From positions 1-61,116 of the forward strand of contig JAPLKN010000074.1 of the NCBI GenBank assembly GCA_026388075.1: DNA of 61,116 nucleotides. Reading direction: 5' to 3'. How positions within the stretch are numbered: the first letter of the stretch is position 1; each line of letters opens with the position of its first letter. Below, piece after piece: positions 1 through 61,116 of this stretch. This DNA is from Elusimicrobiota bacterium (GTDB lineage Bacteria; Elusimicrobiota; Endomicrobiia; Endomicrobiales; JAPLKN01). The notes under the pieces are model-generated. The model was not told where the DNA came from, made no database searches, and worked only from the letters and a program-made list of their open reading frames with translations. Both the position numbers and the translations under genes were made by a program.

Positions 1-3000
1 ATTATTTACAAAATTATAATCATAACTTACCGATACTTGCGTCTTTTGCAGGCTCCCGTCCCAGCTATAGCTATTACCGTTAATAGTTGAGCTTGTATCG
101 TAGAAGTAATTTTCTTTCATTACAATTCCCGCAGTATTAACAGTACCATCAATTTTGGCAGGAGTTGTAATTTTTGTTTTTAAAACCGTTTGTCCGTATT
201 CAGAAGCACCCCCGTAAACATTTCTTTCTAGTACATTTTTTGAGGAATCATTATCATACGTAATGTTTATACCGATCTTTTGCAGGCTTCCGTCCCAGTT
301 AATAATGTTCCAGGGATGAGCTATACTTCCATCACTGCCGTTACCATCAAGATCGCCCGAACTGCCGGTCTCCGTAAAAGTAGTGCCATAACCATAGACT
401 TCAGTCCTGTTTTGAGAGTTATCGGTATAATTAACTTCAATCCCATTAACTAGAACGCTAAACTGAAGGCCTTCATGACGCAGCTGTCTTAAAACAAGCT
501 GATGATACGAAGCCAGGAGCGTCGCATCGCAATAAGTATAAATTTCTCTATACGATTTTGATTGATTGCCGTTAATACTATAATACAAAACGTCCATCTG
601 AGTTTTTTGCAGGCTCCCATCTGATGCCCTTGTATATAAATAAGTTTCAATCCTGTTTTCCGAGTTGTCTCCTCCCGAACCTATAAATACCATCTGACTT
701 TCTTTTATCTCGCCGCTAAAAGTACCGTAATTATAAGTTTCAGTGCCGTTTTGTATTCTGTTAAAATCATAATTTTTTGTCACCTTCCATGTCTGCCAAC
801 TGCCATCCGCCACTTTTACATATTGATGGGCCTCAGTTCTATCCTGGCTATGGTCAGCTTTATGAGAAACATCCAGATCAAAACCTTGGTAAACCATCGA
901 TGTCATAAGAGCTGAGTTGTATATTGTCATATCGCTTTCATAAGTAAAAGTTTTCGTATAGCTTTTTGCATAATCAATTGAATATTGAACATGAGCGGTT
1001 TCCATTTTTAGACTGCCGTCCGATTGGCGGTCAAAGGTGTAGGTCTCTGTCCTATCGTTTGAATTATCGTACAAACCATCATATACCAAATCCGTCTGAA
1101 CAAGTTCGCCTGAGGTTAAACCATAGAAATCATAAATATAAGTTTCGTTATAATCCTTAATCCAGTTTAGGTTATACCGCACTGAGGACCCTGTTTTCTT
1201 TAGGCTGCCGTCCGACTGGCGATCATATGTGTAGGTCTCTGTCCTCGCATCTGAATGGTCAGTAACACCGTCACTAAACTTCGTAGTTATTTCAACACTG
1301 CCATGCACAAGGCCGTATATAAAACTTTCATTGAAATCCTTTTGGGAAGTTAATGTATATCTGGTTTGAACTCCCGTCTTTTGCAGGCTCCCGTCCCAGA
1401 GAAATAGAAGTTCACCTGTTACTCCGTTACTGTTTATGTCCTGCGCAGCACCTTCCTTAACTGTCCTTGAATATGTATAGGTTTCAGTCCTGTCATTTGA
1501 ATTATCGGAAGTGCCGTCAAATGACATTACTGTCTGAACAAGCTCGCTTGAAACCAAGCCATAAGTGTAATTCTCAATATAATTTTTGCCCCAATCAACA
1601 ATATAATTGACAGAATTTCTTGTTTTCTTCAAACTGCCGTCGTCCTGGCTTGAATATAAATAAGTTTCAGTCCTGTTTTCCGATTGGTCAGAAGTTAGGC
1701 TGATATGTTTGCTTTTCTTTACGACTAGCTCGCCGGATATCATCACGTAACCGTAGAATTCTGTATAACTTTTTTGTAGTATCGCAGGTAAAGAAATATA
1801 AAATTTTATCGCGCTATATTCCACAGGATTACCGTTAACAACCTTTACATACAAGTCAGGTCCGGAGGCGGAATAACCGTTAGCGGCGGTAGCAAGCTCA
1901 TAACTGCCGGTATTATTTAAATCGCCGCTGCCTTTATAGACATAATCCGCACCAGTAGCAGAATCAATAAGCTTATATGCACCTGCCCCGTCAGAAACAG
2001 TAGTGGCTCCCATAAAACCAAAGTTTTTAATTGTTTGCACACTCATTGTGTCATTGAAATTGCTGCCTCCTTGTGAAAACCAAAAGTTTATACTCTGATT
2101 TTGTGAAATCGTATAAACTACCGAGACTTGAGTCTTTTGAAGGCTGCCGTCCCAGGTTATTAATTCATTCTGACTCGCATTCCCGTTTAGATCTCCGGTA
2201 GTCGCATTTTCCCGCAATGACCTTGCATACGTATAGGTTTCCAGCCTATCCTGTGAATGGTCAGAAAATAGCCCGACATATTCCATCCGGCTTTCTTTTA
2301 CCTCACCAGAAAACGTACTGTAACTATAAGTTTCAATCCCGCTTTTTTCAATCGTGTAAATATAATCTTTCCTTATTGTATACTTTCTCCAGCTTCCGTC
2401 CGCCACTTGAATATATGTATATATTTCATTTCGGTCCTGGCTGTGCTCGGCTAGATGCAATGCATCCTGGTTCAAACCCGCAATATCCATCTCAAGAACT
2501 TGAACAGTTCCATAGAGGTATATATTTGTTGAATATATAAGGGTTTTTCTATAATTCTTGCTGTAATCTTCTGTATAACGAACTTCCGTTATGGTTGATT
2601 TTAAAGTTCCGTCCACTTGTCTGGCATATTGATAAGTTTCTGTCCTATCTTCAGATTTGTTAACTAAACTTGTTCCGCTATGAGTCATCTCTGATATAAC
2701 AATTTCACCGGAAATAATTGAATATTTGTAGTTTTCAATGTAATCCCTGTGATTTGCAAATGATTCCTGAAAATATACAGGCGAATATATTTGGCCCGCT
2801 TTTGTATAAGTTCCGTCTCCATTGTTTATATAATTGTTGGCTAGAGTCGCAAGGACAAAAGAATTGCTCTCAAACACATAATCTATGCCATTTGAATTGA
2901 CAATTTTATACCCGTTAGCCGTTGGAATAGTAGTTATTCCTGATAAGATATAGGATTGAATTGTCTGCAGATTTATAGGAGTGCTTACTACTTGCGAAGA

Positions 3001-3492
3001 ATTCGAAATACAAGAAAATATGTTGCTAGAATAATCAAGCGGATAAGCTACCGAGACTCGTGTTTTTTGCAGGCTTCCGTCCCATGAAGCAATAATATTG
3101 CCGTTTGAATCTTTAATGTTTGTGCCAAATGTATAATCTTCTCTAACCGGGATTCCAACAGTTGCAGTTCCGCCATTGTTCATCTGATAGATAATTTTTG
3201 TTATTAGAACTGATTTACCGTACTCAGCAAGTCCTCCGTAAATACTTACTTCTAAAGTATTTTTTGCGGCGTCATTATCATAAGTAATTTTAATACCGAT
3301 CTTTTTTAAACTCCCGTCCCAGGCATAGGTTGTAACTCCGTCATTTAAATTTATCCCGTAAGTATAAATTCCCGTTCTGTCTTGAGAATGATCGATAAAA
3401 CTAGTGCCTGGAATGCACACTGCCGTCCGTAGACAGCTGCCTGGTATAAGTATAAATTTCAATTCTGTCATCTGATTGATCCGGATTCGCAT
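1..3492 (-). CDS. Partial CDS whose C-terminal part runs off the window at position 1. It holds about 1,160 codons of the same YD-like repeat protein as the giant ORF upstream, and is most likely that gene's out-of-frame continuation rather than an independent gene.
   Basis: Hand translation of the minus strand gives ..IPGTSFIDHSQDRTGIYTYGINLNDGVTTYAWDGSLKKIGIKITYDNDAAKN.. from 3420 downwards and ..DGSLQKTQVSVSYDYNFVNN at 60..1. Codon phase is identical at both ends (low coordinate = 1 mod 3). No stop-bounded minus ORF is listed in 1..3400, consistent with one open frame cut by the window edge. The in-frame ATGs at 3492 and 3471 have no Shine-Dalgarno. Confidence 0.7.
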   Translation of the reverse strand, partial: MRIRINQMTELKFILIPGSCLRTAVCIPGTSFIDHSQDRTGIYTYGINLNDGVTTYAWDGSLKKIGIKITYDNDAAKNTLEVSIYGGLAEYGKSVLITKIIYQMNNGGTATVGIPVREDYTFGTNIKDSNGNIIASWDGSLQKTRVSVAYPLDYSSNIFSCISNSSQVVSTPINLQTIQSYILSGITTIPTANGYKIVNSNGIDYVFESNSFVLATLANNYINNGDGTYTKAGQIYSPVYFQESFANHRDYIENYKYSIISGEIVISEMTHSGTSLVNKSEDRTETYQYARQVDGTLKSTITEVRYTEDYSKNYRKTLIYSTNIYLYGTVQVLEMDIAGLNQDALHLAEHSQDRNEIYTYIQVADGSWRKYTIRKDYIYTIEKSGIETYSYSTFSGEVKESRMEYVGLFSDHSQDRLETYTYARSLRENATTGDLNGNASQNELITWDGSLQKTQVSVVYTISQNQSINFWFSQGGSNFNDTMSVQTIKNFGFMGATTVSDGAGAYKLIDSATGADYVYKGSGDLNNTGSYELATAANGYSASGPDLYVKVVNGNPVEYSAIKFYISLPAILQKSYTEFYGYVMISGELVVKKSKHISLTSDQSENRTETYLYSSQDDGSLKKTRNSVNYIVDWGKNYIENYTYGLVSSELVQTVMSFDGTSDNSNDRTETYTYSRTVKEGAAQDINSNGVTGELLFLWDGSLQKTGVQTRYTLTSQKDFNESFIYGLVHGSVEITTKFSDGVTDHSDARTETYTYDRQSDGSLKKTGSSVRYNLNWIKDYNETYIYDFYGLTSGELVQTDLVYDGLYDNSNDRTETYTFDRQSDGSLKMETAHVQYSIDYAKSYTKTFTYESDMTIYNSALMTSMVYQGFDLDVSHKADHSQDRTEAHQYVKVADGSWQTWKVTKNYDFNRIQNGTETYNYGTFSGEIKESQMVFIGSGGDNSENRIETYLYTRASDGSLQKTQMDVLYYSINGNQSKSYREIYTYCDATLLASYHQLVLRQLRHEGLQFSVLVNGIEVNYTDNSQNRTEVYGYGTTFTETGSSGDLDGNGSDGSIAHPWNIINWDGSLQKIGINITYDNDSSKNVLERNVYGGASEYGQTVLKTKITTPAKIDGTVNTAGIVMKENYFYDTSSTINGNSYSWDGSLQKTQVSVSYDYNFVNN

Positions 3493-6400
3493 ATCCAGCA
3501 ATTATTTGGGCCTTGTTAACCATACTCTTTTGAATAACCTGGCCTAACGAAGCGTTGTATTCATATGTATATTTCTCAATTCGGCTTTGTGTTTTGTCAA
3601 ATTGATTAATAAAATCATCAAATACAGTAGATATTTTTTTAAGACTGCCACCCCATACAAAAGCATCCCAAGGAATAGCTGATCCATCGCTGCCGTTACC
3701 GTTTAAGTCGCCGGTAATGGCATCTTCCTGCAGTGATCTTGCATACGTATAGGTCTCAGATCTAACATAGGAACTATTAGCGCCTAGTCCGCAGTGGACC
3801 ATTTTTGTCTGTACAACGTCTCCTGATATAAAATTATAATAATATACTTCGTAATAATTCTTATCAGTTAGGCCAGGGTTGGGAGTAATACCGTTTAAAT
3901 TTACATATGTTACATCAGTTCTTGTTCTTTGAAGAGAACTGTCCGCTCCGGTTTGCCAATCGTAAGTGTAGGTTTCTGTCCAACACTGGGATTGATCCCA
4001 ATATTGAGTCGCGTTAATTGTGTATTGGTTAATATGTGTCTTATTTAGCTGAACTAGCTGACCGTAATATGTACCACCGCTACTGCTAAGACCGTATGTA
4101 TAACTTTCAGTATAATTATCTGCAATATTATAATGTGTTGCGCCGACTGAATAATCGCAATTCACTGAAGCTTTCTGAATTGATCCGTCTTCCGCTGTTA
4201 AATATGAATAAGTTTCGGTACGGCTCTCTGATTTATCGGTTACGCCGTCGTGAACCATTGTAACTAGCTTAATATTGCCTTGCCTAATGCCGTAAATATT
4301 GCTTTCATCATAATTTTTCTGGGAATTTAGCGTATATCTGACTTGAATCCCGGTTTTCTGAAGGCTCCCGTCCCAAGTAAAAGTAGTACCGGCTGAAGAA
4401 ACGCTATTTGCATGGGAATATGTCTCAAACCTGTCTTGCGAATGGTCAGAAATTCCGATATGCTTTTTTATATATTCAACAATTTCTCCGCTTTGATTTT
4501 GATACGCTATTGTTTCCGTATAACTTCTCGGGTCAGGGTCCAAACTTTTTATGGGATTAACATTAAAAAACATTGCGCTGTATGTCTTATTATCTTTAGT
4601 ATAGTATGCTGTACCTAAAGAACTATAGCCATTATCTGCTGTGGCAAGTTCATAACTATTTACATCATCAATAGGGCCACTTCCTTTGTACACATAGTTA
4701 TAAAGCTGATTATTATAACTACCTCTAAGCACATATGAGTTCCATGCACTCTCATAAACCGAGACCGCACCCTTATTAATAAAATATTCAATTGTTTTCG
4801 CAGTAATTGTTCCATTTATAGCTTGTTGTGCATATATTCCCGTAAAATTATTGTTTTGTTGCAAGTATGGCGGAATAGAATAGCTAACAGAAACACCAAC
4901 CTTTTGCAGGCTCCCGTCCCAAGAGTAAGTATCATTTGTGTCTCCGTCATTATTCAAGTCTCCGGAAGTATTTTCATCAACGGATCTTCCATAAACATAT
5001 CGTTCAATCCTGTCTTCTGAAGTGTCATTATAGCTAATGCCACCTACATCAAAGGAAAGACCTGTATGAATCATTGCAGTCATAACAAGCTGGTGATAGT
5101 TATTCCCGGCAGAGTCAAAAGTATCGAACAAATACTGTTCTCTATAATTGTTGGCAACGTTTACATCATAAATAACGTCAGTTTGGGTTTTTTGCAGGCT
5201 GCCGTCCGCCTGCCTTGTATAAGAAAAAGTCTCTGTCCTGTTTGATTGATATTGAGAATAATCGAAATATACTACTTGACTTTCCTTTATCTCGCCGTAA
5301 AACTTGGCATAGCTGTAGGTTTCTCTGCTATTTAGTGCTGTAGTATATAAATAATTTTTTTCTATCGTATTAATTTTCCAACTACCGTCTGCCACCTGTG
5401 TATATGTATAGGTTTCAACCCTGTCTTGACTGTGGTCCGCTATGTGTGCCCCATCCTGATCAATGCCGGCATATATTACGTTTGCTTCAAGTTCAAAAGT
5501 AGATCCGTATGTGTATGCGTCACTTATATAGCTAAAGCTTTTTCTATAACTTTTGTTATAATCGGTTGTGTAGTGAACCTGCAAGATTTGAATCTTTAAA
5601 CTGCCGTCAAACAGCCTTACATATTGATAATTTTCTATTCTGTCTTCGGATTTATCAACCGAACCGATATGCTCCATTTTTATCAGAGAAGTTTCTCCGG
5701 ATACTAGATCATAGGAGTAATTTTCAATATAACTTTTCGGGTCCGGCAATATTGGATTTACAAAGTAAATCACGCCGTGTAATGTAGAATCCGAAATCCT
5801 CATATATAACCTTTCTGGTTCAGGACCAACATCTACATACCCGTTGGCTAGGGTTGCGGCTTCATAACTGCTAGGGTCTTCAAAAGCACCGCTGCCTTTA
5901 TATACATATGGAACACCGGAAGCAGAATCAACAAGTTTTTGATAAAATCCTGCTGCAGCACCGCTGGCAGTAGCGCCCCGGCTAGCCAGGACTTGAATCG
6001 CTTCTCCTGGCATTGTTCCATCAATTTGGCCAGTGCCAAAACTAAAGCTATTGCTCTGATAAAAACCTGGAATGCCATAAGTTACTGAAACACTTATCTT
6101 TTGCAGGCTTCCATCCCATTCAGCAATAATATTGCCGTTTGAATCTCTAATATCTGTTCCGTACGTATAATCCTGTCTTTCAGAGTTTCCGCTGGCATTA
6201 ATTGTCCCGTCAGAATTTAGGGGTGTGGTAATTTTGGTTTTTAGAACAGCTTGACCAAACTCAGCAAGCCCTCCGTAAACATCCGTTTCTTGGATGTTCT
6301 TTGAAGAATTATTATCATATGTAATCTTAATTGCGGTTCTTTTCAAACTCCCATCCCAGTAGCTGGTAGTAACTCCGTCAGAACAATTTGTACCGTATGT

Positions 6401-9400
6401 ATAATCTTCTGTCCTATTTTGCGAGCCGTCAACAGAATTTGTATGCCTCAACTGTGTCATTACAAGCTGGCCCGGTTGTAAATCATAGAAATAGCTTTCT
6501 GTATAATTCTTAGCTGAAATTAAACTTTCCAAAGGATTGGAAAAAAATACCTGGCTATATCTTATTTGATAGGAGGTTTGAATGCCGGAAGGATAATAAT
6601 ATCCTGTCTTCCAGTAACGTCCGTTGCTTACATTAGCATTATAACCATTGGCTGCAGTCGCAAGCTCGTAACCCTTACCGTTCCATACATAATCAATATC
6701 AGTAGCTGAATCAATAAGCCTATAACCTTCAACTATACTTGCATTAATAGACCCTCTATAATAAACCGTAGTTGCTCCCTTTGCGATAAGGCTTTGAAGT
6801 GTTTCCCCGGACATTGTTCCGCTGTATTGATTATTATAAGTATCGTAATCGCAACCGAAATAAATAAAAGAATAATTATCCTTTTGATACGTATTATAAG
6901 TTACGGAAGCCTTAGTCTTTTGTAAACTTCCGTCGTCCGCTTGCCTTTCGTATTCATAAACTTCTGTCCTATCGTTTGACCTGTCTACATTTATGTTATT
7001 AGGATCATTAACATTGCCGGAATAGGGAAGTTGTTTATAGATCAAGCTTCTTTGCACAACATCACCTATCGAATTATCATATTCATATGTATATTTTTCA
7101 ATACGACTTTGCGCTTTATTAAACACATAATCAAAAACGGTCTGAGTCTTTTGCACACTGCCGTCCCAATTAAAAGTATCATTTGTATCTCCGTCATTGT
7201 TAAAGTCGCCTATGACTCTAAAAGCTTCAAGAGTTGTTGCCGTATTATAAGTGAATTGAACCGCAGGCCCATTAAATGTCAGGGAAATTTGGAATGCGTT
7301 GTCTGACTTATTTATAATATAGTATGTATAATTGCTGTGTATTCCTTCAGGCGTGAACACCCCGCTGAACTTCACCAAATCTCCGTTACTAAAATTGTGT
7401 TCAGTCATATTTATAACATTATTTACTCCGGAACTGACCGTGCAACTGCCTTCGTCTTTAAATTCAGAAATATTCGTTCCATAAGTATATGTCTCAATCC
7501 TTTCATCCGAACGGTTAATAACAGATCCTTCATGCATCATGGCTTCTAAAACCTGTTTTCCTGCTTCCATGCCATAACCAAATACTTCGTAATAATTTTT
7601 ATCACTAAGCTCAAAATTATTTGTTCTGTTCGAGTCCCTATTAATATATGTTACGTCAGTTCTTGTTTTCTCAAGTTTCCCGTTCCATGAATAATAATGA
7701 TAAAAGACGGAATTGTCATTACTAATTGTTGAAGATGTACCGTAAGTATAATTTTCTCTCCAGCACTGTGTCTGGTCAGAATATGTAGTTCCATTAATAA
7801 CGTACTCGTTTATATGTGTTTTGCTGGTCATTACCAGCTGATTGTAATTAATACCTCCGGCATTAAGACCGTATGTGTAGCTTTCAATATAATTCTTTGC
7901 GGTATTATAATGAGCGCCATTAGCCGAATAATCAACAGTTAATGAATCCTTTTGTATTGAACCGTCATCAGCAACCCTTGTATATGTATAGCTCTCGGTT
8001 CTGCTTTCTGATTTATCCGTAACTCCGTCGTGAATCATAGAAATCAATTCAAGGCTTCCCTGCTGTATTCCCCAGACATAGTTTTCTTCATAATCTTTAT
8101 TGTAATTTATTGTGTATCCTACCTGTGTTCCAGTCTTTTGAAGGCTTTCGTCCCATGTTGACGCCCCTACACTTCTTCCATATGAATAGGTCTCAATCCT
8201 GTCCTGCGAATGGTCAACAAGCCCTGTATGCTGCATCTTATATTGTGTTAATGTCCCGGATTGATTCTTGTAAGCTATAACTTGCGTATAATTCTTTGCG
8301 TTTGGAGGAAGTTTTGTTAAACCGTGGTCAAAATATATAGGGCTGGATGTTAATTGGCCAGCATGCTGATCGTAGTAATAACTGGTTGCAAGTTCGTAGT
8401 TATTCGGATCATAATAATCGCCGCTTCCTTTATAAACATATTCTAGCCCCGAAGCAGGATCAATAAGTCTATAATGTTTGCCATTATAACCATTTGCATC
8501 ATATACAATAGCTGCTCCCATTAAGATAAGCGCCTGTATCACAAGCCCTGACATTGTTTCGGATTTGGGGCTATTGTATGTAAAATCAAACTCATCGGTT
8601 TGGTAAAAGTCTGCAAGGTTAGAATAATTTACTGAAACTCTGGTCCTTTGAAGGCTTCCGTTCCAGTTATAGGGAGTAGTAGTACCATCGCTTTCGGTGA
8701 TAGTGGCACTCGTCCCGTATTCGTATTCTTCCTGATAGCATTGCGATTTGTCCGAATAATCTATACCGCCGATCGTGTATTTGCTTATGTGCGCTTTTGA
8801 TAACTGCACCAACTGGCCGTAATCTGTAGTTCCATCCGCGCTCTTTAATCCATAAGTATAATACTCAACGTAGTTATTGGCTACATCGTAACTTACTCCG
8901 TTTACTGAATAATCAACTGAAGCTGATCCTTTTTGTATTGTTCCATCCGCCGCTGTTATATAGGTATAGTTTTCAGTCCGGCTTTCTGATTTATCCGTTA
9001 CCCCGTCGTGAACCATTGTTATTTGTTCAACATCACCCTGGCGAATCCCATAGATATAACTTTCATCGTAGTCTTTCTGCGAATAGGTTATATGCCTTAC
9101 TTCAACATTCGTTTTTTGTAAACTTCCGTCCCAGGCATAAGGCGTTCCGCCTATATTCAGGCTTGTCGCATAATTGTATGTTTCTATCCTGTCTTCAGAA
9201 GTGTCTCCGCCGTTTGTCCCGATATGTTTCTTTTTGTACTCCACTACTTGCCCGTTTTGGTTTTGGTAAGCCGTTGTTTCCGTATAGTTCTTGTAATCCG
9301 AAAATAAATATTCTACCGATACTTCCGTTTTCTTAAGTGTGCCGTCCCAAGAGTAAGTATCAGTTGTATCTCCGTCATTGTTCAGGTCACCGGAAATAGC

Positions 9401-12400
9401 CTCATTTACCGAAGTGCCATAAGTATAATTTTCTATCCTGTCGTTTGAAGTGTCTGTATCCGTAACCACTCCTTCAGTATAAGAAAGTCCGTTATGTACC
9501 ATTAAAGTCATAACAAGCTGGTGATATGTAGATAACTGTACCGGATTGCAATATGTATAGGTTTCGTTATACGATTTCGCAGGCTCCTGCAAATAACTTG
9601 CTTCTGTCTCGATCCTCTGCAAACTGCCGTCTATCTGCCTTTCGTATTGGTAGGTTTCTGTCCTGTCCTGCGAACGATCGCTAGACAGCCCCTCATACAC
9701 TATCTGGCTTTCTTTTGTCTCGCCGTAAAAACTTGCATAGCTGTATGTTTCTCTGACACTTTGCGTTGTGACCTTTGTAAAAGATCTATCAATTGTATAT
9801 GTTTTCCAACTGCCATCAGCAGCTTGCGTATATGTATAGTCTTCAATCCTGTCTTTACTGTGATCGGCAATATACAAGGTATTGTCTTTCAAATAACCGT
9901 CCAGCCCCTGATAAGTTATTCTTGTTTCCAGCGCAGAACCGTAAGTGTTTACATCCCAGTACACAACTGACTTTGTATAACTCTTGCTGTAATCGGTTAA
10001 ATAATATACTGCTGAATTATTAATTTTTAGACTGCCGTCAGTTACTCTTTCATAGCCGTATATCTCTACCCTATTTTCTGATTTGTCCACCGAATTATAG
10101 TGTTCCATTCCCGTCATTACGATCTCGCTATCCTCAATCTGATACGCATAATGTTCATCGTAATTCCTTGAGTCTGCTGCGCCATAACTTACCGACGTCT
10201 GAATCTTTTGCAGACTCCCGTCCCAACTCAAATTAACAGGCGCTCCGCCTATAGATAAAGGTGAGCTAGAATCCAGTGTTATGTTAAACGAATTTCCATA
10301 TGTGTAGTCTTCCCTTTTAATTGATGCGCTCGTATTTACCGAACCGTCATAATTTAACGGCGTAGTTATCTTTGCCATCAAAACTACTCGTCCATATTCA
10401 ACAAGTCCGCCGTAAACTTCTGTTTCCTGAACATTCTTTGATGCGTCATTGTCATATACAGTGATGGTTTCTACCTTCTTTAAACTTCCATCCCAACTAT
10501 AGTCAGTGGTCCCATCAAAATAGTCTGTTCCGTATATGTAAGTTTCCGTTCTGTTTTGGGAATTATCGGTATAGATTTCGGTGCCAACTGTAAAAGATAA
10601 CCCCTGATGGCGCAGTTGAGTCATAACAAGCTCTCCGTAATTAGTGACAATATTTCCGCCGCCATCCCTAATTCCGATGTCAAAAGTGTATTGTTCTTCG
10701 TAGTTTCTTGCAATATTAAATGAATAAAATACTTTTGTATTTGTCTTTTGAATACTTCCGTCTTCTTCACTGGTGTACCCATAAAACTCTATTCTGTCGT
10801 TTGACCTGTCTACATTCGTATTGTTGGAATCGTTTACATCGCCTGAATACGGCAATCCAGAATATACCATGCTCCTTTGAACAACACTGTCCAGCGTATT
10901 ATCATATTCGTAAACAGTGTTTTCAATATGGTTTTGTGATTTGTTAAATGTGTAATCAAATACTGTCTGTATTCTTTGCAAACTGCCGTCCCAAATTATT
11001 GAATCATTGGTGGTCCCGTTTCCATTTAGATCGGTAGAATATTCTTGTATTGATGTGGCATATCCATATGTTTCTAGCCTGTCTTTAGAATGATCCTGTG
11101 TTCCGGTATACTTCATTTTATATTCAACTACTTTGCCGTTAATATTCTGATATGCTATATCCATACTATAGTTTTTAGGATCATCAGGTATGGTTGTTAA
11201 AGGATGGTCAAGATATACGGTTTCGCCCGCCTTATTAAACCAATGTCTTATCAGCCAAAAAATATCAGCAAGTGTGTAATTGTCAGGATTATTTATATCT
11301 GTTCCGTTATCTTTATACACATAAGTCATTCCTGATGCAGGATCTATAAGTTTATATTTGCCTGTAGTGCTGTCATATACCGCTGTCGCTCCTTTTGCAA
11401 GCAGTGCAAGAATTGCTGAACCCTCCATTGTCCCGTGTGCTGTGTATATAAGTCTATGGCTCCCAAAAGTGCCACTCCAATACTCAAAATAAAAATTGTT
11501 GTCCTGGTAAAAATACGGCAAATTGGAATATCTTACCGATACTTTAGTCCTTTGAAGGCTTCCGTCCCAATAATAGGTAGTAGTTGTGCCGTCATTTTCT
11601 GTAATAGTGGCACTTGTCCCGTATTCATATTCTTCCTGATAGTTCTGCGATGCGTCTACCTGGCCGTTAAGCTCATACGTGCTTATGTGGGTTTTGGTTA
11701 GCATTACCAACTGCCCGTAATCTATTGTTCTGTCTACATTCTTAAGCCCCCAAGTGTAATATTCAACATAATTCTTTGAAACATTGTAATTTACACCATT
11801 TACCGAGTAATCTACCGACATCATCGCTTTCTGCACCGAACCGTCTTCAGCATTCAAATAATATGTGTAACTTTCTGTACGGCTTTCTGAATCATCATAT
11901 ATCCCGTCGTGAACCAATACCGCAAGTTCCGTATCCCCCTGAACTATCTTGTAAGTGTATGTTTCATCGTAGTCTTTTTGCGAACTTACAGCATATCTAA
12001 CTTGCTGTTCGACCTTTTGTAAACTGCCGTCCCAGGTGGCAGCTCCCGCACTTCTTGCGTATGAATAGGTTTCAATCCTGTCGTTTGAATTGTCGTTAGT
12101 ACCAATATATTTTTTCTGCTTTTCCACTGCTATCCCTTCTATAGTCTGGTAGGCTGTTTTTTCTATGTAATTTTTTTGACTTGAAGCTGTATAGACGCAA
12201 GATGTTTGCGTTTTTCTAAGGCTTCCATCCCAAGAGTAAGTATCAGTTGTATCTCCGTCACCGTTCATGTCGCCCGAAACAATCTCATCAACTAAATTCC
12301 CGTAGGTATAGTGTTCTGTCTTGTCTTCCGAAGTGTCTGTAACTATGTTTCCGTTACCGTCTGTATATTGAAGCCCGATATGGCTCATCTCGGTCATCAC

Positions 12401-15400
12401 TAATTGGTGATAGGCTGCAAGCTCTGCAAAATCACAATATGTATATGTTTCTTGATAATTCCTTTGGTCAGTTGATCCGTAATTTACTGTGGTCTGGGTT
12501 TTCTGCAGGCTTCCGTCTGTCTGTCTTTCATATTGGTAGGTTTCGGTCCTGTCTTGTGAATGATCGTACGATAAACTTGTATAATTAATCTCGCTTTCCC
12601 TTATTTCGCCATAAAATGTGTCATAGCGGTAAGTTTCTAAAACGTTTTTAGCATTTGTTCTTGTAAATAACTTTTCAACCGTCCAAATCTTCCAGCTCCC
12701 GTCTACCGCCCGGCTATAATTATAGTTTTCTGTCCTGTCTGCAGTATGATCTGCAGTATAAAAAGTGCCGTCCGATAAGTACCAATCTAAACCGCTATAT
12801 CCTGCAGATGTTTGAAGCGCGGCGCCCCATCTTGTCATGTCTTTTTCATATGCAAATGTCTTCGTGTAGCATTTGTTATAGTCCTGTAAATATAACACCT
12901 GCATCGCTAAAACTTTTAATGTCCCATCTGCCTGTCTTACAGCATCACTTGGATTTTGCGAACCCGTCTGATTGTAATGATATAACTCAGCCCGGTTTTC
13001 TGAAGCATCCATTAAATTTATGTGCGCCATACCGCCTAAAACTATCTCGCCGCTGGCTACCTGGTAACCGTAATGCTCAGTGTAGTTCCTTGCATCATTT
13101 GTGCCGTATGTAACAGTACTTTGCGTTTTCTGCAGGCTCCCGTCCCAAATAAGGTTGTATTCTCCGCCTATGAATAATCTGCTTAATGTAGGATCTAAAA
13201 CTAAACTAAAAGTATTTCCGTAGCTGTAATCCTCTCTTGTAGGCGGATCGTTTAAGTTTATCGTCCCGTCATAATTTAAGTGTTCGGTTATTTTTGTCTT
13301 TAATACTGTCTGGCCGAATTCTTGGTATCCCCCGTATATATCTATTTCGTGAACATTCTTCGTCGGATTGTTGTCATACATTATCAATGTGTCTATCTTT
13401 CTTAAACTGCCGTCCCACGCATATGTAATAGCACCGTCACTTGAACTCGTGTCGTAGTCGTAACTTTCTGTCCTGTCCTGCGAATGGTCTGCCGAAAATC
13501 CGTTTGTAGCACTGTCTAACCCCTGATGACGCATCTCGTTCATTACTAATTGTCCGTTTTGCCAATCATAAGTATAAGTGTTTATTTCTTCGTAATCCCT
13601 CATAGCAAATAATAAATAATTTACTCTAATGTCCGTCTTTTGGATACTGCCGTCCGTCTTCCTTTCATATTCATAAACTTCTATCCTGTCGTTTGACCTG
13701 TCTACATTCGTATTATTGGGGTCGTTTACATCACCTGCGTACGGTATCGCGCTATATATCATCATGCTTTGAACTACGTCACCTAACGTATTATCAAATT
13801 CGTAAATGTAGCCCTCTATTCTGCTTTGCGTCTTGTTATATGTGTAATCAAATATAACTTGCGTTTTCTTTAAGCTGTTGTCCCAACTGTATGTAACACT
13901 GTTATATATCACGCTTCTGCTATATGTGTAAGTTTCGATCCTGTCCTGCGATGTGTTTGTCCCTCTTCCGGTATGCGTCATTGAATTTTGAACGTTTTCA
14001 CCATACTGTAATTCGTATGTGTAATACTCATCATAACTTCTTTCCGTAAGCAACGTATTTTCAGTACTGTCCAAATTGATATATGTGTAATGCAGCCCTG
14101 TCTTTTGAAGGCTACCATCACCCGCTAATGATCTGCTATAATCGTATTCTTCCTTCCAGCACTGCGATTGGTCTATCAAACCATTAAGTAAGAATGTTGT
14201 TATGTGATCCTTCCCGGTCTGTACAAACTGGCCTTCAACTACACCGTAGTAATAATTCTCTATGTAGTTTTTGGCTACGTTGTAACTAATCCCGTTTGCC
14301 GAATAGTCTACCGCCGTCATAAGCTTTTGCAGTGTTCCGTTAGCTGATCTGAAATAAGTGTAGCTTTCAGTCCTTGTTTCCGAATTGTCTATTACGCCAT
14401 CATGCACCATCTGGACTAATGATAACTCCCCGTCATCTAAACTGTACACATAGCTTTCATTGTAATCTTTCTGCGTATTTAATAAATACTGCACACGTAA
14501 TCCTGTCTTTATTAAACTGCCGTCTGCTTGCCTTTGATCAAATAAATATGTTTCGGTCCTGTCGTTTGAATGATCATATACTCCGCTATATATCATTGAT
14601 GTCTGAAGCATTACGCCGTGTACTATCTCATAACCATAGATTTCAGAATAGTTTTTCCCTATATCTAAAACATAACTTACATCTAACCTTTGTTTCCTTA
14701 ATGTCCCGTCACTAAAAATATCGTAAGTTATCCCTTCAATTCTGTCCTGCGAATCGTCATAAATATAATTATATACCCTTGAATATTCTTGCCAGTTCTG
14801 ATATCCGTCAAGCCTGAAATAGTTTTGCGTTAAATCGTAATCTTTGTTGGTGTTAACGCTGTACCTCACTTGCGTTCCTGTCCTTAACACCCCCTCACCA
14901 CCGGTAAAAGGTACTCTTGTGTAAGTGTACGTTTCAACGCGGTCTTTGGACATATCCGTTACGCCTATACCGGGAACTCCTCCGCCGCCGCCGCCGGGAA
15001 TTATCGTTTGATAAGTAAAACTTCTCTGCACCATCTGGCCTACAGTGTTATCCGCCTCAAATGCGTATATCTCAGCGTGGCTTTCTAACACGTTGCCGCT
15101 TTCAGAAGTGTATTCTATGTCGCTCCTGATTTTCCTTAACACGTCATCGTAATATCTCATGTAGGTATAACTTTCTGTCCTGTCCTGGCTGTGATCCGTG
15201 TATCCGTAATAACTCATCGTCTTGATTACCACATCACTATAACTGCTTACATCAAATGTCTGGGTTATTTTATAACTCTTGGCGGTATTTATTGTGTACT
15301 TAACGTCTGTAATTGTGTTTTGTATGCTGTTATCTGATTGGGTTTGGTATGTGTAGGTCTCTACCCTGTCTTTTGAATGGTCGTTATATCCTGTTACGGT

Positions 15401-18400
15401 CTTTTTAGTAATTCTGTTTATCGAATCATCCCAGAAATTGTTAAATGTGTATTTTTCTACGTACCCGTCGTTTACCCCTGCGCCAAGTAGTATGTAGTCG
15501 TATATATCCCCGTTTACGTTTACTTGGTAAGTGTGTTCAACACCGTCCTGGTCAGTTATTACTTCAAGACCGCCTGAATTCTTTACAAAAAATTGGTTTG
15601 CGCGATAAGTTATTACCGTATTTGTTGTGTTTGTTGACTTAAAACTCTTTCCGCCAGCCGTAAAGCTTTTGTTTAATCCGATTGTAAGTTGAGCTTTTTC
15701 ACTGTAAAACGACGCTGAAGACAGTGCTGATAATATGTTGTCGTCACTATATCCGTAAATTGTTCCTTTAAAATACCAGCCGTCAATATCATCGTATTCG
15801 TTTGCGTTTATGGCTTCCCCAACTGCATACTGAAACGACGCCTGGCTGTTTATCTGCGCCTGGCTCTGCCTGCCGCCTGCACTCGGGTTTGCAAAGTATA
15901 CGTTGTCCGTGTAAGCTATTCCGTCAGTCACCTTAAACTTGCCTTGCTCTAAACTTAACTTTGCGCCTGAATAAATCCTGTAATCAGTCCCTTTAAACTT
16001 TATTACTATGTCTTGCGTTGTTACTAAATCGCCGTCGTTGTCTATCTCAAATCTTGCCAGGTTTGTTTCACTGTATTCTTTTCCTAAAGGCCCTGTCATC
16101 TTTTGTTCTGAAAGAAGATATATCTGGCCGTATGCGTTTTCTAATCCTTTAAATATGCTGATCTTGTCCCCATCATTGAAACTTAACGTAAAACTGCCTT
16201 GCGTGGTTGATATCAGCCGTTTGCCCGATCTTTCCCTCACTGAAAACTTTGATTCACCTGCCCAGTAATAGTCGTCTTTTAGTTTTATTGATTCAGTGTT
16301 TTTCCCGTTAGATATGTAGCCATCACCTGTCACCTTGAATGTAAATCCTCGTTTTATGTCAAACTTGCCGAAAAATGTTCCGGTGTCTTGGTTTGACGTC
16401 ATTGTAAACGTGCCGTGCGCCCTTGCTACTGCTGTAAGCAATGTCACCGTATCACTGGGGTTTGCCTGATACACTGTCTGAAAATTTAAACTTACTTCAT
16501 CGCCTGATATTGATTCAAATAGGTTTTCGGATACATCATATCCTGTAGCAATTTTTTTGAGGTCTTCTTTTGATATGTATGCTTGCGCGTCCTGGCTTCC
16601 TTTATACCATTGCCCGTAGTTAGTTACTAAACTGCCTGATTTTACATTGACTGCTATATCATCTATGTAAATTTTAGAACCTGCCAACGCTCTTGTTCCT
16701 ACGCCTGTTACTGCCCAGCGGCCTGCCCTTAAAGATATCACTGCTTCAGGGCCTGATACACCGTATCTGTTCCAGTCTTCGGTTATTATCCCTTTGGTCC
16801 TTACCTTATTGTGATAAAAATAGCCTATCTCGTCCTGCACTGTTGCGTAAATCTTGTCGGTTAATACCGTTATCGTTCCATCGTATTCCATACGAACGTT
16901 TATTGTCTGGTCAGGATCAAATGTTATTCCTTCACGCGTTTTTAATTTCAGGTCAGTCGTATTAAAACTAAAATACAATGTCTTTAAATTGTCATCATAT
17001 GATATGTTCGTTATCCCGGGCGCTTTACTTAAAAATGTTAAACTTGATAACCTCTGCGGAGGAAGTGTTACCTGGACGCTGTTTATGTACGTCATTATGT
17101 TTTGCCCAAATACCATCTTCGCCATTACGCCTTGATAGTCCACTTCGTTCCAGGTTGTCATGTCTTTGTTGAACGTAGAATCTTGAATTGCATAATTTAT
17201 TATTGAATTTGATAAATTCAAGCTTTTCAGTGCGTTAAATACTATTTGGTATGTTACGCTTGTCCAGGTGTTTATGTCAGTTGAAATGCCGATAAGGTTA
17301 TTGTATGTCTGCTGGATGTGTGTTACGAGGTTTGAATATCCGGTTGCAAGAAAGTCTTTTGTGCTTTGTGATATCTGAAATACGCCAGTCATGTTAAGGT
17401 TCTGTGTAAGTATGTCTATGTATGTCCCAAGTGATGCAAACTTTTGCCAGCCGGCTGAAAAATTAATAAAGTCCCCAGGATTTAAGCCTTCTAAAAATGT
17501 TTTGACTTCTTTTAAGTAGTCTTCACTAAGTTTTGATATTGAAAATAGGTTTATCGGGTTTGCTAGGATCCCTGCAAATACGGCTGCCTGTTTTATTGCT
17601 TTTTCTTTAGGATCGGATAGTCTTGGGTCTTTGGTTATGTCTAACATCAAATTAACTACAAACTTTAGTTCGTCTACGAATGAAGTAAATAAGTTCGGAT
17701 TGTATATTTCTTTGGATATTGTGTTTTGGTTTAGGTTTAATAATGCGTTGTATGTCATATCTTCGTTAATCCGTACAACGCTGTTTGTTATGTCTGCTGA
17801 ATAGACCTTGTTGTCTATTGGGCTTAAGTACCCTATTTGGCCGTTCCAGTAGACCATTCCTGTTTCAGCGTTGTATGAATACGAGTATGTAGGGAGATAT
17901 CCCCCTGTCAGGCTTTCTAGGATTGTCTTTGATACTGTTTCTTTGGCAAGACTCGCTGATGTCAGTATTACGCCGCCAAGATTGTTTATCCATTGGCTTT
18001 GCGTCATTGTCTTTTGTATGCCGTTACTATCCAAATAATATATTATGTCGTTTACTACTTTTGTAGCTGTCACATAATGGTCTTTCAAATAAAGTATTAC
18101 TTCCCCTGTCTTTAATGCTTCTTTGAGTCCTTCAATATTTACCTGGAATGCGTTTAAGATCAGGCCGTTCAGTTTTGCTACTGTCTGGATTGCTGACATG
18201 CTTGTCACTATCTGGTTTAACGCTTTGCTTTTTACTAAATCAAATGTGCCTGAAAAGATGTCCACCAAAAGCAGTGTTAAGCCAATTGTCGTTTTTTCTA
18301 GTGTATCTTTTACACCTAACAAAGTGCTTAGCGATTCTACGGCGCAGTTTATTACTGTCCCTCCGCCGGCAAAAAAATCAGCTAAAAACACATATATAGT

Positions 18401-19408
18401 TTTTAGCTGGTCTTTTGTTACGTTAGCTGTTATGTTCAGTTGCTCGGATATTGATTTTAAGATTTTGTCGGTTTGATTGCTTATGGTATCACTTGCTGTT
18501 TGCGGGTTGACCCCGTTAGAGAATATTCCTATCAATAGTTGCTGGTATATTGAAATAAAATCAGTTTGTAGTTGTATTTCGTTTCCTTGATTGGCAATGT
18601 CTTGGGATTCTCTAACGGGGTTGATCAGTTTTTGTAAAAGGTTTAATAGTTCTGGAATGGTTTGAATATTTACAAGTGCTGTTGGGGCTAGTATTGTTTC
18701 TTGCGTTGCTTGGGTTATTTCAGTTTGGGTTGTCGGGGTTTCGATTGCAGGTTGTTCAGATGTTTCTTGAATTGGTTCTGTCTGGATTGCGTTTGCGGGA
18801 TTGGTTAAAGCTTTTGCTTCGGCTGTTGGCGGTGCAGGAATTGTTTGACTTGCCAGCTCTTGCGCCTTTTTCGCTTTTTCTATTTCGTCCTTCGCGCCCT
18901 TCTTTATCATCATCACGTCTACGGGCAGATTTTTGTTCTTGAAATATTGCAGGCATGCCTGCTTTAAACCTTCGTTTCCTTCTTTTGAAAACTTGCCGTC
19001 GCCTTTCGGGGTGTATGCGCTTTCGCCGTTCCAAAAGCCTATCGGTCGCCAGGACTTTTTGTTTTGCTCTAAAACAGATATTACGCCGTTGGTTTCTACT
19101 TTAACTTTGAGTTGCGCTATTGCTGCTGGTGTGTAGGGGATGTTTGGGTTGGATAAAACGTATTCTATTCGCTCTTTGTCTTTCTTTTCTTTTTCGCCGG
19201 GTAAGTCAGTACGCGCTGCAAATGCGCTCGGGCCTAATATGTTTGTTATAAAACACACCGTAATTGTTACCGCGATTACTTTGTTTACGTAATACGCGCG
19301 TAAATAATTACGCGACATAAATATAATGTATTGACGGCAAAAATAAACCGTTTGCTTGAGAAAATCTTTTATCTTATCCATGATTTTACCCTCGCAAATA
19401 ATATTCAT
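3401..19408 (-). CDS. Giant secreted repeat protein of 5,335 aa. Order of parts: N-terminal signal anchor, T/Q/P-rich linker, C39-like peptidase-like domain, about 800 aa of beta-rich non-repeat region, then roughly 45 YD/Rhs-like units of about 55 aa.
   Basis: Single uninterrupted ORF in the track. A hydrophobic segment VIAVTITVCFITNILGPSAFA-A lies at residues 44-65. The repeat consensus read by eye is h-H-x-G-x-x-D-x-S-x-D-R-x-E-x-Y-x-Y-x-R-x-x-DGSLQK-T-x-x-x-V-x-Y..KNY-x-E-x-Y-x-Y. The more likely start is the second ATG at 19381 (MDKIKDF..), which has GAGGGT 6 nt upstream. All plus-strand ORFs inside are repeat-composition artefacts. Confidence 0.9.
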   Translation of the reverse strand: MNIICEGKIMDKIKDFLKQTVYFCRQYIIFMSRNYLRAYYVNKVIAVTITVCFITNILGPSAFAARTDLPGEKEKKDKERIEYVLSNPNIPYTPAAIAQLKVKVETNGVISVLEQNKKSWRPIGFWNGESAYTPKGDGKFSKEGNEGLKQACLQYFKNKNLPVDVMMIKKGAKDEIEKAKKAQELASQTIPAPPTAEAKALTNPANAIQTEPIQETSEQPAIETPTTQTEITQATQETILAPTALVNIQTIPELLNLLQKLINPVRESQDIANQGNEIQLQTDFISIYQQLLIGIFSNGVNPQTASDTISNQTDKILKSISEQLNITANVTKDQLKTIYVFLADFFAGGGTVINCAVESLSTLLGVKDTLEKTTIGLTLLLVDIFSGTFDLVKSKALNQIVTSMSAIQTVAKLNGLILNAFQVNIEGLKEALKTGEVILYLKDHYVTATKVVNDIIYYLDSNGIQKTMTQSQWINNLGGVILTSASLAKETVSKTILESLTGGYLPTYSYSYNAETGMVYWNGQIGYLSPIDNKVYSADITNSVVRINEDMTYNALLNLNQNTISKEIYNPNLFTSFVDELKFVVNLMLDITKDPRLSDPKEKAIKQAAVFAGILANPINLFSISKLSEDYLKEVKTFLEGLNPGDFINFSAGWQKFASLGTYIDILTQNLNMTGVFQISQSTKDFLATGYSNLVTHIQQTYNNLIGISTDINTWTSVTYQIVFNALKSLNLSNSIINYAIQDSTFNKDMTTWNEVDYQGVMAKMVFGQNIMTYINSVQVTLPPQRLSSLTFLSKAPGITNISYDDNLKTLYFSFNTTDLKLKTREGITFDPDQTINVRMEYDGTITVLTDKIYATVQDEIGYFYHNKVRTKGIITEDWNRYGVSGPEAVISLRAGRWAVTGVGTRALAGSKIYIDDIAVNVKSGSLVTNYGQWYKGSQDAQAYISKEDLKKIATGYDVSENLFESISGDEVSLNFQTVYQANPSDTVTLLTAVARAHGTFTMTSNQDTGTFFGKFDIKRGFTFKVTGDGYISNGKNTESIKLKDDYYWAGESKFSVRERSGKRLISTTQGSFTLSFNDGDKISIFKGLENAYGQIYLLSEQKMTGPLGKEYSETNLARFEIDNDGDLVTTQDIVIKFKGTDYRIYSGAKLSLEQGKFKVTDGIAYTDNVYFANPSAGGRQSQAQINSQASFQYAVGEAINANEYDDIDGWYFKGTIYGYSDDNILSALSSASFYSEKAQLTIGLNKSFTAGGKSFKSTNTTNTVITYRANQFFVKNSGGLEVITDQDGVEHTYQVNVNGDIYDYILLGAGVNDGYVEKYTFNNFWDDSINRITKKTVTGYNDHSKDRVETYTYQTQSDNSIQNTITDVKYTINTAKSYKITQTFDVSSYSDVVIKTMSYYGYTDHSQDRTESYTYMRYYDDVLRKIRSDIEYTSESGNVLESHAEIYAFEADNTVGQMVQRSFTYQTIIPGGGGGGVPGIGVTDMSKDRVETYTYTRVPFTGGEGVLRTGTQVRYSVNTNKDYDLTQNYFRLDGYQNWQEYSRVYNYIYDDSQDRIEGITYDIFSDGTLRKQRLDVSYVLDIGKNYSEIYGYEIVHGVMLQTSMIYSGVYDHSNDRTETYLFDQRQADGSLIKTGLRVQYLLNTQKDYNESYVYSLDDGELSLVQMVHDGVIDNSETRTESYTYFRSANGTLQKLMTAVDYSANGISYNVAKNYIENYYYGVVEGQFVQTGKDHITTFLLNGLIDQSQCWKEEYDYSRSLAGDGSLQKTGLHYTYINLDSTENTLLTERSYDEYYTYELQYGENVQNSMTHTGRGTNTSQDRIETYTYSRSVIYNSVTYSWDNSLKKTQVIFDYTYNKTQSRIEGYIYEFDNTLGDVVQSMMIYSAIPYAGDVNDPNNTNVDRSNDRIEVYEYERKTDGSIQKTDIRVNYLLFAMRDYEEINTYTYDWQNGQLVMNEMRHQGLDSATNGFSADHSQDRTESYDYDTSSSDGAITYAWDGSLRKIDTLIMYDNNPTKNVHEIDIYGGYQEFGQTVLKTKITEHLNYDGTINLNDPPTREDYSYGNTFSLVLDPTLSRLFIGGEYNLIWDGSLQKTQSTVTYGTNDARNYTEHYGYQVASGEIVLGGMAHINLMDASENRAELYHYNQTGSQNPSDAVRQADGTLKVLAMQVLYLQDYNKCYTKTFAYEKDMTRWGAALQTSAGYSGLDWYLSDGTFYTADHTADRTENYNYSRAVDGSWKIWTVEKLFTRTNAKNVLETYRYDTFYGEIRESEINYTSLSYDHSQDRTETYQYERQTDGSLQKTQTTVNYGSTDQRNYQETYTYCDFAELAAYHQLVMTEMSHIGLQYTDGNGNIVTDTSEDKTEHYTYGNLVDEIVSGDMNGDGDTTDTYSWDGSLRKTQTSCVYTASSQKNYIEKTAYQTIEGIAVEKQKKYIGTNDNSNDRIETYSYARSAGAATWDGSLQKVEQQVRYAVSSQKDYDETYTYKIVQGDTELAVLVHDGIYDDSESRTESYTYYLNAEDGSVQKAMMSVDYSVNGVNYNVSKNYVEYYTWGLKNVDRTIDYGQLVMLTKTHISTYELNGQVDASQNYQEEYEYGTSATITENDGTTTTYYWDGSLQRTKVSVRYSNLPYFYQDNNFYFEYWSGTFGSHRLIYTAHGTMEGSAILALLAKGATAVYDSTTGKYKLIDPASGMTYVYKDNGTDINNPDNYTLADIFWLIRHWFNKAGETVYLDHPLTTIPDDPKNYSMDIAYQNINGKVVEYKMKYTGTQDHSKDRLETYGYATSIQEYSTDLNGNGTTNDSIIWDGSLQRIQTVFDYTFNKSQNHIENTVYEYDNTLDSVVQRSMVYSGLPYSGDVNDSNNTNVDRSNDRIEFYGYTSEEDGSIQKTNTKVFYSFNIARNYEEQYTFDIGIRDGGGNIVTNYGELVMTQLRHQGLSFTVGTEIYTDNSQNRTETYIYGTDYFDGTTDYSWDGSLKKVETITVYDNDASKNVQETEVYGGLVEYGRVVLMAKITTPLNYDGSVNTSASIKREDYTYGNSFNITLDSSSPLSIGGAPVNLSWDGSLQKIQTSVSYGAADSRNYDEHYAYQIEDSEIVMTGMEHYNSVDKSENRVEIYGYERVTDGSLKINNSAVYYLTDYSKSYTKSVVYWDVNTYGSALETRITYQGLDGYLKDNTLYIADHSKDRIEDYTYTQAADGSWKTYTIDRSFTKVTTQSVRETYSYASFYGETKESQIVYEGLSSDRSQDRTETYQYERQIDGSLQRIETEASYLQEPAKSYNETYTYCNPVQLSTYHQLVMTLMVHNGLSYTEGVVTDTDTSNDRIENYTYGTSVNEAISGDLNNDGDTTDTYSWDGTLKKTEVSVEYLFSDYKNYTETTAYQNQNGQVVEYKKKHIGTNGGDTSEDRIETYNYATSLNIGGTPYAWDGSLQKTNVEVRHITYSQKDYDESYIYGIRQGDVEQITMVHDGVTDKSESRTENYTYITAADGTIQKGSASVDYSVNGVSYDVANNYVEYYTYGLKSADGTTDYGQLVQLSKAHISKYTIGGIDYSDKSQCYQEEYEYGTSATITESDGTTTPYNWNGSLQRTRVSVNYSNLADFYQTDEFDFTYNSPKSETMSGLVIQALILMGAAIVYDANGYNGKHYRLIDPASGLEYVYKGSGDYYDPNNYELATSYYYDQHAGQLTSSPIYFDHGLTKLPPNAKNYTQVIAYKNQSGTLTQYKMQHTGLVDHSQDRIETYSYGRSVGASTWDESLQKTGTQVGYTINYNKDYEENYVWGIQQGSLELISMIHDGVTDKSESRTESYTYTRVADDGSIQKDSLTVDYSANGAHYNTAKNYIESYTYGLNAGGINYNQLVMTSKTHINEYVINGTTYSDQTQCWRENYTYGTSSTISNDNSVFYHYYSWNGKLEKTRTDVTYINRDSNRTNNFELSDKNYYEVFGYGMEAGKQVLEAMMHEGSVINRSDERIETYTYGTNISEFKDEGSCTVSSGVNNVINMTEHNFSNGDLVKFSGVFTPEGIHSNYTYYIINKSDNAFQISLTFNGPAVQFTYNTATTLEAFRVIGDFNNDGDTNDTFNWDGSVQKTQTVFDYVFNKAQSRIEKYTYEYDNSIGDVVQRSLIYKQLPYSGNVNDPNNINVDRSNDRTEVYEYERQADDGSLQKTKASVTYNTYQKDNYSFIYFGCDYDTYNNQYSGTMSGETLQSLIAKGATTVYYRGSINASIVEGYRLIDSATDIDYVWNGKGYELATAANGYNANVSNGRYWKTGYYYPSGIQTSYQIRYSQVFFSNPLESLISAKNYTESYFYDLQPGQLVMTQLRHTNSVDGSQNRTEDYTYGTNCSDGVTTSYWDGSLKRTAIKITYDNNSSKNIQETDVYGGLAEFGQAVLKTKITTPLNSDGTINASGNSERQDYTYGTDIRDSNGNIIAEWDGSLQKISVSVTYGIPGFYQSNSFSFGTGQIDGTMPGEAIQVLASRGATASGAAAGFYQKLVDSASGVPYVYKGSGAFEDPSSYEAATLANGYVDVGPEPERLYMRISDSTLHGVIYFVNPILPDPKSYIENYSYDLVSGETSLIKMEHIGSVDKSEDRIENYQYVRLFDGSLKIQILQVHYTTDYNKSYRKSFSYISDAYTYGSTFELEANVIYAGIDQDGAHIADHSQDRVETYTYTQVADGSWKINTIEKNYLYTTALNSRETYSYAKFYGEIKESQVVYFDYSQYQSNRTETFSYTRQADGSLQKTQTDVIYDVNVANNYREQYLFDTFDSAGNNYHQLVMTAMIHTGLSFDVGGISYNDTSEDRIERYVYGRSVDENTSGDLNNDGDTNDTYSWDGSLQKVGVSVSYSIPPYLQQNNNFTGIYAQQAINGTITAKTIEYFINKGAVSVYESAWNSYVLRGSYNNQLYNYVYKGSGPIDDVNSYELATADNGYSSLGTAYYTKDNKTYSAMFFNVNPIKSLDPDPRSYTETIAYQNQSGEIVEYIKKHIGISDHSQDRFETYSHANSVSSAGTTFTWDGSLQKTGIQVRYTLNSQKNYDESNIYGIRQGNIKLVTMVHDGVTDKSESRTETYSYLTAEDGSIQKASVNCDYSVGATHYNIADNYTESYTYGLSSSGGTYYGQLVQLNKTHINQYTINATQYWDQSQCWTETYTYDWQTGADSSLQRTRTDVTYVNLNGITPNPGLTDKNYYEVYYYNFISGDVVQTKMVHCGLGANSSYVRSETYTYARSLQEDAITGDLNGNGSDGSAIPWDAFVWGGSLKKISTVFDDFINQFDKTQSRIEKYTYEYNASLGQVIQKSMVNKAQIIAGYANPDQSDDRIEIYTYTRQLSTDGSVHSRH
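17954..18376 (-). other. C39-like (papain-fold, bacteriocin-processing type) cysteine peptidase-like domain inside the giant ORF (residues ~345-485).
   Basis: GGGTVINC(355)AVESLSTLLG matches the xCGxAxLxMxLxxxG nucleophile motif. TSMSAIQTVAKLNGLILNAFQV matches the GTSLxGLxxAAxxLG helix. GEVILYLKDH(444)YVTATKVVNDIIYYLD(460)SNG..QWINNLGGVIL matches PxIxHWxxxHFVVLxxxxxxxxxIxDPxxG..eFxxxWxGxxL. The Cys codon is at 18344-18346. Confidence 0.6.
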
Positions 19409-19491
19409 CGTTCATCAAATAATTCCTTTTATATTCAGTTCACGTTTTCCCTATATATTAATACAAAATAGTTATTAAGAACTTAAAAACA

Positions 19492-19513
19492 ATTTGTGAA
19501 TTATTTGTGAATT
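19492..19513. repeat. Perfect tandem direct repeat ATTTGTGAATT x2, located 85-130 bp upstream of the giant gene start.
   Basis: Read directly: 19492-19502 and 19503-19513 are identical. Confidence 0.85.
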
Positions 19514-19615
19514 TTCAAATCGTTTTTAGTTATTTTTTGCAATGTTTCAACTAATAAATATATAAGTCATGATACTGGTTTTGTCAACCTTTATTTGCCT
19601 TTTTACCTTGCCGTC

Positions 19616-19642
19616 ATTCCGTCCGCCCTGGGCGGACGGAAT
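19616..19642. repeat. GC-rich hairpin ATTCCGTCCGCC-ctg-GGCGGACGGAAT (12-bp perfect stem), a member of the CGCC/GGCG mini-hairpin family.
   Basis: Perfect inverted repeat read directly. No adjacent U-tract on either strand, so it is not a classical terminator. Confidence 0.85.
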
Positions 19643-19708
19643 CCACATTTCTATTAAAGTACAGATTCCCTTTTTCAATGGAATAACGGCAAAAGACTTT
19701 ATTCATTT

Positions 19709-19771
19709 GGGGACACAAAACTTAATTCAAGTTTTTGATTAACTTATTTAATAATTAAGTATTGTGTCCCC
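19709..19771. repeat. Inverted-repeat element (family B). Arms GGGGACACAAAACTTAATT / AATTAAGTATTGTGTCCCC match 18/19, with a 25-nt loop.
   Basis: Read directly. The arm core GGGGACAC-N2-3-ACTTAATT is shared with the 30-bp arms at 26629-26750. Confidence 0.85.
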
Positions 19772-19798
19772 AAAAAACTCCCCTTCGAGGAATTCCAC

Positions 19799-19827
19799 TT
19801 GACAAATTAAAGTTTTTGTATTATATT
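19799..19827 (+). promoter_or_regulatory. Sigma-70-type promoter for the TetR-efflux operon: TTGACA, 17-nt spacer, TATATT.
   Basis: TTGACA at 19799-19804, 17-nt spacer, TATATT at 19822-19827, about 58 nt upstream of the TetR ATG. Confidence 0.6.
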
Positions 19828-19828
19828 A

Positions 19829-19844
19829 TTAACGAAATCGTTAA
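19829..19844. promoter_or_regulatory. Candidate TetR operator: palindrome TTAACGA-aa-TCGTTAA immediately downstream of the -10 box.
   Basis: 7-bp perfect arms read directly. An extra half-site TCGTTAA lies at 19851-19857. The position is typical of autoregulated TetR operators. Confidence 0.5.
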
Positions 19845-19884
19845 ACCTTTTCGTTAAACTATTTAGTTAAAGAATGGAGAAATT

Positions 19885-20535
19885 ATGAATACTAAAGAAA
19901 AAATAGTTGCGGCCGCAATTGAAATTTTTGCTGAAAAAGGAAAATACGGTGCCACAATGGATGAAATTGCCAATAAAGCAAATATCAACAAAGCCATGCT
20001 TTATTACTTTTTCAATACCAAAGGAAATATCTATAACGAGGCGTTGTCATTTATACTGACAAATATCCACAAAAATAACTTTGCAAATCTTAAACAAAAA
20101 CTATTTAGAACTGAAAATCCTATAGAAATAATAAAACTTATTGTAAGAAATCATTTGAGAGCATTATCTTCAAATATGAATTTTACCAAAATTCTTATTG
20201 AAGCCATGGTTCACAATCCCCTTGAAATTACAAAAACCACCCAAAACATTAAAAACTTAAATTCACAAACAAGTGATGAAGCAGATTTAAGGAAAAGATT
20301 TCTTGAACTTTACGCAAAAGGTGTATCTAACGGCAAAGTAAGGGACATCGACCCCGACCAATTGATGATAAGTATTATGGGTATGATATTGATCTATTTT
20401 ATTTCCAAGCCTATTTCACAGCTGATGCTTAATATTGACGTAAAAAATGAAAAGTCATTCTTGAAGAAAAGAGAAGAAAGCATCATAGACCTTATTCTAA
20501 ATGGGATCTCTTTGGCAAAAGGCGGCTCAAAATGA
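19885..20535 (+). CDS. TetR/AcrR-family transcriptional regulator.
   Basis: N-terminal HTH signature KEKIVAAAIEIFAEKGKYGATMDEIANKANINKAMLYYFFNTKGNIY. GGAG lies 7 nt upstream of the ATG. It is the first gene of the efflux operon. Confidence 0.9.
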   Translation: MNTKEKIVAAAIEIFAEKGKYGATMDEIANKANINKAMLYYFFNTKGNIYNEALSFILTNIHKNNFANLKQKLFRTENPIEIIKLIVRNHLRALSSNMNFTKILIEAMVHNPLEITKTTQNIKNLNSQTSDEADLRKRFLELYAKGVSNGKVRDIDPDQLMISIMGMILIYFISKPISQLMLNIDVKNEKSFLKKREESIIDLILNGISLAKGGSK

Positions 20536-20603
20536 ATATATTAAATTTATTCTTTTATAATTTATATCGGCACTAACTATTAAAATTGTTAAGAGGTAAT
20601 ATT

Positions 20604-22121
20604 ATGATGAGTACAAGAAGATACATTCCAGTGTTGCTCATAGCCTTTCTGCTGGCTGGTTTACCTGTAACATTTGCTTTCTCTCAGGACATGCAACCCT
20701 CGAAGCCGGCGTCAGGTTTAACTTCCGCTGCAAACCCCGTTAGAAAAACCCCTTCGGGGTCAAATTTTAAAAATTTTGAAATGCATCGGAATCAGAAAGT
20801 TAATGAAGAAAATCCAGACAGTATGGTTGGTGATAGCCAACCTTTTTCTAACGGGGCAAAAGCCTGGACTATTGAGGATTGCCTGGCGCACGCCATGGAA
20901 AATAATCCTTCTGTTCGCTCCGCCCGCAACGGCTTAAAGATCGCATCCGGCAATAATTTGATGGCTTTATCGGAATTCATGCCGCGTGTATCATGGAGCA
21001 CTGTTTATATACGAAATGATAAAACGATGTTGGGAAGCCTCACTTCTATGCCCGGTTTCGACCTATCTATATTAAGCCCGGCTATATATTCCAATGAATA
21101 CTATGCATCCAGCCTGTCCGCTGACCTGACACTTTTTTCCTGGAGAATGAAACCTTTGCGCAATACGATGAAAGCTAATTCAAAACTTGCCAGACTGAAA
21201 CTCGCGTCGGCAGAAAATGATCTGACATTAAACGTCAAGAAGGCGTTTTATACAGCTCTTTATGCAAAACAATTATTGATTATTGCAAAGACTGCGGAGA
21301 ATGTGGCACGGGAAAATCTGGAGACATCGGAAAGCCTCTATAAGGTAGGAAGAGTCTCTTCTTTCGATGTTTCACGCGCCAGGGTCAACAGGATTAATGC
21401 CAAAACCGAGGTTATATCTGCCAAAAATTTTGAAACCGTATCCATTGAAGGACTTAGGATGGTGTTGAGCCTTCCGGCAGGTGAAGAGATGGATATCAAA
21501 GGCGAATTTCCGCAAGATGCAAGGGATACTTCGCTTGAGAACGAGATCAGCGCGGCTTTAAAACGCCGCCCTGAATTAAATATCGCAAAGGAAGCCGAAG
21601 CTCTGCAGGTTTCATCTAAGGAACTTGCGCGAGCCGGTTTTTTACCAACCGTTTTTGCGGGATTTGCTTATTCATGGGAAGGCCTCGATCTTACAGCGGA
21701 TATGGATAAATATTACACGAGTTGGACGGCAAAGGCAGGTATTTTGATCCCTATTTTTGACGGGTTATTTTCAATAGGCCGTTTTCGGGCTCAAAAGGCA
21801 GGACTTGAACAAGCCAGAGAACAAGTGCAGGGAGCTTCAGACGGGGTTATAATGGAAGTCCGTCAGTCCTATTATTCCCTTGTTAATGCAAGAGAAAGTC
21901 TCCAGGCCCAGAAAGAAAATGTAGAAACTGCAGCTGAAAACCTGAAGATAGCCCAGGAACGTTATAAAACGGGACTTCTGTCTTTGCTTGAGTTGAAAGA
22001 TGCGGAGTTATCGCTCATAGGAGCCAGCACCCAGCGTATAAAAGTGCTTTATGACTATAATATATCCATGACTTCGCTTGACAGGGCGGTTGGTTTACCT
22101 TCTGATGGAGAGCGCCCCTAG
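20604..22121 (+). CDS. TolC-family outer-membrane efflux protein.
   Basis: Signal peptide RRYIPVLLIAFLLAGLPVTFAFSQ. Two OEP-type coiled repeats (..LTLNVKKAFYTALYAKQLL.., ..VRQSYYSLVNARESLQAQKENVETAAENLKIAQERYKTGL..). The track start at 20586 is TTG. The ATG at 20604 has AAGAGG 7 nt upstream. Confidence 0.85.
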   Translation: MMSTRRYIPVLLIAFLLAGLPVTFAFSQDMQPSKPASGLTSAANPVRKTPSGSNFKNFEMHRNQKVNEENPDSMVGDSQPFSNGAKAWTIEDCLAHAMENNPSVRSARNGLKIASGNNLMALSEFMPRVSWSTVYIRNDKTMLGSLTSMPGFDLSILSPAIYSNEYYASSLSADLTLFSWRMKPLRNTMKANSKLARLKLASAENDLTLNVKKAFYTALYAKQLLIIAKTAENVARENLETSESLYKVGRVSSFDVSRARVNRINAKTEVISAKNFETVSIEGLRMVLSLPAGEEMDIKGEFPQDARDTSLENEISAALKRRPELNIAKEAEALQVSSKELARAGFLPTVFAGFAYSWEGLDLTADMDKYYTSWTAKAGILIPIFDGLFSIGRFRAQKAGLEQAREQVQGASDGVIMEVRQSYYSLVNARESLQAQKENVETAAENLKIAQERYKTGLLSLLELKDAELSLIGASTQRIKVLYDYNISMTSLDRAVGLPSDGERP

Positions 22122-22170
22122 TCGGATATAAATGGTGGTGTCAAAAGAAAGATAAATAAGAATAGGAAAA

Positions 22171-22316
22171 CAATTTCAAAAATCAAGAATCAAAACTGTT
22201 GTGTCTGCCAAGGCAGACTGATTCCAATAAGTCGCCAAAGGCGACACCTAAATTTTTCCGCCCAAGGCGGATCTGCCTAGGGCACGAGATTTTTAATCTT
22301 TGATATTTGATTTAAT
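22171..22316. repeat. Intercistronic structured element D1, consisting of heptad-periodic arms around three GC mini-hairpins.
   Basis: Left arm has CAA at 22177/22184/22191. Hairpins are GTCTGCC-aa-GGCAGAC (22203-22218), GTCGCC-aaa-GGCGAC (22231-22245) and TCCGCC-caa-GGCGGA (22257-22271). Right arm has TTA/TTG/TTG at 22293/22300/22307, which is CAA-N4 on the other strand. Confidence 0.8.
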
Positions 22317-22333
22317 AAGCCGAGGAGGATTCA

Positions 22334-23236
22334 ATGAGTGTAAAGAAAAAAATATTTTACGGGATACTGGTGTTGATGGCAGCTATATTGCTGCTCAAAA
22401 TAGCGCCGCGCTTTTTTTCCGAAGGAAAGAACGGCAAGAAAAGTATTGAGGCTGTGCCCGTAACCGTAGCAGAAGTAAAAAAGGTTTTAATTGAGGAAGA
22501 AATGCAGTTGACAGGAGATGTCCGCGGCTTAAACGAGGCCAGGCTTTACCCGAAAGTTCCGGGAAGGCTCCTACGCAAAATAAAAGATGCGGGCGATATA
22601 GTGAAAAAGGATGAAGTTGTGGCATTAATAGACCGCGACGAGCCTGGTTTAAAATTTAAGGCGGCAGAAGTTACTTCCTCTCTTGGCGGAGTTCTTACCA
22701 GATATTTTCTTGACCTCGGGCAAAATGTTAATGCGGCTACCCCGGTTTGCGAAGTGGCGGTAATTTCCCCTATAAAAATTATGGTGCGTATTACGGAAAG
22801 GGATTTTCCGCGTGTGCACATAGGAATGACGGCACGTTTTACCTGCGACCCTTATCCGGGCGAAACTTTTAATGGCCGCGTTACCAAGATGTCAAATGCT
22901 ATGGATGAAGCAACAAGATCTGCCGACGTGGAAATAGATGCGGCTAATCCCGGCAATAAACTTAAACCTGGGATGTTCGCCAATGTAAGCATTATAATCA
23001 GCTCAAAGCCGAATGCTCTTGCTATACCCAGGGATGCCCTTGCCGCTACCGGAGAAACGAAATATGTTTTCGTCGTGGATTCTTCGGGTAAGGCCAGGAA
23101 AAAGAATATTAAAATAGGAATTATCAGGGAAACTGATGCTGAAGTATTGAGCGGCCTTTCAGAAGGTGAAAAGGTGGTAACCCTAGGCTGGTACAATCTA
23201 ACCGATGGGGCTTCGGTGAGCGTGGTGGAGAAGTAA
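22334..23236 (+). CDS. Efflux RND periplasmic adaptor subunit (MFP/HlyD family).
   Basis: N-terminal anchor followed by lipoyl/beta-barrel motifs (VRGLNEARLYPKVPGRLLRKIKDAGDIVKKDEVVALID.., ..KPGMFANVSII..). GAGGAGG SD. Lies between the TolC and RND genes. Confidence 0.85.
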   Translation: MSVKKKIFYGILVLMAAILLLKIAPRFFSEGKNGKKSIEAVPVTVAEVKKVLIEEEMQLTGDVRGLNEARLYPKVPGRLLRKIKDAGDIVKKDEVVALIDRDEPGLKFKAAEVTSSLGGVLTRYFLDLGQNVNAATPVCEVAVISPIKIMVRITERDFPRVHIGMTARFTCDPYPGETFNGRVTKMSNAMDEATRSADVEIDAANPGNKLKPGMFANVSIIISSKPNALAIPRDALAATGETKYVFVVDSSGKARKKNIKIGIIRETDAEVLSGLSEGEKVVTLGWYNLTDGASVSVVEK

Positions 23237-23248
23237 TATTTGCAGTAA

Positions 23249-23392
23249 ATTAAAAATCAAAGATGAAATTTCAAAATTAAGGTATCCCACAAAACGGGAT
23301 TTGCTTAAATAAGTCCCCCCTGCTTTGTTTGCACAAAGCAAACAAGGGGGGACACTAAAATTTTGATTCTTGATATTTAACTTTTGAATTTT
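23249..23392. repeat. Intercistronic structured element D2, consisting of heptad-periodic arms around a long GC hairpin.
   Basis: Left arm has TAA/CAA/GAA/CAA/AAG at 23251/58/65/72/79. Hairpin GTCCCCCC(tgct)TTGTTTGC-acaaa-GCAAACAAGGGGGGAC spans 23313-23353. Right arm has TTG/TTG/TTA/TTG at 23363/70/77/84. The string TTTTGATTCTTGAT is the reverse complement of ATCAAGAATCAAAA in D1. Confidence 0.8.
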
Positions 23393-23446
23393 TTCTTTAG
23401 TGAAGGCTGCTTTTAACATTATGGCTAGAAAAATGAGAGGAATACT

Positions 23447-26400
23447 ATGAAGCATAAAACAGTTAAGATATTGGCTTTGCCGAAATTCGCGGTGGAGCAC
23501 CCGGTCGCCATAGCCATGCTGTATACCGGGCTTTTGGTTTTGGCTATCTCGGCATTTTTCAGAATGGGTTTGGACCTGTTCCCGGATGTGAGTTATCCGG
23601 TCATGAGCATTATCACAACCTATCAGGGTGCCGGTACCGAAGAGGTGGAAGAAAAAATAACCAAGATGATAGAATCTCAGACCGCTATCGTAAGGCATCT
23701 TAAGGAAGTAACTTCAATTTCAAGGGAAGGTCTCTCGGTAGTCATGCTTCAGTTTGAATGGGGCACGAACCTGGATAATTCAGCCAACGATGTCCGCGAC
23801 CGTCTGGGTGTTATAAGAAGACAGCTACCTACGGGGGCGGAAGACCCGGTTATCATGCGCATAGATATGAAAGATATCCCGATACTTATCATGGGAGTAA
23901 CCTCGAGCGAATCCTATTCCAAAATTTACAACATACTGGATACGGATGTCTCCAATATGATCAAGCGCGTGCCCGGCGTAGGCAATGTCATGGTGATGGG
24001 CGGCCGGGCAAGGCAGATAAACATTGACGTGGACAGGCGGCGTCTGGAAGCTTACGGCATAACCCTTTCTGATGTCAGGCGTGCGGTTGCCGCCAACAAT
24101 ATTATGCAGGCAGCAGGCAATATCCAAATAGGAATTACAGATTATATGCTGCGCGTGCCAGGAGAGTTTAATTCTCCGCAGGAGATAGCAGATTCAGTCG
24201 TTGGCATTTCCCGCGGCCAGGCCATAAAAATAAAGGATGTAGCTGATGTCCGCGACAGTCATCCTCAGGAAACGTCAAAAGTGATGTTCAACGGAGAACC
24301 GGGTGCCGTGATAATGGTGCAGAAGCGAAGTGAAGCCAACAGCATCGCCGTGGCAGACGGAGTGAAGAAAGCACTGCCTGAGATACATAAGCGTATCCCG
24401 AAAGATATAAAAATATCGCCGCTTATGGATACTTCTCAAGAAATCAGGCGTACACTTGGCAGCCTTTCAGAAACGCTTTATGTGGCTGGTTTTCTTATCC
24501 TTGGCGTAATACTTTTCTTTTTAAGAAGGGTGCGGCCTGCCGCTATAGTGTTTACCTCAATACCGATATCGCTTTTAGATTCTTTCCTCGTACAGTATCT
24601 GGCCGGATATACTATAAATATGATCTCGCTATTGGCTCTGACAATAGCCATCGGCCTGGTGGTGGACGATGCCCTGGTTGTTATGGAAAACCAGATACGC
24701 CGTCAGGAAGAATTGGGCGAAGACTCTAAAACTGCGGCCGTTAATGCAACCTCTGAGGTGGGCAGAGCGGTTACCGTGGCAACCTTTACCTCTTGCGTAG
24801 TTTTTCTTCCGATGCTGTTTGCAGGAGGCATGGCAGGTGTAATGTTCAAGCCTTTATCTATAGTTATTATAGTAACATTGCTCTTATCTCTTTTTGATTC
24901 GCTTACATTGAACCCTATGTTATCTTCGCTTTTTCTAAGAGCTGAGTCCCAAACCCGGGAAGGGAGATTTAGCCGGGTCTTTCACCATTTTGATAAAGCT
25001 TTCTCTGCTTTGGAAAATAAGTATAAAAGCCTTATATCATGGGTGCTGGAAAATCCCAAAAAGCTTGTGGCCGCTTCGGCTTCAATTTTTTTGGCAAGCC
25101 TTTTGATAGTTCCGTTCATTTCTTCGGAGTTCATGCCTGAGGAGGACGAAGGCCGGTTGCAGGTTACACTTGAACTTCCGGTCGGTACCCGAGTTGAAAC
25201 CACGCATAAAGTTATGGAAAAGACTGAAGAAGCGTTCAGGGCAATTATCCCGCCCGAATGGATAAAGGGCATGTTCTGGAGAGACGGCACCAATCCTCAA
25301 AGCAGTATGGGCGCGGCAATGGGCCAGAAACAGGGATCCAATGTAGGAATGTTTGCGGCAATGTTGGTGAGCAAAGACAAGCGTAAACTTAGCGTGTCCC
25401 AGATCAATAACAAGCTCCGCGAGAAGGTTTCAAAGATACCCGGTGTTACAAGAATGACATTCTCCACCGGCGGCATGACCGCAAACCTTATGAGTTCTAC
25501 CAAACCGATGGTTCTAAATATCTTTGGCTATGACCTTGAAGCTTCTTACGCGCTCGCTGAAAGAATAAAGAACATGATGGAGAAAGAAATAAAAGGTTTC
25601 AAAGATGTTACCATCTCGCTTGATATTACGCGGCCTGAGTATCACGTAGTTATTGACCGCGCTAAAGCAGGGGCTCTCGGCATACCTGTTCAGACAATAG
25701 CCGATACAGTGAGCCTCGCCTTCAGCCAGCAGAGAAGCGGAGTATACCGCGAAATGGGCAGCGAGTACGATATAACGATACGTCTGCGCGATGAAGACCG
25801 CAAGTCCGAGCCTGATCTGGAAAATCTTTTTGTAAGAACTAACGCGGGTGATACGGTAAGTCTTTCAAACCTCGCACGGTTTGAGAAAAAACCCGGCCCC
25901 CTTCAGATAGACCGCGAGGCTCAGCAGCGTATAATCAGAGTTGAGGCAAATATAGAAGGCAATGATCTCGGCGGTATGACCGCGAAACTTGAGAAACGCC
26001 TCGCCCTGATACCTTTGCCGGCCGGGATCTCGCTGAGTATGGGCGGCTCGGTAAAAGAGCAGAGGGAATCCTTTTTGTCACTGCTTTTCGCGCTGCTGAT
26101 CGGAATAATGCTTGTGTATATGGTAATGGCGGCACAGTTTGGATCACTGATTATACCGCTTATCATTATGTTTTCACTGCCGTTCGGTTTTGTGGGTGCC
26201 ATCTGGGTATTTGTGCTCACGGGCTATAGTTTGAGCATAACTACATTTATCGGCGTTATAATGATGGTCGGGCTTGTGGTAAAACAGGCAGTAGTCTACC
26301 TGGATTATGCGTTGCAATTAGTTGATGATAAATGGAACATTAAAGAAGCATTAAAAGAAGCCGGAAGAGTAAGGCTTCGCCCGATATTAATGACGGTAAG

Positions 26401-26596
26401 CGCCATGGTGTTTGGTTTTACGCCTATGGCTCTTTCCACCAAGCAGGGTTCCGAATTCTGGCAGCCTTTGGGACTTACGATCATAGGCGGGCTTGTTGTT
26501 TCAACGCTTGTAACCCTGGTGCTTATCCCGGCGGCTTACTACCTCATTTTCCGCAACCGGCAAGCTGCACCGACTGCAGAACCGCAACTAAAATGA
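23447..26596 (+). CDS. RND efflux permease (AcrB/HAE family), 1,049 aa.
   Basis: Length, 12-TM layout and typical N-terminus (..FAVEHPVAIAMLYTGLLVLAISAFFRMGLDLFPDVSYPVMSIITTYQGAGTEEVEEKITK..). Conserved TM4-like VVDDALVVMEN. Confidence 0.92.
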   Translation: MKHKTVKILALPKFAVEHPVAIAMLYTGLLVLAISAFFRMGLDLFPDVSYPVMSIITTYQGAGTEEVEEKITKMIESQTAIVRHLKEVTSISREGLSVVMLQFEWGTNLDNSANDVRDRLGVIRRQLPTGAEDPVIMRIDMKDIPILIMGVTSSESYSKIYNILDTDVSNMIKRVPGVGNVMVMGGRARQINIDVDRRRLEAYGITLSDVRRAVAANNIMQAAGNIQIGITDYMLRVPGEFNSPQEIADSVVGISRGQAIKIKDVADVRDSHPQETSKVMFNGEPGAVIMVQKRSEANSIAVADGVKKALPEIHKRIPKDIKISPLMDTSQEIRRTLGSLSETLYVAGFLILGVILFFLRRVRPAAIVFTSIPISLLDSFLVQYLAGYTINMISLLALTIAIGLVVDDALVVMENQIRRQEELGEDSKTAAVNATSEVGRAVTVATFTSCVVFLPMLFAGGMAGVMFKPLSIVIIVTLLLSLFDSLTLNPMLSSLFLRAESQTREGRFSRVFHHFDKAFSALENKYKSLISWVLENPKKLVAASASIFLASLLIVPFISSEFMPEEDEGRLQVTLELPVGTRVETTHKVMEKTEEAFRAIIPPEWIKGMFWRDGTNPQSSMGAAMGQKQGSNVGMFAAMLVSKDKRKLSVSQINNKLREKVSKIPGVTRMTFSTGGMTANLMSSTKPMVLNIFGYDLEASYALAERIKNMMEKEIKGFKDVTISLDITRPEYHVVIDRAKAGALGIPVQTIADTVSLAFSQQRSGVYREMGSEYDITIRLRDEDRKSEPDLENLFVRTNAGDTVSLSNLARFEKKPGPLQIDREAQQRIIRVEANIEGNDLGGMTAKLEKRLALIPLPAGISLSMGGSVKEQRESFLSLLFALLIGIMLVYMVMAAQFGSLIIPLIIMFSLPFGFVGAIWVFVLTGYSLSITTFIGVIMMVGLVVKQAVVYLDYALQLVDDKWNIKEALKEAGRVRLRPILMTVSAMVFGFTPMALSTKQGSEFWQPLGLTIIGGLVVSTLVTLVLIPAAYYLIFRNRQAAPTAEPQLK

Positions 26597-26628
26597 TTAA
26601 CTAAAATAGTTTTTTTTAAGCGGTACCA

Positions 26629-26750
26629 AATAATTCGGGGACACGTACTTAATTATTTATATAAATCTTTAGCTTACTTTAGACTTGTTACGTTTCCACC
26701 TCGTAGGTGGAAACGGTGCAAAATAATTAAGTACGTGTCCCCGAATTATT
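26629..26750. repeat. Family B element with perfect 30-bp inverted arms (AATAATTCGGGGACACGTACTTAATTATTT) and a 62-bp loop that contains a nested 9-bp hairpin.
   Basis: 26629-26658 is the exact reverse complement of 26721-26750. The inner hairpin GTTTCCACC-tcgta-GGTGGAAAC spans 26692-26714. It sits between the convergent RND and rlmD genes, and arm 2 supplies the last 7 codons plus the stop of rlmD. Confidence 0.9.
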
Positions 26751-28076
26751 AAGAGATACAACCATCTCAACATGGTAAGTCTGCGGAAACATATCTACGG
26801 GAATAATTTTTTCTATTTTAAATTTATTCCCTTCAATAAGCAAATTAAGATCTCTTGCTAAAGTAGACGGATTGCATGAAACATATACGATTTTTTTAAA
26901 ATCCCCGGTTAATATAAATGAAATAACTTTTTGCGTCAAACCTGATCTTGGGGGATCAACAACGATAGAGTCATATTTTTGGGGATCGCATTCCTTTATC
27001 CATTTTTCTACCCGCATTGACATAAACGAACTGTTCACTATTTTATTTTTTTCTGCATTAATACTTGCATTTCTAATTGCTTCTTCGTTTCCGTCAACAC
27101 CCAAAACTTCACTTACATAAGGCGCAAGAATAATGGCAATTGTGCCTGTCCCGCAATAAAGATCTAAAACAGAATCTTTTTTGTCGGGATCAAAACAATC
27201 AATTACCTTATCGTAAAGTTTTTCACAAGCCGATGTGTTAGTCTGGAAAAAAGAAAACGGTGAAATTAAAAATGAATATAACCGGTTTTTAATTTTTAAT
27301 CTTTCCTCAATTTCATTTTTCCCGCTTAACAATATAGTCCTTTCAGACAAAACAGCGTCCGAAACCCCCGAGTTAATTGTCCAATAGAAACTGGTTATTT
27401 TATTTTTCAAACTCTGTACAAGTTCATAAAAAATACTTTCGGAAATATGATTATTTGAATTTGTAACTATGTTTACAAGAATTTCTCCGCTATTTTGAGC
27501 TTTTCTTAAAACTAAATGCCTGTAAAATCCGTTATGTGTTTTTTTGTTATACACAGTAAGTTTTGACTTGTTTGCAAAAGCAGTAATAGTTTCAGATAAA
27601 TCAAGAAAATCCTCGTCCGCTATATAGCACGGCGGAATAGACAGATACTTGTCAAATTCACCCTTTTGATGAAGGCCTAAAGATACGATTCCATCCTTGT
27701 CAAAAAAACTGAATTCCATTTTGTTCCTATACCCCCACTGATTTGGACTAGGCACAATAGGATGAATATCGGTTTTAAAAGGCGAAAGAAGTTCATTCAC
27801 GTATGTTTGTTTTATTTTCAGCTGATTTTCATAAGATGTATGCTGGAAACTGCATCCTCCGCATTTCCCAAACGAGGGACATTTAGACGAAATCCTAATA
27901 TCCGAAGATTTTATTATTTTTCCAATATATGCTTCTTTAAATGTTTTTTTATTTTTTGTAATTTTAACGTCCAATCTTTCTCCCGGGAGCCCGCCTTCAG
28001 TAAAAACAGCAATACCATCCCCCCCTCTTCCTAAAGATCTTCCGGGATATACAATTTTTTCTACAACTATTTCCAT
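26727..28076 (-). CDS. rlmD: 23S rRNA (uracil-C5)-methyltransferase, RumA/RlmD family (TRAM domain, 4Fe-4S site, SAM methyltransferase).
   Basis: TRAM-like N-terminus. Cys cluster CPSFGKCGGCSFQH. SAM motif VLDLYCGTGTIAI. VVDPPRSG. Catalytic VYVSCNPSTLARD. The track start at 28097 is TTG. The ATG at 28076 (MEIVVEK) follows AGGCGGGGA. Confidence 0.88.
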   Translation of the reverse strand: MEIVVEKIVYPGRSLGRGGDGIAVFTEGGLPGERLDVKITKNKKTFKEAYIGKIIKSSDIRISSKCPSFGKCGGCSFQHTSYENQLKIKQTYVNELLSPFKTDIHPIVPSPNQWGYRNKMEFSFFDKDGIVSLGLHQKGEFDKYLSIPPCYIADEDFLDLSETITAFANKSKLTVYNKKTHNGFYRHLVLRKAQNSGEILVNIVTNSNNHISESIFYELVQSLKNKITSFYWTINSGVSDAVLSERTILLSGKNEIEERLKIKNRLYSFLISPFSFFQTNTSACEKLYDKVIDCFDPDKKDSVLDLYCGTGTIAIILAPYVSEVLGVDGNEEAIRNASINAEKNKIVNSSFMSMRVEKWIKECDPQKYDSIVVDPPRSGLTQKVISFILTGDFKKIVYVSCNPSTLARDLNLLIEGNKFKIEKIIPVDMFPQTYHVEMVVSLNNSGTRT

Positions 28077-28098
28077 TTTAAATCCCCGCCTATACAAC

Positions 28099-28959
28099 CT
28101 ACGAGGTTGTATGGCCTTTTCTTAATCTGAAAAGAATTGACAGGTTCCTTTTGTCAGCCCTCAAAGAATCCTTTGGTGTCTCCAAAATCCCCGCCTCAAC
28201 TTCATTTTTTACTTTTTTTATCAAATATTTGAATCCTTCCAGCCCGATATGACCTTTTCCTAAATGGTGATGACGGTCTTTCTGGCTTCCTAAATGCGCC
28301 ATTGAATCGTTGAAATGAATTACCTTCATATATTTAAGTCCGATTATTGAATTAAATTTTTCAAGGATATCATTAATACATTCCTTATCGGATAAATCAT
28401 ACCCTGCGCCGAAGGCATGTGCTGTATCAAAACAAACTCCGATACGATTTCTATTTTTTATTCCTTTGATCATTTGAGAAATTTCAATAAAATCTTTTCC
28501 TATTCTCCTTCCTCCGCCGGCAACATTTTCTAAAAGGAGTATTGTTTTCCCTTTGACCTTATTAAGCACCTTATTTATTCCGTTTGTTATTCTTTTTATA
28601 CCATTTTCACGAGTTGCCCCTTCGGAATATGCTCCAGGATGAATAACTAAATAATCGGCTGCAATTTTTTCGCAAAACGATAAATCTTCTTCTAAAGAAT
28701 TTAGTGAAAGTTTGTATAGTTTAGACTTTGATGTTGCAAGATTTGGTAAATACGGGGTATGAACAACTAAAGGATAGATTTTTTTTACATTTCTTAAACT
28801 TTTAAATTCATCTATATCTTTTTGGGAAGAAAAACCGTGCTTCCACATCCTTGGGCTTCTTGTGAAAATCTGGACAGCCTCGCATCCGATTCTCTCTGCC
28901 TCAAATATTGCATTTTTCAGGCCGTTTCTTATAGAACAATGAACTCCAAAACGAATCAT
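28099..28959 (-). CDS. nfo: Endonuclease IV (AP endonuclease, xylose-isomerase-like TIM barrel).
   Basis: Nfo metal-ligand motifs: ..VVHTPYLPNLA.., ..VIHPG.., ..LLENVAGGG.., ..VCFDTAHAFGAGYD.., ..HFNDS..GSQKDRHHHLGKGHIG. Confidence 0.9.
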   Translation of the reverse strand: MIRFGVHCSIRNGLKNAIFEAERIGCEAVQIFTRSPRMWKHGFSSQKDIDEFKSLRNVKKIYPLVVHTPYLPNLATSKSKLYKLSLNSLEEDLSFCEKIAADYLVIHPGAYSEGATRENGIKRITNGINKVLNKVKGKTILLLENVAGGGRRIGKDFIEISQMIKGIKNRNRIGVCFDTAHAFGAGYDLSDKECINDILEKFNSIIGLKYMKVIHFNDSMAHLGSQKDRHHHLGKGHIGLEGFKYLIKKVKNEVEAGILETPKDSLRADKRNLSILFRLRKGHTTS

Positions 28960-28977
28960 TTTTGTATTTTTTTAGGA

Positions 28978-29064
28978 TGCCGAGGGAGGGAATCGAACCC
29001 TCACGCCACCCAAAGTGACTCGAGATTTTGAGTCTCGCGCGTCTGCCAGTTCCGCCACCTCGGC
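28978..29064 (-). tRNA. tRNA-Leu (anticodon CAA), type II with a long variable arm. No CCA is encoded.
   Basis: Minus strand reads GCCGAGG-TG-GCG-GAACTGGCAGA-CGC-G-CGAGA-CTCAAAA-TCTCG-AGTCACTTTGGGTGGC-GTGAGGG-TTCGATT-CCCTC-CCTCGGC-A. All four stems pair, the T-loop is TTCGATT, and the anticodon is CAA. Confidence 0.93.
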
Positions 29065-29332
29065 GATAATAACAGTTACCAGTGACCAGTTATTAGTTAC
29101 CAGTAACAACAAAAACAAAACTAAAAATCAAGGAACAGACGCCGAAGGCGGATTGTGAAGTTTATCCAGCACACTGTAATGTGCTGGGCCACCTCGGCAA
29201 TTTAACTACGGTTATGAGTAATGAGTATTTAGTTATGAGAAAAACAAAAATCTAACAAAAATCAAGGAACAGACGCCGAAGGCGGATTGTGAAGTTTATC
29301 CAGCACATTACACAGTGCTGGGCCACCTCGGC
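29065..29332. repeat. Two tandem 134-bp units directly abutting the 5' end of tRNA-Leu. Each ends with an 11-nt copy of the tRNA 5' end.
   Basis: GCCACCTCGGC occurs at 29054-29064 (tRNA), 29188-29198 and 29322-29332, exactly 134 bp apart. The 76-nt blocks 29123-29198 and 29257-29332 are identical apart from 5 mismatches within an 8-nt hairpin loop. The upstream 58-nt halves are heptad arrays (TTACCAG TGACCAG TTATTAG TTACCAG versus TTATGAG TAATGAG TATTTAG TTATGAG). Confidence 0.9.
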
Positions 29333-29447
29333 AAAAAGTAATTATTGAGGCAAGTTTAGTTTTGATGGGCGAAAATAATTTTATAATAATATAAATATAT
29401 TTTCAATGTTTTTTACTTTAGAGCTTCTCAATAATAACTCGTAATAT

Positions 29448-30152
29448 TTATTCCTTTCTCTCAAATCCAAACATTTCACTGATATTGACTATTTTATACC
29501 CCTGCTTTTGAATTCCTTCAATTATTTCGGGCAAGGACTCAACCGTAGTTTCGTGTTTACCGCCCCCGTCATGCATTAAAAATATAGCGCCGGGCATTAA
29601 GTGTTTTAGGTATTGCTGCACCATTTCTTCCTTGGACATTTTTTTCCAGTCACAGCCGAATGTCCAGCTGATGATTTTATAATTTTTTTCTCTTGCCGCA
29701 TCCTTAACCCATTGTCTTACAAATCCGTACGGCATGCGAAGTAAAACCGGCTTGAATTTTAAAATTTTTTCTATCGTTTGTTCGGCTTTTTCAATTTCTC
29801 TTGCAAGAATTTCTTTTTTATCTTCTTTTTCATATTTCCAAAAGTTTGGATGGCTATAAGAATGACTCCCAATTTCAAAGCCGCCTTCCAATACTTTACG
29901 AGCTATTAAAGGTCGTTTTTCTATCTGAGAGGCTTCCATAAAAAAAGTCGCTTTTATGTTGTACTTTGCAAGGATTTCAAGGATTGGTTCTGTATAAAGC
30001 CCGGGGCCGTCATCAAAAGTCAACGCGACAAGCTTTTTGCCGGCAGATCCTTTTCCGTAGAAAATATTATTTTCTGAACTGTTTAACGGAATTGAAAGAA
30101 ATATTATTGAAAAGAAAAGACAAAATGTTCGGAAAGAATTTTTTGTAAGCAT
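29448..30152 (-). CDS. Secreted polysaccharide deacetylase (NodB homology domain).
   Basis: Signal peptide. NodB motifs LTFDDGPG, ..HSYSHPNF.., ..RMPYG.., ..FLMHDGG. Confidence 0.88.
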   Translation of the reverse strand: MLTKNSFRTFCLFFSIIFLSIPLNSSENNIFYGKGSAGKKLVALTFDDGPGLYTEPILEILAKYNIKATFFMEASQIEKRPLIARKVLEGGFEIGSHSYSHPNFWKYEKEDKKEILAREIEKAEQTIEKILKFKPVLLRMPYGFVRQWVKDAAREKNYKIISWTFGCDWKKMSKEEMVQQYLKHLMPGAIFLMHDGGGKHETTVESLPEIIEGIQKQGYKIVNISEMFGFERKE

Positions 30153-30743
30153 TTAGAAACGGAAAGTTGAAACTAAAAAGATTAGTGTCCCGGATGCAAC
30201 TAAGGGTATCCAAAAGTTATCGCTAATGGGCCAGGGGATCAATTCAATTAGAGTGGCAATAACCGCTCCCAAAATCGCTATCGGCCATTCCAGAAAAAAT
30301 AATCCGCATATCAGGCATACAATAAAACAAGCGATGCTTCCTTCATAAGTTTTATCTTTTGTGATTTTATGTTTTCCGAAAGCCCTTCCAATCAAAGCCG
30401 CAGAAGTATCTCCGAATGCCAGATACATAAAACTCGCCATGACAATATTTCTATCGCCGAAAAATAAAAGTATTGTAAAAAATGAGCCTGCCAAAGTAAA
30501 AGCCATTCCTGATATTTTATCTGTTTCATGCCCCCTATGCACGCCGCCGAGAAGGCTTAAAAGCCAATAATTAAACCTTGTATGCTTAAGCCTGACTATT
30601 TCAAATAAAAAAACTAAAATAATAGTTACGCCCAATCCCACAAGCATAAATGTTACCGGAGTAACCCAGTACAAGATAATGTAGATTAGAGTTAATAGAT
30701 GAAATAATTTTCTTTTTATTTCGTCTGCTGGAAAGAAATCCAT
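30153..30743 (-). CDS. CTP-dependent polyprenol/phytol-kinase-like membrane protein (CdsA / dolichol kinase family).
   Basis: Six predicted TM segments. C-terminal signature FGDTSAALIGRAFGKHKI..KTYEGSIACF, typical of the CTP_transf_1 family. Its start overlaps the upstream gene by 28 nt. Confidence 0.65.
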   Translation of the reverse strand: MDFFPADEIKRKLFHLLTLIYIILYWVTPVTFMLVGLGVTIILVFLFEIVRLKHTRFNYWLLSLLGGVHRGHETDKISGMAFTLAGSFFTILLFFGDRNIVMASFMYLAFGDTSAALIGRAFGKHKITKDKTYEGSIACFIVCLICGLFFLEWPIAILGAVIATLIELIPWPISDNFWIPLVASGTLIFLVSTFRF

Positions 30744-31405
30744 AATTGGTTCCCAAAAATGTATAACGTCTGCCAGATTGTTAAAATACCTTTTGCGCTG
30801 TCATTCAAATAACTTTTCAAATTAATTTGGTCAGGCAAAACGATTTTAAAAACGAATGATAAAACGATGCAATTCACTATCAAAACAAAAATTAGCGAAA
30901 AAAATACTCCGAACTGTTTTAAATCGCTTTGCCCTTGAGATATAGCATAGTAAGTCAGGCTAATATGAAAAGCGATAGTAAAACCTATAGCAAAAAGAAA
31001 GTATAAATTAAAAGCTTCTAAATTCCAAAATCTTGAAAGTATCCAATAGATTGCTATCAATATTACGGTATAAATTGGAATAAAATATGGAGAAAGAGCT
31101 ATAAAAAGGGTCGTTTTGGTAAGACTAACGCTTCCGCCGCCGGTTGAAACCTTAAAACTTTTTATTTTTGCGCCGCTTAAAAGACCAAAAATTGCATGAG
31201 TTAATTCGTGACCAAAAACATATGTTTGCAAAGGTTTTGAGAAAATAACCTGAAATATAAAATAGCCAAATAGTCCTATCCAAAAAGGAACAGTATCTAT
31301 GGATACTTTTGCCAGCAATTCTACGGATATTTTTAAGAATTCAACAATAAAAGAAAGCGCAACAGGAATAAGCAGAATTGAAAAAATTATTCTTAAATAC
31401 TTCAT
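30716..31405 (-). CDS. Polytopic membrane protein with a HExxH motif (putative intramembrane zinc metalloprotease, DUF3267-like).
   Basis: FGHELTHAIFGLLSGAKI lies at a TM boundary. There are 5-6 hydrophobic segments and no other recognisable motif. Confidence 0.5.
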   Translation of the reverse strand: MKYLRIIFSILLIPVALSFIVEFLKISVELLAKVSIDTVPFWIGLFGYFIFQVIFSKPLQTYVFGHELTHAIFGLLSGAKIKSFKVSTGGGSVSLTKTTLFIALSPYFIPIYTVILIAIYWILSRFWNLEAFNLYFLFAIGFTIAFHISLTYYAISQGQSDLKQFGVFFSLIFVLIVNCIVLSFVFKIVLPDQINLKSYLNDSAKGILTIWQTLYIFGNQLWISFQQTK

Positions 31406-31550
31406 TTATTTTCTGCCGCAATGAACTTATCTTTTTTTAATAAACAGATTGATTTTTCAAAATAATATTTGTTTTTAATATCCCGATTTTTAGAATTTAA
31501 TTTTAGCAACTTCATTAAATAAAGTCAAATTGACTTGCTTTTAGATATTG

Positions 31551-31810
31551 TTATCCGCCTTCGCACCGTCCGCCAATGGCGGAGGCAGGGAAAACTATCC
31601 CGCCTTGGCGGCATAAGTCCATAGATAAATGCGAAGAAGGAACCCCCTGCTTAGTTTTGCCCTGTGAAATGCAAAGCATTTCCAGGACATGAGTCCTTGA
31701 AATCGCAAACGCGATTTCTAGGGGCCAAGCAAAACTAGGGGGTGTGCTTCGGTGCCGCGCCTGCCGGCGGGCAGGGATTCCGCCCGCTTCGCAGCGAGGC
31801 GAGCCTAAGA
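31551..31810. other. GC-rich multi-hairpin block R1. It may be a structured ncRNA or a cluster of REP-like elements. The strand is undetermined.
   Basis: Hairpins TCCGCC-aat-GGCGGA (31569-31583), CCGCC-tt-GGCGG (31600-31611) and CCTGCC-ggcg-GGCAGG (~31760-31775). A 100-nt three-way junction spans 31643-31742. Its outer stem is CCCCCT(gctt)AGTTTTGC/GCAAAACTAGGGGG, and it encloses hairpins at 31661-31686 and 31699-31718. Confidence 0.6.
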
Positions 31811-31822
31811 AATAAAAGATAT

Positions 31823-31840
31823 TATGGTCTTAAGACCATA
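31823..31840. promoter_or_regulatory. Perfect 18-bp palindrome TATGGTCTTAAGACCATA, about 77 nt upstream of the DJ-1 start (operator-like).
   Basis: Read directly and self-complementary over all 18 nt. Confidence 0.45.
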
Positions 31841-31916
31841 GAGCTTCATCTAATCAAATTGTTAAAAGACTAATTTTTTTGTATTCTACTCTTAAGATAT
31901 TCCAAGAGGTGATATC

Positions 31917-32438
31917 ATGAAAGAAAAAAAAGTTCTATTTGTTGTTGCCCAAACAAATTTTCGTGATGAAGAGTATTTTGACCCGAAAAACATTCTTGAA
32001 CAAGCCGGAATACTAACAACTACCGCAAGCATATCCAAGGGAGAAGCAACAAGCGTTTTCGGCAAAACAATTCCAGTTGAAATTTCTATCAGTGATTTAA
32101 ATCCTGATGATTATTCTGCGGTTATTTTTGTCGGCGGAGCAGGATCTAAAGTCTATTTTGAAAATCCGACGGCTCATAAGATTGCGCAAGAAATGCTGAA
32201 CAGCGGAAAAATCGTTGCGGCAATATGCATTGCCCCGACTACTATTGCTAAAGCAGGAATTCTAAAAGGCAAAAAAGCGACTTCGTTTTCGTCCGCTAAA
32301 AATGATCTTATAGCTTCAGGGGCAATTTTTACGGGTAAATCAGTAGAAAAAGACGGGAATATTATTACTGCGGACGGCCCGGATTCAGCAAAAGAATTCG
32401 GAAAAGAAATCCTGAAGGCTTTGCAGGGAAGTACATAA
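31917..32438 (+). CDS. DJ-1/PfpI-family protein (class I glutamine amidotransferase-like fold).
   Basis: Nucleophile elbow VAAICIAP. ..VIFVGGAG.. The length (173 aa) is typical. AGAGGTG SD. It is the only plus-strand gene between 26.7 and 61.1 kb. Confidence 0.88.
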   Translation: MKEKKVLFVVAQTNFRDEEYFDPKNILEQAGILTTTASISKGEATSVFGKTIPVEISISDLNPDDYSAVIFVGGAGSKVYFENPTAHKIAQEMLNSGKIVAAICIAPTTIAKAGILKGKKATSFSSAKNDLIASGAIFTGKSVEKDGNIITADGPDSAKEFGKEILKALQGST

Positions 32439-32452
32439 GCCTTCAGCTTTTA
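32412..32452 (+). terminator. Possible intrinsic terminator of the DJ-1 gene.
   Basis: CTGAAGGCTT (32412-32421) pairs with AAGCCTTCAG (32437-32446), spanning the stop codon with a 15-nt loop, and is followed by CTTTTAG. The U-tract is short. Confidence 0.35.
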
Positions 32453-32800
32453 GCTAACAACTTTTGGTTCTTAATGTAGAATCTAAGAACCGTATTTACA
32501 GTTTTTCCCCATTGAGCCGCTTATGAGTCGAGCATTTCTTCAGGAAGTTTTCGGTTTTTCGTGTCTGAGCCCCATCTTGGCAGAAGCCGAGGGGGCGAGT
32601 TGAAAAACCGCCTGAGAAATGTGAGCGAATGGCTCACGGGGTGCATTTCTTTTGACTACTTTTCTTTAGGCAAGTAAAGAAAAGTAATCCAGGGGTGCAG
32701 GGGCGGGAAAGCCCCGCGATTTTTCCCTGTTTTGTAAACAGATTATCAAAGTAATACATTCTTAACTGAGAGCTGACGACTGATAGCTGAAAGCTGTTTC
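32443..32800. repeat. Element R2/C1, made of CAG-heptad terminal inverted arms around a ~250-nt GC-rich multi-hairpin core.
   Basis: Left arm has CAG/TAG/CAA/TGG at 32444/51/58/65. Right arm has CTGA at 32766/73/80/87 and CTGT at 32794. The core holds a nested rod at 32533-32621 (CATTTCTtCAGG..CGGTTTTTC..GCCCC..GGGGC..GAAAAACCG CCTGAGAAATG), a hairpin at 32621-32637, and a perfect 12-bp hairpin at 32657-32686. Confidence 0.8.
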
Positions 32801-34867
32801 TCATATTCTCCCCAAAAGAGTCGTAGAGATATCTGAAATATAAGAATTTATCCTTTTGAATTGGTCAATCAGGTCCAGATGGACGCTGGATGTTTCAAGC
32901 GACTCCTTTAAACCCGCATTTATTCTGTCAATATGCCTTTTACGCAGTTCTGCCGAAAAGCCGTTAATTTCAGCTTTTGCTTCACTAATAATCTTTGCAT
33001 TTTCCAAATCATTCTGATCTAAAGCACCGATCACCGCTTCAAAATTTTTTAAAACTCTTGAATGCAGTTCCACTATGTCTTTCCAACCTTCATCTGAAAA
33101 CCAAAGCTCATTCTTTATTTTCTTTCGCGCCAAGGGCATAATATTTTTATCAATAATATCTCCGATTGCTTCAAAATCAGCAGTAATATATAGAAGCTGT
33201 GTCTCTTTTAAAGATTGTTCTTCATTCAAAACAGTATTCTGCCCTATTTTTGCAAGATATTGCACAATGGAATTTCTGAGTATATCAACCTTAAAATCCT
33301 TCAAAGAAACTGTCTCGCTTAAATTTACGTCCAGCGTTTCAAATACTTTCAAGGATTCCGCGTACATTTCACTGGAAATTTTTCCTTCTCTGACTATTTC
33401 TTTTTTGGCCTGTCCAAGAGCTAAGGAAGGATTTTCCAAAAGCCCTTCATCTATATAAATTGGCCCGAAAGCTTTTTCTTTTTCTGCGGAAGGAAAAATC
33501 GTCAATAAAGTTTTGTTTACCAACGGTAAAATGGGCAGGAAAATAACAGCATTAAATACGGAAAGCATAGTATGCCCCATAGCAATTTGCCTTGCCGTGT
33601 CAGATGTCAGAAAAACATTTTGAGTGAATTGTTTTACGAAATAAATCCAGGCAGGTTCTCCTTTATAAACAATTACTGTTAAAAAAGGATAAACTAAAAT
33701 TAACCCCGCCATCTGATGAATAACATGCCATATAGCTACCCTTTTACCTTCCCGGCTTCTTCCGATAGAACTTAATAAAGCCGTTATGCAAGTTCCCGCC
33801 TGTGCTCCCAAATTAATCGGAATGGCCTGATTAAGCGTAATTACTCCCGCTATTGCCATAGCGATTACAATACCTGCAGTAGCGCCGCTTGAATGTATAA
33901 TAATCGTAAAGACAAAACCTATCAAAATTCCGATAAGAGGATTTTCCACTTTTTTCATAATTTCTATAAAAGCATCATTTTGTCCAACAGGAAGCATTGA
34001 GTCAGCCATAATCTTCATTCCCAGAAACAAAATTCCAAATCCCAAAACTGCATTTCCTATTTTTTTCCATTTCTTATTCCTGGAGAAAAAAGATATATAG
34101 AATCCGACCCCGGCTAAAATAACGGAAAATTCTGATATTTTAAAGGCAATCAGCTGGGCTGTTATTGTTGAGCCAATCTCTGCCCCCATAGTGACCGCTA
34201 TACTTTGATAAAATGTCATTACTCCGGCGCTAACCAAGCTCACCTCAAGAAACGTAGTAGCTGAACTGGATTGATTAAATAATGTCACAAAAAAACCGGT
34301 GCCAATCCCTTTCCAGGGCGATTTGGTAAGTTTAATTAAAATGTTCCTTAAATTCGGCCCGCTGATTTTTTGAAGGGCATCGTTTAGATAAAACATTCCA
34401 AAAAGAAATATTCCAAGCCCTCCGACTATCCCTAGGAACAGAATCAATATCCACATTTTGGAACGAGAAGCTACCGTAAATATCGCCGGATCTCCGAGAG
34501 AATCTCTTGTGGCAGCTGTTATAATGATGTTTCCTTTGCTCTTTCGGCCCAGATTAAGCCTGTTTGAAGCATATCCTTGAGAATCAGTAATAGAAACCGG
34601 ACTGCTTAAAAAAGATTCTTCCTTTGAAAGTTTCTCGGAAGGAGATTCTCCGGCTTCATTGACTATAGAAAAAATTACAGGAACACCCGAAACGGGCTTA
34701 TCGTTTTCAGAAAGCACCTGAACAACAAAATCCTTTTTCAGCACACTGCCGGCAACACCTGTCTGTTTGTCGCCGGAAACCATTTTGATTTTCTGCCAGG
34801 CAAAAACAGGAGACATAATAAGGATATTTGTTGTTAACAAAATAAAAACAAATTTAGCTCTATTCAT
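32801..34867 (-). CDS. Na+/phosphate cotransporter family protein (Na_Pi_cotrans repeats plus C-terminal PhoU-like helices) with an N-terminal extracytoplasmic Ig-like domain.
   Basis: Duplicated ..GxxxTxxxQSSSATT..-type motif (LFNQSSSATTFLEVSL and IIHSSGATAGIVIAM). The C-terminal ~230 aa are helical and PhoU-like (..ADFEAIGDIIDKNI..). Residues ~24-135 are Big_1/invasin-like (KMVSGDKQTGVAGSVLKKDFVVQVL..DKPVSGVPVIFSIV..ITDSQGYAS..). Confidence 0.8.
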   Translation of the reverse strand: MNRAKFVFILLTTNILIMSPVFAWQKIKMVSGDKQTGVAGSVLKKDFVVQVLSENDKPVSGVPVIFSIVNEAGESPSEKLSKEESFLSSPVSITDSQGYASNRLNLGRKSKGNIIITAATRDSLGDPAIFTVASRSKMWILILFLGIVGGLGIFLFGMFYLNDALQKISGPNLRNILIKLTKSPWKGIGTGFFVTLFNQSSSATTFLEVSLVSAGVMTFYQSIAVTMGAEIGSTITAQLIAFKISEFSVILAGVGFYISFFSRNKKWKKIGNAVLGFGILFLGMKIMADSMLPVGQNDAFIEIMKKVENPLIGILIGFVFTIIIHSSGATAGIVIAMAIAGVITLNQAIPINLGAQAGTCITALLSSIGRSREGKRVAIWHVIHQMAGLILVYPFLTVIVYKGEPAWIYFVKQFTQNVFLTSDTARQIAMGHTMLSVFNAVIFLPILPLVNKTLLTIFPSAEKEKAFGPIYIDEGLLENPSLALGQAKKEIVREGKISSEMYAESLKVFETLDVNLSETVSLKDFKVDILRNSIVQYLAKIGQNTVLNEEQSLKETQLLYITADFEAIGDIIDKNIMPLARKKIKNELWFSDEGWKDIVELHSRVLKNFEAVIGALDQNDLENAKIISEAKAEINGFSAELRKRHIDRINAGLKESLETSSVHLDLIDQFKRINSYISDISTTLLGRI

Positions 34868-34868
34868 T

Positions 34869-35273
34869 TTAATTATTTTTTCGTTTATTTAATTTGAAGG
34901 AATTAGGCAATAGTTGCGGCAATTTTATCATTTTAAATTTAGCCCTGTTGTTTCCCAAAATAATGTCAATATCTTTGTTAAATTCGGACATTACTTGCAG
35001 GCAAGCCCCGCACGGATAACAAAAATCTTTAGAGTCTGGGATTACAGCAATTGCCTTGAATTTTTTTTCGCCCTCGCTCAAAGCTTTAAAAATAGCAACT
35101 CTTTCGGCGCATATGGCCAGCCCATAGGATGCGTTTTCAATATTGGTTCCGGTGTATATTTTATTTTCATTGATCATTAAAGCCGCCCCGACCCTAAACC
35201 TTGAGTACGGCGAATAGGATTTTTTCATTGCGTTCTTTGCCGCATCAACCAATTTCTTATAAATATTTTTCAT
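34869..35273 (-). CDS. cdd: Cytidine deaminase.
   Basis: Zinc motifs CAERVAIFKA and PCGACLQVM. 134 aa. Confidence 0.92.
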   Translation of the reverse strand: MKNIYKKLVDAAKNAMKKSYSPYSRFRVGAALMINENKIYTGTNIENASYGLAICAERVAIFKALSEGEKKFKAIAVIPDSKDFCYPCGACLQVMSEFNKDIDIILGNNRAKFKMIKLPQLLPNSFKLNKRKNN

Positions 35274-35304
35274 TGCCGCCGCCTTTTTATCCCGTCATTA
35301 GTTT

Positions 35305-35388
35305 ACCCCGTTAGAAATTTTAGCTGGCTTAGACATACGGTTAAGCCCTGCTTGAATCAACGTTTCAACCAACAATTTCTAACGGGGT
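35305..35388. repeat. Family A element A1. Arms are 15 bp and perfect (ACCCCGTTAGAAATT / AATTTCTAACGGGGT), with a 54-nt loop.
   Basis: 35305-35319 is the reverse complement of 35374-35388. It fills the cdd-pfkB spacer, and its right arm ends 1 nt before the pfkB stop codon. Confidence 0.9.
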
Positions 35389-36300
35389 TTATTGCAGAAC
35401 TTCAAAATGTGTCAATTCTTTAAAATTCTGAAATCTTTTCATGATCTGGGATTTATTTAATGATTTTAGCCTGTTAAGACTGAAATCTTCCACATTAAAC
35501 GAAGCCATAACACTGCCGAAAACGATTGCTCTTCTCATATTTACGTCACTGGGATTTTTGCAGCCCGCAATGTAACCCATAAAACCGCCGGCAAAAGAAT
35601 CCCCGGCCCCCGTAGGATCAAAAATTATTTCAAGAGGATAGGCAGGAGCAGAAAATATCTGTTTGTGATTGAAAAACAGAGCGCCGTATTCCCCTCGTTT
35701 TACTACGAGAGACTTAGGTCCGAATGAGGAAATTATACGCGCTGCTTTTACGAGATTATTTTCTGATGCGAGTTGCCGAGCTTCAGCCTCATTTATAATC
35801 AGTATATCCACATATTTTAAAACTTTTATTAATGCTTTTCTTTTGCGCTCTATCCAGAAATTCATCGTATCGCAGGCAACAAGCTTTGGTTTTTCAACCT
35901 GTTTTAAAACCTCTAACTGAAGCTCGGGATCAATATTTCCCAAAAAAACAAATTCACTTTTTCTATAGTTTCTGGGTATTTCGGGCCTAAAATGAGCAAA
36001 TACATTAAGCTGAGTATCTAAGGTAATTGCCCTGTTTAAGTCGTAAGTATATTCTCCTTTCCATCGAAATGTTTTGCCTGAAACTTTTTTAAGGCCTTCC
36101 GTATTAACTTTATGCTTTTGAAGTAACTTGATATGTTGTTCAGGAAAATCTTTTCCGACAACGGCCACTAGATTTACTTTAGTAAAATAAGAAGCTGAAA
36201 TTGAAAAATAAGTTCCTGATCCGCCTAAAGCTTGTTTTACTTCGCCAAAAGGAGTTTTTACTGAATCAAGCGCAACCGAACCGACTACTAAGATGCTCAC
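35389..36300 (-). CDS. PfkB-family (ribokinase-like) sugar/nucleoside kinase.
   Basis: N-terminal GG motif (ALGGSGTY). C-terminal DPTGAGDSFAGGF anion-hole/catalytic motif. The track start at 36312 is TTG. The GTG at 36300 (MSILVVGS..) has GGGAGG 5 nt upstream. Confidence 0.85.
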   Translation of the reverse strand: MSILVVGSVALDSVKTPFGEVKQALGGSGTYFSISASYFTKVNLVAVVGKDFPEQHIKLLQKHKVNTEGLKKVSGKTFRWKGEYTYDLNRAITLDTQLNVFAHFRPEIPRNYRKSEFVFLGNIDPELQLEVLKQVEKPKLVACDTMNFWIERKRKALIKVLKYVDILIINEAEARQLASENNLVKAARIISSFGPKSLVVKRGEYGALFFNHKQIFSAPAYPLEIIFDPTGAGDSFAGGFMGYIAGCKNPSDVNMRRAIVFGSVMASFNVEDFSLNRLKSLNKSQIMKRFQNFKELTHFEVLQ

Positions 36301-36317
36301 GAGACCTCCCAAAAACA

Positions 36318-36405
36318 GTGATAAGGGGTAAGTGGTAAGGATTAAGTTAAAGGCTTAAAAATACCATGTTGTTAACTTATCACTTATCCCTTACCACTTA
36401 TCCCT
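36318..36405. repeat. Element E, made of inverted arms that each carry four exactly 7-nt-spaced TAAG motifs.
   Basis: TAAG at 36322/29/36/43 on the plus strand. CTTA at 36376/83/90/97, which is TAAG on the minus strand. The arms are only partly complementary. It fills the mtnP-pfkB spacer. Confidence 0.85.
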
Positions 36406-36409
36406 GCCG

Positions 36410-37285
36410 TCATTTAATGTATTTCCCGACAATCAATTTTATTTTTCCCAAAGTTTTTCTGTTTATCTTATCGGGATTTGTAAAAATTGCGTTTTTAAGC
36501 GCTTTTGAACACTCACATTCCCTTTTTCTTTCCGCTAATTTAGGTAAAAGATATTTTATGAGTTTTTTGCTGTTAGAAACATTGGCTGATAAATTACTGA
36601 TTACTGTTTCTATTGTTACCTCTTCCCCTTCTTTCCAGACATCATAATCGGTTACTAGGCCAACCGTTACATAACATATCTCAGCTTCGCGGGCGAGTTT
36701 TGCTTCAGGAAGAGCCGTCATTCCAACAACACTGAAACCCATCCTGCGGTTTACTTCTGATTCGGCCTTTGTGGAAAACTGCGGGCCCTCCATGCATATA
36801 TATGTTCCGCCGAAATGATGTTTTATCCCCAGTTCCATTACTGCCTTGTGAACGGCATCTCTGGTTTCGTTGCAGAAAGGATTTGCAAATGCAATATGCC
36901 CTACTATTCCTTCCCCAAAAAAAGTTGAAGGGCGGGATTTCGTCCTGTCATAAATCTGGTCCGGGATCAATAGATCTCTCGGTTTAACATCTTCTCTTAA
37001 AGAACCGCAGGCAGATATAGAAATTATCTGTTCTACCCCGATAGATTTTAAAGCGTAAATATTGGCCCTGGAATTAACTTCAGTAGGCAATATCCTGTGT
37101 CCGACGCCGTGCCTGGGAAGAAAAGCGCACCTGACACCCGAAATAGTTCCCACTTTGATTATATCTGATGGTTCGCCAAACGGAGTACTGACTTTTATAT
37201 CTTCAAGATTTTCTGTTCCTTCGATCTCGTAAAGACCGCTTCCACCAATTACCGCTATTTTTACAGGCCCTAATTCCCTCGCCAT
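36410..37285 (-). CDS. mtnP: S-methyl-5'-thioadenosine phosphorylase (PNP/MTAP family).
   Basis: IAVIGGSGLYEI.., FLPRHGVGHRILPTEVNSRANIYALKSIGV.., ..VVGMTALPEAKLAREAEICY.. are typical MTAP motifs. Confidence 0.88.
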   Translation of the reverse strand: MARELGPVKIAVIGGSGLYEIEGTENLEDIKVSTPFGEPSDIIKVGTISGVRCAFLPRHGVGHRILPTEVNSRANIYALKSIGVEQIISISACGSLREDVKPRDLLIPDQIYDRTKSRPSTFFGEGIVGHIAFANPFCNETRDAVHKAVMELGIKHHFGGTYICMEGPQFSTKAESEVNRRMGFSVVGMTALPEAKLAREAEICYVTVGLVTDYDVWKEGEEVTIETVISNLSANVSNSKKLIKYLLPKLAERKRECECSKALKNAIFTNPDKINRKTLGKIKLIVGKYIK

Positions 37286-37299
37286 CAGATCCTCCTAAA

Positions 37300-39417
37300 T
37301 TATACGGTGACGCTTGGTTTAATATCTAATATTTTCATCTGCAGCTTTTTTTTGTCCTGCCAGTTATTTATTTCAAGATTAAAAGCAATATCAATAATAC
37401 CGAACTTGTTAAGCTCCTGCGTTAAATGCCCGAGATTCCATCCGATAGCGTCTATCTGAGACATTTTTTTGTTGCCCATTTTAAGTTTTAGGTGGTTTCC
37501 GTTACTGCCGACTTTTGAATGCTCGGATATATTCATATCCGATATGCTGAAAACGGGATGAGGATTGCCGGCACCGAATGGTTCCAGACAGGATAATTCG
37601 TCCAAAAAATTAAAACTGATATTTTCCGGTTCAAGTTCAGAATCAATTGCAAGCTGAGGCAATACATTTTTCTCTAAACTTTCTTTGACTACCTTTCTAA
37701 AGCCGCTGGTAAACTCATCTATTTTTTCTGTTTTAACGCTAAATCCCGCTGCTTGGCTATGGCCGCCGTATCTTATAAGGATATCCGACAACTTGCCCAG
37801 AGCAGAGACAATGTCAAATCCTGGAATTGAACGGCAGGAACCCACCGATTCTTCTTTGTTAACCAGTATTACAACTGCAGGTTTTCCGTATTTTTGCACT
37901 ATTAGCGATGCGATCAAACCGAGAATACCCTGCCCAAGATTTTCTTCTTTGACTATTAAGATAGCATCCTCATCCGGATTGCATTGATTAAGCAAAGATT
38001 CCATTAATCTTTCTGAATTTTCTGCCTGAAGATTTTTTCTTTCAGAATTCAGCTTCAATATTTCATCAAGCAATTTTTTAGCTTTTTGATCGCTATCCGC
38101 TAAAAGCAGCTCTAAAGAAAGATAAGCTTTTCCCATCCTGCCGGCAGCATTCAGCACTGGAGTTATGTCCCAGGAAACCGATTTTGCGGAAATATGTTCT
38201 TCGGTCTTTCTGGCGCATTTTTCTATTAATGCCTGAATACCCTTTTTCTTTGAATGCAAAATGTTCCTTAATCCGTGCTTTACAATGGTCCTATTTTCAT
38301 CAATAAGAGGCACTAGGTCTGCAATAGTGCCTAAAGCCATGACATCCAGATAATTTTCCCTGAAATATTTCATCCTTAAATCATCAAGCCGGTCCAATCT
38401 TAAGAATATTTCATATTTTAATCTTGGCTTATTAAATTCGTCGTTTCCCTTTAAAACTATTTTTAACGATTCTGAAATACTATCTAGTGATCCGGATCTG
38501 CTATTCAAATATTTTTCTTCTAGCTCCTTTAATTCGACGAATTCATTTTCAAACATTACGCCAAAAATATTTTTTATTAATTCTTTTTCTTTATCCGCAT
38601 CACATGCAACTATCAAACCTGAGCCGATGAATCCTAATGCCTTTTTAAATGCTTCATTCCTGAATAAAGGAAGTCCGATTTTTTCAATAAGCCTTTCAGT
38701 GATTGTGTGGTTTCTTGATTTTATTAAAGATATCTTTTCGTGATCTGCATCGATAAAGATAAGATCCTTATTGTAATATTTCCCGAAAGAATACATTACC
38801 GCCTCGGAAAGTTTAAAGGAAACTGAACATCCCGCAAGCCCGGGAAAAGGATATTTGGAATCCGCTCTTTTGGGATCTATTACCGCATAAGCATTCGGAA
38901 TGCCGGAAGGATGGACTTCATGATGATCGCAGACAATCGTATCAACTTTCAAATTTTTGGCATAAGAAATTTCATCAAAAGAAGATATGCCGCAGTCAAC
39001 GGTAATAATTAGACCGGTATTTTCTTTTGCATATTCTTCAATTATTTCTTTTTTAAGACCGTAACCTTCGTCTTTGGGAATATACCAATATACATCCCCG
39101 CCTAAAGACTTGATAGTCGTATAAAGTATGTAGACAGACGTAACCCCGTCCACATCGCTGTCACCGTAAACCAGAATTTTCTCTTTTTTGTCTATAGCAG
39201 TCCTTATCCTTGAAACCGCTTTATCCATATCAGGCAAAAGAAACGGATTATTGAGATTTTCTATTTCAGGAAAAAGAAATATTTTTGCTTCATCTACCGA
39301 TTTAATCCCTCTATTTGCCAAGATCTTTGCGCAAGCCAATGAAATATTAAGCGTATGAGAAATTTCGCCAACAATATTATTATTAGGAGACTGCAATATC
39401 CAGTTTAAGTTATTCAT
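37300..39417 (-). CDS. recJ: Single-stranded-DNA-specific 5'-3' exonuclease RecJ.
   Basis: DHH motifs I-IV (VYGDSDVDGVTS, ITVDCG, VCDHH), a DHHA1 region (..GGHSQAAG..) and an OB-like C-terminus. The stop of deoA overlaps its start (ATGA). Confidence 0.9.
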   Translation of the reverse strand: MNNLNWILQSPNNNIVGEISHTLNISLACAKILANRGIKSVDEAKIFLFPEIENLNNPFLLPDMDKAVSRIRTAIDKKEKILVYGDSDVDGVTSVYILYTTIKSLGGDVYWYIPKDEGYGLKKEIIEEYAKENTGLIITVDCGISSFDEISYAKNLKVDTIVCDHHEVHPSGIPNAYAVIDPKRADSKYPFPGLAGCSVSFKLSEAVMYSFGKYYNKDLIFIDADHEKISLIKSRNHTITERLIEKIGLPLFRNEAFKKALGFIGSGLIVACDADKEKELIKNIFGVMFENEFVELKELEEKYLNSRSGSLDSISESLKIVLKGNDEFNKPRLKYEIFLRLDRLDDLRMKYFRENYLDVMALGTIADLVPLIDENRTIVKHGLRNILHSKKKGIQALIEKCARKTEEHISAKSVSWDITPVLNAAGRMGKAYLSLELLLADSDQKAKKLLDEILKLNSERKNLQAENSERLMESLLNQCNPDEDAILIVKEENLGQGILGLIASLIVQKYGKPAVVILVNKEESVGSCRSIPGFDIVSALGKLSDILIRYGGHSQAAGFSVKTEKIDEFTSGFRKVVKESLEKNVLPQLAIDSELEPENISFNFLDELSCLEPFGAGNPHPVFSISDMNISEHSKVGSNGNHLKLKMGNKKMSQIDAIGWNLGHLTQELNKFGIIDIAFNLEINNWQDKKKLQMKILDIKPSVTV

Positions 39418-40724
39418 AAAGTCTCTAACTTCTCATAAATTAAGGACAGTTTTTTTGGTGTTGTTTTTGTTATTTTTATAGACTCAGTAAATTTCAGTTT
39501 TGCCTCTTCAATACTTGCTCCATTATCAAAACAGAAAGTTGCCAAAGGTTCCTTTCTGCTAATCCGTTCTCCTTGCTTTTTCTTTAACACTATACCTGCA
39601 CCGTGATTAATGGTGTCTTCTTTGGTCAGCCTCCCCGCGCCTAATAGATTCGCTGCATCGCCAACAAGTTTAGTGTCTGCATACTCCACAAAACCTTCTT
39701 CAACGGACAGTATTTCAAGAGTTTTTTGCGCTTTGGGAAGTATTTTTTCAGGATTATCAACTGCACCGGTATCTCCACTCTGATATTCTATTATTTCTTT
39801 GAATTTCATTAAAGCCTTGCCGTTTTTAAGATTATTCTCAAGCAATGTTTTTGATTTTTTTGTATTTTTTTCGCCGGCAATAAAAAGCATTCGGCTTGAA
39901 ATTTCTATGATGAGATTAACTAAGTCTTTTGGACCCTCGCCTTTCATTATATCAATTGCCTGTTTTACTTCAAGGGAGTTGCCAACCGCATATCCCAACG
40001 GCTGGTTCATATCGGTAATGAGAGCTATTGCTTTTTTCCCGAAGCTTTTTGAAATGCCGATCATTTCTTTCGCCAATCTTTTAGCCATCGTTTTTTCTTT
40101 CATAAAAGCGCCTGAGCCGGTTTTTACATCTAAAACAAGGCCGTCACAGCCTTCGGCCAGTTTTTTAGACATTATGCTTGATGCGATTAACGGTATAGAA
40201 TCAACAGTGGCGGTTACATCTCTCAGCGCATACATTTTTTTGTCAGCCGGGGCAATTTTATCTGTTTGTCCGGCCATGGCAACACCAATTTTTTTTAACT
40301 GATGAATAAATTCTTCTTTTGATAGATTTACCCGGAACCCCGGGATTGATTCCAGTTTATCTAAAGTTCCCCCGGTATGGCCTAAAGATCTCCCGGACAT
40401 CATCGGGACAATCACGCCGCAGGAAGCCGCCAACGGAGCAATAACCAAAGACGTTCCGTCGCCGACCCCCCCTGTTGAATGCTTATCAATTTTTACTCCT
40501 TCAATGCCGGATAAATCCATTGTTTCGCCGGACTCAAGCATCGCTTTTGTTAAAAAACCGGTTTCCACAGATGTAAAACCATTAATAAAAGCAGCCATAA
40601 GAAAAGCCGACATCTGATAATCAGGTATTTTTCCGGCAGTGTAGGAAGATATTACATATTTTATTTCTTCAAAGGTAAGTTTTTGAGAATTGCGTTTTTT
40701 ATGTAAGATATCTGAAATCAGCAT
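39414..40724 (-). CDS. deoA: Pyrimidine-nucleoside (thymidine) phosphorylase.
   Basis: ..DKHSTGGVGDGTSLVIAPLAA.., ..MSGRSLGHTGGTLDKLESIPG.. are signature motifs. 436 aa. Confidence 0.92.
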   Translation of the reverse strand: MLISDILHKKRNSQKLTFEEIKYVISSYTAGKIPDYQMSAFLMAAFINGFTSVETGFLTKAMLESGETMDLSGIEGVKIDKHSTGGVGDGTSLVIAPLAASCGVIVPMMSGRSLGHTGGTLDKLESIPGFRVNLSKEEFIHQLKKIGVAMAGQTDKIAPADKKMYALRDVTATVDSIPLIASSIMSKKLAEGCDGLVLDVKTGSGAFMKEKTMAKRLAKEMIGISKSFGKKAIALITDMNQPLGYAVGNSLEVKQAIDIMKGEGPKDLVNLIIEISSRMLFIAGEKNTKKSKTLLENNLKNGKALMKFKEIIEYQSGDTGAVDNPEKILPKAQKTLEILSVEEGFVEYADTKLVGDAANLLGAGRLTKEDTINHGAGIVLKKKQGERISRKEPLATFCFDNGASIEEAKLKFTESIKITKTTPKKLSLIYEKLETL

Positions 40725-40958
40725 TTTACCCCGTTAGAAACAGTAAAACTATCGTAAACTTCCAAAACTACGAAAAGCTATATTCATTGTATTTCTCTAT
40801 TCATCACTTTTTCCTAACGTTTGGCTGTTTCTAACGGGGTGAATCCCATCCGAAACAGTAAAACTATCGTAAACTTCCAAAACTACGAAAAGCTATATTC
40901 ATTGTATTTTCCTATTCATCACTTTTTATTAACGTTCGGCTGTTTCTAACGGGGTAAA
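40725..40958. repeat. Family A element A2. It is a tandem duplication (2 x 115 bp) bounded by TTTACCCCGTTAGAAACAG arms.
   Basis: Left arm 40725-40743. Right arms 40825-40840 (16/16) and 40940-40958 (19/19 reverse complement). The core GAAACAGTAAAACTATCGTAAACTTCCAAAACTACGAAAAGCTATATTCATTG.. recurs at 40737 and 40852. Copy 2 encodes the last 16 codons and the stop of punA. Confidence 0.9.
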
Positions 40959-41775
40959 TACAATCAACCAAACCAAAAATAATATCTGATATTTTGCCGG
41001 CCGCATTTTGGGCATTTTTTAAAACCTCTGAATGCGTTATTGCAGTATTTTGAAGGCCGGCAGCATAGTTTGAAACATATGATATGGCACAAACCTTTAT
41101 ATTAAGTTTCTTGGCAATCACGGCTTCGGGAACCACTGACATACCTATAACGTCCCCTCCCAGTTTAGAAAATGCTTTGACCTCAGCCGGAGTTTCGTAT
41201 GTAGGCCCGCTTACGGCAAAATAAGTGCCTTCTTTTACACTTATATTTTTTATCTTTGCCAGACTTTTTGCTTTCGCATTAAGATCATTGTCATAGCAAT
41301 CAGTTAAATCTAAAAATTTTATAATAGATTCTTCTTCAAATGAAGATCTCAATACGTTTTCACCCATAAAATTTATATGATCTTTGATAATAACAAGATC
41401 TCCCTTTTTAATATTTTTCTTCATACTTCCTACTGCGGAAGTGATTAAAAGATATTCAACGCCCAGCATTTTTAAAAGACGTACGGGATAACATATTTCA
41501 TCAAACGAATAACCTTCGTAATAATGATTCCGCCCGTTTAAAACGGCAATCTCATTTTGCTTATATCTGCCCAAAAGAAGCTGTCCGATATGCCCTTCCA
41601 CTTTAGAAGGTAAAAAATTGGGCAATGAAGAATAACTGAATTCAGCATCAACATCAATTTTTTTTGCCGTATTGCTTAAGCCTGAACCGAGAATAATGCC
41701 GATTTTAGGGCTTATATTTGTTTTTTGCTTGATAAAATATCTTGTGTTTTCTAACTTTGTCTGTAAGTTTTCCAT
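40912..41775 (-). CDS. punA: Purine nucleoside phosphorylase (trimeric PunA/PNP family).
   Basis: ..IGIILGSGL.., ..GRNHYYEGY.., ..GPTYETPAEVKAF..GGDVIGMSVVPEA.., ..VSNYAAG.. The C-terminal tail CIYPVRNSRTLIKSDE is encoded by the repeat element. Confidence 0.88.
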   Translation of the reverse strand: MENLQTKLENTRYFIKQKTNISPKIGIILGSGLSNTAKKIDVDAEFSYSSLPNFLPSKVEGHIGQLLLGRYKQNEIAVLNGRNHYYEGYSFDEICYPVRLLKMLGVEYLLITSAVGSMKKNIKKGDLVIIKDHINFMGENVLRSSFEEESIIKFLDLTDCYDNDLNAKAKSLAKIKNISVKEGTYFAVSGPTYETPAEVKAFSKLGGDVIGMSVVPEAVIAKKLNIKVCAISYVSNYAAGLQNTAITHSEVLKNAQNAAGKISDIIFGLVDCIYPVRNSRTLIKSDE

Positions 41776-41795
41776 AATTAATATTTTCTTAAAGA

Positions 41796-43007
41796 TTATG
41801 ATAACAAAAGATTTTTAAAGCTTTTACCGTTTTCCATCTGATTAAAACTGAATATATCCGCTATAGTTTGCGCAATGTCAGACATGGAGGCACGCGCCCC
41901 GAGGTTTATCCCGCTCTTAATTTTTTTCCCATAAATCATGAGAGGCACATACTCCCTTGTATGATCTGTATGGACTGTGTATGTAGGATCGCAGCCGTGA
42001 TCTGCCGTTATTATCAAAAGATCTTCCTGTTTCATTTTTTCAATTAAGGACGGCAAAAACTTATCAAATTCTTCCAGCCCGCGCGCGTACGATTTTACAT
42101 CCCGTCTGTGCCCCCACAACATATCGAAATCCAATAGATTTGTAAATACAAGAGACTTTGAATCAGGAAGAGGCCGGATATTTTGAGAAACGGCATCCAT
42201 TGTCATTGCCATTCCTTCACTATTATTTCGAGCCAGCATTGACTGCGTAATACCCTGTCCGTTAAAAATATCTTTGATTTTTCCTATTGCAACTACGCTT
42301 CCGCCGTTTTCTTTAACTTTATCAAGTATCGTCTTTTTTACAGGAGGCAATGAAAAATCCTTGCGGTTTTCAGTCCGAACAAAACTGCCGGGTTCGCCTA
42401 TGAAAGGCCTCGCAATTACCCTGCTGACATTATGATCGCCCGTAAGCATTTTTCGGGCGATTTTACATATTGAATACAGTTTTTCTAATCCGAAATATTT
42501 TTCATGCGCAGCTATTTGAAAAACTGAATCAGCCGAAGTATAAATGATGGGATAACCGCTTTTGATGTGTTTTTCGCCCAATTGCTTGATAATTTCAGTT
42601 CCCGAAGCGGCAAAATTCCCTAGAGTTTTAGTACCGATCTTTTTTTCAAATGTTTTTATTAACTCTTTAGGAAATCCGTTGGGATATGTAGGAAACGGTT
42701 TATCTAAGATTATTCCCGCTATTTCCCAATGCCCCACTGTAGTATCTTTCCCGGGAGACAAACAAGCCATTTTTCCGTACGATCCTGAAAGAACTTCTGG
42801 TTTTGTCAGACTTGAAGAAATAATATTGTATAAACCGAGGTTTGCCATGTTCGGTAAAGAGTAATCTTTTCCCATGTTGCTGAAAATATGGCCAAGCGTA
42901 TCGGCACCGGTATCGCCATATTTTTCTGCGTCCGGCAATGCTCCGGCTCCCACGCTGTCCAAGACCACTAAGATTACTCTATTGATCATTAGCCTTTTAT
43001 AATCCAA
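41796..43007 (-). CDS. deoB: Phosphopentomutase.
   Basis: ..[25 protein letters not shown].., ..[20 protein letters not shown].. are metal-site motifs of DeoB. Confidence 0.92.
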
Positions 43008-43008
43008 C

Positions 43009-43959
43009 CTATCTTTTTCTTTTTATTACTTTTTCTGCCGCATTGGCTATATCAACATCTTTAAGATGAAAATGGCTCATAAGCTCTGAAGGACTTCCGG
43101 ATTCTCCAAAAGTATCTTGAATTCCTATCATTTCAACCGGAACCGGATTATTTTTAACTAATACTTCGGCCACCGCCGACCCGAAACCACCCAAAACCTG
43201 GTGTTCTTCAGCCGTTACTATCGCGCCGCATTCCTTTGCCGCTTTAATTATGGCTGATTCATCGATGGGCTTTACAGTATGGATATTTATTACCCCTACA
43301 GAAATTCCTTTTTTAGCAAGTAATTCCGCCGCCATAAGAGATTCGTAAACAAGAGTACCGCAAGCCAAAATAGCGACATCAGTGCCTTCTTTCAAGGTTT
43401 CTGCCCGGCCAATTTTAAACGGCGCGCTCTCCTTAGTAATGATTGGAACCGCCTCTCTTCCAAACCTGATATAGACAGGGCCTGAAATTTTTGCGGCTTC
43501 AAAAGTAGCTTTTTTTGTTTCATTCAAATCGCACGGAACGATTACCGTCATCCTCGGCAGGCAACGCATTATAGAAATTTCTTCAAGCGCCTGATGCGTA
43601 GGGCCGTCGGGGCCCACCATAATTCCTGAGTGTGAACCGCCAATTTTTACGTTAAGATTTGAATAGCAGATTGTTGTTCTTATCTGTTCCCAAGGCCTGC
43701 CTGAAGCAAAAACACCGTAAGTTACCGCAAAAGGTATCCATCCCCTTACTGCAAGGCCAGCCGCCATGCCTAAAAGATTTTGTTCAGCCACGCCGACATT
43801 AATAAACCTTTCCGGAAAAGCTTCCTGAAAAGTATTTATTGCCACGGACCCTGCTGTATCCGCACCTAAAACAAATATTTTCGGATTTTCTTTTCCAAGC
43901 TCAACGAGGGCTTCGCCGAAACCGTAACGAGTTGCCTTTTTGCCGTAAACTTCAACCAT
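43009..43959 (-). CDS. Transketolase, C-terminal (pyrimidine-binding) subunit.
   Basis: ..[14 protein letters not shown].., ..[27 protein letters not shown]... It is adjacent to the N-terminal subunit gene, forming a split tkt. Confidence 0.9.
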
Positions 43960-43976
43960 TTATTATTCCTCCGATT

Positions 43977-44792
43977 TTAAATGCTGATCTCATTTAATGC
44001 TTTTTCCATAAGTTCTTTTGAAGGCGCTTTCCCGTGCCAGTCAACAATATTTTCCATAAAAGACACGCCTTTGCCTTTTATTGTGTTCGCAATTATCAAT
44101 GTAGGTTTTCCTTTCGTTTTTAAAGCTTTGTCATAAGCTTTAAAAATCTCTTTAAAATTATGCCCGTCAATTTCTATCACATTCCATTTAAACGCCCTGT
44201 ATTTTTCTGCCAATGGTTCAATGCTCATTATGTCTTCAACTTTTCCGTCTATTTGAAGTTTATTGCTGTCAATTATCCCGCAGAGATTGTCAAGATTACG
44301 GTCTCCCGCCGCCATAACCGCTTCCCAGATAGACCCTTCCTGCTGCTCGCCGTCACCCATAAGAACAAAAACTCTGTTATTTTTTTTCTCGGCTTTAAGC
44401 CCCAAAGCTATGCCTGCCCCGATAGATAGTCCGTATCCTAAAGAGCCGGTTGATACCTCTACCCCCGGCAGCATTTTATCTTTTGCAGGATGGCCCTGAA
44501 GACGGCTACCGATTTTGCGCAGAGAACAAAGCTCGTCCGATTTTAAACACTCCAATTGCGCAAGCACAGAATATAAAACCGGGCAGACATGCCCTTTTGA
44601 CAAAATAAAATAATCTCTTTCGGGATCTAAAGGATTTTTAGGATCAAATTTCATAACTCCGAAATATAGAGCCACAACAAGCTCAACAGATGAAAGGCTT
44701 CCTCCCGGATGTCCGGAACCGGCTTCGGTTAGCATAGTTATTATGTCCCGCCTAACCTTTTTTGCAATATTTTTCAGTTTTTCTAAATCCAT
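43977..44792 (-). CDS. Transketolase, N-terminal (TPP-binding) subunit.
   Basis: ..GSGHPGGSLS.., ..LSKGH..P.LY.., ..GSLGYGLSIGAG.., ..VLMGDGEQQEGSIWEA.. GGAGG SD. Confidence 0.9.
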   Translation of the reverse strand: MDLEKLKNIAKKVRRDIITMLTEAGSGHPGGSLSSVELVVALYFGVMKFDPKNPLDPERDYFILSKGHVCPVLYSVLAQLECLKSDELCSLRKIGSRLQGHPAKDKMLPGVEVSTGSLGYGLSIGAGIALGLKAEKKNNRVFVLMGDGEQQEGSIWEAVMAAGDRNLDNLCGIIDSNKLQIDGKVEDIMSIEPLAEKYRAFKWNVIEIDGHNFKEIFKAYDKALKTKGKPTLIIANTIKGKGVSFMENIVDWHGKAPSKELMEKALNEISI

Positions 44793-44802
44793 TGTTCCTC
44801 CG

Positions 44803-44915
44803 CGCCCCGATTTATCGGGGCGACGTCTCGCCCGTCCAGCTCATTTAGAGCGGACGAGGCGGACCCGCTTCAATTGTCGTGGCCTCGCTCCGCCCTTATG
44901 GGCGAGGCGGGCATG
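44803..44915. repeat. Cluster of GC-rich imperfect hairpins in the HK-tkt spacer.
   Basis: CGCCCCGAT-tt-ATCGGGGCG (44803-44822). GTCtCGCC-CGTCCaGCTC..GAGC-GGACGaGGCG-GAC (44825-44863, 16 bp with single-nt bulges). CGCCC-ttat-GGGCG (44891-44904). Confidence 0.75.
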
Positions 44916-44989
44916 CCTCAACGAATTATGCTGGGTTCGTCTTACTTTTTTATAACATACAAGGTAAACAATTATCTTTCTTTAAAGAT

Positions 44990-47926
44990 TTAGGCAACTT
45001 CGTTATATGACGGAATTGTAAACAAAAATTTTGAACCCCTGCCGGTATCGCTTTCAACCCAAAAGTTTCCTTTATGAAGCTCAATCAACACCTTGCAGAG
45101 CGCAAGGCTAACCGGCACCAGCCTGGATAAAATTGAATCGTTCGGATAAAATTTGTCAAATATCCTGTAATGCTCGCTTTTGGGAATGCCTATCCCGTTG
45201 CTGGAAATCCCGAATAAAACATTTTCTCCCTGAACGGAACCGGAAATTTCCACTATCCCTCCGTCAAGGGCAAGCTTGGAACAATTAAGCAAAAGATTAC
45301 TAAATATCTTAATAACTTCATCTTTATCAGCAGAAATTGCGGGCAAAGAAGCCGGAATATTTAATCTTAAATCAAGCCTTTTCGGTTCAACTTCGGAATA
45401 AAATGTTTCTCTGGCTTTTTCTATTATTTCGTTTATTTTTATCGGCTTTAAATTCAGTTTAGATTGCCCTGATTCAAATTTTGTGATCTCAATAAAATTT
45501 GTTACAAGCATTCCCAGCTTTTCCATAGACTGATAAGATATTTTTAGAAATTTTTCCTGTTGTGGATTAATTACTCCTGCTCTTCCGCTCAAAACAGTTT
45601 TAACAAAGCCTTCTGTGGCAAGCAGGGGAACGCTTATATCATTTGAAATCATTGCAATGAATTCGTTTTTAGCCTGGTTAAGCCTCTCAAGCTCGCCATA
45701 AGCTTTTTTTATGGAATCGTAGAGGTTTGCATTATCAATAATTACCGCGGCCTGAGTAAGAACGAGGTCAGCAAGTTTTAGACTATCCACATTATAATAA
45801 TTCCCTTCCTTCTTTCCTATAATGAAAATTCCAATCGTTCCGCTTTCCGCTTTTAGAGGCACAATTATTAATGAATTCATCCCCTGAAACAAATTTTCCT
45901 GCTTTTTTATGCGGGCGTCCTCTTGAGTATTTTTGCTTAAAAAAGCTTCTCCCGAAAGAAATGTTTTTAAGATTATGCTGTTTTCATCATCAACTGATAT
46001 TCCGTGCAATATATTCAAGTTATTTTTATCAAAATAAATATCTTGAGGTATGAATTTTTTATTTTTTTCATCGTACATTAAAAGCTGGGTCAAATCAGCT
46101 TCAAAAGCCTTTTTTATCGTTGTAATAACTTTTTCAAATATTTTTAAAGAAACCGGTTCGCTGGATATCGTGCTGGAAATATCTTTAAATACCGTTAGAT
46201 CATGCACAGTATTTGCAAGTTCCTTGTTTAATTTTATGCTTTCAACAGAACCGGCTATTCTGTCGGCAAGAAGCTCCATTAGGCTTACATCTTCCTGAAT
46301 AAAGCTTCCCCCGATTTTATTTCCAACCGCAAAAATCCCAAGGGGTTTTTGGGATGGATTAATCAAGGGTGTAAGAATTATTGAGTTTAAGTTTATAATT
46401 CCATTAAGAAAACTAAGCGAATTATTGGACTGGGAAGGATTGTTCGACATATAACTTTTCCCTTCTTTGATTGTTGAATCCATGATATCAAATTCATTTA
46501 TTTTTAAGCTTCGCGCTATTTTTTCGTCACTAATGCCGAAAAAAGGAATGGAAGGCATTAAACTTTCCGTTTGTTCTTGATACAAGAAAAAACCGGCGTA
46601 CTCCACAGACAGCATGCTTTTCACTTTCTCGCTAACCATTGCAAATATATCTTTAATATCGCTGGTAACAGCAGCAAGAATTACTATATCGGAAAGGGCT
46701 TTCATATTGTTTGCTTTATTTATCAAGCGCGAATTGGTATTAAGAAGTTCTTTTGTAACAATAGAGATTTCCATTTCAAGCCGCCGGTTCAAAGTATTGA
46801 TCTTGTTAAAAAGCTCAAAATTCTGAAGCGCGGTAAACAAATATTCGGAAAATGTGGAAAATATTTCCATTTTTTCTTTTGTAAAATATCCTTTTTCTTT
46901 GTTTGAGACATTCAAAATACCGAGACACCTGCCTTCGCCGATTATTGGAATATATACAAAAGATTCTATGCCTTCTTCACCCATAGCGTCTTTTACATAT
47001 TTAGAATCACATTCTTTGATGTCGTTAAAAATTATTGTTTCTCTGCTTGAAAAAGCCTTTCCGATAAAACCTTCATTTTCTTTCAGCTTTATACTATCTA
47101 AAAAATCAGTAAAAAAGCCGCTTTGCGCGCGTATTTTGAAAAACCCGTCATCTCCAAGCGTTACAATTGCACATGAAACACCTTCGAATTTGCCTGTGAT
47201 AAGTCCTATGACTCTGTTGAATATTTCATTTAGCTCGGTATTAGATTTAAGCGTTTTTGAAATGGAAAAAAGCAAATTAAGCAGCGCGTTTGTATTTGCG
47301 TATTTTTCTTTTATTGAATTAAGTTTAGCGGAAAGAGTTTTCCAGCGGGCGCTGGTAACTTTAAATTTGAAGTTTGCAATTTCTTTATTATCTGTATTTT
47401 CAAAAAAGTCAGTAAACTTTGAAATAAATCCGATTAGACTTTTACGAAAATACAGGTACGGAATATAGGATATAAGAATAGCCCATAGGATAAAAAAACC
47501 TAAAGTAAAATAAAGATTTTTTCCGCCGGTCAGAACCCTTAAGATATGCTCGTATCCCGGCCCAATTTCAAACCATCCGATTATTGAGTCGGCAGTTTTA
47601 ATTTGAAATTTGACCGTTATAAATTCAAGGAGTTCATCCGGCGCAAATTTCCTTAGTTCAGAGAGCTTTTCGCCTTTTGAATTGATTACTAGAACAGAAT
47701 TTACCCGGTTTCTTATAAAAAATTTATTTGCAATACCTCTTATTTCATTTTTAGGTTTTTCTTCTTTCATTAAACTTGCTAAATCCGTAACTACAGGATA
47801 GACTACGTATTCAAAATGTTTCTTAAGAACAAGTTTAAGGAAAAAATTGCCGCTGAAAAAGAAAACAGCGGTAATGCATAGAAAAATTACAAAAAAAACA
47901 ATAATATTTTTAGAAAAATATCTCAT
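44990..47926 (-). CDS. Membrane-anchored multi-GAF protein with a degenerate histidine-kinase module (no phospho-acceptor His; G1/G2 boxes eroded).
   Basis: Two N-terminal TM segments and at least three GAF-like segments. The H-box reads NEFIAMISNDISVPL instead of xFxAxxSHELRTPL, with the Asn codon at 45641-45643. The N-box NLLLNCSK is present, G1 reads SSNGIGI (D to N), and G2 reads VPVSLAL instead of GxGLGL. Confidence 0.75.
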   Translation of the reverse strand: MRYFSKNIIVFFVIFLCITAVFFFSGNFFLKLVLKKHFEYVVYPVVTDLASLMKEEKPKNEIRGIANKFFIRNRVNSVLVINSKGEKLSELRKFAPDELLEFITVKFQIKTADSIIGWFEIGPGYEHILRVLTGGKNLYFTLGFFILWAILISYIPYLYFRKSLIGFISKFTDFFENTDNKEIANFKFKVTSARWKTLSAKLNSIKEKYANTNALLNLLFSISKTLKSNTELNEIFNRVIGLITGKFEGVSCAIVTLGDDGFFKIRAQSGFFTDFLDSIKLKENEGFIGKAFSSRETIIFNDIKECDSKYVKDAMGEEGIESFVYIPIIGEGRCLGILNVSNKEKGYFTKEKMEIFSTFSEYLFTALQNFELFNKINTLNRRLEMEISIVTKELLNTNSRLINKANNMKALSDIVILAAVTSDIKDIFAMVSEKVKSMLSVEYAGFFLYQEQTESLMPSIPFFGISDEKIARSLKINEFDIMDSTIKEGKSYMSNNPSQSNNSLSFLNGIINLNSIILTPLINPSQKPLGIFAVGNKIGGSFIQEDVSLMELLADRIAGSVESIKLNKELANTVHDLTVFKDISSTISSEPVSLKIFEKVITTIKKAFEADLTQLLMYDEKNKKFIPQDIYFDKNNLNILHGISVDDENSIILKTFLSGEAFLSKNTQEDARIKKQENLFQGMNSLIIVPLKAESGTIGIFIIGKKEGNYYNVDSLKLADLVLTQAAVIIDNANLYDSIKKAYGELERLNQAKNEFIAMISNDISVPLLATEGFVKTVLSGRAGVINPQQEKFLKISYQSMEKLGMLVTNFIEITKFESGQSKLNLKPIKINEIIEKARETFYSEVEPKRLDLRLNIPASLPAISADKDEVIKIFSNLLLNCSKLALDGGIVEISGSVQGENVLFGISSNGIGIPKSEHYRIFDKFYPNDSILSRLVPVSLALCKVLIELHKGNFWVESDTGRGSKFLFTIPSYNEVA

Positions 47927-47934
47927 TTATTTGC

Positions 47935-47974
47935 AGTCAAAAACAACAAAATAACCCCGTACTAAATACGAGGT
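47935..47974 (-). terminator. Possible intrinsic terminator or attenuator after the DnaA-like gene.
   Basis: Minus strand reads ACCTCGTA-tttag-TACGGGGT (8 bp including one G-U) followed by TATTTTGTTGTTTTT. It lies only ~10 nt before the HK start, so its role is uncertain. Confidence 0.3.
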
Positions 47975-48004
47975 TTAATTTTTATCGATAAAACGATAAA
48001 ATGC

Positions 48005-49789
48005 TCATCCTCTTTTCCGCACCAATGTAATATCTAATGCTAAATGCAGATATCTGGAATCTTTGGTCAAATCTTCCCATTGAATCAGCTGAAGCGCGAT
48101 TTTTTCTCCGTTCAGCAAAGTCATAAGCAAATCGCCGAATTCCCCCGCTTCGGAAACAGAAGCTGTCGGAGGACCCAAAACAACGGCTATATCGATTTTT
48201 TTTATTTTGCAGGTTTCAGCAAAAAAAGCATATTTCATCTTTGGACCGAAAGTATAAGTTTGTTCAAAAGCGCTTTCAAGTTTGAATTTTAGTTTATGTT
48301 TCCGAATAATAGAATTAAATTGCTCTTTCACGGTCAGAAGTTCTTTCATCTTTCCTTCAGGATAGAAAAATGCCGCTTTTACCGTATCAACCACAACTTC
48401 GGTTTCAGGAGTGTAAAAAGAAGTCGTTTTACTTGCCTTTTCGCCAAACGCTTTTCCTCTATCTCTTATAGGAATTCCTGGTCTGGGAGGTATATAAGGG
48501 GGTACATTTGGTTTAAAAGGTTCTTGAGGCGGCGGTACCGGACTTTCAGGTTTAGTTTCCGTGGCAGATTCAGTTTCTTCAGAAGAAATTTGAGCTTGTT
48601 CCTGAGCTTCCGGAGAAACCATATCTGACATAAGGCTTTTAACAATATCTAATGTTATTGCCTGCTGTATTAAAGAAGCGTAGGCGCTGATTCTTTTTAA
48701 GAAACCCTCAAGTTCACGAACATTAGATTTTAGAGTTGAGGCAATGTAATAAAGTATATTGTCGTCAAGATCAATGTTGTTTAGTATCATTTTCTTTTTC
48801 AATATAGCTAGACGGGTTTCAAGGCTGGGAGGCTTTATATCCGCTATAAGTCCCCATTCAAACCGGCTCCTAAGCCTGTCTTCAAGTGTATTAAGCTTTT
48901 TAGGATGGCGGTCCGATGTAAGAATAATCTGTTTTCCCGCTTGATGCAGGGAATTAAATACATGGAAAAACTCTTCTTGGGTAGATTCGGATTCAGACAA
49001 AAACTGAACGTCATCCACCAGAAACGAATCTATATTTTTATAGTTTTCCCGCATTTCTTGAAGTTTGCCCGTTCGTATTCCTTCAATAACTTCGCTCATA
49101 AATTTTTCGGCCGTCACATACATTATCGTATAGTCTTCGCTATTTTGAAGCACATAATGCCCGACTGCCTGCATCAAATGCGTTTTTCCAAGGCCAACCC
49201 CTCCATAAATAAAAAAAGGATTATAAACTTTACCAGGCCCGTCAGAAACCGCTCTTGCTGCCGCCGCTGTAAACCTGGAATTAGGGCCTATAACAAACTG
49301 TTCAAATGTGTAAAGGGGATTAAGCCTCAGCGAATTTTCCGCAAAAGGGCCCGAGCGTTTTATCGCTTTTTTTTCGGTAGTTTTGGCAGGTTCGGTTTTC
49401 TTTTCCGGTATTTCTTGAGTTTCTTCAGGAGTTTCTTTATTAGTTTCCGATGAGTCTTCTGAAATAATGCCCTCAGCAGAGACCCCTTCTTCTTGGGTCT
49501 CTTTTTGTCCGGAAATATCCTCTTTTTGCTCAGTTTTTACCAATTTTCCCTCGCCAAACCTGGTTTTAAGAAGGGTTTCTATCTTTTCAAGAAGGTCGTC
49601 TTCCACTCCGTAAAGATAAACAGTATAGGTATAATCTTCATCCTCCGAAAGAAACGGTCCGCCAATACTTAAAGGAATTTCTTTTAAAAGGTCATCAAAC
49701 TCGTCTTCATTCAAAGAAATTTTTAAAAGCCACCTCTTTTCGTCTTTTTCAGACGGGGAATGCGCTAAATACCATTTTTTATGTGCCAT
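48005..49789 (-). CDS. DnaA-like AAA+ ATPase paralog. Domain III is intact, domain IV (the DNA-binding domain) is absent, and both N- and C-terminal domains are novel.
   Basis: Walker A GGVGLGKTHL. Walker B FLVDDVQF. Sensor I ILTSDR. Box VII RLRSRF. Sensor II SNVRELEG. After residue ~390 the sequence is an acidic/Pro-rich linker (..PVPPPQEPFKPNVPPYIPPRPGIP..) followed by an unrelated ~135-aa domain. No DnaA signature (..IGxxFGxRDHTTV..) is present. Confidence 0.8.
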   Translation of the reverse strand: MAHKKWYLAHSPSEKDEKRWLLKISLNEDEFDDLLKEIPLSIGGPFLSEDEDYTYTVYLYGVEDDLLEKIETLLKTRFGEGKLVKTEQKEDISGQKETQEEGVSAEGIISEDSSETNKETPEETQEIPEKKTEPAKTTEKKAIKRSGPFAENSLRLNPLYTFEQFVIGPNSRFTAAAARAVSDGPGKVYNPFFIYGGVGLGKTHLMQAVGHYVLQNSEDYTIMYVTAEKFMSEVIEGIRTGKLQEMRENYKNIDSFLVDDVQFLSESESTQEEFFHVFNSLHQAGKQIILTSDRHPKKLNTLEDRLRSRFEWGLIADIKPPSLETRLAILKKKMILNNIDLDDNILYYIASTLKSNVRELEGFLKRISAYASLIQQAITLDIVKSLMSDMVSPEAQEQAQISSEETESATETKPESPVPPPQEPFKPNVPPYIPPRPGIPIRDRGKAFGEKASKTTSFYTPETEVVVDTVKAAFFYPEGKMKELLTVKEQFNSIIRKHKLKFKLESAFEQTYTFGPKMKYAFFAETCKIKKIDIAVVLGPPTASVSEAGEFGDLLMTLLNGEKIALQLIQWEDLTKDSRYLHLALDITLVRKRG

Positions 49790-49806
49790 TTTTCAACCCT
49801 CAAAAT

Positions 49807-50469
49807 TTATTTCCCTGATATAATCTGAATTGCTCGGGATGTCCCTATTCTAGTTGCCCCGGCCAAAATCATTTTTATCGCTTCACAATATTTGGCAATT
49901 CCGCCCGAAGCTTTTATTCCGGGATAATTACCTACGGTTTTTTTCATCAGTTTTACTGCTTTTATGCTTGCTCCTTTTGAAGAAAATCCTGTTGATGTTT
50001 TTACAAAATCAACCCCGGCTTTTTTGGTGATTTTGCATAATTTCATTATTTCGTTTCTGTTGAGATAACTGGTTTCAAGAATAATTTTAAGTATTTTTCC
50101 TTTGGAAATCCGCCTTAAATATCGGATTTCTTTGGTCGCATATTCATAATCATTTGATTTGATTTTTCCGATATTAATAACTGCGTCTAATTCATCCGCC
50201 CCGTCTTTAATGGCTTCCTTTGCTTCAAAAACTTTTACTTTCGTTGCGGAAGTTCCTAGCGGGAAACCGATAACAGTGCAAACTTTAACCAGAGAATTTT
50301 TTAAAAGCTTCGCGCAGAATTTTACCCAGCACGGATTTACACAAACTGATTTAAAACCAAATTTATCCGCTTGTTTACATATGGTCTTAATCTGGTTCTG
50401 AGAAGCGTCGGCCTTCAAAAGAGTATAGTCAATAAAATGAGCAAGATCCTGCGGACGTATTTTTTTCAT
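49807..50469 (-). CDS. deoC: Deoxyribose-phosphate aldolase.
   Basis: ..IDYTLLK.., ..VCVNP.., ..DELDAVINIG.., Schiff-base region VDFVKTSTGF, ..IKASGGI.. Confidence 0.92.
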   Translation of the reverse strand: MKKIRPQDLAHFIDYTLLKADASQNQIKTICKQADKFGFKSVCVNPCWVKFCAKLLKNSLVKVCTVIGFPLGTSATKVKVFEAKEAIKDGADELDAVINIGKIKSNDYEYATKEIRYLRRISKGKILKIILETSYLNRNEIMKLCKITKKAGVDFVKTSTGFSSKGASIKAVKLMKKTVGNYPGIKASGGIAKYCEAIKMILAGATRIGTSRAIQIISGK

Positions 50470-50500
50470 TAGAAACAGTCAATATGCTGCATCATCATGC

Positions 50501-50953
50501 TCATTTGCAGCAGTTTTTTTCAATTTCGCTGATTTGTTGAATTCTATTTATATGCCTTTTTTCAGTGCTGTGAGGAGTATCAATCCAGATTTTTATCCAC
50601 TTTATCAAGTCTTTTGTATCGGCAAAACGGCCGGGCAAACAAATAATATTTGCCATGTTATGCTTTGAAATTAAGGAAGCTATTTCATCTGCCCAGCAAC
50701 AAGCTGCTCTAACACCTTTAAATTTGTTTGCAGCTATAGACATGCCTACCCCGGTGCCGCAAATGAGTATTCCCCTTTCGGCATCTCCCTTGGAAACAGC
50801 GTCAGCAACTTTTTTCGCTATAGGAGTATAGTCGCAGCTTTCCGCGCAGTCGCATCCAAAATCCAAAACGGAATATTTCTCCTTTTTCAAAAAATCCAAG
50901 ATCAAAGCCTTGTGTGCGTACCCCGCGTGATCACAACCAAATATAATTTTCAT
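50501..50953 (-). CDS. rpiB: Ribose-5-phosphate isomerase B.
   Basis: MKIIFGCDHAGY.., ..GILICGTGVGMSIAANK..GVRAA.. 150 aa. Confidence 0.92.
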   Translation of the reverse strand: MKIIFGCDHAGYAHKALILDFLKKEKYSVLDFGCDCAESCDYTPIAKKVADAVSKGDAERGILICGTGVGMSIAANKFKGVRAACCWADEIASLISKHNMANIICLPGRFADTKDLIKWIKIWIDTPHSTEKRHINRIQQISEIEKNCCK

Positions 50954-50960
50954 AATTTTT

Positions 50961-51542
50961 TTACAAAATATAAACAGAATCTCCGTTTTTTAATCCTGCC
51001 GAATTTGCTTCGTCAGTATCTAAATGGCATTCCAATGACATTTTGTCGCTTACTCTTGATACAACGTTATCAAAAATAAGACCCCGGTCCCCCGGACATT
51101 TTATCTTTATAACCTGATTATTGCTTACTCCTAAACGTTTTGCATCGGTTGTTGTCATATGCACATGCCGTTTTGCAATTATGCACCCTTCTTTTAAGTC
51201 TATCTCGCCTTTAGGTCCAATAATTTTTAGAGGTGCTGAGCCGGCAATATTCCCGGAAATTCTTAGCGGGGCATCTATTCCCAGATTTATGCTGTCGGTT
51301 ACAGAAATTTCCACCTGAGTTGCGCTCCGAACCGGCCCTAAAATTCTGACATTTTCAAGTTGTCTTTTTTTCCCGACAATTGTTACAGTTTCTTGGCAAG
51401 AATGTTCTCCGGGCTGCATTAAATCTTTCAGTTTTGTAAGCTTATATCCCTTGCCGAAAAGTATTTCAAGGTCAGACGAACTAAGATGCACATGCCTATT
51501 TGAAACATTTGCTAATATTTTTCTATTTTCAGCGTTGTCCAT
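50961..51542 (-). CDS. pduL: PduL-type phosphate acyltransferase (phosphotransacetylase/propanoyltransferase).
   Basis: Duplicated motif SNRHVHLSSSDLEILFG.. and ..IIAKRHVHMTTTDAKRLGV.., plus ..ECHLDTDEANSAG.. Confidence 0.88.
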   Translation of the reverse strand: MDNAENRKILANVSNRHVHLSSSDLEILFGKGYKLTKLKDLMQPGEHSCQETVTIVGKKRQLENVRILGPVRSATQVEISVTDSINLGIDAPLRISGNIAGSAPLKIIGPKGEIDLKEGCIIAKRHVHMTTTDAKRLGVSNNQVIKIKCPGDRGLIFDNVVSRVSDKMSLECHLDTDEANSAGLKNGDSVYIL

Positions 51543-51658
51543 TTTACCCCGTTAGAAATAGCCTAACTTCTGTTAATATATTAATTATTGAAAAATTTAT
51601 ATACAATATCTTTAGTTGATGATTCTTCTTATAATCTAACTATTTCTAACGGGGTAAA
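51543..51658. repeat. Family A element A3. Arms are 19 bp and perfect (TTTACCCCGTTAGAAATAG / CTATTTCTAACGGGGTAAA), with a 78-nt AT-rich loop.
   Basis: 51543-51561 is the exact reverse complement of 51640-51658. It fills the whole tpiA-pduL spacer, with one arm abutting the pduL ATG and the other ending 1 nt from the tpiA stop. Confidence 0.92.
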
Positions 51659-51659
51659 C

Positions 51660-52418
51660 TTATGCATATTTTATTATTTTGGTGAATGAATCAATTTCTA
51701 AGCTTGCGCCGCCGACAAGTCCGCCGTCAATATTTGGCTGTTTCATAAGCTCGGAAATGTTATCGGGCTTCATTGAACCGCCGTATAAAATTCTGATGCT
51801 TTCCGACGCCTCGTTTCCATACATATTTCCGTACAGTTTGCGTATATAAGCATGCACTTCCTCAGCCTGCTGGGGAGTAGCCGTTTTTCCTGTACCTATT
51901 GCCCAAACAGGCTCATAGGCAATCACCAATATTTTTGACTGATCGGAATTTAATCCTGCCAAACCGTTTTTAACTTGTCTTTCTATAACCTGCATTGTAA
52001 TGTTTTTTTCTCTTTCAGAAAGACTTTCTCCAACACATACAATAGGTATAAGCCCGGCAGAAAATGCTGATTTCATTTTTTTGTTCACAGATTCGTCAGT
52101 TTCGCCGAAATATTGTCTTCGTTCGGAATGCCCAATTATCACGTATTTACAACCAGCATCAACCAGCATATTTGGAGCTATCTCTCCCGTAAAAGCTCCT
52201 TTTGCTTCCCAGAAAAGATTTTGAGCACCAAGTTTTATATTTGAATCCTTTATGTTTTGAGAAACCGCGTATAACGAAGTAAACGGAGGGCAAACCAAAA
52301 TTTCTCTATCTGAAACACTTGAACAACTTTTTTTCAGACCGTTGACCAATTCCAAAGCCTCAGGAATCGTTTTAAACATTTTCCAGTTGCCTGCCAACAA
52401 AGGTTTTCGTTTTCCCAT
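51660..52418 (-). CDS. tpiA: Triose-phosphate isomerase.
   Basis: ..LLAGNWKM.., ..IIGHSERR.., ..IAYEPVWAIGTG.., ..ILYGGS.. The track start at 52445 is GTG. The ATG at 52418 (MGKRKPLLAGNWKM) follows AAAGGGG. Confidence 0.93.
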   Translation of the reverse strand: MGKRKPLLAGNWKMFKTIPEALELVNGLKKSCSSVSDREILVCPPFTSLYAVSQNIKDSNIKLGAQNLFWEAKGAFTGEIAPNMLVDAGCKYVIIGHSERRQYFGETDESVNKKMKSAFSAGLIPIVCVGESLSEREKNITMQVIERQVKNGLAGLNSDQSKILVIAYEPVWAIGTGKTATPQQAEEVHAYIRKLYGNMYGNEASESIRILYGGSMKPDNISELMKQPNIDGGLVGGASLEIDSFTKIIKYA

Positions 52419-52457
52419 TATTTTCCCCTTTATGCCACCCGCCACTTCGGCGGACTG

Positions 52458-53318
52458 CTATTCCTTCCTATGTTTAAATGCCAAAGATTTCAGTAATGAT
52501 TCTTCCGAATGCATTAAACTGAAATGATTAATGTTGTGTTCATAAAGATACGTCAATGCTGGTATTCTCTGGGACCGCGGGATGATTATTTTGACGAAGT
52601 TATCGCTTCCATCTTCCCTAAAAAAGTGTTCATAATCGTAGATTACATGTTCCTTTTCTAGCGAGTCGTAGATATAAGCCAGAGTATACCATGCCTGCTG
52701 TAGATAATGGCGCTCATGCGTTCTAGTATCAGGCCCCCCTATAATACGAATTTGTGGCCTACTGGATGGACTATTATCCAATTCTATTCCCGGATTTGGT
52801 AGAGGTTCAATATAAGCATATATTGCTACGCAGTCAGCCTCTTTTTGTTCCTCAAACGCAAAAAAGGCTGCTACGTACGGTGATGCACTCCAGTCAAGTA
52901 AAGGGGATGGGAATCCGTTGTGACGCATATATATCCAGAATTCGAGAAATGGTATTTTGATGATTGATTCAGGATGTCGTGTTGTAAAAACTTTATTGTA
53001 TTCGGTTTTCCATTCTTTGTCATTTGGTAAATTCCAATTAAATTTCGTAAATGACTCAATTTCTGATGAGCACCTTTGTAAAAATCCTGCATACTCGCAC
53101 ACACTCCAGGGATTATTCGGAGAATATCTTTCTAGTGTGGTTGAAAGCTTGTATTTGCCATCTGCCAAGCCGCGGTAAAATACGAGGTGTTCATTTTGAT
53201 AGTCCCCGGCTGGAGTGAAACCATATTTATTTTTGATGTATTTGATCTTATCATTAAACTCATCCCAAATCTTGATTGTTATTTCTTCGAGCATATCTTT
53301 CTCCTGAATTCTTTCCAC
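52458..53318 (-). CDS. FRG-domain protein of unknown function, positioned in the defence island.
   Basis: ..LVFYRGLADGKYKLSTTLER.. (F/YRG motif) and ..MRHNGFPSPLLDWSASPYVAAFFAF.. (matches the QHxGxPTRLLDWTxSPxxAxYFA core of the FRG domain). Lies immediately downstream of the R-M pair. Confidence 0.7.
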   Translation of the reverse strand: MERIQEKDMLEEITIKIWDEFNDKIKYIKNKYGFTPAGDYQNEHLVFYRGLADGKYKLSTTLERYSPNNPWSVCEYAGFLQRCSSEIESFTKFNWNLPNDKEWKTEYNKVFTTRHPESIIKIPFLEFWIYMRHNGFPSPLLDWSASPYVAAFFAFEEQKEADCVAIYAYIEPLPNPGIELDNSPSSRPQIRIIGGPDTRTHERHYLQQAWYTLAYIYDSLEKEHVIYDYEHFFREDGSDNFVKIIIPRSQRIPALTYLYEHNINHFSLMHSEESLLKSLAFKHRKE

Positions 53319-53426
53319 GGTTTATGGAACGCTTCTAGTTTCGGTACGTAGTTTTATTAACTCTGCCTTTTTTTGTAAATTTATTAAAACTTTTCTTTTT
53401 TCTGGGCACCACAAGGTCGCTTATGG

Positions 53427-54434
53427 TTATGGAATCTTTTTCTTTTTTGTCTTATTAGACTTGCATTTTGTTGAATACTTGTTCGTTCGTTTTTCAGCAA
53501 TAAAAGAATGAGAACCAATATTTTTATATTCGAATAAACCGACTTGGTTCAAATATTTCTTTATCCTTTGATTCGCCAATTCAACATATTCCTTTTTAAT
53601 ATCATACCCGATATAGTGTCTGCTACCTTTTAAGGCGGCAAGGCAAGCCGTTCCTGCTCCGCAAAAAGGGTCCAATACTACATCATTTTTAAAAGTGTAC
53701 ATTTGTATCAATCTATGAGGTAATTCTTCCGGGAAAGGGGCGGGATGCCCGATGCTCCTTGCAGAAACAGCAGGAAAAGTCCATACACTTTTGGTCCATT
53801 CGATAAATTTTTCCTTTGGAATTGTGTCTTCCTTCTTATCCTTTTTTCGTGAAAATGATTCTTTAGAAAAAACCAAAATGTATTCGTGAATATCTCGCAG
53901 CACTGGATTTGCTGCCGACTTCCAACTTCCCCAAGCTGTTGAGGGACTTGCGCTTGAGGCTTTATTCCAAATAATTTCCCCCCTCATCAAATAGCCGATA
54001 TCTAGCATGTCTTCAATAATATAGGTATGAAGTGGTATATAAGGTTTCCTTCCTAAATTTGCAACATTAATACAGGCTCTGCCACCGGGAACAAGTTTAT
54101 TATATGTTTCTTTAAAAACCTTTTTCAGTAAACTCCGATACTCATTTAAGGATAAATCCTCGTCATATTCTTTTTGCACATTATATGGTGGTGAAGTAAC
54201 CATCAGATGAATACTACTATCAGGTATATCATTCATTATTTCACTCGATTTACAGTAAATTTTATCTATTTTTTCAGATGGTATAGCATTTTCTTCAAAG
54301 TTCCCATCAAAAACAGGTCTCTTGTCTGCATAAAGTTTGCTGTTGTAAAACTTTGAAGAATCATGGTTAATTCTCCCAGGAGTTCCAAAAGAGCTTGTTT
54401 TTGTACCATTGCGGCGAACAATAGTATTTTCCAT
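53427..54434 (-). CDS. Type II DNA methyltransferase, beta-class N4/N6 family. The SPPY motif suggests m4C.
   Basis: Motif IV is HLMVTSPPYN. Motif I, VLDPFCGAGTACLAA, lies C-terminal to motif IV, which is the beta permutation. HPAPFPEELP is also present. Its start abuts the stop of the upstream REase ORF. Confidence 0.88.
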   Translation of the reverse strand: MENTIVRRNGTKTSSFGTPGRINHDSSKFYNSKLYADKRPVFDGNFEENAIPSEKIDKIYCKSSEIMNDIPDSSIHLMVTSPPYNVQKEYDEDLSLNEYRSLLKKVFKETYNKLVPGGRACINVANLGRKPYIPLHTYIIEDMLDIGYLMRGEIIWNKASSASPSTAWGSWKSAANPVLRDIHEYILVFSKESFSRKKDKKEDTIPKEKFIEWTKSVWTFPAVSARSIGHPAPFPEELPHRLIQMYTFKNDVVLDPFCGAGTACLAALKGSRHYIGYDIKKEYVELANQRIKKYLNQVGLFEYKNIGSHSFIAEKRTNKYSTKCKSNKTKKKKIP

Positions 54435-55316
54435 TTATTTAGTCTCCTTGATAAGTTCTAAAAATTTTTCAGCCTTTTTTTCGTATGAAGATTCTTTATT
54501 TGAAAGTTCTATAATCTGCCCAAGTTCTTTTTTGCTTTTCATGCTTGAAAAAAAGTTCATTTCTGTAGATAACAGGGAATTAATAGTTTCCTTTAATTCT
54601 TCAAATTTATCAAGACGATTAAAACCACCCTTTTTTGTCCTTTTAATATTTTCTCCGTTATCATCTAGCGGACTAGGATTAACAGACCAAAAACCTTGAA
54701 CTATACCCGCAGTCTTTAAGTGATCAACTTTTTCATAATAACTTTGAGTTATTGGAGTATTACCAATTATAATGATCGGAATTCTTGATGCTTTAAAGCT
54801 TGAAACGCGGATATTAATGCTCTTGCCTATACCCTTTAGCATTGAATCAGATCTTAGAAGTCCCGGATTTCCCGTATGAGTACTATAATCACCTAAGCAA
54901 GTTAGATTTTTTTTCTTTAGTTCCCAGTTCCATACGATAGACATTTTAACTTCAAATATTGCCAAGATATCCTCAGGTTTTTGTTCTATTTTTTTATTCC
55001 GAGAAATAACAACATCTGCCGGAGACATATCAGTCAAAGCTAATTCTTCACATTTTGCCCCTTGAACTGCAAATAGTTTTTTGTCAGAAATAGTCTCTCG
55101 AATTAGGTCGGCTGTCCATTTTTCAGTAAATTTACCAATTAGAGAATTACGGCTTTGCAGGGTTGATTTAGCTCCTTCGTAATTTTTAGGCCAATACGCT
55201 AAATATCTTTTATCATCAGAAAAATAAAAAAGTTGTTCGGGAGAAGCAAATTTAAAAGAGTCTTCAAAAAATTTCTTTTCCACTTCCTTTGACCATAGTT
55301 GCATTGTTAATCCCAT
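54435..55316 (-). CDS. Putative type II restriction endonuclease (PD-(D/E)xK-like).
   Basis: ..MSPADVVISRNKK..(17 aa)..ILAIFEVKMS.. fits PD...ExK. It has no other family signature. It is translationally coupled (zero gap) to the methyltransferase. Confidence 0.55.
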   Translation of the reverse strand: MGLTMQLWSKEVEKKFFEDSFKFASPEQLFYFSDDKRYLAYWPKNYEGAKSTLQSRNSLIGKFTEKWTADLIRETISDKKLFAVQGAKCEELALTDMSPADVVISRNKKIEQKPEDILAIFEVKMSIVWNWELKKKNLTCLGDYSTHTGNPGLLRSDSMLKGIGKSINIRVSSFKASRIPIIIIGNTPITQSYYEKVDHLKTAGIVQGFWSVNPSPLDDNGENIKRTKKGGFNRLDKFEELKETINSLLSTEMNFFSSMKSKKELGQIIELSNKESSYEKKAEKFLELIKETK

Positions 55317-55574
55317 CCTTTTAAGCGGTGCCCGTGCCTGGATTTACTTATTTGTTTTCTTCAATTATTTTGAGAAAATCATCGGAAGTTTCCTGGTACC
55401 ACCCCAACTTGAGGTGCCAAATTGGCACTTCAAGTGAAACTCCCCCATCTGAAGATGGTACCTTCTTTTCATGTTACGCATACCTTTCCATTCACCCTCA
55501 CCTGCCCTTCGGGCTTCCTCTCCCCTCGAGGGAAAGGGATGGGGTGAGGGGCTCAATAGGGTCTAATAAATTTT
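55317..55574. repeat. Structured spacer bordering the R-M island, containing palindromes and GC-rich imperfect inverted repeats.
   Basis: ACTTGAGGTGCC-aaat-TGGCACTTCAAGT (~55407-55435, 12/13 bp), flanked by GGTACC at 55395 and 55457. CCCTCACC...GGTGAGGG encloses CCCCTCGAGGG (~55494-55550). The two track ORFs here (55328..55588 +, 55365..55556 -) are low-complexity read-throughs. Confidence 0.7.
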
Positions 55575-56039
55575 TCAGCGGACCCTGATTAGTTTGTTTT
55601 TAAGTTCCGTTACTGTTTCTTTCAAAACCGGATGTACGAGCCTCGGTGCAATTTCGGCCAGAGGATCAAGCACAAAACTACGGTTTTGAATTTCTTTGTG
55701 AGGAACATTCAGATTTTTTGCTTTTAAAACTTTATTTCCGCAGAAAAGAATATCGAGATCAATAATTCGGGGGCCCCATCTTTGAGTTTTTTTCCTTCCC
55801 AGGATGGCCTCAATATCTTTTAATGTTTTAAGCAACTTCAACGGCGAAAGATCAGTATTTACCTTTAAAACGTAGTTAACAAATTTTCTTTGTTTCGGGC
55901 CGATCGGTTTTGTCAGATATAAAGAAGATTTCTCAAGAACTTTAAAATGACTGTTTTTAAGAATAAGCTTTACCGCTTTCAAAATGTTTTTTTTTCTATC
56001 TCCGATATTTGAGCCGAGCCCTATATATGCAACTACCAT
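55575..56039 (-). CDS. folK: 2-amino-4-hydroxy-6-hydroxymethyldihydropteridine pyrophosphokinase.
   Basis: ..AYIGLGSNIGDR.., ..RWGPRIIDLDIL.., ..LNVPHKEI..R.FVL.PL.EI. Confidence 0.9.
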   Translation of the reverse strand: MVVAYIGLGSNIGDRKKNILKAVKLILKNSHFKVLEKSSLYLTKPIGPKQRKFVNYVLKVNTDLSPLKLLKTLKDIEAILGRKKTQRWGPRIIDLDILFCGNKVLKAKNLNVPHKEIQNRSFVLDPLAEIAPRLVHPVLKETVTELKNKLIRVR

Positions 56040-57196
56040 TTTATTTTTTCAAGCCGATGCAAAGCTTCTTTAATCCTTGGAACTTCAACCGTTAGCGCAA
56101 ATCTTACATATCCCTCGCCCGACGGCCCAAGGCCGTTACCTGGTGTGCATATTATACCCGCTTCATCTAATAGCTTTGAAACAGTCTGAGCAGAAGAATA
56201 TCCTTTTGGCACTTTAGCCCAGACATAAAAAGTCGCTTCCGGTTTTCTTACGTTCCATCCGAGTTTATTTAAGCCGTCAACCAGGGCATCTTTTCTGTCC
56301 CCATATATTCTTCGCATCACCTGTACGCAGTCCTGCGGACCCGTTAAAGCAGTTATTGCTGCCTCTTGTATGGCCTGAAATACTCCCGAATCATAGTTAT
56401 CTTTAACTGTCGCAAGGCCATTGACTATATCTTTATTACCGCATATCCAGCCTATGCGCCAACCGGTCATATTGTATGTTTTAGAAAGAGAATGAAATTC
56501 AACCCCCACCTCTTTTGCGCCGGGAATTTCAAGAAAACTTGTAGGTTTTTTATCGTAATAAAGCTCTGAATAGGCTGCATCATGCGCAACGATAATATTA
56601 TATTTTGAAGCAAAGGAAACGACCTTCTTATAAAATTCCGGGGGAGCCATAACGGCTGTCGGGTTGTTTGGATAATTAATAAAAATTATTTTCGCTTTTT
56701 TTCTTATGTTTTCAGGTATTGCGTCCAGATCGGGAAGGAAATTGTTTTTTTCCAAAAGCGGCATAAAATGGGGCACGCTGTCAGAAAATATCGTTCCGGT
56801 GTTATAAACAGGATAACCCGGCTCAGGTATCAGCACTACATCTCCAGGATTTACAAAAGCAAGATGAAAATGGCCTATGCCTTCTTTTGAACCGATTAAT
56901 GGATATATTTCGTTTTCGGGATTTAAATCTACATTGAACCTATTTTTGTACCATTTAGCGATAGCTTCACGAAACCTCTTAAGCCCGGACCCAAAAGGAT
57001 AATGATGGTTTTCAGGTTTCGCTATAGCTTCCTGCGCGGCTTTTACAATATGTTCTGGCGTAAAATAATCAGGGTCACCCACTCCCAACGAAATTATGTC
57101 CACGCCTTTTTCTATAGCCGCTTTTTTCTTTTTATCTATTTCAACGAAAAGATACGGAGGAAGTTTTTTCAGTTTGTCGCTGTATTCAATGCGCAT
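56033..57196 (-). CDS. dapL: LL-diaminopimelate aminotransferase-like class I/II aminotransferase.
   Basis: ..KLPPYLFVEIDKKK..A...GVDIISLGVGDPD.. N-terminus. PLP-lysine region ..HSLSKTYNMTGWRIGW.. Context with dapB, dapA, dapF and lysA. Confidence 0.75.
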   Translation of the reverse strand: MRIEYSDKLKKLPPYLFVEIDKKKKAAIEKGVDIISLGVGDPDYFTPEHIVKAAQEAIAKPENHHYPFGSGLKRFREAIAKWYKNRFNVDLNPENEIYPLIGSKEGIGHFHLAFVNPGDVVLIPEPGYPVYNTGTIFSDSVPHFMPLLEKNNFLPDLDAIPENIRKKAKIIFINYPNNPTAVMAPPEFYKKVVSFASKYNIIVAHDAAYSELYYDKKPTSFLEIPGAKEVGVEFHSLSKTYNMTGWRIGWICGNKDIVNGLATVKDNYDSGVFQAIQEAAITALTGPQDCVQVMRRIYGDRKDALVDGLNKLGWNVRKPEATFYVWAKVPKGYSSAQTVSKLLDEAGIICTPGNGLGPSGEGYVRFALTVEVPRIKEALHRLEKIKW

Positions 57197-57217
57197 TCTT
57201 TTCTCCCAAATTCCTAT

Positions 57218-57580
57218 CTACTTTCCAGTCTCTTCTGCTTGTTTAAATACGTGCCAAATTCCCAAAATAACCAGTATGAGAAAACAAAAAGTAACTACAT
57301 TTGTAATCCATCCTTCAAATACTCCCATTTCGTACGGATATCCGACATATCCGAAATTTTCTGCTGTTTTTGAAGTGAATAAAATCTGCAGAAACGGGAC
57401 TACTTTTGACTGTATTCCTCCCCCAAACACGAGCAAAGCCCATAGAAGCCAAAATATTAGGCTCATACCGAAAAGAATGATCACTATCATTGCACCGAGG
57501 TGCAAAGGATCATAACGAGAAATTTCAAGGTTTTCTTCGTCAGAAAAAAAATCCAGTATTTCGTTAAGTATTTTTTTCAT
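57218..57580 (-). CDS. Small hypothetical membrane protein (about 3 TM segments).
   Basis: Three hydrophobic segments and no recognisable motif. Tightly packed between the FAH-family gene and dapL. Confidence 0.5.
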   Translation of the reverse strand: MKKILNEILDFFSDEENLEISRYDPLHLGAMIVIILFGMSLIFWLLWALLVFGGGIQSKVVPFLQILFTSKTAENFGYVGYPYEMGVFEGWITNVVTFCFLILVILGIWHVFKQAEETGK

Positions 57581-57591
57581 TTCTCTATTAA

Positions 57592-58344
57592 TCAGGCGAC
57601 CGAATTTGCTAACTCGCCAATTTTTTGAATCTTTATCTTTACTTTATCCCCTCTTACCAAAGGGCCAACACCAGGAGGCGTTCCCGTTGAAATCACATCT
57701 CCCGGCAAAAGAGTCATTATCCTTGAAACAAAAGATACTACTTCGTTGACTTTGAAAATCATATCCTTTGTGTTAGAATCCTGCAATACTTTTCCGTTAA
57801 CTAAAGCTTCTATTTTAAGATTGTGAGGATCAATATTATCAACTATCCAAGGGCCTATCGGAGAAAAAGTATCAAAAGATTTGGCCCTGGTCCACTGCCC
57901 GTCAATTTTTTGAAGGTCCCGCGCCGTTACGTCGTTCAAACAAGTATATCCCAAAATATGATCTTGAGCTTCTTTTAAGGGAATATTTTTTCCTTTCTTC
58001 TTTATCACTATCGCCAGCTCGGCTTCATAGTCAACTCTTTGAGATATGTCAGGATATATTATTGTTTCACCGGGGCCTATTGCAGATGTCGGCGCTTTAA
58101 GAAAAATCAAAGGTTCTTTTGGCAAAGCCATTTTTAGTTCGCTGGCGTGGCTCATATAATTTAAGCCCAGCGCAATAATTTTTGAAGGCTCGCAAGGAAT
58201 TAAAATCTTTACTTTAGAAATATCAAATTTTTTCCCGGTTTTCTTATATTTTGAATAAAAATTCGGCGTAATTTCATAAACGGTTTTATTTTCCAATACA
58301 CCGTCTTTCTTTTTTCCTTCTATTTCAAATCGCAGATAAATCAT
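57592..58344 (-). CDS. Fumarylacetoacetate hydrolase (FAH)-family protein.
   Basis: ..KIIALGLNY..H..E.., ..DYEAELAIVI.., ..LNDVTARDLQ.., ..GDVISTGTPPGVG.. are metal-site motifs. Confidence 0.85.
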   Translation of the reverse strand: MIYLRFEIEGKKKDGVLENKTVYEITPNFYSKYKKTGKKFDISKVKILIPCEPSKIIALGLNYMSHASELKMALPKEPLIFLKAPTSAIGPGETIIYPDISQRVDYEAELAIVIKKKGKNIPLKEAQDHILGYTCLNDVTARDLQKIDGQWTRAKSFDTFSPIGPWIVDNIDPHNLKIEALVNGKVLQDSNTKDMIFKVNEVVSFVSRIMTLLPGDVISTGTPPGVGPLVRGDKVKIKIQKIGELANSVA

Positions 58345-58371
58345 TTGTTTCCTTTTAATTGCAGTTATTTT

Positions 58372-59142
58372 TTATTTCAAGTCCAGCACATTTTGCATAT
58401 CGTAAAGACCGGGCTTTTGTTTAATTACCCACTTTGCCGCAACTAAAGCTCCCGCTGCAAGAGTATCCCGCGAGTGAGCCCTGTGAATGAGTTCAATCCT
58501 TTCTCCCGGCCCAGCAAAATAAACGGTATGATCTCCAACAATATCGCCGGCTCTTACTGATGAAATTCCGATTTCACCCTTTTTTCGCGGCCCTATTTCA
58601 CCTTTTCTGCCGTAAACTCCTACTTCTTCAATTTTCCGGCCCAAGGCATTGGCAATTATCCTGGCTAAATTCATAGCTGTTCCGGAAGGAGCGTCCTTTT
58701 TTTGATTGTGATGAAGCTCTACGATTTCCACGTCATAGGTCGGTACTTTTGACGCAATTTCTTCGGCAACTTTAAAAAGCAGGTTTACTCCCACTGACAT
58801 GTTCGGAGAAAATACTATAGGAATACCTTTTGAAGCTTTCTTTATCGCCTCAATTTGCAAATCCTTAAAACCGGTAGTGCCAATGACCATAGCTTTTTTA
58901 TTTTTCTCAGCTATTGAAAGGTGTTCAAGAGTACCGGATATATCGGAAAAATCTATAATAACATCCGAACCGCCGATTATTTCTGAAAGATCCGAAGTTG
59001 ATTTCAGTTCTTTAGGGCACTTTGAAAGAAATTCCTTGCTTTCAACTCCTCCGATTACTTTAAATTCCTTATCATCGGATAAAAGCCTTAAAATGCTTGT
59101 ACCCATTTTTCCTGCGGCACCGCATACGCTTGTATTGATCAT
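58372..59142 (-). CDS. dapB: 4-hydroxy-tetrahydrodipicolinate reductase.
   Basis: ..VCGAAGKMG.., ..IIDFS.., ..VIGTTG.., ..ELHHNQKKDAPSGTA.. Confidence 0.92.
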   Translation of the reverse strand: MINTSVCGAAGKMGTSILRLLSDDKEFKVIGGVESKEFLSKCPKELKSTSDLSEIIGGSDVIIDFSDISGTLEHLSIAEKNKKAMVIGTTGFKDLQIEAIKKASKGIPIVFSPNMSVGVNLLFKVAEEIASKVPTYDVEIVELHHNQKKDAPSGTAMNLARIIANALGRKIEEVGVYGRKGEIGPRKKGEIGISSVRAGDIVGDHTVYFAGPGERIELIHRAHSRDTLAAGALVAAKWVIKQKPGLYDMQNVLDLK

Positions 59143-59154
59143 TTTTTCTCCTCA

Positions 59155-59194
59155 CCCCTTTTGGGGCGAAGTCACTGCCCGCTCCTTCGGAGCG
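59155..59194. repeat. GC mini-hairpins in the dapA-dapB spacer.
   Basis: CCCC-tttt-GGGG (59155-59166) and CGCTCC-ttc-GGAGCG (59180-59194), read directly. Confidence 0.7.
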
Positions 59195-59211
59195 AGCGGA
59201 CCACCCATCAA

Positions 59212-60087
59212 TTATTTTAAAAGCCCGTAGTCTTTTAATGCTTTTTCAAGCTTTTGCCGGTTTGCATCTTCCATAGGACACAAAGGCAGCCTTAAATCGG
59301 GCGAACACATTCCTAAAATTCCCATTGCCGTTTTAAGCGGAATTGGATTGGTTTCTAAGAACAATGCCTTTATAAGCGGCAAAAGTTTTGAAAAAAGAGA
59401 TTTTGCCTTTCCTAAATCCTTTTCCAAATAGGCTTTTACCATATCAGCTACTTCCTTCGGCACTATATTTGCCAATACGGAAACAACCCCCGTTCCTCCG
59501 ATGGACAAAACCTCAAGAGTCAATAAATCATCTCCCGATAAAAGATCCATATTCGGACAAAGCTTATGAATCTCTGACATCTGATCCAGTGAACCGGAAG
59601 CTTCTTTGATAGCGGTTACATTTTTGCAGTCGCGGTTTATCTTTTGCACCGTTTGAGGCTCAATATTTACGCCGGTCCTACTCATAATGTTGTACAACAT
59701 CACAGGGATTTTGATTGAATCGGCAACTGCTTTGAAATGCAGATAAAGACCCTTTTGAGTAGGCTTATTGTAATACGGGGAAACTAAAAGAATCCCGTCG
59801 CAACCGGCTTTCTCGGCATATCTGCTGAGGTCTATTGCCTCTCTTGTACAATTTGACCCTGTACCAGCAATAACTTTAATCCGTTTCTTTACCGCTTTAA
59901 CAACGACGTCAATGGTATTTTTGTGTTCTTCATGCGATAATGTAGCGGATTCGCCTGTCGTTCCGCACGGAACAATACCGTTCGTGCCGTTTGAAATTTG
60001 AAATTCAACAAGCTCTTTTAATTTATCAGTATCTACACTATTTCCCTTAAACGGAGTCACTAATGCAACATAAGAACCTTGAAACAT
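59212..60087 (-). CDS. dapA: 4-hydroxy-tetrahydrodipicolinate synthase.
   Basis: ..GIVPCGTTGESATLS.EEH.., ..GTGSN.T.EAI.., ..YNKPTQ.GLY.HF.., catalytic Lys region ..VTAIKEASG.. Confidence 0.93.
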   Translation of the reverse strand: MFQGSYVALVTPFKGNSVDTDKLKELVEFQISNGTNGIVPCGTTGESATLSHEEHKNTIDVVVKAVKKRIKVIAGTGSNCTREAIDLSRYAEKAGCDGILLVSPYYNKPTQKGLYLHFKAVADSIKIPVMLYNIMSRTGVNIEPQTVQKINRDCKNVTAIKEASGSLDQMSEIHKLCPNMDLLSGDDLLTLEVLSIGGTGVVSVLANIVPKEVADMVKAYLEKDLGKAKSLFSKLLPLIKALFLETNPIPLKTAMGILGMCSPDLRLPLCPMEDANRQKLEKALKDYGLLK

Positions 60088-60107
60088 ATCCGCTCCTTTT
60101 TAAAGCC

Positions 60108-60182
60108 CTCAGCTTTCAGCCTTCGGCAAAATAATTCTTTTTTGTTTTCATTTGAAAGCTGACAGCTGATAGCTGAAATCTG
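60108..60182. repeat. Element C2, a short copy of the CAG-heptad arm family.
   Basis: Left arm has CAG/CAG/CGG at 60110/17/24. Right arm has AGCTGA at 60157/64/71 and ATCTG at 60178. AGCTGATAGCTGAAA is shared with 32783-32796. The core stem is TCAGCTTTCA/TGAAAGCTGA. Confidence 0.85.
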
Positions 60183-60185
60183 TCT

Positions 60186-61010
60186 TTAAATACTTACTTC
60201 TCCCTTAAAAGCCACCTCAGCAGGGCCTTGAAGAGAAACATTTGAGACCGGAGAAAGCAAATCCCCCTTATCGTTTTTTGAATATGCTACAGTTAAAATA
60301 TATCCGCCCCGCGTAATGCAATGAACCGGTTGGTTAACCATCCCCCTTAAACCAGCAATTATTGCGCTCGCTATAACGCCGGTACCGCAGGCCAGGGTTT
60401 CACCTTCAACTCCGCGTTCGTATGTTCTTACAAAAATAGAATTATCGTCTTTTTTTTGCACAAAATTTACGTTTGTTCCTCCGGGGAGGAACTCCTTGTG
60501 GTACCTTACCATCCTGCCTAATTCCAAAACGTCAGTTTTATCAATATCGTTAACAAAAATTACCGTATGAGGAACTCCCGTATTAATAAAAGATACGCTG
60601 AATTCCCTTTTATCAACTCTCAAAGTAAAATCAAGCTTTGCATCTTTTGGCTCATAAAGGAAAAGCTTTATTTCTTTTCCTAATATCTCAGCCTTTACAA
60701 AACCCGCTTCAGTTTCAAACGTCATTTTGTTTTGGACAATACCCAGAATATTTGCAAATCTGGCGATGGACCTTCCACCGTTGCCGCACATAGAAGCTAT
60801 GGATCCGTCCGAATTATAATAGCGCATTTTAAAATCTGTCTTATCGCTATTTTCAAGTATAATAAGCCCGTCGGCGCCTACGGCAAATTTTCTGTCGCAG
60901 AGTTTTTTGGCAAGCAAAGACTCATCTTTAGGAAGAATTTTATTTCGATTATCAATTAAGATGAAATCATTTCCCGCCGCGCTGATTTTATGAAAATTAA
61001 TAGTTTTCAT
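60186..61010 (-). CDS. dapF: Diaminopimelate epimerase.
   Basis: ..SAAGNDFILID.., catalytic Cys motifs ..SMCGNGGRS.. and ..ACGTGVIASA.. Confidence 0.92.
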   Translation of the reverse strand: MKTINFHKISAAGNDFILIDNRNKILPKDESLLAKKLCDRKFAVGADGLIILENSDKTDFKMRYYNSDGSIASMCGNGGRSIARFANILGIVQNKMTFETEAGFVKAEILGKEIKLFLYEPKDAKLDFTLRVDKREFSVSFINTGVPHTVIFVNDIDKTDVLELGRMVRYHKEFLPGGTNVNFVQKKDDNSIFVRTYERGVEGETLACGTGVIASAIIAGLRGMVNQPVHCITRGGYILTVAYSKNDKGDLLSPVSNVSLQGPAEVAFKGEVSI

Positions 61011-61019
61011 GATGTCTCT

Positions 61020-61116
61020 CTACTTTTCTTTTACAATAAGGTCTTGATATTCTTCTCTCGCTTTGATCTCTTTGGCAACAGCTGAATCCACCAGTACCTC
61101 TGAGGCCCTAAGGCGC
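61020..61116 (-). CDS. lysA: C-terminal fragment of a probable diaminopimelate decarboxylase. The gene start lies beyond the window.
   Basis: Hand translation gives ..RLRASEVLVDSAVAKEIKAREEYQDLIVKEK*, which resembles the ..RPxEVLVxxGxxxxIRxRETxEDL.. tail of LysA. Context is upstream of dapF, dapA and dapB. Only 31 codons are visible. Confidence 0.5.
   Translation of the reverse strand, partial: RLRASEVLVDSAVAKEIKAREEYQDLIVKEK

Follow-up and report, generated by a model that had tools for sequence, protein, structure and literature searches.

The window analysed here, 61,116 nucleotides in length, is an entire contig, and the giant gene on its minus strand runs up to the contig edge (Table 1); since the window is the whole contig, this gene has been truncated by the assembly. 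Its 5' part is an open reading frame (ORF) at 3401..19408 on the minus strand, which begins with ATG and encodes 5,335 amino acids. Other gene callers start at Met10 and obtain a protein of 5,326 aa (P0003). A GAGGG sequence is present 8 nt upstream of the Met10 ATG, and Met10, at position 19381, is the probable true start. In the region from 1 to 3420, the +1 frame contains 1,140 open codons up to the window edge with the same repeats inside. Deletion of one base at position 3409 fuses the two frames into 6,469 codons without a stop up to the contig end. The 5,335-codon ORF and the 1,140-codon +1 frame are a single gene. This fusion bears out an earlier reading of the sequence alone (the sequence-only reading), which had proposed a single giant exported repeat protein cut by the window edge. 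The same reading had counted about 1,160 further codons of the repeat family; the family is indeed continued in the +1 frame, but over 1,140 codons.

Removal of the extra base at 3409 restores ...TDGSVHSGTSFIDHSQDRT..., and this base is located outside any homopolymer. With 69 occurrences in the ORF, AGG is too frequent a codon for a programmed or hungry-codon +1 frameshift at UCC-AGG-C, and this explanation was discarded. Because of the frameshift, the gene is possibly not functional in this genome.

Table 1. Position of the giant gene and its features in the window (aa, residues of the giant protein).
Feature	Coordinates	Strand	Remarks
Giant gene, at least 6,469 codons	1..19408	-	two frames and a 1-nt indel; 3' end past the contig end
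N-terminal export signal	19214..19408	-	basic n-region, hydrophobic segment VIAVTITVCFITNILGPSAFA, AFA-A site
Domain of ~110 aa, aa 66-175	18884..19213	-	best-conserved part of the giant protein
T/Q/E/P-rich linker, aa 176-320	18449..18883	-	variable; mostly deleted in homologue P0001
Candidate papain-like (C39-like) peptidase domain, aa 321-500	17909..18448	-	Cys355, His444, Asp460
Unique region, aa 501-1342	15383..17908	-	predicted helical to about aa 800, then beta-rich
Repeat array	1..15382	-	66 copies (some partial) of a ~62-aa unit, from HMM matches
Insert module 1 of 7	11186..11443	-	no Pfam match; AF2 confidence low
Insert module 2	8375..8557	-	
Single-copy 62-aa module, aa 3990-4051	7256..7441	-	Pfam E1_FCCH, E=3.3e-5, 24.3 bits (below the gathering cut-off of 29.5)
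Insert module 3	6578..6856	-	
Insert module 4	5807..6070	-	
Insert module 5	4535..4783	-	
Extra base	3409..3409	-	minus-strand A in the context TCC-A-GGC; shifts the frame, TAG stop at 3401-3403
Insert module 6	2833..3021	-	
Insert module 7	1777..2085	-	no Pfam match

N-terminal region of the giant protein

The hydrophobic segment at the N-terminus ends with ...PSAFA-A, in agreement with the signal and AFA-A site that had been proposed earlier; the signal may either be cleaved or serve as an anchor. A hydropathy scan (window 19, threshold 1.6) reveals, besides the signal, two short stretches near residues 374 and 3617, neither of which is convincing as a membrane span. The domain that follows the signal is 67-69% identical in two relatives, and the entire N-terminal region is 41% identical to that of P0001 (BLASTP). 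Searches of Pfam and the PDB with this domain gave no match. The T/Q/E/P-rich linker is present as had been described, and most of it is missing from the closest homologue.

Residues 321 to 500 form, judging from their sequence, a probable papain-like (C39-like) cysteine peptidase domain. The match to Pfam PF03412 spans profile positions 41-129 of 133 with an E-value of 0.001, and its score of 19.3 bits is below the gathering cut-off of 22. The three candidate catalytic residues listed in Table 1 are unchanged in P0001, the sole homologue to cover this region, and P0026 shares the Cys. The AF2 model of the N-terminal 1,200 residues, built from a two-sequence alignment, is of low confidence (pLDDT 32), and the segment 321-500 is the only N-terminal one with a pLDDT above 50. 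PDB sequence and profile searches with this region were without match and did not reach the solved C39 structures. The sub-threshold profile match and the conserved Cys, His and Asp are therefore in favour of the C39-like peptidase named in the sequence-only reading, but the score short of the cut-off and the negative PDB search leave this assignment weak. The domain can be compared with the C39 and C39-like domains of type I secretion ABC transporters (bacteriocin exporters and the CLD of HlyB), as the C-terminal two-thirds of PF03412 are matched below threshold and the Cys...His...Asp order is the same. However, it is not fused to an ABC transporter and no double-glycine-leader substrate is evident; no ABC exporter is found among the neighbours of the giant gene.

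The unique region gave no match in PDB and PHROGs searches, and Pfam returned only noise (DUF2807, E=0.016). A LamG-like stretch had been suspected here; this identity is rejected for residues 521-1340, where no Laminin_G-type Pfam match is obtained at E<=10.

Repeat array and inserted modules

The array begins at residue 1343 and is at least 5,100 residues long. The consensus of its unit is DxSxDRTETYTYxRxxDGSLQKTxxxVxYxxxxxKNYxExYxYxxxxGxxVxxxMxHxG, and the units are grouped in a super-repeat of ~965 aa, two copies of which (residues 1803-2787 and 2758-3747) show 48-57% identity. The hierarchical organization suggested earlier is thus confirmed by the HMM matches to the unit together with the super-repeat. 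Seven insert modules of ~60-100 aa interrupt the array at irregular intervals, and all of them are located in one fixed loop of the unit, between unit profile positions ~33 and ~35. Their consensus is TMSGExIQxLIxKGATxVY...YxLIDxASGxxYVYKGSG..DPxSYELATAANGY. The single-copy module at residues 3990-4051 also matches phrog_4711 and phrog_7765 (E~3e-7), and it is probably a small beta-barrel known from phage proteins too.

Copies within the array are 30-57% identical at the protein level and at most ~84% identical at the DNA level, the latter over short stretches. With DNA copies of at most this identity, collapse of repeats during assembly is unlikely, and the divergence of the copies means that the array is old and maintained, being neither a recent expansion nor an artefact. 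An assembly chimera of several paralogues was likewise considered, and the DNA copies, too diverged for collapse, speak against it.

These observations also bear on whether the gene is a pseudogene, or owes its frameshift and truncation to errors of sequencing or assembly, in which case the two-ORF anatomy would be biologically meaningless. Consistent with such an explanation, a single-base indel splits the gene, the junction unit falls about 40 aa short of its paralogues in length, the contig ends within the array and the only long homologous contig (L001) is chimeric exactly at the array start. However, 19.4 kb are open save for one base, where the chance probability of such long open frames in this base composition is about 1e-169 and 1e-36; the motifs of the unit are well kept over the 66 copies; the DNA copies have diverged beyond collapse; and the other window genes that were checked are near full-length in Pfam, as exemplified by a 1,049-aa AcrB covering profile positions 3-1020 of 1021. 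We consider a pseudogene or artefact to be quite unlikely.

Predicted fold and relatives of the array

Pfam was searched at E<=10 with tiles covering most of the giant protein, and NCBIfam at E<=0.1 with two window segments (residues 1-1340 and one 985-aa repeat block). The repeat unit has no match in Pfam, NCBIfam, PHROGs or PDB sequence searches. In the Pfam tiles and the two NCBIfam segments, cadherin, Big, RTX and haemagglutinin domains are absent from the window protein, and the 6,469 visible residues contain no Rhs core (PxxxxDPxGL, aspartyl autoprotease; TIGR03696), a statement that does not extend to the unseen 3' part. Both absences had been noted in the sequence-only reading and agree with these searches. 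Neither PF05593 RHS_repeat (Pfam, E<=10, repeat tiles) nor TIGR01643 YD_repeat_2x (NCBIfam, E<=0.1, the tested segments) was matched. A YD HMM made from E. coli RhsA scores -8.7 bits against the whole protein, and hhalign gives a probability of 0.5% for the unit against the RhsA YD repeat, setting YxY..DGSL in register with YxYD..GRL, a loose likeness of motifs.

The fold of residues 2282-2860 (579 aa) was predicted with AF2 using 11 paralogous rows, in non-overlapping blocks, all taken from the giant protein itself. The model has a pLDDT of 71, rising to 85-94 over the first 220 residues, and consists entirely of beta-hairpins. Foldseek against the PDB at E<=1e-3 returned nine matches, all nine of which are shells of Rhs, Tc-toxin or teneurin type. 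The best E-value is 6.6e-8 with a probability of 1.0, but TM is at most 0.23 and the rmsd is above 20 A; because of this poor global superposition, the shape of the array as a tube, a ribbon or a cocoon is not established. A fold search against BFVD gave no coherent signal. The unit is therefore predicted to fold like the wall of an Rhs/teneurin shell, with no sequence relationship detected. The earlier description of the units as YD-like holds for the predicted fold but not for the sequence. Compared with the Rhs/YD shells (Tse15, TcB-TcC or YenB-YenC, and teneurin), the giant protein has in common a predicted local architecture of antiparallel beta-hairpins in a continuous sheet. It differs from them in the size of the unit (~62 aa as against ~21 columns of the RhsA YD repeat, as aligned), the length of the array, the inserted domains, the Sec signal and the C39-like N-terminus; sequence homology to its unit is not detected in these shells.

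An exhaustive profile search of 1.84 billion representative proteins found two non-self relatives, a 186-aa fragment and a 2,290-aa piece, and the longest protein that it returned is 5,326 aa. With so few relatives, the view that the family is essentially undescribed holds. Separate searches added two partial N-terminal homologues. A scan of a genome collection with the N-terminus of the giant gene gave no relative, and both metagenome-contig scans likewise gave none. A second genome-collection scan, made with DnaA for taxonomic placement, had as its sole match an Anaerococcus DnaA fragment of 29% identity, and exact look-ups of the window's DnaA and of ORF B returned no record. The organism is present in sequencing run SRR20698646. 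In one relative (P0005), three units are followed by a Pfam-dark tail of ~2,050 aa, which is rich in L, S, A and T, poor in K and R, and looks helical judging from its composition. After the end of the array P0005 contains no Rhs core, and its tail contains no hydrophobic segment above the window-19 threshold of 1.6; PDB sequence and profile searches with P0005 gave no significant match. Its stop codon is located 33 nt before the end of its contig, and the protein appears to end after this long tail. Taking P0005 as a guide, the complete giant protein would probably be shorter than 10,000 aa.

Two further signals were discarded. Downstream of the homologue in L001, Pfam labels of SU10_MCP come from unrelated DNA of high GC content that a misassembly has joined on. 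Weak profile matches to Big_9, cadherin and DUF5018 proteins (P0006-P0009) were judged to be compositional, those to the Big_9 and cadherin proteins covering only ~35 profile positions.

The predicted fold raises the possibility of a polymorphic Rhs/YD toxin or a BC component of Tc type, in which the array would form one or more closed cocoons and a C-terminal toxin beyond the contig end would be released by an aspartyl protease. Rhs effectors, Tc BC components and teneurin top the structural matches, the hhalign register described above fits such an assignment, and the 3' end of the gene is missing. However, RHS_repeat, YD_repeat and Rhs_assc_core remain without a match at permissive thresholds, and the RhsA HMM score and the hhalign probability are equally negative. 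Moreover, the array of at least 5,100 aa far exceeds Rhs-type shells of roughly 650-1,400 aa (660-1,346 in the matched PDB chains), a Sec signal is present, and PAAR, VgrG or a TcA-binding N-terminus is absent. In P0005, no core follows the array, which gives way to the tail of helical appearance. We regard a toxin of this kind as highly improbable; the profile searches turned up no Rhs/YD match that would make the protein an ordinary Rhs- or teneurin-type toxin.

Possible role of the giant protein

The explanation that we favour, and to which we would give about an even chance, is that of a Sec-exported giant protein whose array is an extended extracellular filament or open tube with small domains, used in contact with cells or surfaces. 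According to this explanation, the Sec pathway would export a single very large protein, of which the N-terminal ~1,340 residues comprise the signal, the ~110-aa domain, the linker, the probable C39-like domain and a region predicted as helical, then beta-rich. The units of the array would build a continuous antiparallel beta-sheet, as in the shell walls of Rhs proteins, Tc toxins and teneurins, and thereby an extended filament or open tube bearing small domains rather than a capsule for a toxin. Because the array is about five times as long as any closed Rhs cocoon and ends in a relative without an Rhs core, such an extended form is the most likely one. The filament or tube would probably serve contact with other cells or surfaces, and the peptidase domain would probably process the giant protein itself or a partner.

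A more far-reaching version, which we consider very unlikely, would make the array of more than 5,000 aa a new type of long, hollow, open-ended, single-chain beta-sheet tube with binding modules, comparable to an unrolled Rhs shell, which would project outward from the cell, acting as a conduit or harpoon to a host or prey and so as a contact apparatus made of one polypeptide. It would be used in contact-dependent exchange or attack, with the N-terminal domain and the papain-like peptidase as base and processing unit. If true, this would be an apparatus without sequence kinship to known secretion or adhesion systems.

It has been reported that giant Omnitrophota proteins carry a signal peptide, an N-terminal C39 domain, Rhs-like antiparallel beta-helix tubules of ~1,500 aa and external helices, and that the Archaeovorin- and Dockerin-type giants contain many transmembrane regions along with a divergent DEAD domain of SecA (West-Roberts et al. 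2023, 10.1101/2023.11.21.568195). Among 779 Pfam-positive Omnitrophota proteins of at least 10 kAA, those with PF03412 only form the largest cluster, of 24 proteins (Nielsen & Lui 2026, 10.64898/2026.06.07.730766). The giant protein resembles these described giants, by analogy, in a signal peptide followed by a C39 domain (a sub-threshold candidate here) near the N-terminus and in long, Pfam-dark stretches with a predicted Rhs-like antiparallel beta structure and regularly spaced external elements. Since giants with a signal, C39 and Rhs-like tubules had already been reported (10.1101/2023.11.21.568195), the proposal of an undescribed contact system overstated the novelty of the locus.

It is conceivable that the window contains the N-terminal fifth or less of an Archaeovorin- or Dockerin-type protein of more than 30,000 aa, which would be anchored in the inner membrane by many transmembrane helices, would have SecA-like and enzymatic domains in its later part and would serve predation or episymbiosis. 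The signal and C39 domain together with an Rhs-like beta-helix and external elements (10.1101/2023.11.21.568195), the cluster of PF03412-only giants (10.64898/2026.06.07.730766), a gene running off its contig and a neighbourhood of nucleoside catabolism are all consistent with membership of this class. However, the visible 6,469 residues contain only the two marginal hydropathy stretches, with no convincing internal transmembrane segment, and no SecA(-like), glycosyl hydrolase, glycosyl transferase, dockerin or other carbohydrate-active domain. In addition, the exhaustive profile search returned nothing above 5,326 aa, and P0005 appears to end after its tail. We consider membership of this class unlikely.

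The favoured filament or open tube may also be compared with the giant repeat adhesins (LapA and MpIBP of RTX type, and Bap-type proteins), which follow a common logic of a cell-proximal N-terminal region and then a very long repetitive extender. However, these adhesins possess Ig-like (Big/cadherin) repeats, a C-terminal RTX/type I secretion signal and an ABC/MFP/OMP operon, none of which was found here. The genes adjoining the giant gene are a TetR-OEP-MFP-RND set, and the OEP, MFP and RND genes are an efflux pump. The position of this set beside the giant gene is conserved, but many unrelated genes are conserved along with it. Partner genes of a secretion system (including one for crossing the outer membrane) or of a contact system are absent from the 42 kb available, and the window contains no rRNA. 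The neighbourhood is AT-rich and encodes nucleoside catabolism, in agreement with the earlier description of nucleoside scavenging.

Public data contain almost no sequences related to the repeat, a family in which the wall architecture of Rhs and teneurin shells has seemingly been reused at about five times its usual length and in another domain context. If the array is a filament or open tube, the use of YD-type beta-sheets would extend beyond the encapsulation of toxins, and the giant surface proteins of uncultivated bacteria, a poorly understood group, would gain an independent sequence family. Giant genes of this family broke the assemblies in every case seen, and those of the giant Omnitrophota proteins likewise break metagenome assemblies. 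Reads could be recruited, and such genes finished, with the help of the unit profile and the conserved domain at the N-terminus.

Extent of the gene and integrity of the assembly

The minus strand of the window carries between positions 3401 and 19408 one ATG-initiated ORF of 5,335 codons (frame A); directly downstream, the +1 frame (frame B) contains no stop over the 1,140 codons between 3420 and base 1. The product of frame B (P0002) is built from the same repeats as frame A. The chance of open frames of such length at the base composition of the window is ~1e-169 and ~1e-36. At the junction, frame A ends with ...YTYTRQLSTDGSVHSRH and a stop codon while frame B reads VCIPGTSFIDHSQDRT...; removal of the minus-strand A at window position 3409 (context TCC-A-GGC) gives ...TDGSVHSGTSFIDHSQDRT... 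in a single unbroken frame of 6,469 codons. Compared with its paralogues, the repeat unit at the junction lacks ~40 residues, yet it falls in frame after this single-base removal. The extra base may be either a real mutation or an error. That the split gene is a pseudogene or an artefact is quite unlikely. A hungry-codon +1 frameshift at 3409 is not supported, as the ORF uses AGG often (69 times). The contig that carries P0002 has a database length of 61,116 nt; the window is thus the entire contig and the gene is cut by the contig end. The giant repeat-protein locus proposed in the sequence-only reading is confirmed, encoding one polypeptide of at least 6,469 aa which bears a Sec signal. The further repeat codons, earlier put at about 1,160, are indeed open but number 1,140, and the two pieces differ by one base.

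A chimeric assembly had been named as a possible refutation. Protein identity between copies of the repeat is 30–57%; in DNA the closest pairs share ~84% over stretches of some 56 nt and no more than 78% over 100–250 nt. The copies are too dissimilar for repeat collapse, and the chimera is therefore not borne out.

N-terminal region and repeat array

The signal with its AFA-A site and the T/Q/E/P-rich linker described earlier are both present (see the table). Processing of the signal may follow either the lipoprotein or the signal-peptidase-I route. Gene calls elsewhere use the alternative start Met10 (P0003, the 5,326-aa database product of this ORF), and GAGGG lies upstream of Met10. Cys52, at the centre of the hydrophobic part of the signal (window 19250–19290, minus strand), is kept in all three relatives; its context is lipobox-like in P0001 (VAAC) and not lipobox-like in the window (ITVC) or in P0026 (VAVC), P0001 and P0026 being N-terminal relatives.

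The domain following the signal is 67–69% identical in both relatives that cover it, the whole N-terminal 1,340 aa being 41% identical to P0001 (BLASTP). Because this domain is highly conserved and has no match in Pfam or PDB, it is a candidate for anchoring or partner binding. The proposed C39-like domain is weakly supported: Cys355, His444 and Asp460 are invariant in P0001, but the profile score stays below the cut-off. The LamG-like stretch suggested earlier was not recovered, as neither LamG nor any other family is detectable in the unique sequence with Pfam, PDB and PHROGs. AF2 gave no usable model for the N-terminal 1,200 residues (pLDDT 32).

Coordinates of protein regions and of neighbouring gene groups
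Residues	Window position (strand)	Feature	Remark
1-65		Basic stretch, one hydrophobic segment, PSAFA-A	
66-175	18884-19213 (-)	~110-aa domain right after the signal	Best-conserved part of the protein
176-320		T/Q/E/P-rich linker	Mostly absent from homologue P0001
321-500		Sub-threshold Peptidase_C39 match	E = 0.001, 19.3 bits, cut-off 22, profile positions 41-129
501-1342		Unique sequence	No family detectable
3990-4051	7256-7441 (-)	Single-copy 62-aa module within the array	…NMTEHNFSNGDLVKFSGVFTPEGIHSNYTYYIINKSDNAFQISL…
	29448-31405 (-)	Polysaccharide deacetylase, then ORFs of 196 and 229 aa	ORFs without Pfam match
	34869-44792 and 49807-52445 (-)	Nucleoside/pentose catabolism set	PTAC included
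	52458-55316 (-)	FRG-domain protein, N6/N4 DNA methylase, 293-aa ORF	ORF without Pfam match

Iterative HMM building on the protein itself detects, between aa 1343 and the contig end, 66 copies of a ~62-aa unit (consensus DxSxDRTETYTYxRxxDGSLQKTxxxVxYxxxxxKNYxExYxYxxxxGxxVxxxMxHxG). The units are arranged in a ~965-aa super-repeat (aa 1803–2787 and 2758–3747 are 48–57% identical, later copies being rearranged), in agreement with the hierarchical array seen before. Seven insert modules of ~60–100 aa (TMSGExIQxLIxKGAT...YxLIDxASGxxYVYKGSG..DPxSYELATAANGY) all enter the unit at one loop, between profile positions ~33 and ~35. The single-copy module at aa 3990–4051 gives a weak match to the E1_FCCH beta-barrel (24.3 bits, under the gathering cut-off) and matches two PHROG families whose function is unknown (E~3e-7), which suggests a small barrel domain that phage proteins also have. 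Besides the signal, the only segments flagged by a hydropathy scan (window-19, threshold 1.6) are two short ones near aa 374 and 3617, which do not make convincing membrane spans.

Judged by sequence, the unit is an orphan. The repeats have no Pfam match at E<=10 in tiles spanning most of the protein, no NCBIfam match in the two segments scanned (aa 1–1340 and one 985-aa repeat block), no PHROGs match and none in a profile search of PDB sequences; the tile search proposed in the sequence-only reading thus found no ordinary Rhs/YD family on them. Scoring the whole protein with a YD-repeat HMM from E. coli RhsA gives −8.7 bits and scoring RhsA with the unit HMM gives −2.3 bits, while hhalign sets RtEtYtYxrxxDGSlqkt against xxxYxYDxxGrLt with a probability of only 0.5%. 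AF2 modelling of aa 2282–2860, with 11 non-overlapping paralogous blocks as the alignment, gives a mean pLDDT of 71 (85–94 over the first 220 residues, low for the insert module) and a run of 9–10-residue strands in hairpins. Foldseek against PDB returns nine matches at E<=1e-3, all of them Rhs/Tc/teneurin shells, including Tse15 (6.6e-8), teneurin-2, the S. bongori Rhs core, YenB/YenC and TcdB-TccC. The TM-scores are low (0.1–0.23), so that the match is one of local sheet architecture and does not establish the global shape. Hence, "YD-like" is a fair structural label for the units, whereas homology to YD repeats is undemonstrated. The array is one of beta-hairpins with inserts at a fixed position.

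Relatives and the region beyond the contig end

Word-indexed searches of 5.8 billion proteins matched the N-terminal 1,340 aa to a single homologue (P0001) and, for the 985-aa repeat block, found nothing except the second piece in the window itself. One further N-terminal fragment, P0026, came from searching with the C39-like region. When the unit profile was run exhaustively (HMMER) against 1.84 billion representatives, the only relatives other than products of the window itself were P0004, a 186-aa fragment from a JGI contig of 949 nt (E = 2.8e-33), and P0005 (2,290 aa, E = 5.3e-20). The multi-copy Big_9/cadherin/DUF5018 proteins P0006–P0009 (E 1e-13 to 1e-8) match ~35 profile positions with scores summed over many repeats and were judged compositional; with repeat proteins, such summation can produce seemingly significant scores in the absence of homology. 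No relative was found in the GTDB genomes and JGI metagenome contigs scanned.

The only long contig with a homologue is that of P0001 (L001; ENA ERZ25039480 contig_27198, 738 kb). Its neighbouring genes are as in the window (TetR, AcrB fragments, tRNA methyltransferase, AP endonuclease, polysaccharide deacetylase), and a ~490-aa protein occupies the position of the window's OEP gene. L001 is chimeric at 14300–14600, where GC rises from ~0.45 to ~0.65 exactly at the start of the array; downstream of this jump there is no match to the window protein, and the 'SU10_MCP' genes there lie on unrelated DNA of high GC. Upstream, AcrB is present as several fragments, which points to a long-read assembly rich in indels. 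Genes of this family break assemblies wherever they are found.

P0005 lies on an 8.8-kb contig (ENA ERZ1426813), preceded by a 593-aa gene piece, and its gene call stops 33 nt before the contig end. It has three units followed by ~2,050 residues which are acidic, L/S/A/T-rich and K/R-poor, a composition that looks helical. This tail has no Pfam, NCBIfam or PDB match, no Rhs core and no hydrophobic segment over the scan threshold. It is possibly the C-terminal architecture of the family; if built like P0005, the window gene would encode roughly 8,500–9,000 aa or more, without a terminal Rhs core and toxin.

Proposed organization and genomic setting

The array may form an extended extracellular sheet, as a filament or open tube, and not a closed capsule, because it is ~5x longer than the matched Rhs-type shells (PDB chains of 660–1,346 residues) and because the core by which Rhs cocoons are sealed and processed is absent where the array of a relative ends. 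A canonical Rhs-type toxin is very unlikely. In the extended structure, the insert modules and the FCCH-like barrel would be candidate ligand-binding decorations, the conserved N-terminal domain a candidate cell-proximal anchor, and the papain-like domain a candidate for processing the protein itself or a partner. We give this reading as a whole about an even chance of being right.

Giant Omnitrophota proteins have C39 domains near N-terminal signal peptides and antiparallel beta-helix tubules of ~1,500 aa that carry external helices at regular intervals and are likened to Rhs proteins (West-Roberts et al., bioRxiv 10.1101/2023.11.21.568195). A PF03412-only architecture forms a 24-protein cluster among 779 Pfam-positive proteins >=10 kAA (Nielsen & Lui, bioRxiv 10.64898/2026.06.07.730766). 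With both published, the general kind is already on record. In contrast to the Omnitrophota giants, the window protein lacks, within its 6.5 kaa, SecA-like and enzymatic domains as well as any convincing transmembrane segment in its interior, and the exhaustive unit-profile search gave no sequence match between them. That only the start of a membrane-anchored mega-protein of the Omnitrophota type is visible here is thus unlikely. We class the YD-fold-like repeats of this giant exported protein as a new sequence family, which is a true orphan; the architecture is unusual.

The giant gene is divergent from a TetR-OEP-MFP-RND efflux set. The remaining 35 kb encode a dense nucleoside catabolism set, comprising cytidine deaminase, PfkB kinase, two purine (PNP_UDP_1) and one pyrimidine nucleoside phosphorylase, phosphopentomutase(-like metalloenzyme), DeoC, RpiB, a split transketolase and TIM, with RecJ, a GAF histidine kinase and DnaA interspersed, together with the DAP pathway and a DNA methylase. 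The group containing the methylase may be a restriction-modification or defence islet, and L001 has the deacetylase trio in synteny. Genes for type I, II, V or VI secretion are absent from the window. The organism is probably diderm, since outer-membrane efflux and DAP synthesis are encoded.

Follow-up and report, generated by a model that had tools for sequence, protein, structure and literature searches.

Heptanucleotide-repeat palindromes in the intergenic spacers of an Elusimicrobiota bacterium

The window (i.e., the whole 61,116-nt stretch that we analyzed, from an uncultured Elusimicrobiota bacterium) carries imperfect 7-nt tandem repeats, in at least three copies and with conserved core positions, in an efflux operon (elements D1 and D2), next to a tRNA-Leu gene (two units), and in three further spacers (elements C1, E, and C2; Table 1). 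All of these elements are located between co-directional or convergent genes or beside the tRNA gene, and none occurs in the window's two divergent (promoter) spacers, at 19409 to 19884 and 31406 to 31916. A complete element consists of two convergent arrays of three to six units that flank a variable center, and it measures approximately 70 to 160 bp, or 360 bp with cargo. E and C2 have a loop of 10 to 40 nt at the center, D1 and D2 have a series of GC-rich mini-hairpins there, and C1 contains a structured noncoding insert of 290 nt; across the window and the hairpins of its relatives, the arms are separated by 8 to 290 nt. E, C1, C2, D1, and D2 are convergent inverted pairs able to form stem-loops, and the two tRNA-linked arrays are single, without an inverted partner.

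TABLE 1 Heptad arrays of the window and the features that adjoin them
Feature	Positions	Strand	Description
D1 5' arm	22176..22203		TTTCAAA AATCAAG AATCAAA, CAA/CAG phase; between OEP and HlyD genes, efflux operon
D1 interior	22204..22282		3-4 short GC-rich hairpins: GTCTGCCAAGGCAGAC, GTCGCCAAAGGCGAC, CCGCCCAAGGCGG
D1 3' arm	22283..22310		TTA/TTG phase
D2 5' arm	23251..23282		NAA/NAG phase; between HlyD and AcrB; D1 family
D2 interior	23283..23360		Two GC-rich hairpins; fold z = -5.3
D2 3' arm	23361..23392		TTG phase
tRNA-Leu(CAA)	28978..29064	-	Each 134-nt unit upstream begins with a copy of its first 11 nt, GCCGAGGTGGC
Unit 1 heptad array	29069..29107	-	tRNA strand: CTGGTAA CTAATAA CTGGTCA CTGGTAA; abuts tRNA 5' end
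Unit 1 conserved 78-nt part	29123..29200	-	D-type end AAAAATCAAGGA, two hairpins, tRNA 5'-end copy
Unit 2 heptad array	29211..29239	-	+ strand: GTTATGA GTAATGA GTATTTA GTTATGA
Unit 2 conserved 78-nt part	29257..29334	-	Same as unit 1 except inverted hairpin loop
C1 5' arm	32440..32470		CTTCAGC TTTTAGC TAACAAC TTTTGG; directly 3' of DJ-1/PfpI stop codon
C1 interior	32471..32763		~290 nt, strongly structured, noncoding; z = -6.8
C1 3' arm	32764..32797		GAGCTGA CGACTGA TAGCTGA AAGCTGT; abuts stop codon of convergent Na/Pi-PhoU gene
E 5' arm	36316..36350		GATAAGG GGTAAGT GGTAAGG ATTAAGT; between PNP and PfkB genes
E 3' arm	36372..36406		AACTTAT CACTTAT CCCTTAC CACTTAT CCC
C2 5' arm	60104..60124		+ strand CCCTCAG CTTTCAG CC; between dapF and dapA
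C2 3' arm	60150..60183		AAAGCTGA CAGCTGA TAGCTGA AATCTG; fold z = -3.1

We scanned the 3.7 kb of intergenic DNA in the window for 3-mers repeated four times at a fixed spacing. Period 7 yielded five loci, all intergenic (mean over 200 shuffles, 0.07; maximum, 1), while periods 5, 6, 8, 9, 10, and 11 yielded none, making 7 the sole enriched period among those tested from 5 to 11. Lags 7 and 14 were the top two of lags 2 to 21 for self-matches in the same DNA (z = 4.2 and 4.3, respectively, computed against dinucleotide shuffles). A 4-mer repeated three times at period 7 occurred at six intergenic loci (0.20 expected), and the same scan of the whole window returned seven loci, every one intergenic. 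Strong arrays were located at 29073 to 29108, 32766 to 32800, 36322 to 36350, 36376 to 36404, and 60153 to 60186, and weaker arrays of three units each at 22176 to 22197, 29217 to 29237, 32438 to 32458, and 60104 to 60124. The excess over shuffled controls bears out the period on which the initial annotation had built its list of phased trinucleotides. Of the entries in that list, the scans recovered those of tRNA unit 2, E, C2, and the C1 right arm in place, and checking by hand confirmed those of D1, D2, tRNA unit 1, and the C1 left arm, except that position 23377 begins TTA and not TTG. The phase had also been followed onward to 29136 (AAC, ACA, TAA, CAA, and CAG); this part is an A-rich stretch that we do not judge significant. 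The elements of the window are not assembly artifacts: the sequences of E and C2 are identical in two independent Logan contigs (L001 and L017). These contigs carry the sole further copies of the window's own elements, with no variation between strains.

The repeat unit is polar and points to the center (i.e., ...NAG/NAA in the 5' arm and CTN/TTN... in the 3' arm), so that the two arms form a long paired stem. In this stem, a mismatch at the variable seventh position separates each 6-bp block from the next, and the commonest mismatch-to-mismatch spacing is 7 nt. Among 20 hairpins from five genomes, the 5' arms contain AG 53 times versus 8 for CT and CA 42 times versus 16 for TG; AG outnumbers CT in 17 of the 20 hairpins and CT outnumbers AG in none. 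The periodicity, the inverted symmetry, and the opposed NAG/NAA and CTN/TTN phases noticed at the outset are thus real, and they extend to related genomes. It had also been suggested that selection acts on the heptad register rather than on base pairing. This is not borne out: the arms pair well, at 28 of 35 positions in E (mismatches 7 nt apart; fold z = -5.1) and at 21 of 28 in D1 (22176 to 22203 with 22283 to 22310; whole-element fold z = -5.7), and the z-scores of all folded elements range from -2.2 to -8.6. The folding energies revealed no consistent preference for the transcribed strand, and therefore nothing points specifically to an RNA-level function.

Taken alone, the periodicity of D1 and D2 is marginal, but it is backed by a homologue in another genome (L020, 16741 to 16860) that has clean ATTTGAT heptads and lies between rpiB and tkt, a site other than that in the window. 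The match between the D2 5' arm and positions 16741 to 16796 of L020 (84% over 56 nt) includes nonrepeat sequence. No clear target-site duplication was seen at the ends of D1, D2, or the L020 element. D1, D2, and both tRNA units have the end AAAAATCAAGRA in common. C1 and C2 also have arms in common, their 3' arms forming one family (89% over 27 nt). The 5' and 3' arms of C1 form its closing stem, and the interior has no match in Rfam and no open reading frame longer than 56 amino acids; it contains a terminator-like hairpin (32700 to 32717) followed by a T-tract.

It is very improbable that the elements serve as Rho-independent transcription terminators or attenuators, although the hairpin inside C1 would fit such a role, as would the T5 that follows E on the sense strand and the short distance (0 to 15 nt) between stop codons and the 5' arms in L002 and L019. 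E is the sole element with a T5 tail; the tails are mostly A-rich rather than T-rich, most stems are AT-rich and mismatched, and a terminator scan flagged no heptad hairpin. In addition, elements lie inside conserved operons (e.g., TolC-HlyD-AcrB and lysA-dapF-dapA-dapB). Most of them are not classical terminators.

The tRNA-linked arrays change much faster than their flanks. Between units 1 and 2, heptads 1, 2, and 4 differ in concert (CC to TG), while heptad 3 has kept TTA. This concerted change, already described in the initial annotation, is real, and the adjacent 78 nt are otherwise identical apart from the hairpin loop, which is inverted in unit 2 (29300 to 29321) relative to unit 1 (29166 to 29187). 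In both the window and L022, a CTGGTNA array directly adjoins a tRNA gene (tRNA-Leu and tRNA-Met, respectively), the unit 1 array being 87% identical over 30 nt to its counterpart. In front of a tRNA gene, L022 carries the literal sequence TAACTGA TAACTGG TCACTG.

Among Elusimicrobiota MAGs, some have spacers filled with the same architecture (16 loci in 22 kb and 12 loci in 17 kb), and others lack it. In one related MAG (L002), 15 period-7 loci were observed versus 0.01 expected. Families recur at nonorthologous spacers, within and between genomes and in both orientations, as exemplified by the ATTACAG family, of which L002 has three copies in both orientations. The dapF-dapA spacer is occupied by C2 in the window, by a TTGCAAA hairpin in L019, and by GC hairpins in L022, and it spans 17 to 43 nt in L018, L020, and L025. 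Each family has two to four copies in the window, and the combination of terminal inverted repeats with several dispersed copies (few within 61 kb) is MITE-like. No transposase, RAYT, or other mobilizing gene and no insertion sequence was found in the 61-kb window, and neither a clean target-site duplication nor an empty/filled pair was found for the Elusimicrobiota elements, the nearest relatives having 76% DapA identity.

These copies bear on the idea that the arrays are purely local microsatellites, in which 7-nt units would multiply by slippage in place and the second arm would arise by template switching, with neither mobility nor function, and in which families would look alike because certain heptads are favored. 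Heptanucleotides are reported to be the most overrepresented long simple sequence repeats in many prokaryotes, an excess ascribed to slippage by the polymerase (Mrazek 2007, cited in both PMC4679880 and PMC4692102). Copies e and f of L002 differ by one whole heptad, and arrays evolve much faster than the DNA around them, both in keeping with slippage. However, variant heptads follow one another in the same order in different copies, including e and f, and the likeness goes beyond the heptads to loops and flanks (L002 pairs e/f and c/d and, at the identity given above, D2 and L020). The predominance of AG over CT is likewise not expected of slippage, and we regard a purely local origin as unlikely. 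Slippage alone leaves unexplained the unit length of 7 nt, the polarity with an AG/CA core in unrelated families, and the retention of TTA in heptad 3 while heptads 1, 2, and 4 changed.

REP/BIME sequences and REPINs (both of proteobacteria) and MITEs are short imperfect palindromes that form inverted pairs at hundreds of intergenic sites. They typically lie after stop codons inside operons, and their transcribed stem-loops can stabilize upstream mRNA. The elements described here resemble these groups in being short imperfect palindromes, in their inverted pairs, in their dispersal, and in their position after stop codons in operons, whereas their arms are tandem repeats and REP arms are not. 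A conserved GTAG and dependence on a RAYT transposase further characterize REPs, while MITEs are flanked by defined target-site duplications. RAYT-mobilized REPs or REPINs were rejected as an identification, with no Y1 transposase among the proteins of the window and no conserved GTAG beside the arms.

The architecture was at first thought to be possibly undescribed, but heptad arrays have been published for several bacterial groups. Xanthomonas has GGGAATC heptamer repeats (Rehm et al. 2015; PMC4692102), imperfect and in tandem, with four 7-nt units as the commonest array size. These arrays are 89 to 93% intergenic, lie on average 28 nt behind the upstream ORF, are rarer than expected between divergent genes, form approximately 70 to 75 convergent pairs per genome (of approximately 185 arrays) with the potential for stem-loops, and vary in length and sequence between close species (PMC4692102). 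The Elusimicrobiota arrays share the imperfect 7-nt units, the intergenic location near gene ends, and the convergent pairs. In contrast to Xanthomonas, which has one G-rich heptad per genome with G-quadruplex potential, they belong to many AT-rich families per genome, with a core that differs from locus to locus around AG or CA and without G-tracts. Cargo-bearing centers, of which C1 is an example in the window, are not described for Xanthomonas.

In Geobacter metallireducens, the class 3 paired sites (consensus, MTYCTGA; Aklujkar et al. 2009; PMC2700814) form eight pairs; in each, two runs of five tandem heptads lie on opposite strands, separated by a variable distance, and one pair lies between the cotranscribed proB and proA. 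As compared by the published consensus, the C1 and C2 arms have the CTGA core of these sites; the units of sibling classes are 8 nt long, a length also found in one cyanobacterial cassette (L031). The authors interpreted the Geobacter sites as binding sites of an unidentified global regulator (IHF/HU) (PMC2700814). For the Elusimicrobiota elements, we consider it extremely unlikely that they are double-stranded DNA operators or nucleoid sites for a protein binding successive heptads (e.g., the omega repressor of pSM19035 or IHF/HU). Omega operators consist of tandem heptads, direct and inverted, and the arrays have this format. However, one genome contains many different heptad sequences, neither divergent promoter spacer of the window has an array, and a fixed protein complex is hard to reconcile with a center of anywhere between 8 and 290 nt; on these three grounds, omega/ribbon-helix-helix operators were rejected. 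Moreover, no ribbon-helix-helix gene lies nearby.

Direct heptad arrays are known from marine Beggiatoaceae, some cyanobacteria, and Bacteroidetes, in the form of TAACTGA repeats (MacGregor 2015; PMC4679880). They have a CTGA core, two to six copies, a patchy phylogenetic distribution, and indels between strains in 7-nt steps (PMC4679880). Located directly upstream of start codons, they correspond in position and strand to the Elusimicrobiota 3' arm; unlike the inverted pairs of Elusimicrobiota, they are almost all direct (1 of 170 inverted), with one heptad dominating the genome. Binding of S1, Csp, or CsrA has been proposed for the TAACTGA arrays upstream of start codons (PMC4679880), and the initial annotation had drawn an analogy with HutP. 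By extension, the elements could be bound as single-stranded RNA by a protein that moves along it in 7-nt steps (candidates being a HutP/TRAP-like antiterminator, cold-shock proteins, S1, or CsrA), with the complementary arm as a mask. The recurrence of NAG/NAA at 7-nt intervals in 5' arms from unrelated families fits this proposal, as does the uniform orientation of single arms (CTN type in front of tRNA genes, AG type behind genes). Nevertheless, we consider it very unlikely, since the heptad outside NAG differs at every locus, folding has no strand bias, and no HutP-like or other such protein is encoded in the window. The analogy with HutP is therefore unsupported, and a HutP/TRAP array was rejected despite the NAG spacing, because complete elements are palindromic, occur in both orientations relative to transcription, and follow stop codons inside operons rather than forming regulatory leaders before terminators.

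The STRR sequences of cyanobacteria have the consensus sequences CCCCAGT, CAACAGT, and TTGGTCA. Their unit length, intergenic location, and CAG(T) core are as in Elusimicrobiota. The STRR of Calothrix PCC 7601 are cited as cyanobacterial heptamer repeats in PMC4692102. We found nine period-7 loci in 50 kb of the Nostoc punctiforme plasmid pNPUN01, where the arrays are convergent pairs with the same 5'-AG/3'-CT polarity as in Elusimicrobiota and bracket a gene cassette with small four-helix-bundle genes; on plasmid alpha of Nostoc PCC 7120, the arrays are mostly single. Cyanobacterial pairs often enclose a 23S_rRNA_IVP (PF05635) four-helix-bundle gene, whereas this gene is absent from the Elusimicrobiota sequence examined. 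Picosynechococcus PCC 7003 has the cassette and PCC 7002 lacks it at the same junction, and a heptad-bracketed cassette of this type is inserted inside cas operons.

We propose with moderate confidence that the Elusimicrobiota elements are small dispersed REP/MITE-like palindromes that belong to the heptanucleotide-repeat class and have been reshaped by slippage and by template switching in hairpins. Other members of this class are the STRR of cyanobacteria, the GGGAATC repeats of Xanthomonas, and the MTYCTGA pairs of Geobacter; the elements represent a known kind of bacterial repeat, here in a new phylum (Elusimicrobiota). They would behave like selfish DNA of the REP/MITE type, presumably mobile, that occupies safe sites (i.e., after stop codons in operons, between convergent genes, and beside tRNA genes). 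The arrays within an element would turn over rapidly and in concert, probably through slipped-strand mispairing, one 7-nt step at a time, and through template switching within the hairpin. Since they lie inside operons, the elements are probably transcribed, and their likeliest effect would be that of an intercistronic or 3' stem-loop serving as a decay barrier or processing site.

A wider proposal, which we hold to be unlikely, is that heptad-armed palindromes constitute one cross-phylum class of mobile cassettes with polar ends, 5'-(N4 NAG)n ... (CTN N4)n-3', that are read by a strand-tracking enzyme. The cargo of the cyanobacterial cassettes is a 23S_rRNA_IVP/Avd-like four-helix-bundle gene, and the Elusimicrobiota elements would be cargo-less or RNA-cargo derivatives. 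DnaG primases initiate at the trinucleotides CTG, CTA, and TTA. In a more speculative variant, drawn by analogy from the match between these trinucleotides and the CTN/TTN phase of the distal arm, the polarity might mark palindromes that are primable before folding. If the elements do belong to such a mobile class, the long-recognized excess of intergenic heptanucleotide repeats in prokaryotes would be a transposition-like footprint rather than a product of polymerase slippage.

Across the 18 intergenic spacers of the window (3.7 kb, delimited by the long ORFs and the lone tRNA gene), lags 7 and 14 gave the two strongest self-matches among lags 2 to 21 (z = 4.2 and 4.3 against dinucleotide-preserving shuffles). 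Non-homopolymer 3-mers recurring four times at period 7 were detected at 5 loci, every one of them intergenic, whereas 200 shuffles averaged 0.07 loci and never gave more than 1; the same scan returned zero loci at periods 5, 6, 8, 9, 10, and 11. The period-7 signal in the intergenic DNA thus far exceeds that of shuffled controls. Tandem Repeats Finder recovered the same arrays. The heptads (i.e., 7-nt units) reported by the initial annotation were correct to the base, when checked by hand, for the palindromes D1 and D2, the first tRNA-linked unit, and the left arm of the palindrome C1, with the sole exception of a TTG at 23377, which is actually TTA; its other arrays were recovered in place by the period-7 scans. 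The proposed continuation of the phase to 29136 was not accepted, because that stretch is A-rich. Two further palindromes, E and C2, were identical in two independent Logan contigs; therefore, these elements are not assembly artifacts. Both contigs are short and window-identical, and they were the yield of a search for strain variation among contigs encoding the exact flanking proteins; exact-protein look-ups with HlyD and DJ-1 found no contigs.

Coordinates, placement, and content of heptad elements and other features in the window and the comparison sequences
Feature	Sequence	Coordinates or number	Placement	Content or basis
Strong period-7 arrays	Window	29073-29108, 32766-32800, 36322-36350, 36376-36404, 60153-60186		3-mer x4 scan
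Weaker 3-unit arrays, completing pairs	Window	22176, 29217, 32438, 60104		Period-7 scan
D1, D2	Window		Within TolC-like/HlyD/AcrB efflux operon, co-directional	Centers of 79-95 nt with short GC-rich hairpins
E	Window		Purine-nucleoside-phosphorylase-family gene/PfkB kinase gene, co-directional	Loop within 21-29 nt
C2	Window		dapF/dapA, co-directional	Loop within 21-29 nt
C1	Window	32471-32763 (center)	DJ-1 gene/Na/Pi-PhoU gene, convergent	~290 nt, structured, noncoding; terminator-like hairpin at 32700-32717
Single arrays	Window	Two	Upstream of tRNA-Leu, adjoining the tRNA gene	
Non-heptad palindromes	Window	35300-35388; 40722-40840 (115-bp tandem duplication to 40955); 51540-51660		
GC-rich hairpin clusters	Window	19409-19884, 31406-31916, 44793-44989, 55317-55574, 59143-59211		
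GC-rich hairpin cluster	L022	6317-6615		
AAAGAC/GTCTTT loops	L002	1530-1550, 8428-8455, 14960-14985, 17803-17822 (examples)		Also in L019 loops
Period-7 loci	L002 (MAG JBDRNC010000022)	16 in 22 kb		ATTACAG, TTTCAAA, GnCCAGT, GTTATGA
Period-7 loci	L019 (GCA_020523885.1)	12 in 17 kb		NAGCGTA, CAGACnn, TTGCAAA, GGTCAAR, GGAGTTn
Period-7 loci	L008 (metagenome contig)	One pair		
Period-7 loci	L020 (ERZ25039480)	One pair		
Arrays	L022 (closest relative, 76% DapA identity)	Three		
Cyanobacterial cassettes	L027, L028-L035, L016, L031 vs L036	L027 1559-1996; L016 3776-4185		

The observation made by the initial annotation is confirmed, and its interpretation stands in part. The arms of the palindromes had been described as only partly complementary. 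Instead, they form hairpins: 28 of 35 positions are paired in E, and the z-scores of the RNA folds are -5.1 for E, -3.1 for C2, -5.7 for D1, and -5.3 for D2. In C1, the two arms pair with each other to close a predicted structure of 362 nt (z = -6.8). The stems consist of six paired positions followed by a mismatch, and the commonest mismatch-to-mismatch spacing is 7 nt. The "variable" base of the heptad is thus the one left unpaired. The phase rule of the initial annotation (i.e., NAG/NAA in 5' arms and CTN/TTN in 3' arms) is borne out well beyond the window. In the 5' arms of 20 hairpins from five genomes, AG outnumbers CT (53 versus 8) and CA outnumbers TG (42 versus 16); AG exceeds CT in 17 of the 20, and CT exceeds AG in none. 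Since a palindrome reads alike on both strands, this 5'-arm polarity is an intrinsic property; the asymmetric heptad unit is always directed at the element center.

The interior of C1, which lies between two convergent genes, has no ORF of >56 aa. An Rfam search in E-value mode of C1 and the tRNA spacer matched only tRNA-Leu, leaving this interior without a known RNA family, and a search of the whole window at the gathering threshold likewise matched only tRNA-Leu. Its predicted structure is very stable and, given the lack of an ORF and of an Rfam match, the C1 interior could be an unannotated small RNA gene.

The divergent (promoter) spacers at 19409-19884 and 31406-31916 contain no heptad elements. 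That the hairpins serve as terminators is quite improbable: a T-tract tail follows E (T5) and no other heptad hairpin, and a terminator scan of the window flagged none of them. Arrays for RNA-binding proteins of the HutP, Csp, or S1 type are an improbable explanation. The HutP analogy offered by the initial annotation fails, since the heptads vary by locus, the elements are palindromic and occur in both orientations, and their positions are not leaders. No transposase, HutP, or ribbon-helix-helix genes were found within the window. In a G·U asymmetry test for RNA-level selection, the minimum free energies of the two strands showed no consistent bias; because the two strands fold about equally well, we have low confidence in any RNA-level role that the elements might have. 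Other candidate roles were rejected, namely, the provision of stop codons in all three frames by NAG heptads (ATTACAG, CCAGT, and CAGCTNT arms have no stop codon), the replacement of Shine-Dalgarno sequences (normal GGAGG-like sites usually come after the 3' arm), and, as a general rule, a cassette with matching arms around each gene (true of one L002 gene only).

The window belongs to an Elusimicrobiota MAG of Endomicrobiales-like affinity, a group in which the heptad architecture is patchy; period-7 loci are absent in the other relatives scanned (L003 to L006, L009 to L015, L018, L021, L025, and L026). Nearly all spacers of the relative L002 run from a stop codon through about 4 heptads, a 12- to 40-nt loop, and 4 to 6 inverted heptads to a ribosome-binding site and start codon. 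On sequence comparison, the heptad families appear to be dispersed and not orthologous. The dapF-dapA spacer contains C2 in the window, a TTGCAAA hairpin in L019, and 299 nt of GC-rich hairpins in L022, and it is only 17 to 43 nt long in L018, L020, and L025. A CTGGTNA array adjoins tRNA-Leu in the window; in L022, its neighbor is tRNA-Met. L002 has three members of the ATTACAG family, whose loops lie in either orientation relative to the genes. A homolog of D2 is present in the rpiB-tkt spacer of L020 (84% over 56 nt, including non-repeat sequence), with clean ATTTGAT heptads. The nearest relatives are too distant for the definition of insertion boundaries (Na/Pi-PhoU, 52 to 59%, with one short partial match of 69%; DapA, 76%), and our confidence in dispersal and mobility is moderate. 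An A-rich AAAGAC/GTCTTT motif is common to the loops of unrelated heptad families, in either orientation (e.g., GTAAAAGCAAAGACAAGAC and GTAAAGACAACAAAATAC).

Two tandem 134-nt units (29065-29334) precede tRNA-Leu. Read on the tRNA strand, both open with a copy of the tRNA's initial 11 nt, and the region resembles the product of successive insertions or duplications, each restoring the 5' end of the tRNA. A 78-nt part, which matches no known RNA family in Rfam, is identical in both units except for an inverted hairpin loop (29166-29187 versus 29300-29321). The concerted change noticed by the initial annotation holds: heptads 1, 2, and 4 share one CC/TG difference, and heptad 3 is TTA in both units. 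The array after dapA in L022 repeats that pattern (ATGA, ATGA, ATTA), and copies e and f in L002 have variant heptads in the same order, with one whole heptad difference. These comparisons suggest that the arrays undergo fast, concerted turnover and hairpin-mediated rearrangement, for which we infer slipped-strand mispairing and intra-strand template switching as the mechanisms.

Heptanucleotides are reportedly the most overrepresented long simple-sequence repeats in many prokaryotes, an excess for which slippage of the polymerase has been tentatively proposed (Mrazek 2007, cited in PMC4679880 and PMC4692102). Purely local microsatellites are, for the elements described here, an unlikely explanation; the shared architecture, polarity, and 6-bp-plus-mismatch stem speak against simple slippage and favor a directional process. 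Xanthomonas genomes carry about 185 GGGAATC arrays, mostly of four units and 89 to 93% intergenic; the average distance to the preceding ORF is 28 nt, and few arrays separate divergent genes. They form 70 to 75 convergent pairs per genome and are transcribed, with no function assigned (PMC4692102). Runs of five tandem MTYCTGA heptads form eight opposite-strand pairs in Geobacter metallireducens; one pair separates proB from proA, and the pairs were interpreted as global-regulator sites (PMC2700814). A role as DNA operator or nucleoid sites is the least probable of the explanations considered for the window. Direct TAACTGA arrays occur just upstream of start codons in marine Beggiatoaceae, some cyanobacteria, and some Bacteroidetes (PMC4679880). 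The arrays on plasmid alpha of Nostoc PCC 7120 are mostly single. On N. punctiforme pNPUN01, nine period-7 loci lie within the first 50 kb, in convergent pairs with the same 5'-AG/3'-CT polarity as in Elusimicrobiota. Our literature search found no paper linking Elusimicrobia with heptad repeats.

On cyanobacterial plasmids, the paired arrays often have between them a small "four helix bundle" gene (Pfam 23S_rRNA_IVP, PF05635, with a weaker bAvd-like match). Among ten such genes examined, 9 had at least three period-7 units on at least one side and 7 had them on both. The heptads are locus-specific (TCAGGAG, GGCAGAG, GGGTGTA, and AAAGCTA); one exceptional cassette has 8-nt units, and another has direct instead of inverted arrays. 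In Picosynechococcus PCC 7003, one cassette separates cas10 from cmr3. The corresponding junction on PCC 7002 pAQ6 is about 415 nt shorter (gap placed by affine-gap global alignment); the absence of the cassette there shows that a heptad-bracketed unit can be either present or missing as a block. Another such cassette sits between cas6 and cas4. No PF05635 homolog was found in the Elusimicrobiota sequence examined, and the literature search found no paper on heptad-bracketed four-helix-bundle genes.

Other features of the window were also recorded. A second, non-heptad palindromic family has 17- to 19-nt inverted ends (TTTACCCCGTTAGAAAT/ATTTCTAACGGGGTAAA) located at the borders of entire AT-rich spacers that separate co-directional genes. 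The proximal copy at 51543 leads straight into the downstream gene's ATG (ATTTCTAACGGGGTAAAATG) and could therefore sequester or supply a ribosome-binding site. Short GC-rich hairpins that share one style (CCGCCCTGGGCGG, GTCCGCCAATGGCGGAG, and GCTCCTTCGGAGC) form clusters in this AT-rich genome; they also occur inside D1 and D2 and are probably another REP-like family. The genes tpiA and folK are neighbors in L018 and L020, where synteny with the window is kept. In the window they are separated by positions 52458-55316, which encode an FRG-domain protein, an N6/N4 DNA methyltransferase, and an unassigned 293-aa protein and are probably an inserted restriction-modification or defense islet. For a 5335-aa ORF (3401-19408, minus strand), three samples of 1000 aa each were compared with Pfam, and none matched. 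A further repeat-rich region (1-3400, internal repeats of 25 to 47 nt) precedes this ORF; since the region lacks a long stop-bounded ORF, it is probably coding, extending past the window end.

On balance, we lean toward reading the heptad elements as dispersed, REP/MITE-like palindromes that belong to the heptanucleotide-repeat class, and we have high confidence in the class assignment itself. Such palindromes would settle where they do no harm (i.e., behind stop codons, in the spacers of convergent gene pairs, and adjacent to tRNA genes), their arrays would evolve through slippage and template switching, and the likely consequence would be a stem-loop in operon transcripts. All of the models considered fall short on the 7-nt unit, the AG/CA polarity across unrelated families and phyla, and the persistent 7th-position mismatch. 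This kind of repeat is already known but functionally unexplained; the phylum Elusimicrobiota and the many families per genome are new. Such elements break short-read assemblies and inflate "structured RNA" predictions in MAGs. Why 7-nt, and not 6- or 8-nt, repeats accumulate between genes is an old question, to which the window adds Elusimicrobiota and the finding that a single genome can carry many unrelated heptad families of one architecture. The AG/CA-core polarity of the 5' arm is common to the window and Nostoc, and the stem is of the 6-bp-plus-mismatch type. The polarity, the 6+1 stem, and the cyanobacterial cassette association are worth following, and tractable hosts in which to study such a directional process include Nostoc, Xanthomonas, and Geobacter.
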